DNA of 64,000 bases from Ilumatobacteraceae bacterium (lineage in GTDB: Bacteria > Actinomycetota > Acidimicrobiia > Acidimicrobiales > Ilumatobacteraceae). Positions 1 to 64,000 of the stretch are shown here, one piece after another. The notes beneath the pieces were generated by a model. It saw nothing but the letters and a program-made list of their open reading frames with translations, was not told where the DNA came from and did no database searches. Numbering within the stretch: the stretch's first letter is position 1; each line of letters opens with the position of its first letter. Location of the stretch: the NCBI GenBank assembly GCA_964203655.1, contig CAXNMJ010000005.1, forward strand, positions 52,407 to 116,406, written 5' to 3'. The translations under genes and the position numbers were made by a program.

Positions 1-235
1 CTGCGGCAAGTTTCTTTTCGTCTAATTGATTTGACCCGCTTACCAACGCCATCACGATTTCATTATCAACACCAAAGACCAAGCTCTTCACGATTTGACC
101 AACTACAACGCCGATTGCCGCAGCCGCATCTGCCGCAGTTTTGGTGCCTTCAGGAAACCTGCGAGTCGTAATCTCGAGACCCGCTTCGCGAGCTGCCGCA
201 ATCACTCGCAAAGTATTTGGATGCAAATCAGACAT
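1..235 (-). CDS. YbaK/EbsC-type aminoacyl-tRNA deacylase domain protein, N-terminal part only (gene runs off the window start)
   Basis: Not in the ORF track because it is edge-truncated. My translation of the minus strand from ATG 235-233 gives MSDLHPNTLRVIAAAREAGLEITTRRFPEGTKTAADAAAAIGVVVGQIVKSLVFGVDNEIVMALVSGSNQLDEKKLAA. This fits the YbaK/ProX editing-domain pattern (..aA.a.Gv....i.KSLvf..). Confidence 0.55.
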   Translation of the reverse strand, partial: MSDLHPNTLRVIAAAREAGLEITTRRFPEGTKTAADAAAAIGVVVGQIVKSLVFGVDNEIVMALVSGSNQLDEKKLAA

Positions 236-237
236 AT

Positions 238-1491
238 TTATGAGGATATAACGTCACTCTTAAGGTCTTTGTCTGACGCCGACCCAGCGAGTGAAAATAG
301 CATCGCGCCAAGAACCGAACAAATACCAGCCGCAAGATACGACGAGCGATAACCACCAGCAACGTCGTAGAGCCAGCCAAGAAGCAACGGCCCAAACGCT
401 GTGCCCGAAAAAGAAATCAAACCCGAACGAGCTGCAATACGCGGATAATCGCGCACACCAAAACGCTCGGCCAGCAACAACGATTGCATCATCACCATAT
501 TGCCGATCGTGATGCCGAACAAACCAATCGCAATCAACAACCCGACTCGGTTGTGAATTAGACCGATGCTCGCAAGCGAAATGCCTTGCATCGCCGCCAG
601 ACCAACTGTAAATCGTGTCATGTTTAGTTTGGGAATAACGCGTCCAGCAGCAAAACGCGAAATAATTGACATCGACGAAAGAACAATTGTTGCGAATGTT
701 GCAGTCGATCGATTGGTGCGTTCTTCAACAAGTTTTACGAGTTGAAGCGCACCACCAACTTGGGCACCGAGTGCGAAAATATAACCAAACGTGATTGCTT
801 TGAAGAACTTGCTTCGCACCGCATCTGACAAAGTTGTGCCTGTGATTTCGGCGACTTGACCGGGCTCGGTGCGCGCGCCGTCGGGCATCCAACCGTAAGG
901 TTGCGGGAACGCACGCAACAAAAAGAGCGTGACTGGTACGGTGCCGCAAAACCAAATCAACGCCAGCCACGGTGATCCGTTGCGAATGCCTTGTGTGTCG
1001 AGAATCCACTTAATAAATGGTGTAACAACGATGCCACCCATTGATAAACCTGTTGACGCGATCGCCAGTGCGCTTGCTCGGCGCACTTGAAACCATCGCG
1101 TAACCACTGTCGTGACTGGCCCCATGCCGGATGCCGACCAGCCGAGTGCGTAGAAACAATAAACAACAAAGAGTTGCCAACGTTGTTCGACAAAGCGCAT
1201 CGAAAACAACGCGAGAGCGGCAACCGTCGCACCGCCGATGATCATGATTCGCACATCGTGTTTGGCGATGAACTTGGCGATCGGAATACCCGAGATGCCA
1301 CCGACTAAGAAAAAGAATGTTGTGGCTAATGAAATTGACGAAACTGACCAACCCAGTTCACGGCTGAAGGCTTGCAAATAAACTGCCAACCCGTAGAAAC
1401 CGAGGCCAGAAGAAAACGTAAGCAAAGTGAAACATGCGGCAAGCACCCAGCCCCCGGGAAACTTTTTTGTTTGTTTGAAGACACTCTGCAT
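238..1491 (-). CDS. MFS transporter
   Basis: ORF 238..1596 has repeated hydrophobic helices typical of a 12-TM MFS. I moved the start to ATG 1491 (MQSVFKQTKKFPGGWVLAACF..). The 35 upstream codons are Arg-rich and overlap the next gene. Confidence 0.8.
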   Translation of the reverse strand: MQSVFKQTKKFPGGWVLAACFTLLTFSSGLGFYGLAVYLQAFSRELGWSVSSISLATTFFFLVGGISGIPIAKFIAKHDVRIMIIGGATVAALALFSMRFVEQRWQLFVVYCFYALGWSASGMGPVTTVVTRWFQVRRASALAIASTGLSMGGIVVTPFIKWILDTQGIRNGSPWLALIWFCGTVPVTLFLLRAFPQPYGWMPDGARTEPGQVAEITGTTLSDAVRSKFFKAITFGYIFALGAQVGGALQLVKLVEERTNRSTATFATIVLSSMSIISRFAAGRVIPKLNMTRFTVGLAAMQGISLASIGLIHNRVGLLIAIGLFGITIGNMVMMQSLLLAERFGVRDYPRIAARSGLISFSGTAFGPLLLGWLYDVAGGYRSSYLAAGICSVLGAMLFSLAGSASDKDLKSDVISS

Positions 1492-1496
1492 AATTT

Positions 1497-1736
1497 TTAT
1501 GCGAGCAGTTCGTCTATTGCGTTGGCAAGATCGTGATCGCGTTGCGTAATTGCGCCCTTGTCGTGTGAACAAAGCGAAATTTCGACGATGTTCCAACTAT
1601 TTGACCAATCTGGGTGATGATTTTGCAGTTCGGCGACCGCCGCAACTTTGGTCATGAACGCAAATGCCTCGGCGAAGTTGCGAAACTCAAACTTTTTATG
1701 CAGAGCGCCATCGATCTCTTGCCATTCGCTGTTCAC
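1497..1736 (-). CDS. 4a-hydroxytetrahydrobiopterin (pterin-4a-carbinolamine) dehydratase, PCD/DCoH family
   Basis: 79 aa. FRNFAEAFAFMTKVAAVAELQNHHPDWSNSWNIVEISLCSHD matches the PCD signature, including the HHPD core. Confidence 0.85.
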   Translation of the reverse strand: MNSEWQEIDGALHKKFEFRNFAEAFAFMTKVAAVAELQNHHPDWSNSWNIVEISLCSHDKGAITQRDHDLANAIDELLA

Positions 1737-1831
1737 GCGACAACCTTAGATTGTCGGCGTTGCGATTTAGTTAGTTCAGCGGGGCGTGACAGGCAACAGC
1801 GCCATGCTTGCTTGACGAAAGCGATGGTCGT

Positions 1832-3802
1832 TCAGCTGGCGCAACGGGCCGCAAGTTCAGGTGACAAAGTCGCCCGAACATGGCAACGCGTGTGAAAGCG
1901 ACAACCTGAGGGCGGATTCGCCGGACTTGGAAGTTCACCTTGCAGCAGAATTCGTTTGCGTACACGCTCGACTTTCGGATCAGGAATCGGCACTGCCGAG
2001 AGCAACGCTTGCGTATACGGGTGTTGCGGGTTGGCAAACACTTCACGAACCGGGCCCGACTCGACGATTGAGCCGAGATACATGACGGCAATATCGTCGG
2101 CGACATGTTGAACAACTGCCAAGTCGTGCGAGACGAACAAGTAACTCAAGTTCAGTTTTTCTTGCAACTCGGCAAGCAAGTTGAGCACGCCAGCACGAAC
2201 GCTGACATCAAGTGCCGAAACTGGCTCGTCAAGCGCGATGATTTTGGGGTTCAGCGCCAACGCACGGGCGATCGCAATTCTTTGTCGCTGTCCACCTGAA
2301 AACTCATTCGGATACTTTGCCGCTTGATTCGGATTGAGCCCCACAAGTTCGAGCAACTCATCGACACGTTTATTTTGATCGACTTGTTTCATTCCAAAAT
2401 TTTCGAGTGGCTCGGCGATTGCATCGCCAATTGGCAATCTTGGGTCAAGTGACGCGAACGGATCTTGGAAAACAATTTGCAGGTCTTTGCGCATTTCTAG
2501 ACGATCTGCTTTTGAAAGATCTGCAACGTTGCGACCCAAGAGCGTGATTGTGCCAGCCTCTGGTGCGACCATGTTTAAAATCTCGAGCAGTGTCGTGGTC
2601 TTGCCGCAACCTGACTCTCCGACGAGGGCCAAACTGCGACCTTGGCGCAAAACAAGATCAACACCATCGACCGCATAAACAGAGCCGACGCGACGACGCA
2701 TCAACGAACCCTTAAGTAAAGGGAAAGTTTTCTTGAGTCCACGCACCTCGAGGGCAACAGCGTCGCTGATGTTTGCCGAGACAACATGCGCCGGACCTTG
2801 TTGAAACAGTTTGCCCGAATCTTGCAAAGCGAAAATTTCACTCTGGCGAACGCATGCTGTCATGCGAGTTGGTGAAAGGCTAATTAATTCAGGTATTTTT
2901 TCACCGCACACATTGCTTGCTGCTGGACAACGGGGCGCAAAAGCGCAACCATTTGGCAAATTAACTGGCGAGGCTGGCGCGCCGGCGATTGAAGTGAGTC
3001 GCTCACCAGAGACAGCGTCAAGTCTTGGAATTGAACGCAACAAACCAATTGTGTAAGGCATTGCAGGTTGGGCGTAAATTTCATCAACCGGTCCAACTTC
3101 TACTACTTTGCCGGCGTACATAATCGCCACTCGGTCAGCAATGCCAGCTACAACGCCGAGGTCATGTGTAACCAAAACGATTGCGGCACCTGTCATGTCG
3201 CGAGCAGTTTTCAGAACGTCCAAAATTTGTGCCTGCACCGTTACGTCAAGCGCCGTTGTCGGCTCGTCGGCAAGCAAAACTTTTGGTTCATTGGCAATTG
3301 CTAAAGCAATCATCACGCGCTGACGCATACCACCAGAAAATTCGTGCGGATACGACTGCGCACGTTCGGCTGGTCGCGGAATACCGACAATCTCGAGCAA
3401 CTCAATTGCGCGCTTATGTGCCGCTTCAGTTGAAATATCTTTGTGAATCAATAATGCTTCAGCAATTTGTCGACCGATTGTATGAACTGGGTTCAACGCC
3501 GAAAGAGGATCTTGAAAGATCATCGCGATTTCGTTGCCGCGATGCTTCGACATCTGTTCGTCGTTAAGCGACAACAGGTTGACACCATTAAACATCACTG
3601 AGCCAGAAATCGTCGCACTGTCAGGGAGCAACCCGATCGCCGCAAGTGAAGTTACCGTTTTGCCTGAACCCGATTCGCCGACAATGCCCAGCACTTCGCC
3701 TGCTCGAATGTCAAGCGAAATATCTCGAACTGCTTGAACCGTGCCAGCCTCACTTGGAAATGTGACTGAAAGGTTTCGGATCTCAATAAGTGAGTTGCTC
3801 AT
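1832..3802 (-). CDS. Peptide (Dpp/Opp-type) ABC transporter ATPase with two fused ATP-binding cassettes
   Basis: 656 aa. Two Walker A motifs (GESGSGKT, GESGCGKT) and two signature motifs (FSGGMRQR, FSGGQRQR). It also has the Cys-containing oligopeptide C-terminal extensions (NGCAFAPRC, SGCRFHTRC). TAATG overlap with the upstream permease gene. Confidence 0.9.
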   Translation of the reverse strand: MSNSLIEIRNLSVTFPSEAGTVQAVRDISLDIRAGEVLGIVGESGSGKTVTSLAAIGLLPDSATISGSVMFNGVNLLSLNDEQMSKHRGNEIAMIFQDPLSALNPVHTIGRQIAEALLIHKDISTEAAHKRAIELLEIVGIPRPAERAQSYPHEFSGGMRQRVMIALAIANEPKVLLADEPTTALDVTVQAQILDVLKTARDMTGAAIVLVTHDLGVVAGIADRVAIMYAGKVVEVGPVDEIYAQPAMPYTIGLLRSIPRLDAVSGERLTSIAGAPASPVNLPNGCAFAPRCPAASNVCGEKIPELISLSPTRMTACVRQSEIFALQDSGKLFQQGPAHVVSANISDAVALEVRGLKKTFPLLKGSLMRRRVGSVYAVDGVDLVLRQGRSLALVGESGCGKTTTLLEILNMVAPEAGTITLLGRNVADLSKADRLEMRKDLQIVFQDPFASLDPRLPIGDAIAEPLENFGMKQVDQNKRVDELLELVGLNPNQAAKYPNEFSGGQRQRIAIARALALNPKIIALDEPVSALDVSVRAGVLNLLAELQEKLNLSYLFVSHDLAVVQHVADDIAVMYLGSIVESGPVREVFANPQHPYTQALLSAVPIPDPKVERVRKRILLQGELPSPANPPSGCRFHTRCHVRATLSPELAARCAS

Positions 3803-4695
3803 TATTTGACACTCTTCTTTACACGCAACGAACCTGGGTCAAACGCGTCGCGAAGTCCGTCACCAATAAAACTGACGGCCAAAACCGTGAAAATCAAAAT
3901 TGAACCAGCAAACAAGAAAAGCCACGGATAAGTAAGTGCGGCGCTGGTGCCTTCGGCGATAAGCGTGCCGAGCGAAACATCTGGTGCCGAAACTCCGAAA
4001 CCCAAATATGACAAACCCGTTTCGGCAAGAATCGCGCCACCGACGTTGAGCGTCGCCGCAATAATTAGCACCGAAGCCATGTTTGGCAACAAGTGGCGAA
4101 CAATAATCTTTCGAGTCGGAACACCCATGTATTTTGCGGCGCGAACAAAGTCGCGCTCGCGCAAACTCATTGCAAGACCCCGCACCACGCGGGCGGTGAT
4201 CATCCAGTCAAAAATTGTGAGACCGATAACCAACAACAACCACGACTTACCCTGATAAAAGCGTGACAAAATAACCAGAACCAAAAACGACGGCAGCACC
4301 AACATCAAGTCGACAAACCACATGCTTGCTTTGTCAGTTCGACCACCGAGATAGCCGGCAACAGAACCAACGATTGCAGAAAGACCTGTCGAAAAAACCG
4401 CAACCAAAAGGCCGATGATCAGTGACTTCTGCAAACCACGGGTGGTCTGAGCAAAAACATCGACACCAACTTGAGTGGTGCCAAACCAGTGAGACAGTGA
4501 CGGGCCTTGCAACAGACTCGAGAAGTCGTTTTCTGAGTAACTCCATTGAGCAATGTATGGCCCACCGAACGCAAAGAGAAACATGAAGGCAATTACGTAG
4601 ATGCCAAAAACCGCCGACTTGTTGCGGAAGAAACGTCGGCGAATTAGTTGACCACGCGAAATGCGCTCAACTGATGTTGCGTTATCTACTGTCAT
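3802..4695 (-). CDS. Peptide ABC transporter permease (DppC/OppC-like)
   Basis: 297 aa polytopic membrane protein with a BPD-transporter-type loop (..ERDFVRAAKYMGVPTRKIIVRHLLPN..). 4-nt overlap with the preceding permease gene. Confidence 0.85.
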   Translation of the reverse strand: MTVDNATSVERISRGQLIRRRFFRNKSAVFGIYVIAFMFLFAFGGPYIAQWSYSENDFSSLLQGPSLSHWFGTTQVGVDVFAQTTRGLQKSLIIGLLVAVFSTGLSAIVGSVAGYLGGRTDKASMWFVDLMLVLPSFLVLVILSRFYQGKSWLLLVIGLTIFDWMITARVVRGLAMSLRERDFVRAAKYMGVPTRKIIVRHLLPNMASVLIIAATLNVGGAILAETGLSYLGFGVSAPDVSLGTLIAEGTSAALTYPWLFLFAGSILIFTVLAVSFIGDGLRDAFDPGSLRVKKSVK

Positions 4696-5678
4696 GCGCG
4701 CGACCTGACTCTCGGGTCGAGAATCGCCAAAATAATGTCAGCCAAGAATCCTGAAAAGAGAACCAGCACTGCGGTGAACGTAACTACTGCACTCACCGAG
4801 TTGATGTCGTTTTTACCAACCGACGAGATGAACCACTGCCCCATTCCGTACCAACCATAAATCGTTTCAGTGAATGCCGCACCTGCAATCAAGAGACCGA
4901 AACCGTAAGCGAAAAAAGTCGCCATCGGAGAAATTGCAACTCGCAGGCCGTGCTTGAAAAGTGCTTGACGCTTTGTCAAACCTTTTGCACGGGCAGTACG
5001 CAAGTGGTCGCTACTGAGAACGTCGAGCATTGTGTTGCGTTGATAACGCGAATAAAAAGAGATGCTGCCTAACGCGATTGAGAGCGTCGGCAAAATTAAA
5101 TGTTGAAGTCGATCGCCGAACGCTGCGAGCGACGAGCCAGTAAAGCCCGGTGTGTACTCGCCTTGCGTGAAGAAAAATGTCGAGCCGACAGAGTCGTTGA
5201 ATTTAATGCCGACAAACTTAAGTAAGACTGCGAGCAAGAAAACTGGAGTCGACAAAATAATGTAGGCAAACAAACTTGAGCTTCGGTCAAACAGGTCATA
5301 CTGGCGAACAGCACTTGTCACACCGATTATGACTCCGACTGTTGCACCAAGAAGCGAGCCCAGCAACAAGAGTCGCAGGCTGACCCAAACACGACGGCTG
5401 AACTCTTCGTTAACTCTGTTTTGCTCGAGATCTTCACCGAAGTCGCCTTGAATTACGTTCGAAGCCCACTTGACGTATCGCGTAGTGAAGGGCACTTCGT
5501 CATTGACGTTTGCACGATTCAAAACCGCGTCGATTGACTCTTTTGGGATTGGCGGATTTGCGGCCTCATAATTACCTCGAGGGCTCAGCGCACTCGACGC
5601 CAAAAAATATCCGACTGAGGATGCGATGATCACCATAAAGATGAAGTTCAAAAATCGCTTGACGACATAACCCAACAT
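4692..5678 (-). CDS. Peptide ABC transporter permease (DppB/OppB-like)
   Basis: ORF 4692..5699 contains ..DHLRTARAKGLTKRQALFKHGLRVAISPM.., the EAA-type loop of DppB/OppB. ATG 5678 (MLGYVVKRFLNFI..) is preferred over the TTG at 5699. The start is uncertain. Confidence 0.85.
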   Translation of the reverse strand: MLGYVVKRFLNFIFMVIIASSVGYFLASSALSPRGNYEAANPPIPKESIDAVLNRANVNDEVPFTTRYVKWASNVIQGDFGEDLEQNRVNEEFSRRVWVSLRLLLLGSLLGATVGVIIGVTSAVRQYDLFDRSSSLFAYIILSTPVFLLAVLLKFVGIKFNDSVGSTFFFTQGEYTPGFTGSSLAAFGDRLQHLILPTLSIALGSISFYSRYQRNTMLDVLSSDHLRTARAKGLTKRQALFKHGLRVAISPMATFFAYGFGLLIAGAAFTETIYGWYGMGQWFISSVGKNDINSVSAVVTFTAVLVLFSGFLADIILAILDPRVRSRA

Positions 5679-5858
5679 GTAAGAACCTATAAACCTCAAT
5701 GAATATATGGAAACTGCGAACTCCGAACGCTACCATCGCGACACCCTGGGGTTACAAAAAAGTGAATTTCAAGTGAACAAGTCGGCTTTCCCTTTGTTAG
5801 TTTTAAGGGTACTAAAACCAACGGCAATCGTCGCTGGTCCCAAAACGAAGGGGAATTA

Positions 5859-7542
5859 ATGAATAAGAAACTAGTGAAGCGCGTTATAGCCATAGCTATC
5901 GCTGGCGCATGTTGTCGCACCGACTCGGTATGACAGACACAAGTCGGTGCTACTAAAGCTAAAGACGATGGAAATCGTCAAATCAACGAAACGCCGGTAG
6001 CAAATCTCAAACAAGGTGGAGTTTTCCGCTACGTTCAAGTAGATATTTGCCCGAACTTCAATACCAGCGCAATTGAGGGAAACCTTCTTAACTGCAGCCA
6101 GGTAATGGGCACAATGTTGCCGCAGTACATCTACTTCGACAAGAACACACAGATTCAAATCGATAAAAACTACGCCGAAGCACGTGACAGTATCACGTGT
6201 AGGTGGCAAGCAGACTGTTACTTACAAACTTAACCCAAAGGCTAAGTGGAGCGACGGTAAGAAGATTGGTCTTGCAGACTTCGTGGGCATGTGGAATGCA
6301 CAGAAGAAGACAGGCCAGGGCTTCAACATCACGTCATCAGTTGGATACGAAAAAATTGAATCAGTCAAAAAAGGAAAGACTGACAATGAAATCGTTGTAA
6401 CTTTCAGCGAGACATACCCTGACTGGCAGCCACTTTTCAGTGCGCTCAAGCCAGCATCGTTGACAGCAACACCAGACGCCTTCAACACTTCATGGAAGGC
6501 AGCACCACTCGTGACTGCTGGTCCATTTAAGTTCAAGGCACTTGACAAAGTGACGCGCACAATTACGGTTGAGCGTGACAACAAGTGGTGGGGCGACAAG
6601 CCAGTGCTTGAGACGATCATCTTCAAGGCTTTGCCACAAGTCGCACAAATCGACGCTCTTTTGAACGGCGAAATTGACTACATGGACATCGGTAACGATT
6701 CAAACGCTCTCAAGCGTGCCCGTGAAAATGCAAAGATCAGCGTGCTCCTTGCTAAGGCTCCGACTCACGAACACTTCACCTTTGGTCTTCAAAATCAACC
6801 AGTGGTTGGAGATGTTGCGGTGCGTCAGGCAATCATGCTTTCATTAGACCGTCAACAGATTGCAACAGCGATCCAAGGCATCGTTGATCCAAAAGTCAAG
6901 CCAAACAACAACCACGTTTTCCTTGACGGAGTAGCTTGCAACCAAGACAACACAGGCAATCTCGGTAAGCGAGACGTGACAGCAGCAAACAAGTTGCTTG
7001 ATGGCGCCGGTTGGGTCAAGGGTTCAGACGGCATTCGTTCAAAGGGCGGCGTTCGTCTTTCGGTCGCGTTGAAGTACCCGAGCGGTAACGACAACCGCCG
7101 TGACACAGTTCTGCTTGCATCAGCAATGGCAAAAGAAGCAGGTATCGAATTGGTACCGACTTTGGTTCCGTCAGCGCAATATTTCACCTTGGCCAATATC
7201 ACTGGTGGTCAATTTGAAATGGCAATCTTTGCGTGGAGTGGAACCAACTTCCCAATTTCGTCATCCGGCAACCTCTACAAAATTGGTACTGCACAGAACT
7301 TCGGCAATATTGGAAGCAAAACAATTGACGATTTGTTCACAAAGGCAAACAACATTCTTGACAGCAAGAAGCGTTGTGAGATTGCAAACCAAGCCGACAA
7401 AGAGGTGTACAAGCTTGTTCACTCGATCACATTGTTCCAACGCAATAACGTCGTTGGTGTGCCAAAGAATGTTGCCAACTTCGGCGCATTCGGTTTCACA
7501 TCAATTGACTGGACAAAGGTCGGATTTACAAAGACCAAGTAA
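5859..7542 (+). pseudogene. Family-5 (Dpp/Opp) solute-binding lipoprotein gene, disrupted by an in-frame TGA (5931-5933) and a +1 frameshift near 6183
   Basis: ATG 5859 follows GAAGGGGA and encodes MNKKLVKRVIAIAIAGAC (signal peptide with a lipobox-like end), then TGA. The same frame continues ..GGVFRYVQVDICPNFNTSAIEGN..LPQYIYFDKNTQIQIDKNYAEA. Homology then moves to the +1 frame (ORF 6184..7542: VTVSRVGGKQTVTYKLNPKAKWSDG..). Confidence 0.8.
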
Positions 7543-7562
7543 TTAGTAGTTAGTAAGAAAAT

Positions 7563-7600
7563 GGCGGGTAGTCCGAAAGGACTACCCGCCATTTTTATTT
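7563..7600. terminator. Bidirectional intrinsic terminator between the convergent SBP gene and sufC
   Basis: Perfect 12-bp stem GGCGGGTAGTCC / GGACTACCCGCC with a GAAA loop (7563-7590). It is flanked by AAAA on the left and TTTTTATTT on the right. Confidence 0.8.
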
Positions 7601-8330
7601 ATACGTTTGTGTAAGCGGCGTAGCCGGTGACTTCAAGTTCGTCGGCCAACTCTGGGCCTGCGCTCTTGACGATGCGACCGTTGGTCAAAATATGCACGAA
7701 GTCGGGTTTGAGTTGTTCAAACAGTCGGCTGTAGTGGGTAATAACAAGCACCCCGAGGTTGATCTCGCGTGTTGCATCTTCAACGCGCTGAGCGCAATCA
7801 CGAAGTGCATCAATGTCAAGGCCAGAGTCGAGTTCGTCGAGAATCGCGATCTTTGGTTGCAAAACGGAAAGTTGCAAAGTTTCACTTCGCTTTTTCTCAC
7901 CACCCGAGAAGTCGACATTCACCGAACGAGTCACTAGTTCTGGGTCGAATCCAATTCGTTTGGCTTCGGTTTCAATGAGTTGTTTTAGTTGCCTCGAATC
8001 TTGGTTACGCGCATCTAAAGCCGCCGACATTGCCTCTTGCAACATCACGCCCGGAATTTCGGTTGGGTATTGCATGATCAGATGCAAACCCGCAGTTGCT
8101 CGCTGCCAGGTCGGTAAAGCCAAAACATCGACGCCATCGAGCGTGACACTGCCACTAGTAACCGTGTAGCCCGGCTTGCCCATCAATGCTGCCGACAAAG
8201 TCGATTTGCCAGCACCGTTCGGACCCATCACGGCATGAACTTCGCCAGAGTTGATCGTGAGCGAAACATCATTCAAAATTTGTGTGCCACCAACGCTGAC
8301 AGCGAGATTTTTGATTACGAGTGTTGTCAT
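7599..8330 (-). CDS. sufC: Fe-S cluster assembly ATPase SufC
   Basis: Walker A GPNGAGKSTL and FSGGEKKR. The N-terminus MTTLVIKNLAVSV matches the usual SufC start. ATG 8330 is preferred over ORF-track start 8354, which overlaps the Rieske gene. Confidence 0.9.
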   Translation of the reverse strand: MTTLVIKNLAVSVGGTQILNDVSLTINSGEVHAVMGPNGAGKSTLSAALMGKPGYTVTSGSVTLDGVDVLALPTWQRATAGLHLIMQYPTEIPGVMLQEAMSAALDARNQDSRQLKQLIETEAKRIGFDPELVTRSVNVDFSGGEKKRSETLQLSVLQPKIAILDELDSGLDIDALRDCAQRVEDATREINLGVLVITHYSRLFEQLKPDFVHILTNGRIVKSAGPELADELEVTGYAAYTNV

Positions 8331-8340
8331 TTGTAGAGCC

Positions 8341-8652
8341 TCACTTGACGTCAATTACGACTGAGCCGTCTTCAATGGTTGCAACGTAAACAGGCACTGG
8401 CTGAGTTGCCGGCAGTGTGTTGGGTTTTCCGGTCTCAAGACTGAAGCAACTTGCATGGCGAACGCACTCGATTTCTTTCGTGTCAATAATGACTTCGCCG
8501 TCTGAGAGCGCAACATCTGCATGGCTGCACTTGTCGCCGATTGCATAGACCTTGTCGTCGATTCGCACGACGGCGATCGCCCGCTCGCCCACTACGAACC
8601 GCACAGCCTTGCCCGAGACGAGTTCGTCAAATGTGCAAACTGTTGTTTTCAT
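8341..8652 (-). CDS. Rieske-type [2Fe-2S] ferredoxin-like protein of the actinobacterial suf operon
   Basis: 103 aa with CSH...CVRH (CxH / CxxH Rieske ligands). Its position between sufD and sufC matches actinobacterial suf clusters. 4-nt overlap with sufD. Confidence 0.75.
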   Translation of the reverse strand: MKTTVCTFDELVSGKAVRFVVGERAIAVVRIDDKVYAIGDKCSHADVALSDGEVIIDTKEIECVRHASCFSLETGKPNTLPATQPVPVYVATIEDGSVVIDVK

Positions 8653-9713
8653 TTGGATGCTCCTAATAGTTTTGCGCTTACGCGCTCGCGCAGATCAGCG
8701 ATGAACGGCACGGCCGGCAAGCGATCGAGAACTTCGCCAAAGAAACCGAGCACGACGAGTCGCTCAGCGATTTCGGGCTTGATGCCGCGACTCTCAAGAT
8801 AAAAACGTTGCTCGTCATCAATCGGACCAACCGTGCTGGCATGACTGCACTTGACGTCATTTGTTTCGATCTCGAGATTTGGAACACTTTCGGCCCATGC
8901 ACCGTTTGAAAGAGTGAGATTGCGATTGGTTTGAAACGCTTCTGACTTCGTCGCGTTTTCGCGAATGCGAATCAAACCCGTATAAACACTTTTTGCAGTG
9001 TCTTTGACCGCACCTTTGAATAGCAGATCGCTGCGAGTGCGCGGCGCGGCGTGATCTTGCAACGTGCGAAAGTCGTGCATCTGTGTTGAGCCAGCAAAAT
9101 AGAGTGCGACTTGTTGCGAATTAGCGCCTTGGCCTTCTAGTCGAACTTCAGCACGAACGCGCGCATAATCGCCGCCAAGAGCGACCGAGAAAAGTTTCAT
9201 CATTGAATCGCGTTGACCCACAGCCTGCTGATAACCGATCTGCCATGTCGCAGCACCGAGTTCGTTGATCGCCACGTATGTAACTCGCGCCGATTGGGCC
9301 GCACGCACATCGACAACAGGCACAACGAGTGACGCAATATCATCGCCCGAAATGAAGCGCTCAACGATCGTGATTTCGCTGTTTTCTTGGGCATCAATGA
9401 CCAGACGCGGGTATGCGACAACGCCTGACTCATTGAGTGAGTGAGTAATAATTATTGGCTGAGTAATCGTCTGACCTTTGGCAACGCAGATAGCAGTTAG
9501 CGCCGCATTTTTGGCGTTTAAGTCTTCGAACAGATCGCTTGAAGTGCGAGGCACAACACTTGTTGTGCGTGAAACAACTTTTTTAATCGAGTCTGCTGGC
9601 CCGTCGATTGTGGTTGTTACTTGACCAGGTCGAAAACGCTCGAGGTCGAGTTCGCCGATGCGGCTGTAACGCCAGATCTCTTCGTCGACGGTTGGAATCG
9701 TCACAGTACTCAT
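8649..9713 (-). CDS. sufD: Fe-S cluster assembly protein SufD
   Basis: 354 aa. The C-terminal part (..NLEIETNDVKCSHASTVGPIDDEQRFYLESRGI..) is the SufB/SufD beta-helix signature. Operon position fits. Confidence 0.85.
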   Translation of the reverse strand: MSTVTIPTVDEEIWRYSRIGELDLERFRPGQVTTTIDGPADSIKKVVSRTTSVVPRTSSDLFEDLNAKNAALTAICVAKGQTITQPIIITHSLNESGVVAYPRLVIDAQENSEITIVERFISGDDIASLVVPVVDVRAAQSARVTYVAINELGAATWQIGYQQAVGQRDSMMKLFSVALGGDYARVRAEVRLEGQGANSQQVALYFAGSTQMHDFRTLQDHAAPRTRSDLLFKGAVKDTAKSVYTGLIRIRENATKSEAFQTNRNLTLSNGAWAESVPNLEIETNDVKCSHASTVGPIDDEQRFYLESRGIKPEIAERLVVLGFFGEVLDRLPAVPFIADLRERVSAKLLGASK

Positions 9714-10039
9714 TTTCGTTTGCGCTTTTTCTTCTTGTTTTTCTTTTCTTTGATCTCTGCGGCGATGTCACTTGCCATCGCATTAATGATCGCTTCGGCT
9801 TCGCTCAACACAGAGGCTGCCGTGCCATCTTTGACACTTATTGGCTCAAGTGGCGTCACAGCCGGCACGATCGTGCCGTGCGCCCAGCCGATATCGACAG
9901 CACGATGATCGAACTTTGCACACTCATCGGGGCATCGCCATGGCGCATCAGGGGCAAGGTCGAGACGGCAGCGTCGCATCGCATCGCCGTTTGTGTAGGT
10001 GCGACTTTCGAAATGCTTGCATTCGGTTCGCATTGCCAT
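9710..10039 (-). CDS. Hypothetical small Cys4 protein with a poly-Lys/Arg C-terminal tail, embedded in the suf operon
   Basis: 109 aa: MAMRTECKHFESRTYTNGDAMRRCRLDLAPDAPWRCPDECAKF...EIKEKKNKKKKRKRK. Its stop overlaps the sufD start (ATGA at 9710-9713) and it lies 29 nt downstream of sufB. Codon usage looks native. I recognise no family. Confidence 0.6.
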   Translation of the reverse strand: MAMRTECKHFESRTYTNGDAMRRCRLDLAPDAPWRCPDECAKFDHRAVDIGWAHGTIVPAVTPLEPISVKDGTAASVLSEAEAIINAMASDIAAEIKEKKNKKKKRKRK

Positions 10040-10068
10040 ATTTCGAATTTTACTTCAGTTGGCTAACT

Positions 10069-11466
10069 TCAGCCGACCGAGCCTTCCATTTGCAACTCAA
10101 TTAGTCGACTCCACTCAACGGCGTATTCCATTGGCAATGTGCGTGTGACCGGCTCGATAAAACCGTTGACGATCATGCTCATTGCTTGCTCTTGCGAAAG
10201 ACCGCGACTCTGCAAGTAGAAGAGTTGTTCGTCGGCGATTTTTGAAACCGTTGCTTCGTGACCAATTTGTGCATCTTGAGCGCCTACTTCCATGTATGGA
10301 AAAGTGCGACTCTCGCTTTGTTCGTCAAGAATTAGGGCATCACATTGCACGTGACTCTTGCAGTTTGTTGCACCCTCTTCGACACGAACCAGACCGCGGT
10401 AGGCGGTGATACCGCCGTCTTTAGAGATCGACTTTGAAACAATTTTTGATGACGTCTCGGGCGCGGCGTGAACCATTTTGGCGCCAGCATCTTGGTGCTG
10501 GCCGGCACCCGCATAAGCCACGGAGAGAACTTCGCCAGTGGCTTTTGGTCCCATTAGATAGACACTTGGATATTTCATCGTCAACTTTGAACCGATGTTG
10601 CCGTCGATCCACTCCATGTGGCCTTCGGTTTCGACGCGTGCACGCTTGGTGACCAAGTTGTAAACGTTTGGTGACCAGTTTTGAATCGTCGTATACGTGA
10701 CATGCGCGCTTGGCTTGACAACGATTTCGACAACAGCCGAATGCAACGAATCTTTTGTGTAGACCGGCGCTGAGCAACCTTCGATGTAATGAACTTTCGA
10801 ACCTTCGTCAGCGATAATCAGCGTTCGCTCAAACTGGCCGGCATTTTCAGAGTTGATTCTGAAGTAAGCCTGCAGCGGCATTTCGCATTCAACGCCCGGC
10901 GGAACATAAATAAATGAGCCACCCGACCAAACAGATGTGTTGAGTGCCGAAAACTTGTTGTCGCCCGGCGGAATTACCGTGCCGAAATATTGCTTGACAA
11001 GATCTGGATATTCGCGCAACGCAGTGTCCATGTCGCAAAACAAGATGCCAAGTTTTTCGAGATCTTCGCGATTGCGATGGAAGACAACTTCACTCTCGTA
11101 CTGGGCGGTGACGCCAGCGAGATACTTTCGCTCAGCTTCTGGAATACCAAGTTTTTCGTATGTCTTGCGCATCTCTTCTGGCAGGTCTTCCCATTCGTCG
11201 ACTTGCGCTGTGGCCGGCTTCAAGTAGTAATAGATGTCTTGAAAGTCGATGTCTGGCATGTTGACGGCGAACCAGTCGAGCATCGGCTTTTTTTCAAAAG
11301 TCTGAAGTGATCGCAAACGCATTTTGCGCATCCACTCGGGCTCACCTTTCCACCACGAGATTTGCTCGACGACGCCCGTGTTTAATCCTTTGACGGGTTC
11401 GAATGCATATTCAACTTCGTCGCTCCAACCGAGTTGGTACTTCGAAAGGTCGAGATCAAATGTCAC
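10069..11466 (-). CDS. sufB: Fe-S cluster assembly scaffold SufB
   Basis: ORF 10069..11709 has strong SufB motifs (..FIYVPPGVECEMPLQAYFRIN.., ..KSHVQCDALILDE.., ..EATVSKIADEQLFYLQSRGL..). The start is set at GTG 11466, preceded by CGAGGAGAA, giving 465 aa. The longer ORF would overlap ychF. Confidence 0.9.
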   Translation of the reverse strand: MTFDLDLSKYQLGWSDEVEYAFEPVKGLNTGVVEQISWWKGEPEWMRKMRLRSLQTFEKKPMLDWFAVNMPDIDFQDIYYYLKPATAQVDEWEDLPEEMRKTYEKLGIPEAERKYLAGVTAQYESEVVFHRNREDLEKLGILFCDMDTALREYPDLVKQYFGTVIPPGDNKFSALNTSVWSGGSFIYVPPGVECEMPLQAYFRINSENAGQFERTLIIADEGSKVHYIEGCSAPVYTKDSLHSAVVEIVVKPSAHVTYTTIQNWSPNVYNLVTKRARVETEGHMEWIDGNIGSKLTMKYPSVYLMGPKATGEVLSVAYAGAGQHQDAGAKMVHAAPETSSKIVSKSISKDGGITAYRGLVRVEEGATNCKSHVQCDALILDEQSESRTFPYMEVGAQDAQIGHEATVSKIADEQLFYLQSRGLSQEQAMSMIVNGFIEPVTRTLPMEYAVEWSRLIELQMEGSVG

Positions 11467-11578
11467 TGAGCGTTCTCCTCGGGGTGAGTAATTAGCACTA
11501 TCTGCATAGTAACAATTAACAGGCTTGAATGCGCAACCCCAGACTGGTTGTTCGGCACAGATAGCGTGACGATCTCTC

Positions 11579-12676
11579 ATGGAACGCTTCGGTCTTGTCG
11601 GTTTGCCCAACGCTGGCAAGTCATCTTTATACAACGCACTGACCGGGTCGAACGCGCTCGCCGCACCGTATCCGTTTGCGACCAAAGACCCGAACATCGG
11701 AATGGCCAAAGTGCTCGACCCGCGACTTGATGCCCTGGCGGCGATGTCGAAAACACAAAAAACTGTTTATGCAACTGTTGAAGTTGTCGACATCGGCGGA
11801 CTCGTCGAAGGGGCAAGCAAAGGTGAAGGACTCGGCAATAAATTTCTCGCCAACATTCGCGAAGTTGACGCGATCGTTTACGTTTTGCGTGCGTTCGCCG
11901 ATGACGACATTCCGGGACCGAGCGACCCGCTCGAGCACTTGCGAGTTTTAGAAATTGAATTGGCACTCGCCGACCTTGAAGCAGTCGAAACAAAAATCAA
12001 TCGGATGCAAAAAGCGGCACGAATGGACAAGACGCTCGAAGACGAACTCGGCGCTTTGACTCGCGCGCAAGAAAATCTTGCTGAGGGACGGCCGTTATAT
12101 CGAGCCAAGATTTCAAAAGACGATTTAGAACTGTTGGCACCACACTTTTTATTGACGACTCGCCGAGTTCTGGCAGTTGTCAACGTCGCCGAAGATGACT
12201 TGGCGCGAATTCCAGAATTTGAAGAAATTGTGCGCAAAGAACTTGCGCCACCAGGGTCGGCAAGTGAAAATCAAGTCGAAGTTTTGGGCATGAGCGTGCA
12301 ACTTGAAGCCGAAGCAGCGCAACTTGACGCCAAAGATCGAAAAGAAATGCTCGAAGCGCTGGGCTTGGGTGAAGGCGCGTTGCCACGCATGGTGCGATCG
12401 GCGTATCACTTGCTTGGATTGCGAACTTATTTCACGACTGGCGAAAAAGAAACGCGTGCGTGGACTTTCAAGGCGGGGGCAAAAGCACCTGAATGTGCCG
12501 GAAAGATTCACAGCGACTTGCAGCGTGGGTTTATTCGTGCAGACGTGATTATGTGGGATGAATTGTTGAGCATCGGATCGTGGAACAAAGCCAAAGATGT
12601 CGGCAAAATTCGTGTTGAAGGCAAAGACTACGAAGTGGTTGACGGCGACACGCTTGAAATTCGCCACAACACGTAA
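11579..12676 (+). CDS. ychF: Ribosome-binding ATPase YchF
   Basis: 365 aa. G1 motif GLPNAGKSSLYNALT and a C-terminal TGS-type end (..RVEGKDYEVVDGDTLEIRHN). Confidence 0.9.
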   Translation: MERFGLVGLPNAGKSSLYNALTGSNALAAPYPFATKDPNIGMAKVLDPRLDALAAMSKTQKTVYATVEVVDIGGLVEGASKGEGLGNKFLANIREVDAIVYVLRAFADDDIPGPSDPLEHLRVLEIELALADLEAVETKINRMQKAARMDKTLEDELGALTRAQENLAEGRPLYRAKISKDDLELLAPHFLLTTRRVLAVVNVAEDDLARIPEFEEIVRKELAPPGSASENQVEVLGMSVQLEAEAAQLDAKDRKEMLEALGLGEGALPRMVRSAYHLLGLRTYFTTGEKETRAWTFKAGAKAPECAGKIHSDLQRGFIRADVIMWDELLSIGSWNKAKDVGKIRVEGKDYEVVDGDTLEIRHNT

Positions 12677-12682
12677 CAAAAT

Positions 12683-13039
12683 ATGGTTGTGCCGACTCAA
12701 TTCAAAACTGGTTGGTTGGTGTGTCAATCGCAAGTGCTGTCGAGTTTGAATATTGCCGACAATGCAAAGACCCGACGGCAAGGCCTGATTGGCCAGTCTG
12801 AAATTGAGACACCGCTGTTCATTGACTCATGTCGATGGATACATACGTTCGGCGTCAAGTGCGCACTCGACGTCGCATACCTAGATGAACAACTGCAAGT
12901 GATCAAAGTGCAAAAAATTAAGCCCCGACGAGTTGGCATGCCGGTGCTCAAAGCAAAACACGTGCTCGAAGCTGGTGCAGGCACTTTTGAAAATTGGGGT
13001 CTTGTGATTGGCCACACTCTTGAAGCACGGTCGACGTGA
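12683..13039 (+). CDS. DUF192 domain protein
   Basis: 118 aa. ..RRQGLIGQSEI..PLFIDSCRWIHTFGVKCALDVAYLD...VLEAGAGTFENWGLVIGHTLE fits the DUF192 pattern. The start is uncertain. Confidence 0.6.
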   Translation: MVVPTQFKTGWLVCQSQVLSSLNIADNAKTRRQGLIGQSEIETPLFIDSCRWIHTFGVKCALDVAYLDEQLQVIKVQKIKPRRVGMPVLKAKHVLEAGAGTFENWGLVIGHTLEARST

Positions 13040-13911
13040 TGAGCGAGCAACTGCCGCCATCTGGCACGACGAATCGTGGCGCACTTGTTCTTGTTGCAAC
13101 ACCGATCGGAAATCTCGGGGACATTTCGCAACGTGCAATTGAGGCACTCAAAGCGGCAGACATTATTTGTTGCGAAGACACGCGACACTCTGGCAAGTTG
13201 CTCGCCCACTTTGGTGTGACCGGCAAAAAATTAGTCGTGATTAATGAACACACCGAATACGACGCGCGCGAAGAGATCGTTTCACTGGTTACATCTGGCT
13301 CAAACGTTGCATTGATAACAGATGCAGGCACACCCGGAATCAGCGACCCAGGCGAACGACTTGTTGTAGCCGTTATCAATGCTGGCGGCGTCGTTACAGC
13401 AGTGCCTGGCGCTTCGGCGCTGACAATGGCACTCGTAATAAGTGGTCTGCCAACGTCGCGTTTTGTGTTTGAGGGTTTCTTGCCGCGCAGCGGCGCCGAA
13501 CGCACCGAGCGTCTGGCCATGGCAACCACCGAATCACGAACAACCGTGTTTTATGAGGCACCACATCGACTCGTAAAAACTCTCAGCGATCTGACAACTG
13601 CTTGCGGTGCGATGCGCGGCGTCGTGCTGGCTCGAGAGTTGACGAAACTTCACGAGGAAATATGGCGAGGAACTTTGCAAGATGCGAACATGCTCGTCGC
13701 CAAGACAGAGCCACGCGGCGAATATGTGATCATTCTTGAGCCCGCAAAACCACCGGCGCCACCCACAGATGAAGAGTTGCTTGCCGCAATTCGTGCAGAG
13801 ATCGCCAAAGGTGTGAGTCGCAAAGATTCTGCGGCCCGAGTTTCTGCTCGCTTTGGCGTTGCGAAACGCACTGTCTACGAACTCGCACTGCAAGTTCGCG
13901 ACAACCTTTAA
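13036..13911 (+). CDS. rsmI: 16S rRNA (cytidine1402-2'-O)-methyltransferase RsmI
   Basis: 291 aa. LVLVATPIGNLGDISQRAIEALKAADIICCEDTRHSGKLL and ..DAGTPGISDPG.. are hallmark RsmI / tetrapyrrole-methylase-fold motifs. Confidence 0.9.
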   Translation: MMSEQLPPSGTTNRGALVLVATPIGNLGDISQRAIEALKAADIICCEDTRHSGKLLAHFGVTGKKLVVINEHTEYDAREEIVSLVTSGSNVALITDAGTPGISDPGERLVVAVINAGGVVTAVPGASALTMALVISGLPTSRFVFEGFLPRSGAERTERLAMATTESRTTVFYEAPHRLVKTLSDLTTACGAMRGVVLARELTKLHEEIWRGTLQDANMLVAKTEPRGEYVIILEPAKPPAPPTDEELLAAIRAEIAKGVSRKDSAARVSARFGVAKRTVYELALQVRDNL

Positions 13912-13920
13912 GATATATAC

Positions 13921-15426
13921 GTGAAAAAGTTCTCGGCGACGACGCCAATTTATTACGTCAACGCCAAACCACACCTCGGGCACGCATACACGACGATTAT
14001 CAGCGATGCGGTCTGCCGTTGGCACAAACTTTGTGGCGAAGAAGTTCATCTTTTAACTGGCACCGATGAGCACGGCCTGAAAATTCAGCAATTCGCCGAC
14101 GCCGAAGGTGTTTCGCCAAAACAATTCGTCGACAAGATTGCGCCATTATTTGCCGACGCATGGGATCGCCTGAATATTGACGTCAGCGATTTCATTCGCA
14201 CGACCGAAGAACGCCACAAGGTTGGCGTGCAGAAACTTTTGCAGGCCTGTTACGACGCCGGCGATATTGAAGTCGACATTTATCGTGGGCATTACTGCGT
14301 TGCGTGTGAGGCCTATTACACACCCGAAGAGCTCGACAACGGCAAATGCAAAATCCATAACACGAAAGCTGAATACGTCGAAGAAGAGAATTATTTTTTC
14401 CGTCTGTCTCGCTACGAAGAAAAACTATTGAAGTGGTACGCCGATCACCCTGATGCGATCAAGCCTGACCACCGCGTCAACGAAGTAACAGGTTTCATCA
14501 AACAAGGCTTGCGAGATTTTTCAGTGAGTCGCAAAACTCTGACTTGGGGCATCGAGTTGCCATGGGATAAATCGCATGTTGCATACGTTTGGTTCGACGC
14601 GCTTGCCAACTACATCACCGCGCACGGCTACGGCACCGACGAAAAACAGTTCGGTGCAAATTGGCCCGTTGACTATCACTTCATTGGCAAAGACATAATT
14701 CGTTTTCACTGCGTTTATTGGCCAGCGATGCTGATGTCGGCAGGCCTTGAGCCACCAAAAGGATGGGCAGTTGGCGGATGGTTGTTAGTCGGCGGCGAAA
14801 AGATGTCGAAGACAACCGGCAACGTCGTGAACCCGCTCGACTTGATCGACGAAATTGGCGTAGACGGTTTTCGATATTACGTTTTGGCCGACACAAACTA
14901 TGGCAACGACGGCGACTTCTCGTACGAAGGTTTGCTATCGCGCTACAACTCGGATCTTGCAAACAACTTCGGCAACTTGGCAGCCCGTGTGGCGACAGTG
15001 GTCGAGAAAAAGTGCGGTGGCATCGGACCAGTGCCGTCGATATCAAGTCCGCTAGCTGAGATCGCCAAAACGAGTGTCGCTCAAACAATTGCCGAATGGC
15101 AAAATGTGCAACCGAGCCGCGCGCTTGATGCGACGTGGTCGTTGATCCGTGCGACAAACGCATTTCTTGAAACAAACGAACCATGGAAGATGGAACCGGG
15201 CGCCGACCTTGACCGCGTGATGGGCGATGCGCTCGAAGCGTTGCGAATCGTGACGATTTTGGCAAGCCCAGCGATGCCCAAGACTTGCCAAGATGTTTGG
15301 CAACGTCTCGGCATGGTCGGTGAAGTTTCTGATCAACGCGTCGGCGCCGACACACAATGGGGTCGCTACCCCGGTGGCACAACTGTTACGAAGGGCGAGC
15401 CACTGTTTCCGCGCAAAAAGATTTAG
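13921..15426 (+). CDS. metG: Methionine--tRNA ligase (short form)
   Basis: 501 aa with a GTG start. HIGH-type HLGHAYT and KMSKS-type KMSKTTGN motifs. Confidence 0.9.
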   Translation: MKKFSATTPIYYVNAKPHLGHAYTTIISDAVCRWHKLCGEEVHLLTGTDEHGLKIQQFADAEGVSPKQFVDKIAPLFADAWDRLNIDVSDFIRTTEERHKVGVQKLLQACYDAGDIEVDIYRGHYCVACEAYYTPEELDNGKCKIHNTKAEYVEEENYFFRLSRYEEKLLKWYADHPDAIKPDHRVNEVTGFIKQGLRDFSVSRKTLTWGIELPWDKSHVAYVWFDALANYITAHGYGTDEKQFGANWPVDYHFIGKDIIRFHCVYWPAMLMSAGLEPPKGWAVGGWLLVGGEKMSKTTGNVVNPLDLIDEIGVDGFRYYVLADTNYGNDGDFSYEGLLSRYNSDLANNFGNLAARVATVVEKKCGGIGPVPSISSPLAEIAKTSVAQTIAEWQNVQPSRALDATWSLIRATNAFLETNEPWKMEPGADLDRVMGDALEALRIVTILASPAMPKTCQDVWQRLGMVGEVSDQRVGADTQWGRYPGGTTVTKGEPLFPRKKI

Positions 15427-15428
15427 TC

Positions 15429-16214
15429 ATGCCAACTGAAGTTGCAACGAAACCTGAATGGGTTGACACTCACTGCCACGTGACTTACGAAGATATTCCT
15501 GGTGGTGCCGAGACGGCTTTGGTCGCGGCGCGTGAAGCAGGTGTTAAGCGAATGATCACAATCGGCACCGATGTCAAAACTTCGCGAGCCGCAATTGAAC
15601 TCGCAAGTCAACACAAAGATGTTTGGGCGACTGTCGGTCTGCATCCGCATGATGCCAAAAACACTTTGGATGGCATTCACGAGTTGATCAAACAACCACG
15701 AGTCGTGGCTATCGGTGAGTGCGGTCTTGACTACTTCTACGACCACTCAGATCGCGCCGTGCAACGCGAGATTTTTGCTGCTCAAATTGCGCTCGCCAAC
15801 GAGCACAAACTGCCACTGGTTATTCACACGCGCGAAGCATGGGATGAAACATTTGAGATTCTCAACTCATGTGGCGTGCCAGAGCGAACAATTTTTCATT
15901 GCTTTACTGGTTCGCCAGTTGAAGCGAAGAAATGTTTAGACATCGGTGCATATCTTTCTTTTTCAGGCATTGTTACTTTCAAAAAAGCCCAAGACATTCG
16001 CGACGCGGCGAAAATTTGCAGTGCCGACAAGATGCTTGTTGAAACCGATAGTCCATTTCTTGCGCCGGTTCCGCATCGCGGATTGTCAAACCAACCGGCA
16101 TTTCTTGTCGAAGTCGGTGCGTGTCTGGCCGAGGTGAGAAATGTTGCTGTCAGCGAGATCGCAAGTCAAACAACACACAACGCAACCATTGCTTTCCCTG
16201 GCATCGCTGCGTAA
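15429..16214 (+). CDS. tatD: TatD-family metal-dependent DNase/hydrolase
   Basis: Start at ATG 15429 (MPTEVATKPEWVDTHCHV..), 2 nt after the metG stop. Motifs DTHCH, GECGLDY and VETDSPFL. Confidence 0.85.
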   Translation: MPTEVATKPEWVDTHCHVTYEDIPGGAETALVAAREAGVKRMITIGTDVKTSRAAIELASQHKDVWATVGLHPHDAKNTLDGIHELIKQPRVVAIGECGLDYFYDHSDRAVQREIFAAQIALANEHKLPLVIHTREAWDETFEILNSCGVPERTIFHCFTGSPVEAKKCLDIGAYLSFSGIVTFKKAQDIRDAAKICSADKMLVETDSPFLAPVPHRGLSNQPAFLVEVGACLAEVRNVAVSEIASQTTHNATIAFPGIAA

Positions 16215-16261
16215 CCTGAATATGTCGTCATTAGACGGCTCACCCGAGGAGCGCTTTCACG

Positions 16262-16756
16262 TTGTTTCTTTCAACTTTTGAACGACGACGCATCGTAATT
16301 GCGGCGCTGCTAACGGTTCTTGTGTTGCCGTTCGTTTTGTTAAATCGCACTGATGACAAGGTTGCAGACTCGGCTGAAGTAGCGACTACAACTACGCAAC
16401 TTGAACAAGCCGACGACGACGGCTCACTCGAGCCAATTATTTTGGGTGGACCGTCACCCATAGTTCAAGACGGCTCTGCGCAGATCGCCTACCCCGCCAG
16501 CAGTTTGACCGGCGTGCAGGCAATCGCGTCGTTCAGCAACTTTGATAACGCACCTGAGATTGTTTGTTACATGCCCCAAGCCCCACTGGGCATCAAAATT
16601 TCGGTGCAGAATCTGAACAATGGCCGAACCGCGACATGTACAAACGTCTTTCGCACGACAATGCCATCTGGAGCTTCAATGCTTTTGCACACAAAAGTTT
16701 TTGAATCACTAGCAAACCTGGTTGATGCACCTATTCCTGTGACTGTTTCCTGGTGA
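16262..16756 (+). CDS. Membrane-anchored protein with a C-terminal RlpA-like double-psi beta-barrel (DPBB) domain
   Basis: 164 aa. N-terminal TM segment (IVIAALLTVLVLPFVLL). The C-terminus ..APLGIKISVQNLNNGRTATCTNVF...MLLHTKVFESLANLVDAPIPVTVSW resembles RlpA/3D-type DPBB domains. TTG start is uncertain. It sits in the rpfB slot of the tatD-rpfB-ksgA-ispE synteny. Confidence 0.5.
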   Translation: MFLSTFERRRIVIAALLTVLVLPFVLLNRTDDKVADSAEVATTTTQLEQADDDGSLEPIILGGPSPIVQDGSAQIAYPASSLTGVQAIASFSNFDNAPEIVCYMPQAPLGIKISVQNLNNGRTATCTNVFRTTMPSGASMLLHTKVFESLANLVDAPIPVTVSW

Positions 16757-17622
16757 CATTTTCACGCACTGAGATCACTGCGCTACTTGACCGACATGGT
16801 CTCGCCCCGCGGCGAGCATTCGGTCAAAACTTTGTTATTGACGCCAACACTGTGCGAAAAATCGCGCGCCTTGCCGATGTCGGTGCCGGAGATTTCGTGC
16901 TCGAAATCGGTGCCGGTCTTGGCTCGCTCACTCTCGCACTCGCCGAGACGGGCGCAAACATCACGGCAGTTGAAATCGACAACGGACTTGTCGAAGTGCT
17001 TCGAAGCAACACGGCGAAACTCGAAAACGTCGAGATTGTTCACGCCGATGCGATGGCACTTGACTGGCAACCACTGCTCGCCAAGTCAAAACGCTGGCAT
17101 GTTGTGGCCAATCTTCCGTACAACGTGGCAACCATCATCGTGGCTGACTTGTTGGACGGCATCGCCGAAGTTGAGCACATGTTGGTGATGGTGCAAAGCG
17201 AAGTTGCAGATCGCCTCGTCGCCAATGCCGGAGATGAGGCATACGGTGCTGTGAGCGTAAAACTTAACTACTGGGCGACTTCTAAAATTGTTGGACAAGT
17301 GCCGCCTTCAGTTTTCTTTCCGCAGCCGCGCGTTGAATCTGCGCTTGTTGATATTCGCCGCCGTGCACAACCCGGGGTAAGCGGTGTTGTTGCAAAAGAA
17401 TTGTTCGCACTCGTGCGCACCGGGTTCGCCAAACGACGCAAGATGCTGCGAGGCGCATTATCTGAAGTGGCAACTGCAGATGACTTTGTAACTGCACAAG
17501 TCAACCCCGAATCGCGCGCCGAAGAACTTGATCTCGCAGCTTGGGGTCGTTTGCGCAGTGCAATCGACACCCGCCTCTCGCACGCCACGACCAGCACCGA
17601 TCACAACACTCTCGACCATTAA
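16753..17622 (+). CDS. rsmA: 16S rRNA (adenine1518/1519-N6)-dimethyltransferase RsmA/KsgA
   Basis: 289 aa with a GTG start. FGQNFVID, EIGAGLGSLT (SAM site) and NLPYNV motifs. Confidence 0.9.
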   Translation: MTFSRTEITALLDRHGLAPRRAFGQNFVIDANTVRKIARLADVGAGDFVLEIGAGLGSLTLALAETGANITAVEIDNGLVEVLRSNTAKLENVEIVHADAMALDWQPLLAKSKRWHVVANLPYNVATIIVADLLDGIAEVEHMLVMVQSEVADRLVANAGDEAYGAVSVKLNYWATSKIVGQVPPSVFFPQPRVESALVDIRRRAQPGVSGVVAKELFALVRTGFAKRRKMLRGALSEVATADDFVTAQVNPESRAEELDLAAWGRLRSAIDTRLSHATTSTDHNTLDH

Positions 17623-17624
17623 CT

Positions 17625-18374
17625 ATGAGCGACCAAATTGTTTCACTCATCGCGCCGGCAAAACTCACACGTTCACTTCGCGTTACCGGAATTCGACCTG
17701 ACGGGTTTCATTTGATTGATGCCGAAATGGTGACACTTGAGTTGGCCGATGAACTTGTGTTAGATCCGACGCGAAGTGGGCTCGAAATTGTTGGCAAATT
17801 TACTGGTGACCTTGAAAACTCGAGCGACAATCTCGTCTTGCGTGCACTTCGACTCGTCAATCGTGAAGCACACGTCACAATCACAAAAAATATTCCGTCT
17901 GGTGGTGGCCTCGGTGGCGGATCAGCCGATGCGGCTGCAATTCTTCGCTGGGCCGGCTTTACCGATTTAGTTAGCGCTGCAAAACTCGGCGCAGATATCG
18001 CGTTTTGCATGGTCGGAGGTCGGGCGCGGGTATCGGGAATTGGCGAGGTGATTAATCCGCTTAAAAAGATTTCTCAAAAGATCACCCTTGTTGTGCCACC
18101 GTTTCGCGTTTCGACACCTGCCGTCTACCGCGCGTACGACGAACTGACAGATTTTTGCAAGAAGCCGATTATGCATTCGGGAGTCAACGATTTAGAACCT
18201 GCGGCGATCAAAGTTGAACCACGACTCGCCGAATGGAAAAAGAAAATTGCGAACGCTGCAGGTGATGAACCGACGCTTGCTGGCAGTGGTTCAACTTGGT
18301 GGCTGAATGGTGAGTTCAATGACCTCGCCGCCAAACTTGCCGACGCGACAGTGCTCACCACGCAAACTAATTAG
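17625..18374 (+). CDS. ispE: 4-diphosphocytidyl-2-C-methyl-D-erythritol kinase IspE
   Basis: Start ATG 17625 (MSDQIVSLIAPAKLT..), 2 nt after the rsmA stop. GHMP kinase motif PSGGGLGGGSADAAA. Confidence 0.85.
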   Translation: MSDQIVSLIAPAKLTRSLRVTGIRPDGFHLIDAEMVTLELADELVLDPTRSGLEIVGKFTGDLENSSDNLVLRALRLVNREAHVTITKNIPSGGGLGGGSADAAAILRWAGFTDLVSAAKLGADIAFCMVGGRARVSGIGEVINPLKKISQKITLVVPPFRVSTPAVYRAYDELTDFCKKPIMHSGVNDLEPAAIKVEPRLAEWKKKIANAAGDEPTLAGSGSTWWLNGEFNDLAAKLADATVLTTQTN

Positions 18375-18453
18375 CGCGAAGCGTGCTATTTGTTGCGTTG
18401 ATGACGCGTATAGACAGCGCGAAGCGTTCTATTTATTGCGTTGATGACGGGTA
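18374..18453. repeat. Imperfect tandem direct repeat (period 43 bp, 2 copies) covering the 3' end of the bS22 gene and its flank
   Basis: 18374-18410 GCGCGAAGCGTGCTATTTGTTGCGTTGATGACGCGTA versus 18417-18453 GCGCGAAGCGTTCTATTTATTGCGTTGATGACGGGTA, 34 of 37 identical by hand alignment. Confidence 0.75.
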
Positions 18454-18521
18454 CGGCGAAGCATCTTCTTGTGCTTCTTCTTGCGCATACGCTTGCGGCG
18501 GCGCTTGACCAGTGATCCCAT
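18429..18521 (-). CDS. Small ribosomal subunit protein bS22 (actinobacterial 30-aa basic peptide)
   Basis: Not in the ORF track because it is under 60 aa. My translation is MGSLVKRRRKRMRKKKHKKMLRRTRHQRNK*. It closely resembles, from memory, mycobacterial bS22 ([25 protein letters not shown]..). Confidence 0.8.
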   Translation of the reverse strand: MGSLVKRRRKRMRKKKHKKMLRRTRHQRNK

Positions 18522-18600
18522 GACTCGCAATACGATATCTGACTCAGATGGGAAACGACACATAAAATTGGCTACCGTAGAGGCGTCAGCCAATACCCAT

Positions 18601-18671
18601 TCCGGGGTCGTTCAATGGCAGGACAACGGGTTTTGGTCCCGTATATAGGGGTTCGAGTCCTCTCCCCGGAA
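18601..18671 (+). tRNA. tRNA-Gln (anticodon UUG)
   Basis: Hand-folded cloverleaf. Acceptor TCCGGGG/CCCCGGA (U1-A72), D stem GTTC/GGAC, anticodon stem ACGGG/CCCGT with loop TTTTGGT (anticodon TTG). T stem AGGGG/CCTCT with loop TTCGAGT. 71 nt, CCA not encoded. Confidence 0.85.
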
Positions 18672-18726
18672 CTTTGATCGCGCAACGCTAGAAAACACGG
18701 CCACAAAGCGCGGGCCAGCGAACACG

Positions 18727-19854
18727 GTGCACTTTTGGATCGTGTATAAATTAATCGTGTCGGTTTACGCGATTGTCCTTGCCGCTGGCGAGGGAACCCG
18801 AATGCAATCGAATCGACCCAAACCTTTGCACATGATGTGCGGTCGCCCGATGGTTATTCACGTGATTCACGCGTTGAAAGATTTGCAAGTGAACAAAACC
18901 GTGATCGTTGTTGGTCACGCCGCAAAGCAAGTAACCGAAGTTGTCGCACAGCAGTCGCCACCTTGGGCGCACACTGCTTTTGTAGAACAAAAAGTTCAGC
19001 GCGGCACGGGTGACGCAACAATCGTTGGATTGCAAGCCATCGACAGTGAAGTCGGCGCCGCGAGCGAAATGTCGGACACTTCAACCGTCATCGTGATGCC
19101 GGGCGATACCCCGCTGCTTAAAGCCTCGACAATTTTGGCTCTCGTCAACGAACACCAGAACTCAAAGAACTCGGCCACGGTACTGACGGCGTTCGTCGAA
19201 GAACCAACTGGATACGGCCGAATCGTGCGCGCTAAAGACGACCGCATTTTGAAAATTGTCGAAGAGCGCGATGCCTCACCAGAGATTCGTTCGATCAGCG
19301 AAATCAACACAGGTATCTATGCGTTTCGCCGCGACCTTCTCGGCCCCGCACTACGTCGCATCTCGAACAAGAACTCACAGTCCGAGTACTACCTAACTGA
19401 TGCACTTGAAGTGTTGGCCGGCATGGGTCACCAAGTTGGTTCGCACACCGCCCCATCTAACGAAGTCAGTGGCGTAAACGACCGTTGGCAACTCGCTTTG
19501 GCTGAACGCGAACTGCGCAGCCGCACGAATCAGGCATGGTTGATGTCGGGCGTGACGATGTTCGACCCGCGCCAAACATTTATTGACGTCACCGTCACGA
19601 TCGGCAAAGACGTAACCCTTTTGCCGGGCACAATTTTGCAGGGTGATACGAAAATTGGCGACAACTGCGAAATCGGACCAAATACCCGACTCATTCACAC
19701 GACCGTCGGCGCTGGTTCTCGCGTTGAAAACACGGTCGCCCAAGAATCAATTATTGGTAAAAAAGCCAAGGTTGGTCCGTTTGCCAATTTGACCCCAGGC
19801 ACCAAAGTCGCTGACGGGGCAATCACCGGTTCGTTCTATGATGGCTCTAGATGA
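18727..19854 (+). CDS. glmU: GlmU-like N-acetylglucosamine-1-phosphate uridyltransferase, with a truncated C-terminal left-handed beta-helix (acetyltransferase) domain
   Basis: LAAGEGTRM..KPLH, GTGDA and YYLTD uridyltransferase motifs. The LbH repeats end at ..GPFANLTPGTKVADGAITGSFYDGSR*, about 100 aa earlier than E. coli GlmU. The stop overlaps the prs start (ATGA). The start (GTG 18727, 18742 or 18757) is uncertain. Confidence 0.8.
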   Translation: MHFWIVYKLIVSVYAIVLAAGEGTRMQSNRPKPLHMMCGRPMVIHVIHALKDLQVNKTVIVVGHAAKQVTEVVAQQSPPWAHTAFVEQKVQRGTGDATIVGLQAIDSEVGAASEMSDTSTVIVMPGDTPLLKASTILALVNEHQNSKNSATVLTAFVEEPTGYGRIVRAKDDRILKIVEERDASPEIRSISEINTGIYAFRRDLLGPALRRISNKNSQSEYYLTDALEVLAGMGHQVGSHTAPSNEVSGVNDRWQLALAERELRSRTNQAWLMSGVTMFDPRQTFIDVTVTIGKDVTLLPGTILQGDTKIGDNCEIGPNTRLIHTTVGAGSRVENTVAQESIIGKKAKVGPFANLTPGTKVADGAITGSFYDGSR

Positions 19855-20855
19855 ATAAGACGATTGACAAAGTCACTACGAAACGAATGGCCCTCTATTC
19901 AGGCCGAACACATCCAGCACTCGCCGAAGAAGTCGCACAACACTTAAACGTTCAACTCGGTGACGCGAACATTGTTGAATTCGCAAACGGAGAACTGCGA
20001 CCAAGATTTGGTGAAAGCATTCGCGGTGGCGACGTGTTCATTATGCAAACACATTGCAGTCACGACGGTCGCAGCATCAACGACTCGATCATGGAGCAAC
20101 TAATCATGATCGACACTGCGTATCGCGCATCAGCAAAACGCGTGACGGCAGTTTGTCCGTTTTATGGATACGCACGACAAGACCGCAAAGCCGAAGGACG
20201 AGAACCAATTACCGCCCGCCTAATTGCCGACATGTTCAAAGCAGCAGGTTCAAAGCGAATGGTTTCAATCGATCTTCACAGCGGACAAATTCAGGGTTTC
20301 TTCGAAGGTCCAGTCGATCACCTAACTGCAATTCCGGTTCTTGAGCGTTATGTTCGCGACAACGCACGCGAAGGCGTTGTTATCGTTTCGCCAGATGCAG
20401 GCCGAGTGAAAGTCGCCGAGCGTTTCGCTCAGCATTTGGCCGACATGAGCGCGGACGTTGCATTCATCAACAAGCGTCGTCCGAAGAACACGACAAATGT
20501 CGCCGAAGCCAAAGAAGTAATCGGTGAAGTCGAAGATCGACTTTGCATTCTTGCCGACGACATGATCGACACCGGTGGCACGATTTGTAGCGCCGCCGAA
20601 CTTCTCTATGCGCGTGGCGCGAAAGAAGTTTGGGCGATGGCGACTCACGGCGTGCTTTCAGGGCCGGCAGTAGAGCGTCTCAACAAGTCGCGAATTTCGC
20701 GCGTCGTCTTGACCAACACATTGCCCTTGGCTCCCGAGAAGCGCATCGCCAAGTTTGAGATTCTGTCGGTTGCCAAGATCTTGGCTGACGCCCTCTCTGC
20801 AGTCTTTGAAGACACCAGCGTGAGCGATCTGTTCGGCGGCGAAAACCAGTCATAG
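19851..20855 (+). CDS. prs: Ribose-phosphate pyrophosphokinase
   Basis: 334 aa. ..ANGELRPRFGESIRGGDVFIMQ.., ..YGYARQDRK.., DLHSGQIQGFF and the PRPP loop DDMIDTGGT. Confidence 0.9.
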   Translation: MNKTIDKVTTKRMALYSGRTHPALAEEVAQHLNVQLGDANIVEFANGELRPRFGESIRGGDVFIMQTHCSHDGRSINDSIMEQLIMIDTAYRASAKRVTAVCPFYGYARQDRKAEGREPITARLIADMFKAAGSKRMVSIDLHSGQIQGFFEGPVDHLTAIPVLERYVRDNAREGVVIVSPDAGRVKVAERFAQHLADMSADVAFINKRRPKNTTNVAEAKEVIGEVEDRLCILADDMIDTGGTICSAAELLYARGAKEVWAMATHGVLSGPAVERLNKSRISRVVLTNTLPLAPEKRIAKFEILSVAKILADALSAVFEDTSVSDLFGGENQS

Positions 20856-20866
20856 CCCTGTGGCAA

Positions 20867-20886
20867 CTATGGGCTTTCGCCCATAG
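20867..20886 (+). terminator. Hairpin downstream of prs (possible terminator)
   Basis: Perfect 8-bp stem CTATGGGC / GCCCATAG with a TTTC loop, 12 nt after the prs stop. There is no clear U-tract, so confidence is low. Confidence 0.35.
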
Positions 20887-20936
20887 AATACAAAGCCGTC
20901 AATTAGTTGACGTCAAATTCAATTCTCGGAGTCCTC

Positions 20937-21527
20937 ATGCCTACATCACTCAAAACAAAAGTTGGTCGCACAATCGGCAGCGCAGAGTCGCGTCGCTTGG
21001 TTTTGGCCGATCAGATTCCTGCTGTTGTCTATGGACACGGAATGACTCCTGTAAAAATCACTGTCGACCGTCGCGACTTGCGCATCGCCTTGGCTGGCCC
21101 GGCTGGCGCCAACACAATTCTTGAACTTCAAGTTGGCGACGACAAGTACCCTGCCATCGTCAAAGAAATGCAACGCGACCCAGTTAAGCGCGTCGTACGA
21201 CACGTCGACTTCATGCAAATTTCGCTCACCGAATTGATCACGATGGACATTCCAGTTCACCTCAAGGGCACAGCGAAAGCAGTTTTGGCCGATGGTGGTT
21301 TGGTTGACGCAACTGTGAACACAATTCAAGTTCGTGCAACTGCAACAAACATTCCGAACGAAATCTTGATTGACGTCACAAACATGGGCATGCAAGACGT
21401 GATTCGTCTTTCAGAAATTCAATTGCCGACTGGCGTCACTGCGGTTGGCGATCCAGACTTGGTAGTCGTAACCGTGCTCACAACCAAGATCGAAGAAGTC
21501 GCACCTGTTGCTGGCTGCTGCGGTTGA
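20937..21527 (+). CDS. rplY: 50S ribosomal protein L25/Ctc general stress form; the C-terminal tail appears frameshifted (tail continues in the +1 frame to 21612)
   Basis: ATG 20937 follows GGAG. ..AESRRLVLADQIPAVVYGHG..PVKITVDRRDL..QRDPVKRVVRHVDF.. is the L25/Ctc fold. The frame ends ..PVAGCCG*. The +1 frame reads AAAVEGEAGAAPAAGATPEAGAASAGDAKPSA*, a typical Ala/Glu-rich Ctc tail. Confidence 0.85.
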   Translation: MPTSLKTKVGRTIGSAESRRLVLADQIPAVVYGHGMTPVKITVDRRDLRIALAGPAGANTILELQVGDDKYPAIVKEMQRDPVKRVVRHVDFMQISLTELITMDIPVHLKGTAKAVLADGGLVDATVNTIQVRATATNIPNEILIDVTNMGMQDVIRLSEIQLPTGVTAVGDPDLVVVTVLTTKIEEVAPVAGCCG

Positions 21528-21618
21528 AGGTGAAGCCGGTGCTGCTCCTGCGGCTGGCGCAACGCCAGAAGCCGGTGCTGCTTCTGCGGGCGACGCCAAA
21601 CCATCGGCGTAAATCTAA

Positions 21619-22257
21619 ATGGGACTGTTCGGTCGCACGAAGCGACCTGGGCGTCCTGAGCGTCGCGGCGCTGAATTCAACTTTTTAATAGTTGGACTAG
21701 GTAATCCCGGCTCAAAATATTCGCGCACACGACATAACGTCGGCTTTGAGACGATTGAGCTGCTCGCCAGTCGTCTAAATGCAACTTTGAAAGCAAGTCG
21801 TGATCGCGCACTGACTGCCGAAGTCAACTCGGGTGTTGGCACAAACTCAAAACACTTGTTGCTTGCGATGCCTACAACTTTCATGAACGAATCTGGCAAT
21901 GCAGTCGGGCCACTCGCCCGCCGCTACGAGGTTGTTGACCCGTTGAAGATAATTATTGTGCACGACGAACTCGATCTAGAACCTGGCGTTGTAAAAATAA
22001 AGTCAGGTGGTGGCCTAGCCGGGCACAACGGTTTGCAATCCATCACTCAACACTTAAAAACACAAGACTTTTTGCGCGTGCGAATCGGTGTCGGCAAGCC
22101 GCCATCAAAAGAGCAAGGCGGCGATCATGTTTTGTCGAAGATTCCGACGCGTGAACGCGAATTGCTCGACATTTCTGTGCAGGTTGCCGCTGATGCAGTG
22201 CAACTAATTGTTGCCGAAGGTCTTGATGCTGCGATGCGCAACATCAATGCCCGTTAA
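21619..22257 (+). CDS. pth: Peptidyl-tRNA hydrolase
   Basis: 212 aa. LIVGLGNPGSKYSRTRHNVGF and ..HDELDL..G.VKIK.GGG.AGHNGL.. motifs. Confidence 0.9.
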   Translation: MGLFGRTKRPGRPERRGAEFNFLIVGLGNPGSKYSRTRHNVGFETIELLASRLNATLKASRDRALTAEVNSGVGTNSKHLLLAMPTTFMNESGNAVGPLARRYEVVDPLKIIIVHDELDLEPGVVKIKSGGGLAGHNGLQSITQHLKTQDFLRVRIGVGKPPSKEQGGDHVLSKIPTRERELLDISVQVAADAVQLIVAEGLDAAMRNINAR

Positions 22258-22269
22258 GTCGAGCCAACT

Positions 22270-25200
22270 GTGGTCGCACTAGGTGCTCTCGCACCAACTC
22301 TGAGTTTTGAGCCGGCGCTCAGCGCAGCCCTCGGGGCTCAAAGCGCATCGATCGTGTGCGCCGACCACGCCTGGCCATTACTTTTGGCGGGCCTCGCCCA
22401 ACGCACCGAAAACGAGATCATTGTTGTCGCCACACCAACCGGGTTGATGGCCGGTCAACTACGCGACGACTTGGTCGCATTCATGAATGAACACGATGTG
22501 GTGCTGTTTCCAGCATGGGAGACCTTGCCATTTGAAAGAGTCAGCCCGAATTGCGAGACGATGGGTCGACGACTCGAGATTTTATGGCGCGTTAAACACG
22601 ACAAACCAAAAATCATTGTCACTGGTGTGCGAGGACTGTTGCAACACCTAAGCAACACAGTTGTTGAACCCATTGAAGTGAAGCCCAAGTCGCAACTCGA
22701 CATGGATGAACTAATCACAACGTTGGCACAATTTGGTTACCGACGCGAAGAAGTCGTTGAACACCGTGGCGAATTCGCCCGTCGAGGTTCAATCATCGAC
22801 GTGTTTCCGAGCACCGCTGATACACCAATTCGAATTGATCTTTGGGGTGACGAAGTCGATCGCCTAACGACATTCAACGTCAACGATCAGCGCAGCACCG
22901 ACGATCTTTCGTTTGCTCGCATTTTTCCGGCGCGCGAATTGATCATCGACGAGAAAGTTGCCAAGCGAGCGCAGTCGTTGATCGCCAAAGAACCATGGGG
23001 TCAAGAAAACTGGGATCGCATCGCCCAAAAAATTTCGTTTGACGGAGTCGAATCTTGGTTGCCGTGGGTCGCCACTGACGACAAAGTTCTGACAGATGTT
23101 TGCAGCCAGAATGCCGCGATGCACATGGTGCTGATCGAGCCTCGTCGCATGCGTGACCGCGCTCGCGATCTGATCGCCGAAGAAGACGACCTCGCACGGG
23201 CGTTGGCATCAACTTGGTCGCGTGACCCCGACCAAAAATACCCACGACTGCATTCGGAGATCGAAGCATTTCTAAAAAATTCGAAAGCCGAATCGATCAT
23301 TTCGTTGAGCCCCGTTGCAGACTCACCCCAAGCAGCAAGCATCGTCTCATCAACATGGGGTCAAGCCACTGGCGACACCGAAGCACTCGCGAGTCGCATC
23401 ATGCGTCTGGTCACGAAAAAATATCGAGTGGTCATCGCCGCCGACACGCCAAGTTCGGCGCAACGCTTTCACGAAGTATTGACCCTTGAAGGCATCACTG
23501 TTCGATCGCCCGACACCGACTCGAGTTCTGTTTCAACTCCTGGTGTTTCGATAATTGTTGCTCCGCTTCATAGCGGTTGCATCATCAACGAACACGACCT
23601 TGCACTGATCACCGAAAGCGACCTGACAGGCCGACGTCGAACTCATCGTCACGTCAAACCACCCAAGCGCAGTTCATCCAGCATTTTTGAAGATTTAAAA
23701 CCGGGCGACCATGTTGTTCACCATGTGCACGGTGTCGGAAAATATCTCGGCATGGCCAAACAGTCGATGGGTGGCGTCGAGCGCGACTACTTGCATTTGC
23801 AATACAACAACGGCAATCTCTATGTGCCGACAGATCACATTGACGCGATTCGTCAATACATCGGCGGCGAAACACCAACTCTTAATCGAATGGGTGGCTC
23901 AGATTTTGCTCGCGCAAAGTCGCGTGTGCGCAGCGCCGTTCGCGAAATCGCCCAAGAACTTGTCGTGCTTTACCAAAAACGAGTCAACGCAGCGGGCCAC
24001 GCGTTCTCGGCCGACACGACGTGGCAAGACGAAATGGAAGCGGCGTTTCCGTTTGTTGAAACACCCGATCAACGCACGGCAATTGTCGAAACCAAGGCCG
24101 ACATGGAGCGCGAAGTTCCGATGGATCGTCTTGTCTGCGGTGATGTCGGTTTCGGCAAGACAGAGGTCGCGGTTCGTGCGGCATTTAAATGCATTCAAGA
24201 TGGCAAACAAGTTGCGGTTCTTGTGCCGACAACTTTGCTCGCATCGCAGCATGGCACGACATTTGCCAACCGATTTGCCGGCTATCCGATTCAAGTTGAA
24301 GTTCTGTCGCGCTTCTTGACCGCTACGCGTGCAAAGCAAGTGATAAAAAAACTTGAGACTGGCGAAATTGACTGCGTGATTGGCACTCATCGTCTTTTGC
24401 AAGAGGGTGTCAAATTCAAAGACTTGGGCTTGCTGGTTGTCGATGAAGAACAACGTTTCGGAGTGCAACACAAAGAGCAAATGAAACAGCTCAAAACAAA
24501 TGTTGACGTTTTGACGCTGACCGCGACGCCGATTCCACGCACGCTTGAGATGAGTTTGGTCGGCATTCGCGACTTGTCGCTGCTGCACACGCCCCCTGCC
24601 GATCGCCAACCGATTCTCACATTTGTAGGCGAAGAAGATGACCGCGTGGCGACAGAGGCAATTCGTCGCGAACTCTTGCGTGACGGCCAGGTTTTTTGGG
24701 TACACAATCGGGTCAAGACGATCGAAGATCGAGCACGTTCATTGCGCGAACTAGTACCAGAAGCACGCATCGTCGTAGCCCACGGTCAAATGGACGAGGC
24801 GACTCTCGAACGTGCAGTGCAAGATTTCTGGGAAGGCAAGTTTGACGTGCTCGTCTGCACAACAATCATTGAAAGCGGCATCGACATGCCGACAGTAAAC
24901 ACACTCGTTGTTGAGCGAGCCGATCTGCTTGGTCTTGGTCAATTGCATCAACTTCGTGGAAGAGTTGGTCGCAGCGGTCAACGTGCTTATGCATATCTAT
25001 TTCATCCGCGTGATCGCGCACTCTCTGAGGATGCTTACGAAAGATTGCGCACGATCGGTGAGGCAACAGAACTCGGCAGTGGATTCAAAATCGCAATGCG
25101 CGATCTTGAAATTCGCGGTGCAGGCAACTTGCTCGGCGAAGCACAAAGCGGCCACATTGCGGCTGTGGGCTACGACTTGTATTGCCAACTCGTGACCGAG

Positions 25201-25677
25201 GCAGTCGCCGAGATGAAGGGCGAAGCACCACAAATTGTTGTCGAACTGAAAATTGATGTGCCGATCACGGCATTCTTGCCCAATGATTATGTTGCAAAAG
25301 AAGAACTTCGACTTGATGCATACCGCCGTCTCGTTGCTGTAAAAACGCATGCAGACGTGCTCGATATCCAAACCGAATGGCAAGATCGTTATGGCGAACT
25401 TCCTGAACAAGCAAAAGCACTGCTTGTTGTCGGTTCGTTGCGAGCAGAATGTCATCGCCTTGGGCTGCGCGAAATTGTTGTCGCCGATAATCGCGCACGT
25501 CTTGCCCCAATCACGCTGAAAGCCAGCGAAGCCATGCGCCTTGTGCGATTGTCGCCGAGTGCGACCTACCGCGAACAAACAAACGAACTGAACATCGCAA
25601 TTCCACGCGGAGATGACGCGGCAACTTATTTGGTCGGCTTTATGCAAGAACTTGTCGAAACTGCGGCACTAGTGTGA
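22270..25677 (+). CDS. mfd: Transcription-repair coupling factor Mfd
   Basis: 1135 aa with a GTG start. CarD-like HVVHHVHGVGKY, helicase motifs GDVGFGKTEVA, DEEQRFGV and TATPIPRT, and a TRG-region QLHQLRGRVGRS. Confidence 0.95.
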   Translation: MVALGALAPTLSFEPALSAALGAQSASIVCADHAWPLLLAGLAQRTENEIIVVATPTGLMAGQLRDDLVAFMNEHDVVLFPAWETLPFERVSPNCETMGRRLEILWRVKHDKPKIIVTGVRGLLQHLSNTVVEPIEVKPKSQLDMDELITTLAQFGYRREEVVEHRGEFARRGSIIDVFPSTADTPIRIDLWGDEVDRLTTFNVNDQRSTDDLSFARIFPARELIIDEKVAKRAQSLIAKEPWGQENWDRIAQKISFDGVESWLPWVATDDKVLTDVCSQNAAMHMVLIEPRRMRDRARDLIAEEDDLARALASTWSRDPDQKYPRLHSEIEAFLKNSKAESIISLSPVADSPQAASIVSSTWGQATGDTEALASRIMRLVTKKYRVVIAADTPSSAQRFHEVLTLEGITVRSPDTDSSSVSTPGVSIIVAPLHSGCIINEHDLALITESDLTGRRRTHRHVKPPKRSSSSIFEDLKPGDHVVHHVHGVGKYLGMAKQSMGGVERDYLHLQYNNGNLYVPTDHIDAIRQYIGGETPTLNRMGGSDFARAKSRVRSAVREIAQELVVLYQKRVNAAGHAFSADTTWQDEMEAAFPFVETPDQRTAIVETKADMEREVPMDRLVCGDVGFGKTEVAVRAAFKCIQDGKQVAVLVPTTLLASQHGTTFANRFAGYPIQVEVLSRFLTATRAKQVIKKLETGEIDCVIGTHRLLQEGVKFKDLGLLVVDEEQRFGVQHKEQMKQLKTNVDVLTLTATPIPRTLEMSLVGIRDLSLLHTPPADRQPILTFVGEEDDRVATEAIRRELLRDGQVFWVHNRVKTIEDRARSLRELVPEARIVVAHGQMDEATLERAVQDFWEGKFDVLVCTTIIESGIDMPTVNTLVVERADLLGLGQLHQLRGRVGRSGQRAYAYLFHPRDRALSEDAYERLRTIGEATELGSGFKIAMRDLEIRGAGNLLGEAQSGHIAAVGYDLYCQLVTEAVAEMKGEAPQIVVELKIDVPITAFLPNDYVAKEELRLDAYRRLVAVKTHADVLDIQTEWQDRYGELPEQAKALLVVGSLRAECHRLGLREIVVADNRARLAPITLKASEAMRLVRLSPSATYREQTNELNIAIPRGDDAATYLVGFMQELVETAALV

Positions 25678-26591
25678 GTGCGGTGAAAAACAAAAACTTC
25701 TTAGCAACCAAGTCGGTAGCCCTTGCATCTTTGGCGATTTTTGTCGCATCCTGCGGAGCGACTTCAAATGCAGCAGCCGAAATCAACGGTAGAAAAATTT
25801 CTCGCACTGAACTTGAGCAGACCGTGACCGAGCTTGGCGAGGCTGGTCAAACGCCGGTTGTTGATGGTGAAATCGACGGCGAAACGGTTCGAGGCATTCT
25901 TTCGGCACTCGTTCAAGGTGCAGCAACCGACCAAGTGCTAAAGATTTATGGCGAAGAAATCACAGCCGCTGATCGTGACGAGATCAAAGCAAAGATCGCG
26001 CAAAATACAGATACAACCGAGTTCACAGACGGCCTCAAAGATTTGATTGTTGAACTCAACGCTGGCACTCTCGCTCTTGCACGAGTCACCGCACCTGACG
26101 CGAAAAAAGCCGCTGAAATGTACGAAAAGTCACCGGCAACACTCGGCGTGATGTGTGTTCGACATCTAGTTGTAGAACAAGAAGCAAAAGCCGTTGAGGC
26201 AATTGCGAAATTCAATGCCGGAACCGACTTTGCAAAACTCGCTGGCGAATATTCAATCGAGCCAAATGCAAAAGAGTCTGGTGGCGCACTCGGTGGTGCA
26301 GACAATGCCTGCATGACCCTTGCCGAATATCAAAGTGGCTTTGATGTTGACTTCACCGCGGGCGCACTTCTCGCAAAACCGGGCGTTGCCTTTGGCCCAG
26401 TCAAATCAAGTTTTGGTTATCACGTCATTTATGCTCGACCATTTGTCGAAGTAGCCGACGATATTTCTAAATTGATGTCAAAGAGCGCCGGACCAAATCT
26501 GTTAACTGGATACCTCGCAACCACAAAAATAAAAATTGACTCTGCCTACGGAACCTGGAGTTCGGCCCGTGGCGGTGTCATCTCGAACTGA
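25674..26591 (+). CDS. Lipoprotein peptidyl-prolyl isomerase, parvulin (PpiC/PrsA/SurA-like) type
   Basis: 305 aa. Signal peptide with lipobox FVASCG. The parvulin core is ..VRHLVVEQEAKAVEAIAKFNAGTDFAKLAGEYS...GGALGG....GPVKSSFGYHVIY. Confidence 0.7.
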   Translation: MSAVKNKNFLATKSVALASLAIFVASCGATSNAAAEINGRKISRTELEQTVTELGEAGQTPVVDGEIDGETVRGILSALVQGAATDQVLKIYGEEITAADRDEIKAKIAQNTDTTEFTDGLKDLIVELNAGTLALARVTAPDAKKAAEMYEKSPATLGVMCVRHLVVEQEAKAVEAIAKFNAGTDFAKLAGEYSIEPNAKESGGALGGADNACMTLAEYQSGFDVDFTAGALLAKPGVAFGPVKSSFGYHVIYARPFVEVADDISKLMSKSAGPNLLTGYLATTKIKIDSAYGTWSSARGGVISN

Positions 26592-26604
26592 TTTTGGTTC
26601 GCGC

Positions 26605-28062
26605 ATGACCGCGCAGATCACCGTCGTCGGCCTCGGCCCTGGTTCGCCAGACTCAATAAACGAACAAACTTTAAAAGCGATCAGCGCTGCCAATCATCGG
26701 TTCGTTCGCACGTCGCGCCACCCGAGCGCATACCTTGTAAAAGATGCAGTGAGTTTTGACGATGAATACGAGAAACACGACGCATTTGAAGATGTCTATC
26801 GCGCGATCGCCGAGCGACTCGCGATTGAGGCAAAAAAACATCAGCACATTTTGTATGCGGTACCTGGCTCGCCTCTTGTGCTTGAACAGACGGTGCAACT
26901 ACTGATGCAAGACAAGAGCGTCGAAGTATTGCTGGTTCCGGCAATGAGTTTTTTAGATGTCGCCTGGAGCGTCTTGCGAATCGACCCTGTTGATGCGAGC
27001 GTGCGATTAATTGACGGTCATCGCTTTGCTGAACTTGCTGCTGGCCAAACCGGGCCACTGCTCGTGGCTCAGTGCCATGCAAATTGGGTTCTATCAAACA
27101 TCAAGTTGGCTCATGAGTCAGCAACTGGTGACGAACCTGTTGTGATATTGCATCATCTCGGGCTTGAGGATCAGAAAGTGATCCATACGACGTGGCAAGA
27201 ACTTGATCGCGTGATCGAGCCAGATCACTTGACGACTATTTATATAGCCGAACTCGCCGAGCCAGTAGCCGGAGAGATGGCAAAGTTGCACTCACTCGCG
27301 CGCACACTTCGTGAAAAATGCCCTTGGGATGAAAAACAGACGCACGAGTCTTTAGTGCGCTACTTGATCGAGGAAACTTACGAAGTTGTAGATGCGATCA
27401 ACTCACTTAGCGTCGATGATCAAACAACTGATGAAAAGTTCATTGAAGAACTTGGTGATCTGCTTTATCAAGTTGAGTTTCATGCAACGATCGCCGAGCA
27501 GCAGGGCAGGTTCACCATCGCCGATGTGGCTCGCTCGATTCATGACAAGTTGGTGCGTCGCCACCCGCATGTTTTTGGCGACGTTCAAGCAGACTCGCCC
27601 GATGCGGTAGTGACTAACTGGGATGCAATCAAACAGCAAGAACGCGGTGCCGTGACCAGCACTTCAATTTTTGAAGGTGTTGCCAACTCTTCGCCATCGC
27701 TGATGTATTCATCAAAGTTGCAAAAGCGCGCTGCCGAACATGGTTTTGACTGGCCAGACAGCACTGGGGCTTCAGCAAAAATCACAGAAGAATTAAACGA
27801 GTTGAGTCAAGCAGTGAAGCAGAAAAGCGACCCAAGCGAAGTCGCCCTCGAACTTGGGGATGTCTTGTTCAGCGTTGTCAACTTGTCGCGCCATCTTGGT
27901 GTTGACGCCGAGACTGCCTTACGATCGGCTGCAGATAAATTTCGCAGTCGATTTGAAGGCGTAGTTGCACTTGCCGAACAGCGCAACTTGACACTCAAAG
28001 ACTGCTCTCTCGCCCAACTTGATGAACTTTGGGACACTGTCAAGAAAAATACTCGCGACTAG
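26605..28062 (+). CDS. mazG: MazG nucleoside-triphosphate pyrophosphohydrolase fused to an N-terminal tetrapyrrole-methylase-like domain (YabN-type architecture)
   Basis: Start ATG 26605 (MTAQITVVGLGPGSPD..). The N-terminal half looks like a TP-methylase fold. The C-terminal half has two MazG repeats (..EETYEVVDAI..ELGDLLYQV.., ..EELNELSQAV..ELGDVLFSVVNLSRHL..). Confidence 0.8.
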   Translation: MTAQITVVGLGPGSPDSINEQTLKAISAANHRFVRTSRHPSAYLVKDAVSFDDEYEKHDAFEDVYRAIAERLAIEAKKHQHILYAVPGSPLVLEQTVQLLMQDKSVEVLLVPAMSFLDVAWSVLRIDPVDASVRLIDGHRFAELAAGQTGPLLVAQCHANWVLSNIKLAHESATGDEPVVILHHLGLEDQKVIHTTWQELDRVIEPDHLTTIYIAELAEPVAGEMAKLHSLARTLREKCPWDEKQTHESLVRYLIEETYEVVDAINSLSVDDQTTDEKFIEELGDLLYQVEFHATIAEQQGRFTIADVARSIHDKLVRRHPHVFGDVQADSPDAVVTNWDAIKQQERGAVTSTSIFEGVANSSPSLMYSSKLQKRAAEHGFDWPDSTGASAKITEELNELSQAVKQKSDPSEVALELGDVLFSVVNLSRHLGVDAETALRSAADKFRSRFEGVVALAEQRNLTLKDCSLAQLDELWDTVKKNTRD

Positions 28063-28085
28063 TCACAGATGGCGTAAGTTATTAG

Positions 28086-29357
<1,272 letters not shown>

Positions 29358-29402
29358 ACCAAATAACGCTGTTAACACCTCAAAATACGTCAGAATAGAC
29401 GT

Positions 29403-29834
29403 GTGAGCACTATTACTGAACGGCGCTTTGCCGGCCCGCGCCGCAACCGATTTGCGATCATCTCGGTCGGGACGGTGTTTGTTGGCGCTGTCGCGCTCGC
29501 TTTTTTTGTCATCCCAATGCAAACTTGGAACGAGCAAAGATCCACGATTGCCTCAAAAGCCGAACAGTTCGCCGCATTCGAAGACATCAACGATGCATTG
29601 CAAGACGAAGTTGACGTTTTGAAAACACCAGAAGGAATACAAGTTGCCATTAGATCTCAATTGGGCTATCTATTGGCCAGCGAAAAGCGTGTGCCAATGC
29701 TTGATGTTCCAAATGCGGCAGCGAGCCTTCCAACTAGCTGGCCATATTCGGTTGTGACCAATATCTTGCAGGTGCGCATAGCGCAGGAAATGCGCAATAG
29801 TGGCGTCGAAATTCTAAATCCACTTCAGCCATAG
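29403..29834 (+). CDS. ftsB: Septum formation initiator family protein (FtsB/DivIC-like)
   Basis: 143 aa with a GTG start. One N-terminal TM segment (FAIISVGTVFVGAVALAFFVI) followed by a coiled-coil-like segment. Its position directly after eno matches Rv1023-Rv1024. Confidence 0.65.
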   Translation: MSTITERRFAGPRRNRFAIISVGTVFVGAVALAFFVIPMQTWNEQRSTIASKAEQFAAFEDINDALQDEVDVLKTPEGIQVAIRSQLGYLLASEKRVPMLDVPNAAASLPTSWPYSVVTNILQVRIAQEMRNSGVEILNPLQP

Positions 29835-29890
29835 TCACTGCGCTCGTGTAGATTAAGCACGGCAACGAACCAAAGAGTCGGGTAAACACA

Positions 29891-32179
29891 ATGGCTGGAA
29901 GCATTCTTGGAAATCGCGTACTACGCAAAGAAGACCCAAAATTTCTGACATCGGGTGGAAAATACATTGAAGATTTAAACGACGAACCGCTTTTTGCCGG
30001 CGCTTTGCACGTGACCTACGTGCGATCAACTGTCGCCCACGCAAAAATCACAAATATCGATTTGTCAGAATGCAAAAATTCTCCTGGTGTTGTAGCGGTT
30101 TTTACCGCAGACGACCTTGGCCTCGAAGAAGAGCCTTCGGCTTTTAACCCGATGGCCAAACGGTCTCATCTGGCGAAGGGAAAAGTTCGATGGGTAGGAG
30201 AACTCGTCGCAGCCGTTGTAACGCAGCGACCAGACCAAGGCGAAGATGCAATCGAAAAAGCAATCGTTGAATACGAAACTCTTGAACCGCTAATTGATCT
30301 CGAGCAGGCGATGGTCAGCAAAACTTTGCTTTACGAAGAGTGCGGAACCAACATCGTTATGGGCACGGTCGAAATGGGAATGCCTGACAACACTGGTGAT
30401 GAAATTTTCAAAGACTGCGAAGTTGTGGTCAAGGGGCGCTTTATGAATCAGCGAGTGGCGCCATGCCCGCTCGAAGCTCGAGGCTCTGCTGCAATTTGGA
30501 TAAACGGCCGACTAACTCAATGGATTTCAACGCAACATGCCCAAGGTGTGCGCAACGAAGTTGTCAAAGCAAACAAGATTGACGCCGAGAACGTTCGGAT
30601 CATCACCCCAGATGTGGGCGGTGGCTTCGGGGCGAAGATCAGTGCATATTCTGAAGAGTTGTTGCTCGGCAATATCGCAAAACATGTCGGCAAAGCTGTT
30701 CGGTGGCGTGAAACTCGCAGCGAATCAATGATCAGCCTCGGGCATGGTCGCGCTCAACTGCAGTACGTAACAATCGGTGGCACCAAAGCTGGTCGCGTCA
30801 AGGCATATCAACTGAACGCGATTCAAGATTCAGGTGGCTGGGTTGAAGTCGGCACCGTGCTCGCACCATTCATGACGAGACCGATGGCCCAAGGCGTATA
30901 CGACATCGAAAAAATGGAGTGTCGCACCACTTCTGTTGTCACTAACACAACGCCAATTGTCGCCTACCGCGGTGCCGGCCGACCAGAAGCAACCGCAGCG
31001 ATCGAACGCGCGATGGATATGTTCGCCGCCGAAATTGGCAAAGACCCCGCCGACGTTCGACGCATGAACTTGATTCCGAAATTCAATCAACCGCACCAGA
31101 CAAAAATTGGCCATGCATATGATGTCGGCGACTACGGTGCTGCGCTTGACAAAGCGTTGACTGTTGCCAAATATTCTGAGGCACGAGCAGAACAGGCTGA
31201 ACGACGCAAACGTGGCGACAAAGTGCAACTCGGTATCGGTGTAAGTGTTTATGTCGAAATCACTGGTGGCGTTGACCCGATGCAAGAGCATGCAAAAATA
31301 AATATTCTGCCGAATGGTCGTGCGGTTGTCTTCACCGGCACTTCACCCCATGGTCAAGGACACGTCACGTCGTGGGCAATGATCGCCAGCAGCGAGACTG
31401 GCATCTCGATTGAAGATATTGACGTCGTCTGGGGCGATACTGACTTAGTACCAAATGGCGGCGGCACGATGGGCTCGAGGTCGCTGCAACAAGGCGGAGT
31501 TGCAGTTCAGAAAGTTTCAATTGAGATTGTTGACCAAGCAAGAAAACTTGCCGCTCAATTACTTGAAGCCAACGAAAGCGACATTGTTCTCGATAAACAA
31601 ACTGGCGCTTTTCATGTTGCCGGCACTCCAGCAATTTCAAAATCTTGGTCGGATGTCGCAAAGTTGGCCGATGTTAAGTCGGGTCTAACCCACGAAGGTA
31701 TTTTTGTGGCCGGGTCGGCGACGTTTCCATTTGGGTCACACGTGGCCATCGTTGAAGTTGACACCGAAACGGGCATGGTTAAACATCGACGACATATCGC
31801 ATGCGACGATGCAGGGCGCGTAATTAATCCACTTATTCTGGATGGACAAATTCATGGTGGCGTCGCCCAAGGTACGGCACAAGCGTTGCTCGAAGAGTTT
31901 CGCTACGACGAAGACGGCAACCCGATAACGACAAACTTCGCAGAATATACGTTTATTTCTGCCGTTGAGTTGCCCAGCATCGAGGTCGTTCATATGGAGA
32001 CGCCAACATTCGTGAACCCGCTTGGCGCCAAAGGCATCGGCGAGTCGGGCACGATTGGCTCAACTCCTGCTGTGCAATCTGCTGTTATTGACGCGCTCTC
32101 TCATTTGGGTGTACGTCACATCGATATGCCGACAACACCAGAACGAGTTTGGTCGGCTATTGCTCAAGCCTCTGCGTAG
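29891..32179 (+). CDS. Molybdopterin-binding large subunit of the xanthine dehydrogenase/aerobic CODH family, form-II CoxL-like, without adjacent S/M subunits
   Basis: 762 aa. N-terminal ..LRKEDPKFLTSGGKY.. motif. Active-site loop VAYRGAGRPEA (AYRGAGR at 30962-30982). C-terminal ..NPLGAKGIGESGTIGSTPAV... Confidence 0.85.
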   Translation: MAGSILGNRVLRKEDPKFLTSGGKYIEDLNDEPLFAGALHVTYVRSTVAHAKITNIDLSECKNSPGVVAVFTADDLGLEEEPSAFNPMAKRSHLAKGKVRWVGELVAAVVTQRPDQGEDAIEKAIVEYETLEPLIDLEQAMVSKTLLYEECGTNIVMGTVEMGMPDNTGDEIFKDCEVVVKGRFMNQRVAPCPLEARGSAAIWINGRLTQWISTQHAQGVRNEVVKANKIDAENVRIITPDVGGGFGAKISAYSEELLLGNIAKHVGKAVRWRETRSESMISLGHGRAQLQYVTIGGTKAGRVKAYQLNAIQDSGGWVEVGTVLAPFMTRPMAQGVYDIEKMECRTTSVVTNTTPIVAYRGAGRPEATAAIERAMDMFAAEIGKDPADVRRMNLIPKFNQPHQTKIGHAYDVGDYGAALDKALTVAKYSEARAEQAERRKRGDKVQLGIGVSVYVEITGGVDPMQEHAKINILPNGRAVVFTGTSPHGQGHVTSWAMIASSETGISIEDIDVVWGDTDLVPNGGGTMGSRSLQQGGVAVQKVSIEIVDQARKLAAQLLEANESDIVLDKQTGAFHVAGTPAISKSWSDVAKLADVKSGLTHEGIFVAGSATFPFGSHVAIVEVDTETGMVKHRRHIACDDAGRVINPLILDGQIHGGVAQGTAQALLEEFRYDEDGNPITTNFAEYTFISAVELPSIEVVHMETPTFVNPLGAKGIGESGTIGSTPAVQSAVIDALSHLGVRHIDMPTTPERVWSAIAQASA

Positions 32180-32212
32180 TTAAAAGACTCGCCCATCGTT
32201 TAATCTTTTGAA

Positions 32213-33220
32213 GTGAACGATTCGCCGATTATTGCCGAAAACTTAGTGCGTCATTTCGGCGACGTGCATGCCGTCAAGGGCATCAACCTTGAAGTGAAAG
32301 CCGGCGAAGTATTCGGCTTTCTCGGGCCGAACGGCGCGGGCAAGAGCACTGCAGTACGAATGTTGACCACCCTTTTGCGACCAACATCTGGCACTGCGAG
32401 AGTTGCGGGCTTCGACGTTGTCAAACAAGCAGATCAAGTGCGCCGAAGCATTGGCGTCGCGTTGCAAGATGCGGCGATTGACCCTCTGATGACGGGTGCT
32501 GAACTCTTGGCGTTGCAAGCAGTTCTCTATGGCATCCCGGCTTCGGTTTTGAAAAAACGATCGGATGAATTGCTTGAGCGTGTCGGACTCACCGCCGCCG
32601 CCTCACGACGAGTGTCGACTTATTCGGGCGGTATGCGTCGTCGACTTGATCTCGCGCTTTCTTTGATTCATCAACCAACAGTTTTATTTTTAGATGAACC
32701 TACAACTGGCCTCGACCCGATGAGTCGTCTGACATTATGGGAAGAAGTTCGCCGACTTAATCGCGAAGGCACGACCGTGATGCTGACGACACAATATTTA
32801 GAAGAAGCCGATCAACTTGCGGATCGAATCGCAATTATCGATCACGGAAAAATTGTTCGCGAGGGCAAACCGGCAGATTTGAAAGCGAGTGTTGGCGCGC
32901 CGACATTAATTATTAAAACAAATATTGATCAAACCGAAAAAGCCAAAGCAGTGCTCAGCACTTTTGGCGACTTGCGACCCGGTGCCGAAGGCGCTCTTGG
33001 TGTTGGTCTAATTGGCGGCGCGGCCCTCGTAACAGAAGTTGTGCGCAAACTTGATGAAGCAGGCGTGCATGTCGCACATCTAGAAATAAACGAGCCAAGC
33101 CTCGATGACGTATTCGCCGAGGCAACTGGTTATCGCCTTGAAGGTGCCGACAACGCACCTTCGGCCGGCGACAACGGCGACGAAGAGCCAAAAAAGAAAT
33201 CTCGTCGAGGGCGAAAGTGA
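32213..33220 (+). CDS. ABC transporter ATP-binding protein (DrrA / ABC-2 exporter type)
   Basis: 335 aa with a GTG start. Walker A GPNGAGKST, signature YSGGMRRR and Walker B LFLDEPTTGLD. Acidic then basic C-terminal tail (..GDNGDEEPKKKSRRGRK). Confidence 0.85.
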   Translation: MNDSPIIAENLVRHFGDVHAVKGINLEVKAGEVFGFLGPNGAGKSTAVRMLTTLLRPTSGTARVAGFDVVKQADQVRRSIGVALQDAAIDPLMTGAELLALQAVLYGIPASVLKKRSDELLERVGLTAAASRRVSTYSGGMRRRLDLALSLIHQPTVLFLDEPTTGLDPMSRLTLWEEVRRLNREGTTVMLTTQYLEEADQLADRIAIIDHGKIVREGKPADLKASVGAPTLIIKTNIDQTEKAKAVLSTFGDLRPGAEGALGVGLIGGAALVTEVVRKLDEAGVHVAHLEINEPSLDDVFAEATGYRLEGADNAPSAGDNGDEEPKKKSRRGRK

Positions 33221-34041
33221 CAAGCACGACAGCCGTAATGCCAGAGACTCAAGTTGTGCGTTCGCTGAATACCGCTATTCGCCAGACAATTGCACTGGCG
33301 AGACGATCGACGCTTGAACTGTTTCGTCAACCTGCCCTTGTTGTGCCGAGTTTGATTTTTCCGTTGTTCTTTTCTTTTCTCGGTAACTCGTCGTTCGGAA
33401 AGACAACTTCGTTGCCCGGCTTTCCCCAGGTGAGCTCGTATCTACAGTTTCAACTTGCCGGCACGATCACCCAAGGTGTCTTGTTTGGCTCGGTTACTGG
33501 TGCTGCTGCTTTAGCAACAGATATTGAAAACGGCTTTTTCGATCGCCTGCTCGCCTCTCCGACCTCGCGGACCTCAATTTTGTTTGGTCGCCTCGCGGGC
33601 AGCACTCTGTTCGGTGCGCTCGAAACTCTTGTATTTATCTTGGTTCTATTGCCATTTGGCGCAGATGTTGCCGCCGGAGTGCCAGGCATCATCGCCATGA
33701 CTATCAGTGGCGCACTGATCGCACTTGCAGTTGGTGCACTGATGGCATCTGTGGCGCTAAAGACCGGTTCATCAGAAGCAGTTCAAGGAACATTTCCGTT
33801 GCTATTTATTTTGTTGTTCTTCTCGAGTGCTTTTTTCCCACGCGAAACAATGAGTGGAATCTATAAAACGATTGCTGGTCTTAATCCGATCTCACATCTG
33901 GTCGAAGGTTTGCGAGCGCTCTCGCTTGAAGGGTTCACCGCGTCGGCAACCGCGCGTGCGATTCTCGTGCCACTGGCAATCGCAATTTTCGCCCTGTTGG
34001 TTGCGCAAACTCAACTTCGCGCAAGACTGCGAGCAAACTAG
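33217..34041 (+). CDS. ABC-2 type transporter permease
   Basis: 274 aa, six predicted TM segments. ..ENGFFDRLLASPTSRTSILFGRL.. is a typical ABC-2 motif. 4-nt overlap with the ATPase gene. Confidence 0.8.
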   Translation: MTSTTAVMPETQVVRSLNTAIRQTIALARRSTLELFRQPALVVPSLIFPLFFSFLGNSSFGKTTSLPGFPQVSSYLQFQLAGTITQGVLFGSVTGAAALATDIENGFFDRLLASPTSRTSILFGRLAGSTLFGALETLVFILVLLPFGADVAAGVPGIIAMTISGALIALAVGALMASVALKTGSSEAVQGTFPLLFILLFFSSAFFPRETMSGIYKTIAGLNPISHLVEGLRALSLEGFTASATARAILVPLAIAIFALLVAQTQLRARLRAN

Positions 34042-34865
34042 TGAACACAAACTCAATGACGCACCTAAATACATCAGACATGCACTCGACGACAATGCGC
34101 AGTGCGGGCCAGTTGATCAAACGCAGTTTGATCAACACCCGACGATTGCCTTCGGCGTTTCTGCCAACTTTGGCGATGCCGATTTTCAATATGGTCTCTT
34201 TTTCTGGAACATTTTTTGCACTCACAAAATTGCCGGGGTTTCCGACTGATCGTTCGGTCAACTGGTTTATGCCACTTGGTTTGGCAATGGGGTCTGCCTT
34301 CAGCGGAGTCGGTCTGGGCTTCTCGCTGATTCGCGATTTAGAAAATGGTTTCTATGATCGTCTGCGAATGGCACCGACTTCGCGCACGTCGCTGATCGTT
34401 GGACCAGTTCTTGCAACTTGGATTCGCGTCACGCTCGTGACGTTGTTTGTTTTTGGTGTCGGCACTTTGCTCGGCGCACGACCAACCGCGGGAGTTTTAA
34501 GTTACCTGTGCTCATGGATTGCCGCACTTGGAATCTCGACTATTGGTGCAGGCTGGGGCTTGGGTTTGGCGTATCGATTTCAAGATATGCGCGGCGCGGC
34601 AGTCATGCAGCTCTCTATTTTTTTGACGATGTTTTTGTCAACTGCTCAAGTGCCACTCAATGTGATGACCGGTTGGTTGCACACTGTGGCGCGAATCAAT
34701 CCGATTACAAATATTTTTAGACTGTCACGATCTGGTTGGGTGAACGCCAGCGACCCCGGCCACATGAGTTGGTCTAATGCCTATGGTGGTTTGATCGCGA
34801 TAGCCGTATTAAGTGTTTTGAGCCTGATCTTTGCTATTCGCAGTTTGCAAAAGATCGATAAATAG
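34041..34865 (+). CDS. ABC-2 type transporter permease (paralogue of the previous gene)
   Basis: 274 aa. ..ENGFYDRLRMAPTSRTSLIVGPV.. is the same motif as its neighbour. The start overlaps the preceding stop by 1 nt. Confidence 0.8.
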   Translation: MNTNSMTHLNTSDMHSTTMRSAGQLIKRSLINTRRLPSAFLPTLAMPIFNMVSFSGTFFALTKLPGFPTDRSVNWFMPLGLAMGSAFSGVGLGFSLIRDLENGFYDRLRMAPTSRTSLIVGPVLATWIRVTLVTLFVFGVGTLLGARPTAGVLSYLCSWIAALGISTIGAGWGLGLAYRFQDMRGAAVMQLSIFLTMFLSTAQVPLNVMTGWLHTVARINPITNIFRLSRSGWVNASDPGHMSWSNAYGGLIAIAVLSVLSLIFAIRSLQKIDK

Positions 34866-34959
34866 TTAAAAATCACGAATAAAGGCTTAAAAGAGCCCAT
34901 AAATAGCCCGATTTGTGCGATTGTCCCTAGTGGGGGCATGATTAGCCACAGGGGAAAGT

Positions 34960-34981
34960 GTTCGACAAATTTTTGTCGAAC
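34960..34981. promoter_or_regulatory. Perfect 10-bp inverted repeat (candidate operator) 19 nt upstream of coxS
   Basis: GTTCGACAAA-tt-TTTGTCGAAC. All 10 arm positions pair when checked by hand. It lies in the 134-bp gap before coxS. Confidence 0.5.
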
Positions 34982-34999
34982 CGAAAATGGGGGTTGAAG

Positions 35000-35458
35000 A
35001 TGAAAGTTTCAATCACGGTAAACGGCAAAAAGCAAGAGGCCGATGTAGAACCAAGAACGTTGCTTGTTCACTACATTCGCGAAACTCTCGGGCTTACTGG
35101 CACCAACGTAGGTTGTGACACTTCGAGTTGTGGTGCTTGCACGATTCACCTAGATGGTGAAGCGGTAAAGAGTTGCACGATTCTTGCTGTGCAGGCAGAC
35201 GGTACGTCGCTTACAACGATCGAGGGCTTGGCCAAAGATGGCGTGATGCATCCAATGCAAACAGCGTTCATGGAGAACCACGGGCTTCAATGCGGTTACT
35301 GCACACCAGGAATGGTGATGGCAGCAATTGGATTACTCAAAGAAAACCCGAAACCTACCGAAGACGAAGTGCGAATGGGTCTTGAAGGCAACTTGTGTCG
35401 TTGCACCGGGTATCACAACATCGTCAAGTCTGTGCTCGCCGCCGCGAGCGCAAAGTAA
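35000..35458 (+). CDS. coxS: [2Fe-2S] small subunit of a CODH/xanthine dehydrogenase-family enzyme (CoxS-like)
   Basis: Start ATG 35000 ([10 protein letters not shown]..). Cys clusters [15 protein letters not shown] and ..QCGYCTPGM...CRCTGY... Confidence 0.9.
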
Positions 35459-35469
35459 AGGGGTCGGTC

Positions 35470-37863
35470 ATGACAATCACCGAAAATAAACCAACTTCAG
35501 TAATCGGCACGAGGTTGCTGCGTCGTGAAGATCCGCCACTACTAACTGGCGAAGCAAAGTTCACAAACGACTTGAATATTCCTGGAGCGTTGCATCTCTC
35601 TGTTTTGCGCTCGCCGTTCGCGCACGCAAAAATTAAATCAATTGATGTTTCGGCTGCGTTAAAGATTGCCGGCGTGATCGCCATTTACACGGGCAAAGAT
35701 CTGCAATCATCGTGGGCGTCGCCAATGCCTTGCGCGTGGCCAGTCACCCCAGACATGAAGAATCCTGCTCACTACCCATTGGCGATTGACAAGGTCAATT
35801 ACGTGGGCGATGGTGTCGCGGCAATCTTGGCGACGAACGAAGTTGCCTCACGCGACGCCCTTGATGCGATCGATGTTCAATATGAACCGCTGAAGGCAGT
35901 GGTCGATCTTGAAGATTCGTTGAGCGACAAAAATATTATTCATACCGAATTAGGAACCAACAAGAGCTACACGTGGCCATTGTTGGTTGAAGAGACACCT
36001 GGCTGTGTCGAAGAAGCATTTAAAAAAGCCAAGTACAAAATTAAAGAGCGTTATGTTCAGCAGCGTTTGATACCAATGGCGATGGAGCCGCGAGCGATCG
36101 TTGCGGTGCCACAGCCCTTTGGTGGCGACATCACTCTTTATTCGTCGACACAGATTCCACACATTTTGAAAGTAATGACTGCTCTGACGCTTGGTATTCC
36201 TGAGCAGCAAGTGCGAGTTGTGGCGCCAAGCGTGGGTGGTGGCTTCGGTTCGAAACTCGATGTTTACGCTGAAGAACTTTTGTGCATGGCGCTTTCTCGC
36301 AAGCACAACGCCCCCGTGCGTTGGGTTGAGGAGCGTTCAGAAAATACGCAGGCAACGATTCAAGGTCGTGGACAAATTCAGCATGTTGAACTCGCTGCTG
36401 ACGAAAACGGCAAGATAACCGCAGTGCGAGTGCGCATTGTCGGAGACATGGGTGCGTATCTTCAACTTGTTACTCCAGGCGTGCCGCTTCTGGGTGCGTT
36501 TTTGTACGCCGGTGTTTACGACATTCCAAAGGCATATGACTTTGAGTGCACTTCGGTGTTCACAAATCTGACGCCGACTGATGCTTATCGCGGTGCTGGC
36601 CGACCAGAAGCCACATACGCAATCGAAATGGCGATAGAGGCTCTCGCGCGGGCGATGAAAATTGACTCGTTCGAGTTGCGCAAGCGCAACTACATCAAAA
36701 AAGAACAGTTTCCGTATTTGGCGTTTAGCGGTTTGACATACGACTCAGGTGATCACTTACTTGCTGCCGAAAAAGCCGCCAAGATGACCGACCTTGCGGG
36801 TGTGCGAGCACAACAAAAGAAACAAAACGTGCCCGGTGCAACAAAACTGCTCGGGCTTGGCATGAGTTCGTATTTTGAAATGTGCGGGCTTGCCCCGTCA
36901 CGAGTGTTGGCGTCACTCAACTACAGCGCAGGTGGATGGGAAGCCGCGACGGTGCGAGTGTTGCCAACGAACAAAGTTCAGGTCATCACCGGCACTTCGC
37001 CACACGGTCAAGGACACGAGACTTCTTGGGCGATGATCGCCGCCGAAAAACTTGGTGTTGCCCCAGAAGATGTAGACGTGTTGCACAGCGACACTGCTAT
37101 TTCTGCACTCGGTCTTGACACCTACGGATCGCGAAGTTTGCCGGTTGGCGGAGTGGCGATTGCGCTTGCGTGCGACAAGGTAATCGAAAAGGCAAAAACA
37201 ATTGCGGCCCATCAACTTGAGTGCGCAGCAGAAGACTTGCAGTTCGCCAATGGCACATTCAGCGTTAAGGGCTCACCAGATCGCGCTTTGCCGCTAGCGG
37301 CCATTGCCTTTGGTGCGTTCACCGCACATAACTTGCCAGAAGGTTGCGAACCAAACCTCGAAGCGCAAGTTTCATATGACCCGCCAAACTTCTCGTGGCC
37401 GTTCGGCACGCACATGTGCGTTGTTGAAGTCGACACCGAAACTGGCGCTGTGGAAATTCTCAAGTACATCGCCGTAGATGACTGTGGCAATCAAATTAAT
37501 CCTTTGATTGTTGAAGGTCAGGTACACGGCGGAGTTGTACAAGGCATCGCTCAAGCACTGTTTGAAGAAGCCGTATACGACGAAGATGGCAACTTGAAGT
37601 CGTCAAACCTCGCCGAATACCTCGTGCCAGCTGCATGCGACGTTCCGTCAATTACGACGGGCCACACGATCACTCCTTCACCGACCAATCAACTTGGCGT
37701 GAAGGGCATCGGTGAAGCGGGCACGATCGGTGCTGCGCCAACCGTGATCAGTGCGATCATTGATGCGCTTTCAGGGCTTGGTGTGACGACAATGGCGATG
37801 CCAGCATCACCACAAACAGTTTGGAAAACAATTCAAGCAGCAACTAGTGGAGGTAAGAAATGA
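35470..37863 (+). CDS. coxL: Molybdopterin-binding large subunit, form-II CoxL-like
   Basis: Start ATG 35470 (MTITENKPTSVIGTRLLRREDPPLLTGEAKF..) after AAGGGG. Active-site loop DAYRGAGRPEA (AYRGAGR at 36583-36603), not the form-I VAYRCSFR. C-terminal ..NQLGVKGIGEAGTIGAAP... Confidence 0.9.
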   Translation: MTITENKPTSVIGTRLLRREDPPLLTGEAKFTNDLNIPGALHLSVLRSPFAHAKIKSIDVSAALKIAGVIAIYTGKDLQSSWASPMPCAWPVTPDMKNPAHYPLAIDKVNYVGDGVAAILATNEVASRDALDAIDVQYEPLKAVVDLEDSLSDKNIIHTELGTNKSYTWPLLVEETPGCVEEAFKKAKYKIKERYVQQRLIPMAMEPRAIVAVPQPFGGDITLYSSTQIPHILKVMTALTLGIPEQQVRVVAPSVGGGFGSKLDVYAEELLCMALSRKHNAPVRWVEERSENTQATIQGRGQIQHVELAADENGKITAVRVRIVGDMGAYLQLVTPGVPLLGAFLYAGVYDIPKAYDFECTSVFTNLTPTDAYRGAGRPEATYAIEMAIEALARAMKIDSFELRKRNYIKKEQFPYLAFSGLTYDSGDHLLAAEKAAKMTDLAGVRAQQKKQNVPGATKLLGLGMSSYFEMCGLAPSRVLASLNYSAGGWEAATVRVLPTNKVQVITGTSPHGQGHETSWAMIAAEKLGVAPEDVDVLHSDTAISALGLDTYGSRSLPVGGVAIALACDKVIEKAKTIAAHQLECAAEDLQFANGTFSVKGSPDRALPLAAIAFGAFTAHNLPEGCEPNLEAQVSYDPPNFSWPFGTHMCVVEVDTETGAVEILKYIAVDDCGNQINPLIVEGQVHGGVVQGIAQALFEEAVYDEDGNLKSSNLAEYLVPAACDVPSITTGHTITPSPTNQLGVKGIGEAGTIGAAPTVISAIIDALSGLGVTTMAMPASPQTVWKTIQAATSGGKK

Positions 37864-38684
37864 TTCCTGCAGCATTTGACTACAAGCGGGCAACTTCTGC
37901 CGCCGAAGCGATTTCACTTGTCAGCCAATATGGCAGCGATGCAAAATTTCTTGCAGGCGGACACAGTTTGTTGCCGCTCATGAAACTGCGTCTTGCACAA
38001 CCAGCAATGTTGATTGACATTGGTCGGGTCAAAGATCTTTCGTACATCAAAGATGCCGGCAGCCATCTTGCAATCGGCGCATTGACACGACATATGGATG
38101 TCGAGACTTCAAAAGTTGTGCACGAGCACGCACCGCTTCTCGCCAAAGCCGCAAGCCACGTTGGCGACTCGCAAGTTCGTCACCGTGGCACAATCGGTGG
38201 CTCGATCGCCCATGCCGACCCAGCAAGCGATCTGCCCGCCACTACTTTGGCCCTCGGTGCTACTTACGTCGTGCAAGGACCAAAGGGGCAACGCGAAATT
38301 GCGGCGTCGAACTTTTTCAAAGGCTTTCTTGAAAGCGACCTGGCTGCCGATGAAATGCTGGTCGAAATTCGCGTGCCAAAGATGCAAGGGGCTGGTTGGA
38401 GCTTTCAGAAGTTCAATCGCCGTGCGCAAGATTGGGCAATCGTTGGTGTGGCCGCATGGCATCGCAAAGGCGAAGCAGGAGTCGCGCTGGTCAACATGGG
38501 CTCGACACCGATTTTGGCAACGAGCGTCGCAAACGCAATAGCCAAAGGTGCTTCAATCAGCGATGCTGCGGCTCTTGCATCTAACGAGGCCGACCCGCAG
38601 AGCGACTTGAACGCTTCAAGTGACTATCGCAAGCACTTGGCTTCGGTTTTGGTGCGCCGAGCACTCGAGGCTGCGTCTAAATAA
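37860..38684 (+). CDS. coxM: FAD-binding medium subunit (CoxM-like)
   Basis: 274 aa. ..KFLAGGHSLLPLMKLRLAQPAMLIDIGRV.., ..GTIGGSIAHADPASD.., ..ASSDYRKHLASVL... Confidence 0.9.
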   Translation: MIPAAFDYKRATSAAEAISLVSQYGSDAKFLAGGHSLLPLMKLRLAQPAMLIDIGRVKDLSYIKDAGSHLAIGALTRHMDVETSKVVHEHAPLLAKAASHVGDSQVRHRGTIGGSIAHADPASDLPATTLALGATYVVQGPKGQREIAASNFFKGFLESDLAADEMLVEIRVPKMQGAGWSFQKFNRRAQDWAIVGVAAWHRKGEAGVALVNMGSTPILATSVANAIAKGASISDAAALASNEADPQSDLNASSDYRKHLASVLVRRALEAASK

Positions 38685-38712
38685 AAACTCGCTAGCAAGA
38701 AAACTTGCTGGC
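38680..38712 (-). terminator. Intrinsic terminator for the minus-strand SDR-Dabb unit (hairpin shared with the coxM 3' end)
   Basis: Minus strand: GCCAGCAAG-TTTT-CTTGCTAGC (9-bp stem with one G-U) followed by GAGTTTTTATTT. Confidence 0.6.
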
Positions 38713-38729
38713 GCAAAGCTAAGCGAGCG

Positions 38730-39026
38730 TTAGAAAGTTATTTGTGCGGCTGATCGAGTCGCAATATACGGCTTGAAATACTTTGCTCGAATCTCGTTGT
38801 GCAGAGCATCTTCGTCGTATGCACGCCAACCAGCGACGTCATCAAAAGTTGCGGCAATCAAATAGTTGGCGTTCGTAGGTGCCGAAACCCCCAAGTCAGG
38901 ACCACAACGAAAACTGCGGACACTTGGAATCTTCGCTGCCATCTCAGTTAAAACCTTGGTGATCACTTCGTGATAGTTGGCAGGAACTTGATCGTTCCAA
39001 GTTATTGCAACAACATGCTGCAACAT
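38730..39026 (-). CDS. Stress-responsive alpha/beta-barrel (Dabb) domain protein
   Basis: 98 aa. MLQHVVAITWND...IPSVRSFRCGPDLG....NYLIAATFDDVAGWRAYDEDALHNE.. fits the Dabb family. TGATG overlap with the SDR stop. Confidence 0.75.
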   Translation of the reverse strand: MLQHVVAITWNDQVPANYHEVITKVLTEMAAKIPSVRSFRCGPDLGVSAPTNANYLIAATFDDVAGWRAYDEDALHNEIRAKYFKPYIATRSAAQITF

Positions 39027-39773
39027 CAGATCAAACCCGAATAAGCGCCACCATCAACTTGCAAGTTGGCACCGGTAATAAATTTGGCGGACTCGCTGCA
39101 CAAAAATGCCGTTACGTTGCCAAAATCTTTTGGATCTCCAATAACACCTGCAGGAATACCCATGGTGCCAACATCTGGTGTTGAGCCATACAACTGGGTG
39201 ATGCGATCAGTCGCGTGAATACCCGGCTGAATTGTGTTCACCGTGACGCCGTCGGGTGCGACTTCGCGAGACACGGTTTTCAAAAAGCCGGTTAATCCTG
39301 CTCGCACTGTGTTTGACAAGATCAAAGATGCAATCGGCTGACGCACGGCAACCGAAGTTATCGCGACTACTCTGCCCCACTTGCGTGTTTGCATCGCGGG
39401 CACAACTAGTTTCGTCATCGCGATCATCGACATCAAACCGTTTTGTAAAGCAGTTTCGTAACTAGCGACATCGGTGCTGGCGAAGTTGCCTGCCGGTGGC
39501 CCGCCACTGTTGAGAATTAAAATATCAATTTGCCCAAGAGTTTTTGTGGCTTGGGCGATGAAGCTCTCGCCACCACTAACTGTTGAAACATCGGCAACAA
39601 TGCCAACACATGAGTGGCCAATTTTTGCGGCGGCATCTGCCACGCGCTTGGCGTCACGGCCACACATACACGACCCGCACACCGTCATTGGCCAGTGCCT
39701 GTGCCGTGGCAAAGCCAAGGCCAGCCGAGCCGCCCGCAACTGCAGCGGTGCGACCAGTAAGCCCAAGATCCAT
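39026..39773 (-). pseudogene. Short-chain dehydrogenase/reductase (SDR) with an apparent +1 frameshift after codon ~35
   Basis: ATG 39773 encodes MDLGLTGRTAAVAGGSAGLGFATAQALANDGVRVV(YVWP*), a Rossmann TGxxxGxG-type start. The rest (..MCGRDAKRVADAA...ILILNSGGP...ITSVAVRQP....) is in the +1 frame (ORF 39026..39766). The junction is within GTCGTGTATGTGTGG (about 39661-39672). Confidence 0.8.
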
Positions 39774-39804
39774 AAGGGTTCAGGTTAGTTCTGAGACGGC
39801 ACTA

Positions 39805-39825
39805 GCGACTTAGGCGACTTATAAT
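39805..39825 (+). promoter_or_regulatory. Tandem 8-mer direct repeat overlapping a TATAAT box in the SDR / FAD-oxidase divergent region
   Basis: GCGACTTA-g-GCGACTTA (39805-39812 and 39814-39821). TATAAT lies at 39820-39825, 25 nt upstream of ATG 39851. No convincing -35 box was seen. Confidence 0.3.
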
Positions 39826-39850
39826 TAGCCCTGTTAGGTGGTGAGACCCA

Positions 39851-41284
39851 ATGGGCCGATCGGCAATTCCGCCGCGGTCGAGCGAGCGTTACCTTGATGC
39901 AATAGCCGACGCGGAGACGTTTCCGTATTGGCTAGACGACGTTGACGAGCCCGACTCGAACCCCACAGCAGTTCACAACGAAGACTGCGACCTGTGCGTG
40001 GTTGGTGGCGGTTTCACGGGTCTTTGGACGGCGATAATCGCCAAACAACGCAACGCCAATAGCGAAGTCGTGTTGATTGAAGCACACGAAATTGGTTCTG
40101 GCGCAAGTAGCCGTAACGGCGGCTTCATGGATTATTCGTTGACTCATGGCATCGCCAACGCACAAGAGAGATTTCCTGACGAGGTTGCAGTTCTTGAACA
40201 ACTCGGCAGAGACAACATAACTGAAATTGAAAAAGTAATTCGCGACTACAAAATTGATTGCGACTTTGAGCGAAACGGCGCAATCGAAGTTGCCAGCAGT
40301 TGGCACCCTGAGAATTACACCGATGAATTGCAGCAAGACTATTTACAACTGCGCGAACTTGGTCACGACGTTGAGTGGTTAGATCTCGAAGCGATGCGCT
40401 CTGAAGTGCACTCGCCCGTTTTTACGGGTGGTCTGTGGGCAAAAGATACATCGGCGCTGGTTGACCCTGCTCGCCTGGCATGGGGGCTAAAGCGCGTTGC
40501 AGAAACTCTTGGCGTCAGAATTTACGAAGACACGCGCGCAGTCGATTTGAACGACACCAAGAAAAACATCGAGATAAAAACACCGCTCGCAAAAATCAAA
40601 GCCAAGAACGTCGCACTTGCAACGAACACGTTCAAGCCGTTGTTACGACAGATGAATAAATACATTGCTCCCGTCTACGACTATTGCTTGGTCACTGAGC
40701 CACTTTCTTCAGAACAACTCGCAAGTATTGGTTGGAAGAATCGCCAAGGCCTCGCAGATTGCTCAAACCAGTTTCACTATTTCAGATTGACTGCCGACAA
40801 CCGAGTTCTGTGGGGCGGCTATGACGCAATTTATTATTTCGGCGGTCAGATGGACAAAGAACTTGAATCTCGACCCGAGACATGGGCGACGCTCTCGCAA
40901 CAGTTCTTCACGACATTTCCACAACTTGAAGGCGTCAAGTTTTCGCACATGTGGGGTGCGCCGATTGATACATGCGCGCGATACAGCGTTTTTTGGGGCA
41001 CGCACTTTGACAACCGCGTGGCGTATGCGCTCGGCTACACGGGTCTAGGTGTTGGTGCATCTCGATTTGGTGGCGAAGTAATGCTCGACCTGCTTGCAGG
41101 CAACGAAACACGTGCAACGCGCACAGAGTTTGTGCAAACAAAACCCCGGGCGTTTCCACCTGAGCCGTTCAGATTCATCGGCATTCAAGCCACCAAGTGG
41201 TCGCTTGATTACGAAGACCGCACTGGCAAGCGCAATCTATGGCTGCGTCTACTTGACCGACTGGGCTTGGGCTTTGACTCGTGA
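39851..41284 (+). CDS. FAD-dependent oxidoreductase (DAO family, PuuB/OrdL-like)
   Basis: 477 aa. Dinucleotide-binding CDLCVVGGGFTGLWTAIIA and ..GSGASSRNGGF... Confidence 0.75.
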   Translation: MGRSAIPPRSSERYLDAIADAETFPYWLDDVDEPDSNPTAVHNEDCDLCVVGGGFTGLWTAIIAKQRNANSEVVLIEAHEIGSGASSRNGGFMDYSLTHGIANAQERFPDEVAVLEQLGRDNITEIEKVIRDYKIDCDFERNGAIEVASSWHPENYTDELQQDYLQLRELGHDVEWLDLEAMRSEVHSPVFTGGLWAKDTSALVDPARLAWGLKRVAETLGVRIYEDTRAVDLNDTKKNIEIKTPLAKIKAKNVALATNTFKPLLRQMNKYIAPVYDYCLVTEPLSSEQLASIGWKNRQGLADCSNQFHYFRLTADNRVLWGGYDAIYYFGGQMDKELESRPETWATLSQQFFTTFPQLEGVKFSHMWGAPIDTCARYSVFWGTHFDNRVAYALGYTGLGVGASRFGGEVMLDLLAGNETRATRTEFVQTKPRAFPPEPFRFIGIQATKWSLDYEDRTGKRNLWLRLLDRLGLGFDS

Positions 41285-41301
41285 TCTTCTAGCCTGACGA
41301 G

Positions 41302-42219
41302 ATGAGTTTGCAGTCTGTTGCCGACGTGCGCAACGCTCTTGACGAGCAAAACTACATCGCCAGTGACGGCTTGGCGACCGCGGTATTTTTAGCAATCTCA
41401 CTAAATCGACCGCTGTTACTTGAAGGCGAAGCAGGCGTGGGTAAAACCGAACTTGCCAAAGCACTCGCAACAATTCGACAAAGCGAACTTATTCGTCTGC
41501 AATGTTACGAAGGTATTGACGCCGCTCAAGCAATGTACGACTGGGACTATTCACGACAGTTGTTGCATCTGCGCACCGTTGAAGCCACGGGCGAAGCGAC
41601 ACAACTCGGTGCCGACAAACTTGAGGGTCAGTTATATAGCGAAAAGTTTTTGATTCGCCGAGCGCTGCTTCGTGCGATTGACCAACATGCAGGTGCTTCG
41701 CCGGTTCTACTGATCGACGAAATCGATCGCGCTGACGACGAGTTTGAAGCATATTTGTTAGAAGTTTTGTCAGACTTTCAAATCACGATTCCTGAACTTG
41801 GCACATACAAAGCAACAACCCCACCACTAGTTGTGTTGACTTCAAATCGCACCCGAGATGTGCACGATGCTCTAAAGCGTCGATGCTTGTATCACTGGGT
41901 TGAACACCCCGACTTTGATCGTGAAGTCGAAATTGTTACGCGACGCGTGCCACAAGTTGATGCAACACTCGCCCGACAAGTTGCCGGCGCCGTTGAGTCA
42001 CTTCGCAAGATGCAGCTCTACAAACCACCTGGTGTTGCCGAGACAATTGACTGGGCAACAGCTTTGGGACGACTCGGCGTTCGCGAACTTGACGAGTCTG
42101 TAGTGCAAGCAACCCTCGGCACCGTGCTCAAGTATCGCGAAGACCACGAACGTGTGCGCGAAAACGGTGTCGCAACTTTGGTTAAACAGGCCTTTGAGCG
42201 GGGCTTGTACAGCAACTGA
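41302..42219 (+). CDS. MoxR-type AAA+ ATPase (CoxD-like maturation factor)
   Basis: 305 aa. Walker A GEAGVGKTELAKALA and Walker B LLIDEIDRA. The position upstream of a vWA gene matches coxD-coxE. Confidence 0.85.
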   Translation: MSLQSVADVRNALDEQNYIASDGLATAVFLAISLNRPLLLEGEAGVGKTELAKALATIRQSELIRLQCYEGIDAAQAMYDWDYSRQLLHLRTVEATGEATQLGADKLEGQLYSEKFLIRRALLRAIDQHAGASPVLLIDEIDRADDEFEAYLLEVLSDFQITIPELGTYKATTPPLVVLTSNRTRDVHDALKRRCLYHWVEHPDFDREVEIVTRRVPQVDATLARQVAGAVESLRKMQLYKPPGVAETIDWATALGRLGVRELDESVVQATLGTVLKYREDHERVRENGVATLVKQAFERGLYSN

Positions 42220-43380
42220 TGACAGCCAACTCGTCGCCTGCCAACAAAATGGCGGTGGCGTTTGCGCGCATTTTGCGCGGCGCCGGACTAGATGTTCCTC
42301 TCGACTCGGTAATCGTTTTTGTTGGCTGCTCTCACGCAACTCGGTCTAGAGAATCGAGAAAACGTTTATTGGTCGGCACACGCGACGTTGATTCGTCGAC
42401 ACGAAGATGTGCAGATCTTTGACCGTGCATTCAAGGTGTTTTGGGAACAACAAATCGCTGTCGATACAGCCACTTTTGAAGAGCAGCAAGAGTCAATTAC
42501 TTTGCTGGTTGACGACGAAGATGCCAACACCGATGATTCATCGGCCGAACCAATAGAAGATGAAAACACAATCGCTTTGCGGTTTTCAAGAATCGAAACT
42601 TTGCGTGAAAAAGACTTTGCTGCTTACAACCAACTTGAATTGCGCGAAGCAGAACAATTCATGGCCAGTCTAAGATTGGCGGGTCCTCCCAAAAAGTCTC
42701 TGCGCTTGACAAAAACAAATCGTCATGGCGCAAGACACGACATTCGCCGCACAATGCGCGCAACTCTGCAACACGATGGTGAGCCAATCGAGCGTTACTG
42801 GCGCGAACCGAGCACAAAATTGCGACGCCTGGTGGTCTTGCTCGACATTTCTGGCTCAATGGAGCCATACGCCCGAGCGCTTTTGCGCTTCATGCACGCC
42901 GCAGTTGTCGGTCGACAAAAAGTTGAAGCCTTTACTTTCGGCACACGGCTAACTCGCATCACAAAAGAATTGTCAAGCCGCGATCCCGACAAAGCGCTCG
43001 CCCAAACTTCTGCTCAAGTTTCTGACTGGAGCGGCGGCACTCGTCTTGGTGAGTGCCTACAAAGTTTCAATGACAATTGGGGCGTGGGCGGCATGGCACG
43101 TGGCTCGATTTTTGTAATTCTCTCTGACGGTTGGGACCGTGGTGATCCGAAAGTTTTGGCCGACCAGATGTCGCGTCTCAGCCGTGTTGCATACCGCGTG
43201 ATTTGGGTTAACCCGCTCAAGGTGAGCCCTGGCTATGCACCATTGGCTCGTGGCATGGCGGCCGCAATGCCATACATTGATGAGTTCGTCGAAGGACACT
43301 CGCTTGAGGCACTTCGCGAATTAACCGAAGTGATTTCGAAAGACTCAAACGAAAGACGAAAGACAGTTACACATGCGTGA
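42219..43380 (+). pseudogene. vWA-domain protein (CoxE-like) with an apparent +1 frameshift in a T5 run (42316-42320)
   Basis: ORF 42219..42422 starts MTANSSPANKMAVAFARILRGAGLDVPLDSVIVF... The +1 frame continues (L)LAALTQLGLENRENVYWSAHATLIRRHEDVQIFDRAF.. (ORF 42319..43380). The MIDAS-like segment is LLDISGSM. Confidence 0.8.
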
Positions 43381-43690
43381 AATTTTGGGTGACATTGACC
43401 GTTGGCGCGCACAGAACAAACGAATCGCCATTGCCCGCGTTGTCGACATCGAAGGCTCAGGACCACGCGATCCGGGTGCAGCAATGGCAGTCAATCAAGA
43501 TGGTGAAGTTTGTGGGTCGGTCTCGGGTGGTTGTGTCGAAGGTGCCGTCGTGGCTGAAGCCCTAGAAATACTTTCAACCAACAGCCCTGGTCGGCTCGTG
43601 AAGTTTGGCTACTCAGACGACGAGGCATACGCAGTCGGCTTGACTTGTGGAGGCGTAGTACATCTGTTTATTGCGCCTCTCACTTGGTAG
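43373..43690 (+). CDS. Stand-alone XdhC/CoxI N-terminal-domain protein
   Basis: 105 aa. ..RIAIARVVDIEGSGPRDPGAAMAVNQDGEVCGSVSGGCVEGAVV.. is the XdhC_CoxI signature. 8-nt overlap with the vWA gene. Confidence 0.75.
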   Translation: MREILGDIDRWRAQNKRIAIARVVDIEGSGPRDPGAAMAVNQDGEVCGSVSGGCVEGAVVAEALEILSTNSPGRLVKFGYSDDEAYAVGLTCGGVVHLFIAPLTW

Positions 43691-43699
43691 TTGAGTTAA

Positions 43700-44509
43700 A
43701 TGATTTACTCTGCTCTCGCCGAAAGAATTCGCAACAATAAACCTGTCGTTCTACTCACAGTGATTGACGGGCCGAATCTCGGCGCGACCTTGTTGGCTTC
43801 GCCAAGTGGCAGCAAACTCGACACGCTCGGCACACTCGGCGACCCAGAACTTGATCGCGTCGCCGTGCGTGATGCACTAGGTGAACTTGAAGCAGGTCGC
43901 ACCAGCGTGCGCAACTACGGCCCAACCGGACAAGTAACGCCAGAAGACCTGACCGACACACCGATCGTTCGAATATTTGTCGAGTCATATTCACCACCAC
44001 CACAGATGATTATTTTTGGAGCAGTTGACTTCACTGCTGCACTCGCTCGGGTTGCAAAAGTTCTCGGCTACTACGTGGTGGTCTGTGATGCACGTGAAGT
44101 TTTTGCGACAACGCGAAGATTTCCAATGGCTGATGAAGTTCTAGTTACATGGCCAACACCTGTGCTCGCCAAGCGCGGCGACAATCTCGGTGCGCGAGAC
44201 GCAATTTGCATTCTGACTCATGATCCAAAATTTGATGTACCGGCGATTCAAGGAGCCCTCGCTACCAAAGTTGGCTACATCGGGGTTATGGGCAGCCGCA
44301 AGACACACGCCAAGCGACTCGAGCGACTTGCCGAGGTGGGCATCTCAAAGCGTGAGGATCTAGACAGATTGATGTCACCGATCGGTCTTGATATTGGTTC
44401 ACGCACCCCAGAAGAGACAGCGATTTCGATTTGTGCCGAAATCATCGGCAAACGTGTTGGCCGAATTGTTCCGTCACTGTCAAATAGTGATGGCCCGATT
44501 CATAAATAA
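43700..44509 (+). CDS. XdhC-family molybdenum-cofactor insertion chaperone (CoxF/CoxI-like)
   Basis: 269 aa. N-terminal XdhC_CoxI-like segment plus a Rossmann-like XdhC_C part (..MIIFGAVDFTAALARVAKVLGYYVVVCDARE...THDPKFDVPA...YIGVMGSRK..). Confidence 0.85.
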   Translation: MIYSALAERIRNNKPVVLLTVIDGPNLGATLLASPSGSKLDTLGTLGDPELDRVAVRDALGELEAGRTSVRNYGPTGQVTPEDLTDTPIVRIFVESYSPPPQMIIFGAVDFTAALARVAKVLGYYVVVCDAREVFATTRRFPMADEVLVTWPTPVLAKRGDNLGARDAICILTHDPKFDVPAIQGALATKVGYIGVMGSRKTHAKRLERLAEVGISKREDLDRLMSPIGLDIGSRTPEETAISICAEIIGKRVGRIVPSLSNSDGPIHK

Positions 44510-44510
44510 T

Positions 44511-45194
44511 TTATTGCGTTGGGTCAACCCATCGCACCCAATTGATTCGCGACTCGTTGATCTCGTGCACCTCAACATTGCGACCATTCGTAGGCGCTTG
44601 AATAACGATGTTTTGAAAACCGAGTGACATTGAAATATGCCCTGGATACCACGCCAGGTCACCCAGTTGAACTTCGCTCGCCTTGACGCGTTCGCCAACC
44701 GCGTATTGCTGAGCCGAGCCACGTGGCATTTTCAGACCAGCATTCGACCATGCGAACTTGATCAACGCCGAACAGTCGAGCGCTCGGCCTGGTTCGTCGG
44801 CGTTTGTTTTATATGGCACACCCAGTTGAGTTAGTGCCGAAAACAAAACCTTTTGTCGATCGATGCCAGATTGTTGCCAAGACTGCGTCAACTCTTTGCT
44901 ACTGATCTCGAGGTGTTCGGCAATAATCTTTGCGATCGAATTCACCCAGCGCGAAGCAACGTCTTTTTGCTCAACAGCACTGACATTTTCGGCTGCTTCA
45001 AGCGCATCGAGTGCGAGTTGAGCCTGCATCGCCACCCAGGCTGACTCGATTGCTGGCATCGGCTTGGCTGAGACAGCCCCGACGCCGAGACGTCCTGGCA
45101 GTGGGGCCAGCCCGGTTGCCAGCAATAGGCCCAGCAAAAGCGAGGCGCCAAGCGTCTTAATTGATTTTGGGTAATACGAAACTCGTGCTGTCAT
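44511..45194 (-). CDS. Secreted NlpC/P60-family peptidoglycan endopeptidase
   Basis: 227 aa. N-terminal signal/TM segment. The catalytic region is ..GRALDCSALIKFAWSNAGLKMPRGSAQQY...GDLAWYPGHISMSLG.. (Cys and His of NlpC/P60). Confidence 0.85.
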   Translation of the reverse strand: MTARVSYYPKSIKTLGASLLLGLLLATGLAPLPGRLGVGAVSAKPMPAIESAWVAMQAQLALDALEAAENVSAVEQKDVASRWVNSIAKIIAEHLEISSKELTQSWQQSGIDRQKVLFSALTQLGVPYKTNADEPGRALDCSALIKFAWSNAGLKMPRGSAQQYAVGERVKASEVQLGDLAWYPGHISMSLGFQNIVIQAPTNGRNVEVHEINESRINWVRWVDPTQ

Positions 45195-45345
45195 GTTTAT
45201 TTGTCCTTTCGGACCCGCCAGCTGGCAGGCTTTCGACTGTTAAACGACCCTCCGCCCGGAGAACCCAGTTCGCGCCTTACTTATTGCTTGTCATTACCTT
45301 AAACAAGCCGTGTAACACGGTAATAACGAGGTGACTAGATGCCTA
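45195..45345 (-). promoter_or_regulatory. Long structured 5' leader of the NlpC/P60 gene (candidate cis-regulatory RNA and/or operator)
   Basis: The 275-bp gap is unusual for this genome. The leader has hairpins CCGUG-UUA-CACGG, CUUGU-(11 nt)-ACAAG and UCUCC-GGGC-GGAGG. It also has the 10-bp palindrome GCCAGCTGGC (45217-45226) and GUCC-GAAA-GGAC (45203-45214), which covers the AAGGA Shine-Dalgarno. Confidence 0.35.
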
Positions 45346-45469
45346 TAAAGCATGTTTACATCACGATGTAACTTTCGTCACTAATGCACTTGCAAACCTG
45401 TTTGTTTCATGGAGAAAAATTCTCAGCCAATATTTGAAATAAAACTTTGCAAATCTTTAGTATGAAGGC

Positions 45470-45730
45470 ATGCCGATCTCGCTTAAGACACTTGCCGCAA
45501 AAAGTTCATCACAACAAAAAATTGTCGCCAGCGAACTTCGTAAACAAAGAATTAAGGCTGAATTAAGTCAAGACGAACTTGCGCAACGAGCCGGAATCGA
45601 CCGCAAAACAATCAATCGCATCGAGAACGGCCACTTTTCTCCAACGCTAGACACGATTACGCGCTTATGCGTCGTGCTCAAGATAACCCCAGGTACTTTA
45701 TTGGGTAGTGGTCGAAGCACCAAAAAGTAA
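45470..45730 (+). CDS. XRE-family helix-turn-helix transcriptional regulator
   Basis: 86 aa. ..LRKQRIKAELSQDELAQRAGIDRKTINRIENGHFSPTLDTITRLCVVL.. is a classic Cro/C1 HTH. TTGAAA (45434-45439), 18 nt, then TAGTAT (45458-45463) lie just upstream, so the mRNA may be near-leaderless. Confidence 0.85.
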   Translation: MPISLKTLAAKSSSQQKIVASELRKQRIKAELSQDELAQRAGIDRKTINRIENGHFSPTLDTITRLCVVLKITPGTLLGSGRSTKK

Positions 45731-45748
45731 CTCGAGATTGCGGGCGTC

Positions 45749-46351
45749 GTGAAAAACGACGTCGCATCGACTGCAATTTTGTTATCTGCAGGTAGTGGCT
45801 CGAGGTTTTCGGGCACGAATCATAAGTTGCTCACAGAGATCTCGGGGCAAACTGTTTTCGCTTGGGCCCTCAAAAATTTGATGCAAGCAAACTTTCGCCA
45901 CAATATTGTTGTCACCGGAGCGGTCGACTTGTCATCGCAGATTTCTGAGACAATGCTCTCTTCGGATAATTTTCAAATAGTAAAAAACCCAAATTGGCAG
46001 ATGGGCATGGCCAGTAGTTTGCAGTGCGGTCTTCAAATAGCCCAAAGTCTTGGTGCGAGCACCGTGGTTATCGGCCTCGCTGATCAACCTGCAATTACCC
46101 CCTCAAGTTGGCAACGCGTAGCAAGTGCAACAGCGCCTCTGGCTGTTGCCACATATAACGGTGTGCGAGGCAACCCAGTGCGTGTGCATGCCGAACTCTG
46201 GCCGCTGCTACCCACAACAGGCGATGAAGGTGCGCGAAGTTTGTTTAAATCACACCAAGACTTACTCGAAGAAATTGCCTGTGAGGGCTCGGCGCTAGAT
46301 CTTGACACGACTAACGACATCGACACATTGACAAGACTGCTCAGCCAATGA
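45749..46351 (+). CDS. MobA-like nucleotidyltransferase, probable molybdenum cofactor cytidylyltransferase (MocA-like)
   Basis: 200 aa with a GTG start. ILLSAGSGSRFSGTNHKLL and ..VVIGLADQPAITPSSW.. motifs. The context is MCD-dependent CoxL-type enzymes. Confidence 0.7.
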   Translation: MKNDVASTAILLSAGSGSRFSGTNHKLLTEISGQTVFAWALKNLMQANFRHNIVVTGAVDLSSQISETMLSSDNFQIVKNPNWQMGMASSLQCGLQIAQSLGASTVVIGLADQPAITPSSWQRVASATAPLAVATYNGVRGNPVRVHAELWPLLPTTGDEGARSLFKSHQDLLEEIACEGSALDLDTTNDIDTLTRLLSQ

Positions 46352-46809
46352 CCAAGGCTTCAGATCTCGACATAGCCCGTGTCACCGAACTTCTCGGTCG
46401 CAAGCCACAGGGCGATTTTGAAGTCGTCATGCGCGATAAAAACGACGAACCAATAGTCGTAAAAAACGAACCGCTTTTATTTGATGGCACCCCGATGCCG
46501 ACGCGATATTGGCTAGTTGGTCCAAAAGAGCACATGGCTGTCAGCCGCTTGGAGTCAGCCGGCTTTATTGATCTTGCCGAAAGCGAAGTTGACGCCGAAG
46601 AGTTGCGACTAACTCACGAGCGATATGCAGCAGAACGCGACAGCGCAATTCCAAAAGATCACACGGGGCCCCGACCTCACGGTGGTGTCGCAGGCACCCG
46701 AGTAGGTGTCAAGTGTCTGCATGCTCACTATGCAAATTGGCTTGTCAACAAAACTGATGTCGTTGGCCAGTGGGTCGACAGACGACTTCAGCAAGGTTTA
46801 GAGCCCTAA
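46348..46809 (+). CDS. DUF501 domain protein (Rv1025-like)
   Basis: 153 aa. ..PMPTRYWLVGPKE...VSRLESAGFI..., ..GVKCLHAHYANWL... Its position immediately before ppx matches Actinobacteria. Confidence 0.65.
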   Translation: MTKASDLDIARVTELLGRKPQGDFEVVMRDKNDEPIVVKNEPLLFDGTPMPTRYWLVGPKEHMAVSRLESAGFIDLAESEVDAEELRLTHERYAAERDSAIPKDHTGPRPHGGVAGTRVGVKCLHAHYANWLVNKTDVVGQWVDRRLQQGLEP

Positions 46810-46825
46810 CTAGTGTTCGTTACTA

Positions 46826-47744
46826 ATGAATGAAGCACTCGCCGCAATCGATATTGGCAGCAACTCGACAAATTTATTGATTGTTGATCAAGCAGGCAAA
46901 ACACTCGAGCGAATCGTGCGTTCAACTCGACTCGGCGCAAATCTAACAACAACCGGAGTGCTCAGTGCAGAGTCAATTCAACGGACTCTTGAATGCCTAA
47001 ATGAATACGAAGTCGTTGATCAAACGCCACAACGTTTTGAGTCGCCGCACAGTAGCCACTGCCGCTTGCCGAGTTGCAAAAAACACCAATGAATTTTTCG
47101 CCGCGGTCAAAAAGATTTCGGGTGCTGAGCCAGAGTTGATCTCTGGTGAAATTGAAGGCGCCTTATCTTTTGTCGGCGCTACAAGTTCTTTCAGCGACAA
47201 GAGCCCCACGCTTGTTATTGATATCGGTGGCGCATCAACCGAACTTATGGTTGGTTCAGAAACGCTAGATTTTGCCGTGAGTTTGCCGTTCGGTGCAGTG
47301 AACGTCACCGAGTCTGAGTTGCATCGTGATCCGCCGAGACCTGAAGAACTAACAAATGCGATCTCACTAGTTTCAGATGCCGTTGACGATGTGGCGCACA
47401 ATTATCCGCAGGTGTCGCAAGTTGATCGCATTGTCGGTGTCGCGGGCACGATCGTGACCGTTGCGGCTGTTGAAGTCGGGCAAAAAGTATTTGATGCAAA
47501 TTCGCTTCACGAACTGCGATTGACGCGCCAGGCCGTTGAAGATGTGTTTCGGACATTGGCAACAGAGCCGCTTAAAGACCGCGTCTTCAACCCTGGTCTG
47601 CCTAGCGACCGCGCCGACATCATCGTTGGTGGCTGCTGCGTACTGGTCGCCGTAATGCGCAGACTGCAGATTTCTGAGCTTGTCGTGAGCCAATACAATT
47701 TGCTTGACGGTTTAATCGCTGAATTACGAAAGAAAATATCTTGA
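46826..47744 (+). pseudogene. ppx: Exopolyphosphatase / guanosine pentaphosphate phosphohydrolase family (Ppx/GppA) with an apparent +1 frameshift near 47005-47012
   Basis: ORF 46826..47092 starts MNEALAAIDIGSNSTNLLIV.. (Ppx phosphate-1 motif) and degenerates after ..ECLNEY. The +1 frame (ORF 47001..47744) continues ..KSLIKRHNVLSRRTVATAACRVAKNTNEFF...VIDIGGASTEL... Confidence 0.85.
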
Positions 47745-48403
47745 GCCATCTCTCAAATTCTTCACCGAAGAGATTTTTGCATCCTGCTGGCTCGCCCGTT
47801 GCTCCCCCGCGACTTTATGGCGGACGCATCATGTTGCGCCCGCTGGTTGCACACGACTTTGAAGCCTGGAGCGAAGTTCGATTACGAAATGTTGATTGGC
47901 TGACTGTTTGGGAGCCACGCCGTTCAGAGTTTCTTGCTGACCCGGCCACAGACCGTGATGCCTTTGAAAGGCGCTGCGTGGCTCGTGATCGCGAGCGCCA
48001 AAATGGTTCGGCGTACACACTCGGACTGTTTTTCAACAACTTTTTTGTCGGCGAGGTCAACATCAACAACGTTGTACGTGGAGCAATGCAGACCGGCACA
48101 ATTGGCTACTGGATCGACCGAAAACATGCAGGAAATGGCTACGTCGCCGAGGGAGTCGCCGCAATTACCAAGTTTGCATTCGACGATTTAAACCTGCACC
48201 GACTTGAAATTTGCATAATTCCACGCAATGCAAACAGCAAGCGAATCGCCGAAAAATTGGGGTTGCGCCTCGAAGGACTTGCTGAAAGATTCTTAGAAAT
48301 AAACGGAGTCTGGGAAGACCACCTGCGTTACGCGATCACCGCAGAAGAGTGGCTGCAACGACGCGAGGCGTTAACACAAGAGTGGTTGACCAGCCGAAAA
48401 TAG
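47741..48403 (+). CDS. GNAT-family N-acetyltransferase (RimJ/RimL-like)
   Basis: 220 aa, TTG start uncertain. ..TIGYWIDRKHAGNGYVAEGVAAITKFAFDDLNLHRLEICIIPRNANSKRIAEKLG.. is the GNAT core. Confidence 0.75.
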   Translation: MSHLSNSSPKRFLHPAGSPVAPPRLYGGRIMLRPLVAHDFEAWSEVRLRNVDWLTVWEPRRSEFLADPATDRDAFERRCVARDRERQNGSAYTLGLFFNNFFVGEVNINNVVRGAMQTGTIGYWIDRKHAGNGYVAEGVAAITKFAFDDLNLHRLEICIIPRNANSKRIAEKLGLRLEGLAERFLEINGVWEDHLRYAITAEEWLQRREALTQEWLTSRK

Positions 48404-48414
48404 TTTTACGGAAA

Positions 48415-48567
48415 TTAACTGTTTATTTGCAACACAAATTGGGCGCAGACGTCAGCAACTTGAATCGCGTCACGACAGACACGCTTCACGCCATGGTCTT
48501 CAGAGTCAGCACATTCGCGCTGACATATCTCGGCAGCCTGGCGTAAGAGTTCAATAATTTCAGCCAC
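48415..48567 (-). CDS. Possible small Cys-containing ORF, or the frameshifted C-terminus of the preceding gene
   Basis: GTG 48567 overlaps the upstream stop (GTGGCTGA). It encodes VAEIIELLRQAAEICQRECADSEDHGVKRVCRDAIQVADVCAQFVLQINS* with native-looking codon usage. It fills the otherwise empty gap before the convergent GNAT gene. Confidence 0.35.
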   Translation of the reverse strand: MAEIIELLRQAAEICQRECADSEDHGVKRVCRDAIQVADVCAQFVLQINS

Positions 48568-48922
48568 TGAGCCCGTTGACCGACTGCATTTTCGACATTT
48601 GCGAAACTGCGCACGGCAAACACAATGGCGGAATCGGGCTCTCGCACTTTTTTGGAACAACAACTTGACCCCAACCCCATGCATCAATCACAACAGGCAC
48701 TATTGATTCGATCGGTTTGAATTTTTTTGCAGTAATCCACCCAGCGGCTGCAATATCTGGGGCACGCACGGGCAGCATTGGCTTACTGGCGACAAAGACT
48801 TCAACGCCAGAGAGCACATCATGAGTTTGCGCATCTTTTGTGCTTAACGCTGACCGAAGCAAGTGTGCGCCGATAACAGCATTCTTTTTATTTGCATCGG
48901 CGATCACCAATGCAAGTCGCAT
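48560..48922 (-). CDS. Hypothetical protein, translationally coupled to the enoyl-CoA hydratase gene
   Basis: 120 aa (MRLALVIADANKKNAVIGAHLL...DAWGWGQVVVPKKCESPIPPLCLPC..). The start overlaps the echA stop (TAATG). I recognise no family. The C-terminus may continue in the +1 frame (see 48415..48567). Confidence 0.55.
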   Translation of the reverse strand: MRLALVIADANKKNAVIGAHLLRSALSTKDAQTHDVLSGVEVFVASKPMLPVRAPDIAAAGWITAKKFKPIESIVPVVIDAWGWGQVVVPKKCESPIPPLCLPCAVSQMSKMQSVNGLSG

Positions 48923-49680
48923 TATGACTTTTTTATCCGTGATTGAAGTGCGGCGAGTCGTTCAGCAAACCACGGTTGTCGTGTCGTCCAAACTTGGGGC
49001 TCGAGTTCTTTTGCTACTGCTTGTTCATGTGTTGCAACGTTTGCCATTTCTTGGATCGTTCGCTTTGTGATTATCGCCAGTTCACGTGGTGCGCTTGCAG
49101 CACGTGCCGCCATTGCATGGGCAACCGTAAGTAACTGATCATCAGCAACACATTTGTAAACCAAGCCGACCCGCTCAGCTTCGGCGCCGTCCAAAATCTC
49201 GCCAAAGATAACTGCCGCCATCGTTGCCTGCGGCCCCGCGATATTGCGAAACATCCACGTGTGACCACCACCCGGATGCAAACCGATTTGCAAAAACCGA
49301 GTGTCGAACTTTGCACGTTGGGCGGCAATTCGCACGTCGCAACACAACGCCAAATTCATGCCAGCACCTACGGCGGCGCCATTAACTGCGGCGATCGTTG
49401 GCAACGGTGTGCGCGCAATTCGCAAGAAACCTTCATAAATTTTCGTCAATGATGCGCCGTCGGCTTCGGCGAGATTACCGAGGTTGGCGCCAGCGCAAAA
49501 AGCCGGAGCAGCACCGGTCACGACGATTGCGCCAACTTTTTGATCCGCTTCGATGTCGTTCATCGCTTCAGTGATGTCGGCCACCATCTCGGCCGTCATT
49601 GTGTTGCGCTCAGTTGGGTTATTCAGCGTCAAGGTGGCCACGCCGTCCTTACGGTCAACCTGCACAAGACCCATGAGCAT
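48922..49680 (-). CDS. Enoyl-CoA hydratase/isomerase (crotonase) family protein
   Basis: 252 aa. ..VVTGAAPAFCAGANLG.., ..PTIAAVNGAAVGAGMNLALCCDVRIAA.., ..GLHPGGGHTW... Confidence 0.85.
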   Translation of the reverse strand: MLMGLVQVDRKDGVATLTLNNPTERNTMTAEMVADITEAMNDIEADQKVGAIVVTGAAPAFCAGANLGNLAEADGASLTKIYEGFLRIARTPLPTIAAVNGAAVGAGMNLALCCDVRIAAQRAKFDTRFLQIGLHPGGGHTWMFRNIAGPQATMAAVIFGEILDGAEAERVGLVYKCVADDQLLTVAHAMAARAASAPRELAIITKRTIQEMANVATHEQAVAKELEPQVWTTRQPWFAERLAALQSRIKKS

Positions 49681-49712
49681 TTAGTTTGGCACATTGTTAG
49701 CGTAGGAATTGC

Positions 49713-50318
49713 ATGTTGGACCATGTCTTTAGCGATGCCATTAGCGCCCTTCGCGACGCCTTTTCTAACGCCTTTCTTGAGCGCCAAGCATTCGATGAGC
49801 ACTTTCAGTCAGATGTTTTGCTGGGAGACCTTGTCTGGGAGACGAGCTACGGTCTGCCTGGCGAGGGTCGACCACCACGCGTAATCGCCCACATCACTTT
49901 GACTTGGCCAAGTTGGAGTCAAGCAATTTATCGCGCGTGGTATACCGACGAAATTTTTCACGAGTCTCCCGAGATTGAAATGGAAATCGTTTTTCGTGTG
50001 CAGCGACTCTCGAGCCAACCTGATGCAAGTTTGGTTGAGGGTATTGCACCGATCAAGAGCCCTCAAATTGGGCGCGGCAAACTTGATCGCGAAGGCATCA
50101 CCGTTGAAATAAATAGTCCAACCCTGACACCTGATAAAACAAATTATGCGATCGAAATTACCTATGAGGGTAGTTACGAACTTGTCGAAGAAACTCTGCA
50201 AGATGGCACGAGCAAGTTGCTAGATGAAAACTTCAGCAGTCTTGGCGGCTGGATTGCGACAACGCTCGTCAAACTCGGCGATCTGAAACTGGCTTTTCTT
50301 CCAGCCGAAGAAATTTAG
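49713..50318 (+). CDS. Hypothetical protein
   Basis: 201 aa, acidic, no recognisable motif. It fills the gap between divergent echA and the convergent kinase gene with native-looking codon usage. Confidence 0.5.
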   Translation: MLDHVFSDAISALRDAFSNAFLERQAFDEHFQSDVLLGDLVWETSYGLPGEGRPPRVIAHITLTWPSWSQAIYRAWYTDEIFHESPEIEMEIVFRVQRLSSQPDASLVEGIAPIKSPQIGRGKLDREGITVEINSPTLTPDKTNYAIEITYEGSYELVEETLQDGTSKLLDENFSSLGGWIATTLVKLGDLKLAFLPAEEI

Positions 50319-51385
50319 AAACTCAACAAGTCTTTCGGCACGACAGACGTGAGCGACACAAGCGGTCGCGGCCCCATGTGTGTAATAACTTCTGAGGCGA
50401 CGATCGACCCAATTTTGCCGCACTGCTCAATCGTCTTGCCACGCACGAAACCATATAGAAAACCTGCGGCATACATGTCGCCGGCACCAGTCGCGTCAAC
50501 CACGCTGTCAACTGGCTCGGCGTCGATGATTACAACCTCTTCACCATCAATTACGACCGAGCCGTGCTCGTTGCGGGTGACGGCTGCAAACTCACAGTCG
50601 CTTCGCAACTGATGAAGCGCTTCGTTAATCGAATCAACTTGATAAAGCGATTTAATCTCATCTTCGTTTGAAAACAAAATATCAATATCGTTTTTCACCA
50701 ATGACAAAAAGTCAACACGATGACGGTCAACGCAAAATGAATCTGAGAGTGTGAGCGCAACTTTGCGACCAGCAGCGTGCGCATATTCTGCAGCGACACG
50801 AAATGCCTCTTTGGCGGCATCACGGTCAAACAAATAACCTTCCAGCATCACGACTGCGGCGCTTTGCACTGCTTCACGAGAAATATCTGCAGCGTCAAGC
50901 AACGACGCCGCACCAAGAAATGTGTTCATCGTGCGGTTGCCGTCGGGTGTCACGACGATCAAGCAACGACCAGTGTCTTCGGTTTGGCAAGTGACCCCCG
51001 GAAAAAACTTCACACCAACATTTGCCAGATCTTTGGCAAAAGACTCGCCCAAACGATCAGCAGAAATCTTGCCAATGAAACCTGCTTTGCCGCCGAGGCT
51101 GGCCAGCCCATAAGCAGTATTGGCTGCGCTTCCGCCACTCATTTCGGTGCGCGAATTAACCAACGAATGCAAATGTTTAGATCGAGACATTTCGACCAAA
51201 TTCATTGAACCCTTGACGATTTTTTCGCGAACCAAAAACCCTTCATCGACCGTAGCCAACACATCAACAAGAGCGTTGCCGATCGTCAGTGAGTCAAGAC
51301 TGACTCCGGTCGCACCCGTGAGATTTATTGGTGGCACGCGATATTTAATTCGTGCGCGAAGCGGCTTTGAGTTCGCCTTTGGCAA
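50315..51385 (-). CDS. PfkB-family carbohydrate/nucleoside kinase (adenosine kinase-like)
   Basis: 356 aa. ..GGSAANTAYGLASLGG.. and the PfkB signature DATGAGDMYAAGFLYG. The start (TTG 51385 or GTG 51337) is uncertain. The longer form overlaps the upstream gene by 41 nt. Confidence 0.8.
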   Translation of the reverse strand: MPKANSKPLRARIKYRVPPINLTGATGVSLDSLTIGNALVDVLATVDEGFLVREKIVKGSMNLVEMSRSKHLHSLVNSRTEMSGGSAANTAYGLASLGGKAGFIGKISADRLGESFAKDLANVGVKFFPGVTCQTEDTGRCLIVVTPDGNRTMNTFLGAASLLDAADISREAVQSAAVVMLEGYLFDRDAAKEAFRVAAEYAHAAGRKVALTLSDSFCVDRHRVDFLSLVKNDIDILFSNEDEIKSLYQVDSINEALHQLRSDCEFAAVTRNEHGSVVIDGEEVVIIDAEPVDSVVDATGAGDMYAAGFLYGFVRGKTIEQCGKIGSIVASEVITHMGPRPLVSLTSVVPKDLLSF

Positions 51386-53063
51386 GACGTTGCTGCAACT
51401 CGCGCTTCAAGAACTTGCCAGCGGCATTGCGCGGCAGTGGCTCGGTCATCACCACGACGTGAACAGGAATCTTGTGAGCAGCAGTTTTGCCCTCAAGAAA
51501 CTTCCATAAATCTTGTGGATCAAGAGCCAAGCCATCTTTCGGGAAAATTGCAACACCAACTTCTTCACCAAGTCGTTCGTGCGGCACACCGAAAACAGCG
51601 GCTTCGTGCACAGCTGGGTAATCGTAGATCACACTCTCAACTTCGGCGCCGTAGATGTTTTCGCCGGCGCGAATAATCATGTCTTTGACACGGTCCTCGA
51701 CATAGACAAAGCCTTCGGCATCAAGCCGGCCGATGTCACCCGAACGCAACCATCCGTCGACAATTGTCTCTGCTGTTGCTTCTGGTCGGTTCCAGTATCC
51801 ACGAATCAACATCGGGCCAAAGAACCAAATCTCGCCGGCTTCGCCAGTCGGCACTGACTTCAAATTGTCGTCGCGAACCTCGACGCGCATCGGCAACACT
51901 GCACGACCCGTGCTCGTCGGATGTGCCAAATAGTCAGAACCCGTGATGCCTGGACCAAAAGCATTGGTCTCTGTCATGCCGTAACCCAACTGCGGGCTGC
52001 CGTTTTTGACTTTGTCGTTAACTTTGCCGACAAGCGAAGTTGGCGAAGGTGCGCCACCACCGCCCACGGCGCGCAAACTTGAAGTGTCGTACTTATCGAA
52101 AGCCGGAGAATTGACAAGGTCCCAACTTTGTGTGGGCACACCAACAAAGTTCGTGATTTTTTCGCGCTCAATCATCTCGAGTGCTTTTTCTGCGTCCCAC
52201 TTATACATAATCGCAAGTTTCAAACCAGCGATAAAGCAACTCATCATCACTGGCACGCAACCAGTGACGTGAAACAGCGGCACGATCAAAATAAATGAAG
52301 TTGGCACTTCTGGTCCCGTAACTTCTTTTAGTTTTGTTCCCGACATCGTCAGCACTGAATTGCGCGAAGAAAAGCCCATCAAAGCAGAGATGATCGCTCG
52401 GTGAGTCGACACTGCACCTTTCGGGCGACCAGTCGTGCCCGAGGTGTAGAGAATTGTTGCATCGTCATCTGAAGAAATATCAACAACGGGGCACTTCAAA
52501 CCAGCCGCCAAATGTGGCGCTAAAGCATCTTGCCATTTGTCGACACCCGCCGGCAGCGGCTTTTCAGCGCGCACAACCAAAACTTTGACTCCAAACTTCT
52601 TGCAACTCTCGGCGGCAATGTCGAAGCGTTGTTGGTCGCAGATCAAAACCTTGGCGCCCGAATCTTGCAACGCGAAATCCATTTCATCTTCGACCCACCA
52701 CGAGTTCATCGACACCGAAATAGCACCAACCGAAATAATCGCCGCAAACGACATAACCCACTCGGGATAATTGCGCATCGCGACAGCCACTCTGTCGCCT
52801 TTTTTGACGCCATAGGTGTTCACGAGCAGATTCGACAGCGCGTCAATTTGATCCATTGCTTGGGTGAATGTGAATGTCTCACCCTCGTAAACCAAAAACG
52901 TCTTTTCGCCGTGACCGCGTGCACCAGCGAAAACCTGGCCCAAATGCGCTGGGGCATTCTTGAAGATCTGTGTCTTGACCCCCATGACTTCGGCGTCGAC
53001 AAGTTCGAAAATCTGCCCTGTGGCAGTAACTGCCAAGTTGGCTTCAGTCCACGTCATTGCCAT
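51345..53063 (-). CDS. AMP-dependent acyl-CoA synthetase/ligase (FadD-like)
   Basis: 572 aa. AMP-binding motif ILYTSGTTGRPKGAV plus ..GYGMTET.. and ..SGDIGRLDAEGFVYVEDRVKDMI... Confidence 0.9.
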   Translation of the reverse strand: MAMTWTEANLAVTATGQIFELVDAEVMGVKTQIFKNAPAHLGQVFAGARGHGEKTFLVYEGETFTFTQAMDQIDALSNLLVNTYGVKKGDRVAVAMRNYPEWVMSFAAIISVGAISVSMNSWWVEDEMDFALQDSGAKVLICDQQRFDIAAESCKKFGVKVLVVRAEKPLPAGVDKWQDALAPHLAAGLKCPVVDISSDDDATILYTSGTTGRPKGAVSTHRAIISALMGFSSRNSVLTMSGTKLKEVTGPEVPTSFILIVPLFHVTGCVPVMMSCFIAGLKLAIMYKWDAEKALEMIEREKITNFVGVPTQSWDLVNSPAFDKYDTSSLRAVGGGGAPSPTSLVGKVNDKVKNGSPQLGYGMTETNAFGPGITGSDYLAHPTSTGRAVLPMRVEVRDDNLKSVPTGEAGEIWFFGPMLIRGYWNRPEATAETIVDGWLRSGDIGRLDAEGFVYVEDRVKDMIIRAGENIYGAEVESVIYDYPAVHEAAVFGVPHERLGEEVGVAIFPKDGLALDPQDLWKFLEGKTAAHKIPVHVVVMTEPLPRNAAGKFLKRELQQRLAKGELKAASRTN

Positions 53064-53184
53064 TTTCTAAACCCCCGAGTCGGCCATTTTGGCACTCAGA
53101 TATTGTGCCATTCTCAGGCAGGCTGTGCCTAACTCGAGATAGGTCGCGAACTAGGCAACTTGACGGCGAAAAGCGAGTCGCGGC

Positions 53185-53709
53185 TTAGGCGGCGCGGCGG
53201 CGAAACTGGCTCGCATAACGCGAACTATCGCGCTGAACGCGAAGCTGCACCAGCCAGTAGCAATAGCCCAACAAGGCGATCAAACTGATGGTGAAGGCGT
53301 AAACCAAGACGATCGAACCGGTCGTGAAAGCCAAGAACAGTGAGACGACAGCGGCCGTTGCTAAGCCAACAACCGTGTGTTGACGGCGCTGACGGACAAG
53401 TTCGCGGGCGAAAAACTCGCCCGAATTTGGTTGGTGCGAACGGGTGCCCTGCGGACGCAAAATCGGGCCGGTTAAGTGCGAAAACTGACTGGCTTGGCGA
53501 GTGCGCATTTGGTTCGGAGCAAGCTCGCGTGACATGCCACGCAATTGGGCCTGTGGGTTGCGCAAGTTGGTGTTTTGCAAAGTAGATAAATGGCGACGAA
53601 AGTGGTTAACCGACATTGTTGGCGAATTGTTAATGCGAGCCCGAACTAGCGGCGGCAAGAGAACTGCCAGCCATGCGGCGCCAACGATCAAGAGAATTAG
53701 TTTGCTCAT
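53185..53709 (-). CDS. Membrane protein resembling the actinobacterial divisome protein GlpR/SepX (Rv0996-like)
   Basis: 174 aa. N-terminal TM (LILLIVGAAWLAVLLPPLVRAR), a polar low-complexity middle, and a C-terminal double TM (VVGLATAAVVSLFLAFT..LVYAFTISLIALLGYCYWLV). Architecture and the neighbourhood with moeA/galU fit GlpR/SepX, but this is assigned from memory only. Confidence 0.45.
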   Translation of the reverse strand: MSKLILLIVGAAWLAVLLPPLVRARINNSPTMSVNHFRRHLSTLQNTNLRNPQAQLRGMSRELAPNQMRTRQASQFSHLTGPILRPQGTRSHQPNSGEFFARELVRQRRQHTVVGLATAAVVSLFLAFTTGSIVLVYAFTISLIALLGYCYWLVQLRVQRDSSRYASQFRRRAA

Positions 53710-53781
53710 GGGGTTACATAAGTGTATTACGAGATGGCAAGATCGCTACCCAAGTCGCTAGGAGCCCTAAAAATAGGGGTT

Positions 53782-54267
53782 TTAGCTTATTCTTCGCGAC
53801 GATACGTGCCTTGGCGGCCGCCCGGTTTTCTCCCACAGTGTGAGGTCGCCGATCACCATGGCTCGGTCGGCGCTCTTGCACATGTCATAGATCGTCAACG
53901 CCGCCACTGAACAAGCGTGGAGAGCTTCCATTTCGACGCCCGTGCGGTCGATCGTGTCAACTTGGGCTTCTACCGCGATGTGGTCGTCGCCGATTTCAAA
54001 GTTTATGTTTACCGCACCAACCAGCAAAGGGTGACATAGCGGAATCATCTCGGCCGTGCGTTTTGAAGCCTGAATGCCGGCCACTCTCGCGACTGCGAGC
54101 ACATCACCTTTTTTAACTTCACGATTGGCGATTGCTGCTGTTGTTTCTGGCTTCATAAAAACTTTGCATCGCGCAACAGCACGACGATGTGTCGGCTCTT
54201 TTGGCGTTACATCGACCATGCGTGCTCGACCCATCGGGTCAAGGTGTGAAAAATTGAGTTCAGACAT
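53782..54267 (-). CDS. moaC: Cyclic pyranopterin monophosphate synthase MoaC
   Basis: 161 aa. ..MVDVTPKEPTHRRAVA.., ..KRTAEMIPLCHPL.., ..TGVEMEALHA... Confidence 0.9.
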   Translation of the reverse strand: MSELNFSHLDPMGRARMVDVTPKEPTHRRAVARCKVFMKPETTAAIANREVKKGDVLAVARVAGIQASKRTAEMIPLCHPLLVGAVNINFEIGDDHIAVEAQVDTIDRTGVEMEALHACSVAALTIYDMCKSADRAMVIGDLTLWEKTGRPPRHVSSRRIS

Positions 54268-54285
54268 GAGACATCTCGGTCATGG

Positions 54286-55305
54286 TTAGCCGCCGATCTG
54301 ACTCATCGACCGTTTCGGTCGAACAAACGTGACGTTACCGATTGCATGACCCGCCCACTTCGTGCCGACTGCTCGCGCAATTTCGGCGGCGAGTTCGTCG
54401 TCGGTTGCATTGCCCCGCAACATTGCCCGCAGATCAAATTCGGTAGTTGAAAACAAACAAGTACGAAACTGACCTTCAGCTGTCATTCGCACACGATCAC
54501 AGTCGCCACAGAATGGTTTTGTCACTGATGGAATTACGCCAACCGTGCCAGACCCATCGAGATAGCGCCATCGATCTGCCGGTGCTGCGCCACGCGCTGC
54601 GACTTGTTCGAGTGGGTAAACGTTGTTGATTGTCGCCACGATTTCATCTTGACCAACAACATCGTTGCGTTGCCATTGACCCTGTGCATCAAGCGGCATG
54701 AACTCGATGAAACGAACTTCAATTTGTTTTGCCCGACCAAATGTGGCCAATGCCAAAATCTCATCGTCATTTACGCCACGCTGAATCACTGCGTTGATTT
54801 TGACCGGCGCAAAACCAGCACTGATCGCCGCGTCAATACCGTCTAGAACATTGTCTAGATGATCGCGACGAGTGATTTTGAAAAACTTCTCGCTCTGCAA
54901 TGTGTCGAGGCTGATATTGATTCTCGACAAACCTGCCGCCTTCAACTCGTCGGCAATCAAACGCAAAGTTGCGCCATTTGTTGTCATCGCGAGGTCTATT
55001 TTTTTGCCAGCCATTGGCGAATTGGCGCTACTAGGCACCGTCAATCGTGAAAGTTTCTCAACGAGAACCGGCAAGTGTGCGCGAACCGTTGGCTCGCCCC
55101 CAGTCAGACGAATGCTGTCGACATCAAAGCGCTCGACACAAATAGTGGCAAGCCGATTGATTTCTTCAAAACTCAAAATTTCTTTGCGGTCAAGCCATGC
55201 CATGCCTTCTTCGGGCATGCAATATGTGCAGCGAAAGTTGCACCGATCAGTGATTGAAATGCGCAAGTCGCGCACAGTTCTGCCAAACGGATCAATTAGT
55301 TGCAT
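54286..55305 (-). CDS. moaA: GTP 3',8-cyclase MoaA (radical SAM)
   Basis: 339 aa. Radical-SAM CNFRCTYCMP, and C-terminal cluster ligands ..KPFCGDCDRVRMTAEGQFRTCLF... Confidence 0.9.
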   Translation of the reverse strand: MQLIDPFGRTVRDLRISITDRCNFRCTYCMPEEGMAWLDRKEILSFEEINRLATICVERFDVDSIRLTGGEPTVRAHLPVLVEKLSRLTVPSSANSPMAGKKIDLAMTTNGATLRLIADELKAAGLSRINISLDTLQSEKFFKITRRDHLDNVLDGIDAAISAGFAPVKINAVIQRGVNDDEILALATFGRAKQIEVRFIEFMPLDAQGQWQRNDVVGQDEIVATINNVYPLEQVAARGAAPADRWRYLDGSGTVGVIPSVTKPFCGDCDRVRMTAEGQFRTCLFSTTEFDLRAMLRGNATDDELAAEIARAVGTKWAGHAIGNVTFVRPKRSMSQIGG

Positions 55306-55331
55306 GATCGCATTTCCATAGATTGAGCATA

Positions 55332-56549
55332 TTACGCAAGCATCATCACTTCGACTTCGGCGCCGATAGCCAAACCCTGACCATCTGGCACTAAAGCCAA
55401 GCCATTTGCGAGCGCAGTCGACGCGAGTTGGTGGCTGCCCTGCGGGCCAGTGTCACGAACATGCAATCTTCCATCATCGCCAAATTCGCCAAACACGCGC
55501 ATGAAATGAATTTTGCCGTCTTGTTTGCGCTTCATCGGCGCATCAACAATCGCGCGCACAGTTGGTCGCATCAAGTTTTTGGTGTGCCCCATCATTTTGC
55601 GCAACGCGGGTCGTGCTAACAACTCAAAACTGATCATCGACGAAACCGGGTTACCAGGCAACCCAAATATTGGTATGACTCTGGCGTCACTTGTCGCAAG
55701 TTTGCCAAAAGCGAAAGGCTTGGCTGGTTTTATCGCCATTTGCATCCATTGCATTTCGGCGATGCGCGACAAAACAATTTTTACGACATCAAAGTCGCCT
55801 TGCCCAACGCCGCCACTTGTGACTATTGCATCGCATCGTTGTGCAACATCGCGCAATGTTGCTTCTAGTTTCTGTTCGTCGTCTTCGATGATGCCCAGAT
55901 TGATCACTTCGCAACCAGTCGCCGCGATCATCGCTGACAACATTGTTAAATTGCTTTCGCGAATTTGGCCAGGTTTTAGTTCTGAGCCGTCAATTACAAG
56001 TTCGTCGCCAGTTGACAACATCGCCACACGCAATTTCGGATACGACATAACTTTGCGCGCGTTAATGCCCGCAAGAACGCCAATGCCAGCGCTGTTGATC
56101 AACGCGCCAGATTTAAAAACAACATCGCCGGCACGAACATCTTCACCAATCTTGCGAATTGCTTCACCGACTCGTGCAGGTTTGTTTATCTGCACGCGAG
56201 TCGGGCTGAGAACTGTTGCGTCTTCGATCATCACCACGGCATCTGCGCCTCGTGGCATCGGTGCGCCGGTCATAATGCGCGCTGACTGCCCCGCACCAAT
56301 CTCGTAACTCGCCACATGCCCAGCACCAATCACGCCAAGAACTTCGAGTTCGACACCAGCAGTTTTCACATCTTGTGCGCGCACCGCAAAACCATCTACG
56401 GCAGTGTTGTCAAAAGGCGGAATGAACTCAGTGGCGACGACATCTTGTGCCACAACGCGACCCGACATCTGCTGACAATCAACAATTACGGGCGCGACTG
56501 GCTCGCATCCACCAATGACGATTTCTTGCGCTTCAACTAGAGAAATCAC
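55332..56549 (-). CDS. moeA: Molybdopterin molybdotransferase MoeA (gephyrin E-domain family)
   Basis: 405 aa. ..PPFDNTAVDGFAV.., ..STGDELV.., ..VTSGGVGQGDFD.., ..PGNPVSS... Confidence 0.9.
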   Translation of the reverse strand: MISLVEAQEIVIGGCEPVAPVIVDCQQMSGRVVAQDVVATEFIPPFDNTAVDGFAVRAQDVKTAGVELEVLGVIGAGHVASYEIGAGQSARIMTGAPMPRGADAVVMIEDATVLSPTRVQINKPARVGEAIRKIGEDVRAGDVVFKSGALINSAGIGVLAGINARKVMSYPKLRVAMLSTGDELVIDGSELKPGQIRESNLTMLSAMIAATGCEVINLGIIEDDEQKLEATLRDVAQRCDAIVTSGGVGQGDFDVVKIVLSRIAEMQWMQMAIKPAKPFAFGKLATSDARVIPIFGLPGNPVSSMISFELLARPALRKMMGHTKNLMRPTVRAIVDAPMKRKQDGKIHFMRVFGEFGDDGRLHVRDTGPQGSHQLASTALANGLALVPDGQGLAIGAEVEVMMLA

Positions 56550-56593
56550 ATGGCTGACGGTATCGCCACAGATATGGTGGCAGGCTCATAGTT

Positions 56594-57160
56594 ATGAACG
56601 GCTTTCAATCGCTTTCAGCATCGGGTCACACGCTGGTTTGGCAGAACGTTGCCCCTGAGCTCAATAGTGCGACGAGCCAAGTGAAGTTGCGCTGGGAGAA
56701 CGAGGGTTGGACAGCCGAAGGCACGCTCGGTGTCGACAACGCCCAGTTTGTGTTGCGTATTTCGGCTGGCTGGACAATTCAACAGTGCCTGTTGTTTCGC
56801 GATCTTGAAGAACCTGACCTTTGGCTTGGCACCGACACCCACGGTCGCTGGGGCGAGATGAACGGTGCGCATCGCATCGAATTAGATGGCTGCACCGATA
56901 TCGATTTCGTCAATACGCCGTTCACGAATTGCATTCCGATGCGGCGGCTACCACTGCTCGTTGGTCACAGTGCGACAATCAGCGTCGCAGTCATCGATAT
57001 CGAGACACTCGGCATCACCAAACAGACGCACCAATACACGAAAGTTTCTCAAAGCATCTGGCGATTTACAAGCAGTTATTCAAACTGTGAAGTTGAAGCA
57101 ACTGTCGATGAGTTCGGGTTCATTCTTGATGAACCGAGTCAATTCAAGCGCATCTCGTAG
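56594..57160 (+). CDS. Putative glycolipid-binding domain protein (DUF1089-like)
   Basis: 188 aa. ..LRWENEGWTAEG.., ..LDGCTDIDFVNTPFTNCIPMRRLPLLVGHS...HQYTK....FTSSYSNCEVEATVDEFGFILDEPSQFKR follows the family pattern as I remember it. Confidence 0.6.
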   Translation: MNGFQSLSASGHTLVWQNVAPELNSATSQVKLRWENEGWTAEGTLGVDNAQFVLRISAGWTIQQCLLFRDLEEPDLWLGTDTHGRWGEMNGAHRIELDGCTDIDFVNTPFTNCIPMRRLPLLVGHSATISVAVIDIETLGITKQTHQYTKVSQSIWRFTSSYSNCEVEATVDEFGFILDEPSQFKRIS

Positions 57161-57178
57161 TTTTTGCGCGAGTTCGAA

Positions 57179-58417
57179 CTAGTCGGTGACGGCGGCGTAA
57201 ACCAGCGAGCGCAAATACTGGCGAATCGGATATGTGCTCGACGGAATCAACTGCGTGAAAAACATCGCGCTGATCTCGTTTACTGGGTCAACCCAAAACG
57301 CCGTGCTGGCCATGCCGCCCCAACTGAACGTGCCGTTAGGGCATGCAACGCGAGTTTTTGCTTGATCAACGACGACAGAAAACCCAAGACCAAAACCTAA
57401 GCCGTCATAGAAAATTTCTTCACCAAGCGGTCGACCAAAAGTTGAAATGTCGGCGTTGTTTGGCAGATGGTTCATCGTCATCATTTCGAAAGTTCGTGAC
57501 GAAATAAGTTGCACATTGCCCGACTTGCCCCGGCCTTCAAGCATGCGAATGAACTTAAAGTAGTCGCCCGCAGTTGAAACTAAACCGCCACCGCCCGACA
57601 AAAATGCTGGCTTCTCGAGCACACTGTCGCCGAAATTGCTCAATTTTGCTTTTCTACGAGTGGCTTCATCATGGCGATAAAGCGTGGCGAGACGATCATG
57701 TTTTTCTTTGGGTGCCCAAAACGCCGTGTCGGTCATGCCCAACGGTGAGAAAATATTTTTTTCAAAGAACTCGTCAAGTGGCATTTTGCTGACAACTTCA
57801 ACAACTCGCCCAACAACGTCGGTAGCCACGCTGTAGTTCCAACTTGAGCCAGGCTGAAATAGAAGTGGCAGCGCTGCATATTTATCGCAGACAACTTCGA
57901 GCGAATCTTTATACCCGACACCCGCATCAAAGCCGGCGCGACGATACATGTCGTCTACGACATCTGTATACAAAAAGCCGTATGTCATGCCGGCAGTGTG
58001 AGTCAGCAAGTGCCACACACGAATCGGCTCGGTTAACGCATTTGTCATGGGCTTTAATACCGTGCCCGTATTCCAAACTCGAGTTTCGCCGAATGACTTG
58101 ATGAATTTGCTCACTGGGTCGGTCAGCTGCAGCAGCCCTTGCTCGACCAACATCATCAATGCAATTGATGTAACTGGTTTGGTCATCGAATAGATGCGAT
58201 AGATCGTGTCGTCGGTGATTGGCGTGCCAGCTTCAGAATCTTTGTGGCCATACATGCCAAAGTGTGCAACTTTGCCGTGACGCGAAACAGCAACGGCGTA
58301 ACCAGCCAAGCGACCTTCGTCAACGTAGCGATTGAAATGCTTGTCGATACTTTTAAGTCGCGTCGCGTCAAGACCGACATCGCCAGCGTCAGTAGTAACC
58401 CCGAAGTTTTTAGCCAT
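57179..58417 (-). CDS. Serine hydrolase of the beta-lactamase / DD-peptidase (class C-like) family
   Basis: 412 aa. Active-site SxxK in YRIYSMTKPVTSIALMML, then ..YSVATDVVG.. (YxN-like) and ..GGGGLVSTAGDY... Confidence 0.8.
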   Translation of the reverse strand: MAKNFGVTTDAGDVGLDATRLKSIDKHFNRYVDEGRLAGYAVAVSRHGKVAHFGMYGHKDSEAGTPITDDTIYRIYSMTKPVTSIALMMLVEQGLLQLTDPVSKFIKSFGETRVWNTGTVLKPMTNALTEPIRVWHLLTHTAGMTYGFLYTDVVDDMYRRAGFDAGVGYKDSLEVVCDKYAALPLLFQPGSSWNYSVATDVVGRVVEVVSKMPLDEFFEKNIFSPLGMTDTAFWAPKEKHDRLATLYRHDEATRRKAKLSNFGDSVLEKPAFLSGGGGLVSTAGDYFKFIRMLEGRGKSGNVQLISSRTFEMMTMNHLPNNADISTFGRPLGEEIFYDGLGFGLGFSVVVDQAKTRVACPNGTFSWGGMASTAFWVDPVNEISAMFFTQLIPSSTYPIRQYLRSLVYAAVTD

Positions 58418-58434
58418 GCTCTTCTACCCCCGAC

Positions 58435-59244
58435 TTACTTGGTGAATTTTTCTTTGAGCCAAGAGTTCAATTGCGGCCCAACATCTTTGCGCTCGAGAGC
58501 AATCTCGATGACTGCGCGCAATAAACCCATCGGCGTGCCCGTGTCGTAACGAGTTATCTCGCTTACAACACCAACCAAGTCGTTCTCACTTGCCAACATC
58601 GCCAACGCATCGGTTAATTGCAACTCGCCATTCGCACTCGGCTTTATCTGCTCGAGTTTGTCAAAGATTTTTGGTGACAAAACATAGCGACCGATGATCA
58701 CGATGTCGCTAACTGCGTCAGCAGGTTTTGGTTTTTCAACAACTTGCAAAATTTCGACCGAAGATTCTGTGCTGCTTGCGCTGCTCGCAACTTTGACATT
58801 GCCATAACTCGAGACTTCGACAACCGGCACCTTTTTTAATCCAATGCTGCTCTTGCCTGACTTTTCGTAAAGTGCAACAAGTTGTTTGGTCAACGAAGCG
58901 TCGCCCATTATTTCGTCGGGCAACATCACCACAAACGGTTCGTCGCCAACCGCTTGGCGCGCACAACTCACTGCGTGACCCAAACCCAATGGCGACTCTT
59001 GGTAAACGACGCTGACCGCGACTTTGTCAGTGCTGGCTGCCGACGCATAGTTCTCGATCGACGGCTTGGCCCGGCTGGTGACAATTACAACCCGTGTGCA
59101 GCCCGCTTGTGCCGCCTCATCAATCACGAACTGCAGCGCTGGCGTGTCATATATAGGTAGCAATTCTTTGGGCGTGGCGCGGGTCGCGGGCAAGAAGCGT
59201 GTGCCCATTCCGGCCGCAGGAATAACAGCAGTGCGCACAGCCAC
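58435..59244 (-). CDS. galU: UTP--glucose-1-phosphate uridylyltransferase GalU
   Basis: 269 aa with a GTG start. VIPAAGMGTRFLPATRATPKELLPI, ..LGLGHAV.. and ..VEKPKP...IIGRYVL... Confidence 0.85.
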   Translation of the reverse strand: MAVRTAVIPAAGMGTRFLPATRATPKELLPIYDTPALQFVIDEAAQAGCTRVVIVTSRAKPSIENYASAASTDKVAVSVVYQESPLGLGHAVSCARQAVGDEPFVVMLPDEIMGDASLTKQLVALYEKSGKSSIGLKKVPVVEVSSYGNVKVASSASSTESSVEILQVVEKPKPADAVSDIVIIGRYVLSPKIFDKLEQIKPSANGELQLTDALAMLASENDLVGVVSEITRYDTGTPMGLLRAVIEIALERKDVGPQLNSWLKEKFTK

Positions 59245-59270
59245 ACATGCATCCTAGAATCAAAAGCCCT

Positions 59271-59660
59271 ATGCCGACTTATGTCTACAAATTCATTGAC
59301 TCGGGAGAGACCATTGAGATTTATCAGGCATTCAGCGACGACGCACTAACCGAGGCTCCACACCCGTCTGATGGCAAGCCGCGCAAAGTCAAAAAAGTGT
59401 TTACACCCGTCGGCATAACTTTCAAAGGTGGAGGGTTCTACAAAACCGACAGTGCCGGCACGAGCAAAACTTCGGGTTCTGGCACTGGTGCAAGCAAGAG
59501 CACAGACAGTGCAACTTCGCCAGCAACTGACTCAGGTTCTTCGGGCGAAACAAAGTCAGGCTCAACAGCTGAAACTAAAACAAGCACCAGTGCTGCAACA
59601 CCAGGTTCAACACCGGCGGCAACCACACCTAAACCAACGAGCCCAGCCAAGAGCGAATAG
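59271..59660 (+). CDS. FmdB/Ruc(Rv0991c)-like protein lacking the zinc-ribbon cysteines, with a Ser/Thr/Gly-rich disordered tail
   Basis: ATG 59271 gives MPTYVYKFIDSGETIEIYQAFSDDALTEAPHPSDGKPRKVKKVFTPVGITFKGGGFYKTDS... The family hallmarks MPxYxY and KG.GFY.TD are present, but no Cys occurs anywhere in the protein. Confidence 0.7.
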   Translation: MPTYVYKFIDSGETIEIYQAFSDDALTEAPHPSDGKPRKVKKVFTPVGITFKGGGFYKTDSAGTSKTSGSGTGASKSTDSATSPATDSGSSGETKSGSTAETKTSTSAATPGSTPAATTPKPTSPAKSE

Positions 59661-59711
59661 CTCGGCACACATGGCGCGAAGCCATGAAAACAAAACTTCG
59701 CGAATCTGCTC

Positions 59712-60113
59712 GTGAGATCTTGGTATGCCCTTTGTCGTGACGCAGCGCGACAAAAAATAATTGTCGTTTCACTTTCAATAATTTGCGCATTGTTCTATCT
59801 GGTTTCTGCCGTCTCGTTTAGCGACAACAGCGAAGCAACATCCGAATTGCAAAGCCCGAGTCGCTACGAAATCAAAGTTGGGTTTCGCGCAGTTGCAATG
59901 CAAAGTGCGGGGCCGCTACCCGAAATGCGCTCGGGTGACTATGTCGACGTGATCATCGACTCGGCGATTGTTCTTGAGCGAGTCTCAGTTATTGATTTTG
60001 TCGAGCAGCCCAATCGTCAAACAACTGTCGTGCTGGCGGTGCCAGTTAGCAATGCAGCAATGATCGCCAACGCGGCGTCTCTGGGTATTGTCAGTCTCGT
60101 ATTGGTCGGCTAG
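59712..60113 (+). CDS. Membrane-anchored SAF/CpaB-like domain protein
   Basis: 133 aa with a GTG start. TM segment (IIVVSLSIICALFYLVSAV), then ..GFRAVAMQSAG...RSGDYVDVI.....VVLAVPVSNAAMIANAASLGIVSLVL, typical of the SAF-type proteins that follow FmdB genes in Actinobacteria. Confidence 0.5.
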   Translation: MRSWYALCRDAARQKIIVVSLSIICALFYLVSAVSFSDNSEATSELQSPSRYEIKVGFRAVAMQSAGPLPEMRSGDYVDVIIDSAIVLERVSVIDFVEQPNRQTTVVLAVPVSNAAMIANAASLGIVSLVLVG

Positions 60114-60952
60114 CGCCAATTATTGGCGACAATAATTAATATCGCCGCACCAAACGCAACCCGATACAAAACGTATGGCGTAAAACTTTTTGTGCGCACC
60201 AAACGAATCATCGACCACATCGCCAACCAGCCAGATAGCCCGGCGGCGATAATGCCCACGAGCATCGGCACGAGCAAACCCTCGGGTATTCCATCTCTAA
60301 CGAGTTGACCCAACTTGAAGATGACAGCGCCGCCGATTATCGGCACGCTCATCAAAAAAGAAAGTCTGGCGGCTGCGTCTCGCGAAAAGCCGCTTAGACG
60401 CGCCGCGGTAATCGTGATGCCCGAGCGCGATGTACCGGGGTTTAGCGCCAAAACTTGGGCCGCACCAATTATTAGTGCGTCGCGCAGTTTGAGTTGATCG
60501 GTGTCTTGCGAATTTTGCAACGCACTCGCCCGACGATCTGCCCAGACCAACAACAAACCAAAAGCGATCAAACTAATCGCAATCAAATTTGGTGTACCAA
60601 GTCGCTCGGTGATCGCATCTTCAAAAATTATGCCCACAACGCCTGCAGGTATCGCCGAGGCAACCAAAAACCAGGCTTGCCGACCCACAATTGAAGCCGG
60701 TTGGCGTCGATTAAAAATCACTTGAGTGCCTTGGCGAACATAAACAATCAACTCGCCACGAAGATAAACCAAAACAGCAACCAACGTGCCGAGGTGCAAG
60801 GCCGTATCAAATGCTTTTGCTGTGGCGACCGTGTCGTAGTCGTTCCAGCCGAACAACCACGGAACAATTTCTAAGTGTCCGCTTGAAGAAATTGGGAGAA
60901 ACTCAGTTAATCCTTGAACTATGCCCAGCACGATCGCGTGCAAAATTGACAT
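60110..60952 (-). CDS. uppP: Undecaprenyl-diphosphate phosphatase UppP/BacA
   Basis: 280 aa. ..GIVQGLTEFLPISSSGHL.. and ..PGTSRSGITITAA.. motifs. Confidence 0.9.
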   Translation of the reverse strand: MSILHAIVLGIVQGLTEFLPISSSGHLEIVPWLFGWNDYDTVATAKAFDTALHLGTLVAVLVYLRGELIVYVRQGTQVIFNRRQPASIVGRQAWFLVASAIPAGVVGIIFEDAITERLGTPNLIAISLIAFGLLLVWADRRASALQNSQDTDQLKLRDALIIGAAQVLALNPGTSRSGITITAARLSGFSRDAAARLSFLMSVPIIGGAVIFKLGQLVRDGIPEGLLVPMLVGIIAAGLSGWLAMWSMIRLVRTKSFTPYVLYRVAFGAAILIIVANNWR

Positions 60953-60957
60953 GCAGG

Positions 60958-62310
60958 TTATGAACCGCTCATCATCACGTCGCTAATCACCAAAGACAAA
61001 CCAACTGCACGCATCGGCAACCAATCAATATCTTTTCCGAGGTCGACAATGTTCAACAACATTTTCTGCAACGTAGATGCAATCGTGAATTCACGAATCG
61101 GTGCACCGAGCGTGCCGTTCGTAATTACGATGCCCGAAGCACCTGTCGAAAAATCGCCAGAGATCGTGTTCACACCGCTGTGCATGCCGGCAACATCTTG
61201 AATCAAAACACCATCGCTAATTGATGCAATCAATTCGGCTTGAGTTTTGGTGCCTGGCTGAACTTGCATCGCCAAACAGCCCACGCCAGGTCCGCCGGCA
61301 AAACCGCCACGCGTTGCATTGCCCGTGCTCTTTGTGTTCATGCGTCGAGCGCTGTAGCTCGAATGCACGAATTTTTTTAGTACGCCGTTTTCGATCAATA
61401 CATTTCGTCGGGCTGCCAAACCTTCACCGTCGATATCGGTTGCCGTGTAGGCCAGTGGATTCGTCGGGTCGTCGACAAGCGTGAATCGCGCATCTGCAAC
61501 CTGCTCATTCAAGCGGTCGGCAAACAAACTGCGCCCCTTCGCTAAATTTTCGCCGTTTAGAGCGCTCGACAAGATGCTGACAAACTGCGACGTGACATAA
61601 GGGTCTAAGACGATCGTTACTTTTTTGCTTGCAGGCTTAGTCGCACCCAGCAAACGCGTTGCACGGTCGGCGGCTTCACGTGCGGCTTTTTGTAAATCAA
61701 ACTCTTTTGGCGAGTCGCCAACAGAAAAACCAAAACCAGTTTGCGCTTCATCGCCGTCATCTGCCAGCGTCGCAACCGAAACGTAACACGAGTTGCCACG
61801 ACCGCTCTCGCGAATGCCCGTTGTGGTCGAAACTGCCGTCTCGCCCCAACCATCTTCATAGTTCGACTGTTCTGACCGCACGCGCGAGTCGGCTGCCAGA
61901 GTTAATTTCTCGAGTTCTTTGGTTATCTCAATTTTTTTATCGGTTGGATAACTAGCCAACTCTTCGTCCCAGAACTTTTGCGGTATCTGCTGCACGCCAT
62001 CTGGTTCGGCCAAACCCGCCCATTGGTCAACAGTGCCGAATTGAATGTTGTCGCGTGCCTCAGCCAAAACTTCAGCGATTGCTGACGGTTCAAGCGTGCC
62101 GGCGTACGCAAAGCCCGTGCGACCGTCTTTGATGATGCGAATTCCTACGCCTTCGCTTTGGGCTGAAACGAAATGTTCAAGTTCGCCCTCGTATACGCGC
62201 ACCGAAGTTTCGCCACCACGCGAAACATACGCTTCAATTTGTTCGCCCGGCTTTGCTTGCTCGACTACCGAGTCAGCAAGTTTTTGTAAGTCTGGAACGC
62301 CTACGGTCAT
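60958..62310 (-). CDS. pmbA: TldE/PmbA metalloprotease subunit
   Basis: 450 aa. The C-terminus ..ISGDFSTGASGIVITNGTLGAPIREFTIAS.. is the PmbA/TldD fold. 4-nt overlap with tldD. Confidence 0.85.
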   Translation of the reverse strand: MTVGVPDLQKLADSVVEQAKPGEQIEAYVSRGGETSVRVYEGELEHFVSAQSEGVGIRIIKDGRTGFAYAGTLEPSAIAEVLAEARDNIQFGTVDQWAGLAEPDGVQQIPQKFWDEELASYPTDKKIEITKELEKLTLAADSRVRSEQSNYEDGWGETAVSTTTGIRESGRGNSCYVSVATLADDGDEAQTGFGFSVGDSPKEFDLQKAAREAADRATRLLGATKPASKKVTIVLDPYVTSQFVSILSSALNGENLAKGRSLFADRLNEQVADARFTLVDDPTNPLAYTATDIDGEGLAARRNVLIENGVLKKFVHSSYSARRMNTKSTGNATRGGFAGGPGVGCLAMQVQPGTKTQAELIASISDGVLIQDVAGMHSGVNTISGDFSTGASGIVITNGTLGAPIREFTIASTLQKMLLNIVDLGKDIDWLPMRAVGLSLVISDVMMSGS

Positions 62311-63731
62311 GCTGCCGTGCCGCCGATTGTTAGCGAGCGAACACGAAGAGTTGGCTGACCATCACCAACTGGCACACCTTGACCGTCTTTGCCACAGGTT
62401 CCAGGGTTGCCCATCGCGAAGTCGTTGCCCAGCAGATCAATGTCTTTCAAAACTTCTGGGCCGTTTCCAATCAAGTTGCCTTCGCGCAACGGCTCGGTGA
62501 TTTCGCCGTTCTCAATTAAATATGCCTCGGTCATACCGAAAACAAAATCACCACTTGCAGTGTCAACTTGACCGCCACCGAGTTTGGCTACATAAACGCC
62601 CTGCTTGGTGTTGCGCACAATTTCATCAGGGTCTTCTTTGCCATTCAAAACAAAAGTGTTGGTCATTCGCACCATCGGCAAATGCTGATAGCTCTGACGA
62701 CGACCGTTGCCGCTTTGCGCGCGACCTTCTTTTCGCGCACGCAGGTAGTCCCACATGTAGTCGGTGAGTACGCCGTCTTGAATAAGAGTGTTGCGTTGCG
62801 ATGGGTGACCTTCGTCGTCGATGCCGATTGCGCCCCACTCGGCGGTCATCGTGCCGTCATCAACAAGAGTTACGAGCGACGACGCAACGAGCTCGCCCAT
62901 CTTGCCGCGATAGACACTTGCACTCTTACCAACGAGATCTGCTTCAAGACCATGGCCGCATGCTTCGTGAAACAAAACTCCACCACTGCCACGCTTGATC
63001 ACGACTGGCATCGCGCCAGATGGTGCAGGTCGAGCACTCAATTTTGTGACGGCTTGCTTAGCGGCACGAATCGCCAACTCTTCGACATCGTTTTCGTCGA
63101 ACATCTCAAACCCAATTGTGTGACCAAGTGAGTCGTAGCCGGTTTGCATGCCGCCGTCACCGGTTGCAACAACACTGACTCGCAACAGCGTGCGCACTTG
63201 TTCGTCGGCGCTCAACACTCCGTTGCTGTTTGCCACCAAAATTCGACGGCGTGAGTCGCCGTAACCAGCAGAAACTTGCACAATTGATGCATTCACTGCT
63301 CGCGCTGCTGCATCAACACGCTTAAGAAGTTCGACTTTGCGAGACTTCTCGACACCGTCAGGTGCAACTTTGACTGTGTTGACAGAGTGTCGCAACACAT
63401 CGCCGAGTTGCACTTTGTTCACGCCACCGCCGCCTTGTTTGGCCGCCATCGCCGCTGCCTGCGCAGCCGCAAGCAAGCCTCGCTCTGACAAATCTGAAGT
63501 GTGTGCAAAGCCGGTTGTTTCACCCGAAACAACACGAATGCCTGCACCGCGATCTCGCCCCGATGTAACTTGCTCAACTTTGCCGTCGTCCAGACCGGCA
63601 GATGTCGAGCGTTTGTCCTCTACATATACCTCTGAAAACTCGGCTCCTGTGCTTCGCCCTGCGGCAAGAACACGCTCTAAAACATCGGGGGCTACTAGTG
63701 GTTCTGCGCTTTGCGTCTTGGCCATTGACAC
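62307..63731 (-). CDS. tldD: TldD metalloprotease subunit
   Basis: 474 aa. HExxxH-type motif in ..GGVLFHEACGHGLEAD.. and ..ASGDFVFGMTEAYLIENGEI... The start is GTG 63731 or ATG 63725. Confidence 0.9.
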   Translation of the reverse strand: MSMAKTQSAEPLVAPDVLERVLAAGRSTGAEFSEVYVEDKRSTSAGLDDGKVEQVTSGRDRGAGIRVVSGETTGFAHTSDLSERGLLAAAQAAAMAAKQGGGGVNKVQLGDVLRHSVNTVKVAPDGVEKSRKVELLKRVDAAARAVNASIVQVSAGYGDSRRRILVANSNGVLSADEQVRTLLRVSVVATGDGGMQTGYDSLGHTIGFEMFDENDVEELAIRAAKQAVTKLSARPAPSGAMPVVIKRGSGGVLFHEACGHGLEADLVGKSASVYRGKMGELVASSLVTLVDDGTMTAEWGAIGIDDEGHPSQRNTLIQDGVLTDYMWDYLRARKEGRAQSGNGRRQSYQHLPMVRMTNTFVLNGKEDPDEIVRNTKQGVYVAKLGGGQVDTASGDFVFGMTEAYLIENGEITEPLREGNLIGNGPEVLKDIDLLGNDFAMGNPGTCGKDGQGVPVGDGQPTLRVRSLTIGGTAA

Positions 63732-64000
63732 AGCCTAGGCGCAGCAAACTCTTCCCAACTTGTTGCGCGCCGTATACTCTATTTGTGGATATTGCGACAT
63801 CAGACACGTCTCGAAGGCGAAGCCGGCGCCTGCATTTGCCAATCGACTTCGAACATCGAATGATCTGGTGGAAAGAAGTTTTGATTTTTGGCAGTCTTCT
63901 ATTCGGTTTACACGATGATTCGCAATCAATTTGGTTCGACACTTGTAGAAGGTGTGTCGGTGCCAAACCACTGCATTTACGAATGCCATTCGCGTGATTC

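Follow-up and report, generated by a model that had tools for sequence, protein, structure and literature searches.

Our analysis indicates, with a probability of about 70%, that the 17-gene block lying between ftsB and DUF501 in an Ilumatobacteraceae window (the whole 64-kb stretch of DNA analyzed) is an old, vertically inherited arrangement of freshwater Ilumatobacteraceae-like (acIV) Acidimicrobiia that encodes a form II molybdenum hydroxylase. The Mo-enzyme block would be a normal old trait of this lineage, neither a recent nor an unusual acquisition. The ORF list and Pfam scans place the 17 genes at 29891-46351, where ∼16.5 kb parts divIC/ftsB from DUF501; all features below are on the forward strand unless stated otherwise. 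The left anchor of the ancestral operon is eno (28089..29357), an enolase ORF with Enolase_N and Enolase_C domains in the gene calls of identical contigs, followed by an ftsB/divIC-like septum protein gene (29403..29834) with a weak PF04977 (DivIC) match of 24.9 bits against a cut-off of 28.9. The operon is broken directly 3′ of ftsB, and FtsB-like ORFs adjoin eno in both of the cox-bearing clades described below. The right anchor is DUF501 (Rv1025 family; 46348..46809; PF04417), after which comes ppx (Ppx/GppA phosphatase; 46826..47744; PF02541), whose 305-aa product is intact in the population. All four genes, their order and their orientation are shared with the actinobacterial eno-divIC-DUF501(Rv1025)-ppx2 operon, which is contiguous in Mycobacterium tuberculosis and unbroken in 61 of the 63 genomes of a sample with zero Acidimicrobiia (bioRxiv 10.64898/2026.08.31.746906). 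In that operon DUF501 follows divIC, whereas in the window it is translationally coupled to mocA (coxG in relatives), the mocA stop and DUF501 start overlapping as ATGA. Since the cluster has severed DUF501-ppx from eno-ftsB, these two genes are probably now transcribed with xre-mocA, in predicted transcription units, from the nlpC/xre intergenic region. An earlier sequence-only reading had stated the contiguity of the four genes, counted 17 genes between ftsB and DUF501, recognized CoxL-type structural and maturation genes among them, and judged from the ATGA overlap that the block is tightly integrated and not recently mobile; each of these points held up.

The ftsB side of the block opens with CoxL1 (29891..32179), a form II-type molybdopterin large subunit of 762 aa with Ald_Xan_dh_C, MoCoBD_1 and MoCoBD_2 domains. 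It is followed by a DrrA-like ABC ATPase (32213..33220; ABC_tran and DrrA1-3_C), which is also linked to CoxL1 or CoxS at loci L012, L019, L026, L027, L105, and L106, and by ABC-2 permeases a (33217..34041) and b (34041..34865), both PF01061. Next come CoxS (35000..35458), a [2Fe-2S] small subunit with Fer2 and Fer2_2 domains that is called in the same 152-aa form on population contigs, CoxL2 (35470..37863), a second form II-type large subunit by Pfam with 797 aa in the canonical coxS-L-M position, and CoxM (37860..38684), the FAD-binding medium subunit (FAD_binding_5 and CO_deh_flav_C). On the reverse strand lie genes for a Dabb (stress-responsive alpha/beta barrel) protein (38730..39026; PF07876) and an SDR oxidoreductase (39026..39773; adh_short_C2), the latter 248 aa and intact on all population contigs. 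A DAO-family FAD oxidoreductase (39851..41284; PF01266), for which the nearest NCBIfam model is TIGR03329 at 246 bits versus a cut-off of 633, opens the DAO-MoxR-VWA-XdhC run.

The maturation kit consists of a MoxR-type, CoxD-like AAA+ ATPase (41302..42219; AAA_5/AAA; NF047784 at 294 bits against a cut-off of 475), a CoxE-like VWA_CoxE protein (42219..43380; PF05762, 205 bits; 386 aa and intact in the population), a short XdhC_CoxI-domain protein of 105 aa (43373..43690; PF02625), an XdhC-family Moco insertion/maturation chaperone resembling CoxF/CoxI (43700..44509; XdhC_C and XdhC_CoxI; NF045664 at 133 bits, below cut-off), and a MobA/MocA-like nucleotidyltransferase that is probably a molybdopterin cytidylyltransferase (45749..46351; PF12804). 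MocA, MoxR, VWA, and XdhC each score below their NCBIfam equivalog cut-offs, and MocA, with 92 bits versus 186 for TIGR03310, is assigned at the family level only. Between the chaperone and mocA are a reverse-strand NlpC/P60 (C40) peptidase gene with a hydrophobic segment at the N-terminus of its product (44511..45194; PF00877), kept at the same position in L012, L018, and L107-L110, and an 86-aa XRE-family HTH regulator (45470..45730; an ORF whose identical copy on population contigs has HTH_31/HTH_3). The divergent nlpC/xre intergenic region holds a 13-nt palindrome, CCGTGTAACACGG (45308..45320), a candidate XRE operator that occurs once in the window against a chance expectation of 0. It is conserved in every examined relative with the XRE gene and was not seen in L110 and L018, both of which lack that gene. 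MoxR/CoxD, VWA/CoxE, the two XdhC proteins, and MocA, plus CoxG in relatives, form the conserved core at the ftsB|DUF501 site, and structural and accessory genes are gained or lost on its ftsB side; L018 and L030 have the maturation kit at the site without any CoxL. CoxG sits between MocA and DUF501 in L018, L021, L025, L030, L034, and L110 and is absent from our entire 64-kb window. The description of the block as a complete toolkit was therefore overstated, given this absence and the family-level assignment of MocA.

Both large subunits, which are 39% identical, carry the active-site loop AYRGAGRP, aligned with AYRCSFR/AYACSFR in 1FFU, 1N5W, and 8UEM, and the Cu-binding cysteine loop of true CO dehydrogenase is absent from CoxL1 and CoxL2. 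Under the definitions of form I and form II CoxL (PMC13240472, PMC7645674), both are form II large subunits, and because neither has the Cu-binding cysteine, the enzyme is most likely something other than a true Mo-Cu CO dehydrogenase. More likely, it is an oxidoreductase of the aldehyde or heterocycle type, a predicted substrate range, since neither protein reaches the cut-off of any NCBIfam equivalog model. The best or joint-best models for CoxL1, CoxL2, CoxS, and CoxM are those of archaeal glyceraldehyde oxidoreductase (NF041018/19/20), although all scores (621 and 646 versus 790, 246 versus 290, and 279 versus 350) stay under the equivalog cut-offs, and 4ZOH, which is related to that enzyme, has the same loop (SYRGAGRPE). 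The window, by contrast, comes from a bacterium, and its pathway context is not that of the archaeal system.

It is unlikely, in our estimation, that the block instead encodes a form II aerobic CO dehydrogenase that works, if slowly, and would supply lithoheterotrophic energy from CO formed photochemically in lake water. Source annotations call the proteins CO dehydrogenase subunits, the highest-scoring PDB entries are the Mo-CODH large subunits 8UEM (the top match of CoxL1, 480 bits), 1FFU, and 1N5W, and the block holds a CoxD/E/F-like accessory set. The classical setting of such a kit is form I CODH. Slow CO oxidation by form II genes was also proposed for planktonic Acidimicrobiales by Mizuno et al. 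(PMC4337565). Yet, besides the missing cysteine loop, the large subunits reach 504 and 650 bits versus a TIGR02416 cut-off of 991, and the window is without CoxG, a menaquinone shuttle that Mycobacterium smegmatis cells require for CO oxidation (PMC12202499). Moreover, Roseobacter strains with form II genes gave no CO oxidation, and the literature calls form II activity unresolved (PMC13240472, PMC4337565). Form I Mo-Cu CODHs (Oligotropha carboxidovorans coxMSLDEFG and M. smegmatis CoxSML-CoxG, 8UEM) are the closest solved structures and their clusters share the accessory families, with MoxR AAA+ corresponding to CoxD, VWA to CoxE, and the XdhC-like proteins to CoxF/CoxI (roles of CoxD/E/F/G in PMC4240915), although the gene order is M-S-L there and S-L-M in the window. 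That order, the AYRGAGR loop, and the three-subunit Mo/FeS/FAD architecture are shared with form II coxSLM clusters of Aminobacter carboxidus, Bradyrhizobium, Roseobacter, and marine MedAcidi Acidimicrobiales (PMC7645674, PMC13240472, PMC4337565). Compared with these clusters, the window adds an orphan CoxL1 upstream with an ABC-2 exporter in between, a full CoxD/E/F-like kit, and MocA, lies within the eno-ftsB-DUF501-ppx operon, and has a CoxL2 that is polymorphic for presence or absence in the population.

For the form II hydroxylase that we favor, MocA may convert Mo-molybdopterin to the predicted cytosine dinucleotide form, which the XdhC proteins, MoxR, and VWA would sulfurate and insert into the large subunit. 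CoxL, CoxS with its [2Fe-2S] clusters, and CoxM with FAD would make up a three-subunit hydroxylase that oxidizes a small organic substrate, perhaps aldehydes made by the SDR and DAO enzymes of the cluster, and hands the electrons on. From the gene arrangement, one CoxS/CoxM pair probably serves CoxL1 or CoxL2. Two haplotypes that differ in CoxL2 were found, on 55 and 38 contigs. In one of them, a common lake haplotype, CoxL2 is cleanly deleted: window positions 35457-37835 are missing from L001, L002, L006, L007, and L091-L095, with 3′-end remnants of CoxL2 at the junction. CoxS and CoxM remain and probably serve CoxL1. The two CoxL-type subunits noted earlier are both present; they are not equivalent, since CoxL1, always present, is the large subunit conserved at the site, and CoxL2 is dispensable and comes and goes in lake populations.

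Enolase comparison places Ilumatobacteraceae/Acidimicrobiia MAGs nearest to this genome, and dozens of lake metagenome contigs have the identical layout at ∼99% identity. The layout of the right half is the same in relatives with DUF501 83-95% and NlpC 62-79% identical, and that of the left half recurs where CoxL1 is ∼70% identical; each retrieved relative locus covers one half, on the eno side or on the DUF501 side, and none the whole block. Cox-type genes occur at ftsB|DUF501 in two deep Acidimicrobiia clades of 46-72% GC. They are absent at the site in 13 of ∼31 informative Acidimicrobiia, and seven other Acidimicrobiia have a compact eno-ftsB-DUF501, with gaps of 392-1010 bp. Measured by the refuting outcome that the sequence-only reading had named, the comparison told largely against an island: relatives from species to family level have these genes too, although non-carriers exist. 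The block does split the operon, as that reading held, and is not peculiar to this genome, the gene order of each half recurring in relatives. Its composition is indistinguishable from the flanks, contrary to what a foreign island would suggest, with a tetranucleotide z between -1.2 and +1.25, codon usage that matches the flanks (p = 0.35), and GC3 of 0.49 versus 0.52. Because gene order is shared and composition is flank-like, yet presence is not universal, the block counts as an old insertion when set against the operon of the phylum, and as the ancestral state of this family. A cox-type cluster would have entered between ftsB and DUF501 long ago and then been passed down vertically, individual lineages gaining and losing genes.

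That the block is a genomic island in the literal sense, gained by horizontal transfer, is, by comparison, very improbable, even though the interrupted operon is so widely intact, 13 genomes are without the block, and gene content at the site differs between lineages. The block is present in all examined relatives down to ∼70% CoxL1 identity, and the CoxL1 orthologue tree mirrors the species tree in quick neighbor-joining trees on partial data. As first reported, mobility features are lacking: Pfam scans found no integrase or transposase domains among the 17 proteins, the tRNA nearest to the block is at 18601, and a search for repeats flanking it gave none of meaning. A recent island event is already largely refuted, while an acquisition in the distant past, prior to the divergence of the family, agrees with the data and belongs to the reading that we favor. 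We also think it quite unlikely that ftsB|DUF501 is a recombination hot spot where cox-type genes landed independently in the two clades. Unrelated cargo at the junction in other Acidimicrobiia speaks for this: MFS, DUF4331, and SDR genes in L014, ATP synthase genes in L016, Rpf-like transglycosylases in L040 and L045, DUF4214 proteins in L032 and L035, and an adenylate cyclase in L024. Both clades nevertheless share the order MoxR-VWA-short XdhC-XdhC-...-MocA-CoxG-DUF501 and the insertion point after ftsB, and the CoxL1 orthologues form one clade. Our quick trees are compatible both with one ancient insertion and with a few old ones at such a hot spot.

Lastly, there is hardly any chance that the cluster is decaying here, with SDR and VWA as pseudogenes and an enzyme no longer matured. 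The SDR frame is broken by an extra T at 39667 and the VWA frame by an extra G at 42324, CoxG has been lost, and CoxL2 is deleted in the sister haplotype. The two frame disruptions had been spotted before and are real in the sequence, whereas a third in ppx (a 1-bp insertion at about 47013) and others outside the block, at 21513 (L25), 48584 (a 168-aa gene), and 53821 (MoaC), had been missed. All six are single-base insertions, four in ∼22 kb outside the block versus two in 16.5 kb inside, and they occur in no ∼99%-identical metagenome contig. The frame breaks are assembly-private 1-bp insertions, not block decay. In the population, the block genes are intact and under strong purifying selection, with dN/dS of 0.025-0.15, as low as the 0.018-0.062 of the flanking housekeeping genes, rough values as dS is saturated (>1). 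A moaC-moaA-moeA set for molybdenum cofactor biosynthesis (53782..56549, reverse strand; MoaC, Radical_SAM + Mob_synth_C, and MoeA domains on identical contigs) lies 7 kb downstream, outside the block.

Upon listing the ORFs and running Pfam scans, we recovered the layout described in the sequence-only reading, with 17 genes lodged inside a split operon. On the left flank lie eno (28089-29357) and a weakly matching DivIC/FtsB-like gene (29403-29834), and on the right flank DUF501 (46348-46809) and ppx (46826-47744). The block opens with CoxL1 (29891-32179), the DrrA-like ATPase and two permeases of an ABC-2 exporter, followed by the triplet coxS (35000-35458), coxL2 (35470-37863) and coxM (37860-38684). 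After CoxM come Dabb and SDR genes, both on the minus strand, and then genes for a DAO-type FAD oxidoreductase, a MoxR AAA+ ATPase, a VWA_CoxE protein, a 105-aa XdhC_CoxI protein and a full XdhC. The block ends with an NlpC/P60 gene (minus strand), an XRE HTH regulator and a MobA/MocA-like nucleotidyltransferase gene whose stop overlaps the DUF501 start (ATGA). GC is ∼51% across the whole window, and the remainder carries core chromosomal genes (suf, ychF, metG, glmU, prs, L25, pth, mfd, mazG and eno). Only 7 kb separate the block from the downstream genes moaC, moaA and moeA (53782-56549, minus strand), an arrangement shared by all close relatives examined. The window enolase is closest to those of Ilumatobacteraceae and other Acidimicrobiia MAGs (best identity 76%), and the exact enolase and DUF501 proteins were found on hundreds of lake-metagenome contigs that are ∼99% identical to the window and share its layout. 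This implied that the host is an abundant freshwater acIV-type actinobacterium and that the window belongs to its core chromosome.

In the actinobacterial eno-divIC-DUF501-ppx2 operon, divIC adjoins DUF501, whereas here 17 genes stand between the two. A survey of 63 genomes reported eno-divIC-Rv1025-ppx2 to be intact in 61 of them and divIC to be “always” beside DUF501, in a sample that held no Acidimicrobiia (bioRxiv 10.64898/2026.08.31.746906). Our enolase search of genome contigs returned 80 loci, about half of them from Proteobacteria, and ∼34 Acidimicrobiia loci were compared (retrieved loci carry L numbers). Three situations were seen at the junction. Seven loci (L022, L023, L028, L029, L031, L039 and L049) are compact, with an eno-to-DUF501 gap of 392-1010 bp that leaves space for ftsB only. 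Cox-type genes occupy the junction in an Ilumatobacteraceae-like clade (the window, L011-L013, L015 and L017-L019) and in a second deep clade (L021, L025-L027, L030, L033 and the sponge-symbiont locus L034), in Acidimicrobiia with a GC content of 46-72%. Both clades share one insertion point, since an FtsB-like ORF directly follows eno in the second clade and in most members of the first. Elsewhere, unrelated genes sit at eno/ftsB|DUF501 (L014, L016, L024, L032, L035, L037, L040 and L045), the cargo including MFS/DUF4331 plus SDR, ATP synthase genes, Rpf-like transglycosylases, DUF4214 proteins and an adenylate cyclase. Thus, the “invariant” divIC-DUF501 adjacency is often broken in Acidimicrobiia, where the junction is a recurrent point of insertion or rearrangement and the cox cluster is its commonest occupant. 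This lineage-wide exception bears on functional guesses for the essential DUF501 family. Two MAG records titled “Bifidobacterium breve” (L025 and L038) carry Acidimicrobiia-type eno-ftsB-CoxL1 loci at 54-58% GC and are probably mislabelled or contaminated bins.

Every retrieved relative locus spans one half of the block and none spans the whole, so conservation was read for each half. The same right half, including XRE-MocA beside DUF501, was found in L099-L104 (DUF501 83-95% identical) and in L107-L109 (NlpC 62-79% identical). The left half is kept in L105 and L106 (CoxL1 ∼70% identical) as eno-DivIC-CoxL1-ABC (three genes)-CoxS-CoxL2-CoxM, and in L105 it runs on through (PAP2)-Dabb-SDR-DAO-MoxR. 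In L011, the GTDB species representative nearest to the window, the cluster is shorter (CoxL1-CoxS-CoxM-PAP2-SDR-DAO-MoxR-VWA-XdhC), and the marine locus L110 reads CoxS-CoxM-DAO-MoxR-VWA-XdhC-XdhC/NlpC/MocA-CoxG-DUF501. L018 and L030 have no large subunit and carry only MoxR-VWA-XdhC-XdhC-(NlpC)-MocA-CoxG beside DUF501. Taken together, these layouts show that the constant occupant of the site is the maturation kit (MoxR, VWA, the XdhC proteins and MocA) and not the enzyme, and that it is on the ftsB side that structural and accessory genes differ between lineages. Within the family, SDR, DAO and Dabb accompany the cluster as conserved genes, with DAO in one run with MoxR-VWA-XdhC. In a neighbour-joining tree of large subunits, the CoxL1 orthologues form one clade that branches like the species tree, and CoxL2 groups with the second large subunit of L013. 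CoxG (PF06240) lies directly upstream of DUF501 in L018, L021, L025, L030, L034, L036, L042 and L110; at the L036 junction no other cox gene was detected, and the L042 contig ends within the CoxG match. A tblastn search with five CoxG proteins found none in the 64-kb window, and CoxG is also absent from the junction of congeners. The window's clade has lost CoxG at this site and has the XRE gene between nlpC and mocA instead. The gene coupled translationally to DUF501-ppx, which is separated from eno-ftsB, is mocA in the window and coxG in L021 and L030.

Enzyme class was judged by sequence motifs, bit scores against PDB entries and NCBIfam cut-offs. The subunits have xanthine oxidase-family domains (PF01315, PF02738 and PF20256 in the large, the [2Fe-2S] domains PF00111 and PF01799 in the small, the FAD domains PF00941 and PF03450 in the medium), and both large subunits have the full three-domain architecture of an a/b-hammerhead and two Moco-binding domains. 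Both also contain the motifs VGGGFGAK/VGGGFGSK and KGIGESGT/KGIGEAGT; the Glu of KG[IV]GE we take to be the catalytic Glu of characterized family enzymes. Databases label these proteins as subunits of “CO dehydrogenase” or of the “xanthine dehydrogenase family”. Form I Mo-Cu CODH has an active-site loop with a Cu-ligand cysteine, (A/S)YRCS(F/L)R (defined in PMC13240472), whereas CoxL1 and CoxL2 both have AYRGAGRP and neither contains the form I motif. In the alignment, 1FFU and 1N5W read AYRCSFRV, 8UEM reads AYACSFRI and 4ZOH (Sulfurisphaera/Sulfolobus-type) reads SYRGAGRPE; an AYRGAGR loop is also present in 11 of the 11 large subunits found at the site in relatives. CoxS-CoxL2-CoxM follows the canonical form II order S-L-M (defined in PMC7645674), and CoxL1, an orphan, lies by itself upstream of the ABC-2 exporter and apart from the triplet. 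A form I cluster, by contrast, has the order coxM-S-L and a CoxG partner, while the window has S-L2-M, a separate CoxL1 and no CoxG. Judged by these sequence features, CoxL1 and CoxL2 are form II by the published definition, and the active-site loop does not back the “CO dehydrogenase” annotation.

The model scores bear on the same question. The best PDB match of both large subunits is the Mo-CODH large subunit 8UEM (480 bits for CoxL1, 636 bits for CoxL2), followed by 1FFU, 1N5W, quinoline oxidoreductase 1T3Q, 7DQX and 4ZOH. On the CODH equivalog TIGR02416 they score 504 and 650 bits, respectively, both below the 991 cut-off, and on the glyceraldehyde oxidoreductase models NF041018/19/20 the large subunits reach 621 and 646 against 790, with the other subunits at 246 against 290 and 279 against 350. 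Neither large subunit attains any NCBIfam equivalog cut-off. CoxL1 and CoxL2 are old paralogues, as their identity is only 39%. The block is a form II cox-like cluster, of a kind already known from Acidimicrobiia: form II CODH-like genes have been reported from freshwater acAcidi and from every planktonic marine Acidimicrobiales genome (PMC4337565). The CO-oxidizing activity of form II has been called unresolved (PMC13240472, PMC7645674, PMC4337565).

The MocA-like protein matches PF12804, and its best NCBIfam model is TIGR03310 MocA/YgfJ (92 bits against a cut-off of 186). MocA-type enzymes convert Moco to its cytosine dinucleotide form, and XdhC-family chaperones serve in Moco sulfuration and insertion. 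The NCBIfam names “MadB/MadC” for MoxR and VWA gave no useful lead in the literature. In Oligotropha, the AAA+ ATPase CoxD powers sulfuration and CoxE/CoxF act in later steps (PMC4240915), and CoxG is the menaquinone shuttle of the mycobacterial enzyme (PMC12202499). Speculatively, an alcohol or amine might be converted to an aldehyde by SDR and DAO, and the aldehyde to an acid by the Mo enzyme, a pathway that the near-threshold similarity of three subunits to glyceraldehyde oxidoreductase would fit.

The sequence-only reading had called the block an island. What stands of this is an ancient insertion into a phylum-conserved operon. A recent arrival is contradicted by composition, codon usage and synteny. 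Tetranucleotide distances of the 4-kb windows of the block lie within -1.2 to +1.25 SD of the window mean, and codon usage of the 17 block genes differs from that of 36 flanking genes no more than random gene partitions do (permutation, p = 0.35), with GC3 at 0.49 in the block and 0.52 in the flanks. Composition, proposed at the outset as a way to tell the block apart, therefore left it indistinguishable from its flanks. The sole tetranucleotide outlier, 4001-8000 (z = 3.3), is outside the block. This stretch codes for an Opp/Dpp-type ABC importer (permeases and a fused ATPase) and a family-5 solute-binding protein, whose ORF starts ∼480 nt past the preceding gene and may be frame-broken at its N-terminus. 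Between the population contig L091 (from a lake metagenome) and the congener L101, dN/dS was 0.025-0.15 for block genes and 0.018-0.062 for flanking genes, rough values because dS is saturated. Presence is not patchy among close relatives: at species, genus and family level, every relative examined has the same gene order in the half of the block that its locus covers. The reported lack of an integrase, transposase, flanking tRNA or repeat was confirmed, as Pfam scans found no mobility domains in block proteins, no tRNA lies nearer to the block than 18601 and no border repeats were found around it. The sole border-spanning match, a 19-nt near-repeat at 29976 and 46460, has a spacing close to the block length; both copies lie within coding sequence (CoxL1 and DUF501), and by our estimate about one such 19-mer pair is expected per 19 kb, so we rejected it as an att-like border. 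Composition, selection and synteny together rule out recent acquisition and argue for long vertical inheritance under selection. An apparent island in abundant freshwater acIV genomes is an old vertical trait, which corrects an easy misreading.

The frame disruptions noticed earlier in SDR and VWA could have pointed to decay of the cluster. Both are present as sequenced, at 39667 and 42324, and four more lie outside the block, in L25 (21513), ppx (∼47013), a 168-aa hypothetical gene (48584) and MoaC (53821). Against 18 population contigs, all six are private single-base insertions, with no deletions among them and none (0/6) in a long homopolymer; the block (16.5 kb) has two of them, and the ∼22 kb of sequence compared beyond it has four. 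On the ∼99%-identical population contigs, each of the broken genes is intact. We rejected decay because insertions also occur outside the block and the genes are intact in the population. The breaks are best read as assembly errors, or at most as private mutations, and the apparent pseudogenes in this acIV genome are probably errors of the former kind.

A true polymorphism was found for CoxL2. The segment 35457-37835 is missing from L001, L002, L006, L007 and L091-L095 (matching 17357-17382 of L001). At the junction, ∼27 nt are followed by ∼25 nt of the CoxL2 3′ end, leaving CoxS 40 nt from CoxM. This is a clean deletion of CoxL2 and not a scaffold gap. On 55 contigs we saw the 154-aa CoxS that goes with the deletion, and on 38 the exact 152-aa variant of the window; the deleted haplotype is more divergent in the flanking 33.9-35.5 kb (96-97% identity). 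L011 likewise has CoxL1-CoxS-CoxM. On the simplest reading, CoxL1 can partner with CoxS/CoxM, and the accessory catalytic subunit would be CoxL2. Comparing the natural CoxL2-bearing and CoxL2-deleted haplotypes would be a ready way to seek the substrate of form II CoxL, whose genes are very abundant in aquatic bacteria. Axenic acIV cultures have been reported (PMC12381374).

A joint reading would make ftsB|DUF501 an ancient docking site at which the maturation kit is translationally coupled to the essential DUF501-ppx pair, and CoxS/CoxM are common to two interchangeable large subunits, a fixed CoxL1 and a segregating CoxL2. We regard this combination as improbable (roughly 15%); if true, strain-variable substrate range would be served by one common maturation and electron-transfer chassis. 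A more remote extension would give DUF501, predicted to be a Cys-His-Glu metalloprotein, a part in handling cofactor or metal in these lineages. What goes beyond routine annotation is the adjacency exception, the maturation kit as the stable occupant and the CoxL2 polymorphism, and none of these is categorically new biology.

Lastly, we analyzed the region between the divergent nlpC and xre genes. The nlpC 5′ leader (45195-45330, minus strand, ∼135 nt) is ∼90% conserved in relatives with dS > 1 for the adjacent genes, is absent in the more distant L108 and L109, and cannot be aligned with the nlpC leader of L018. Two plausible hairpins are predicted, one with a conserved stem and a variable loop and one over the ribosome-binding site; the minimum free energy of the leader is not unusual (z = -0.64). 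At gathering thresholds, Rfam found only tRNA-Gln in the whole window and no Moco riboswitch, and a ydaO/c-di-AMP riboswitch upstream of NlpC/P60 was unsupported, as a permissive Rfam scan gave chance-level matches only. Promoter and terminator consensus scans returned fewer sites than shuffles and were hence uninformative. A perfect 13-nt palindrome, CCGTGTAACACGG, lies at 45308-45320 as a single copy in the window, where none is expected by chance. It was not seen in L110 and L018, both of which lack the XRE gene, and it is kept in every examined relative that has one. We infer that CCGTGTAACACGG is a candidate XRE operator that may act over nlpC and xre-mocA-DUF501-ppx.
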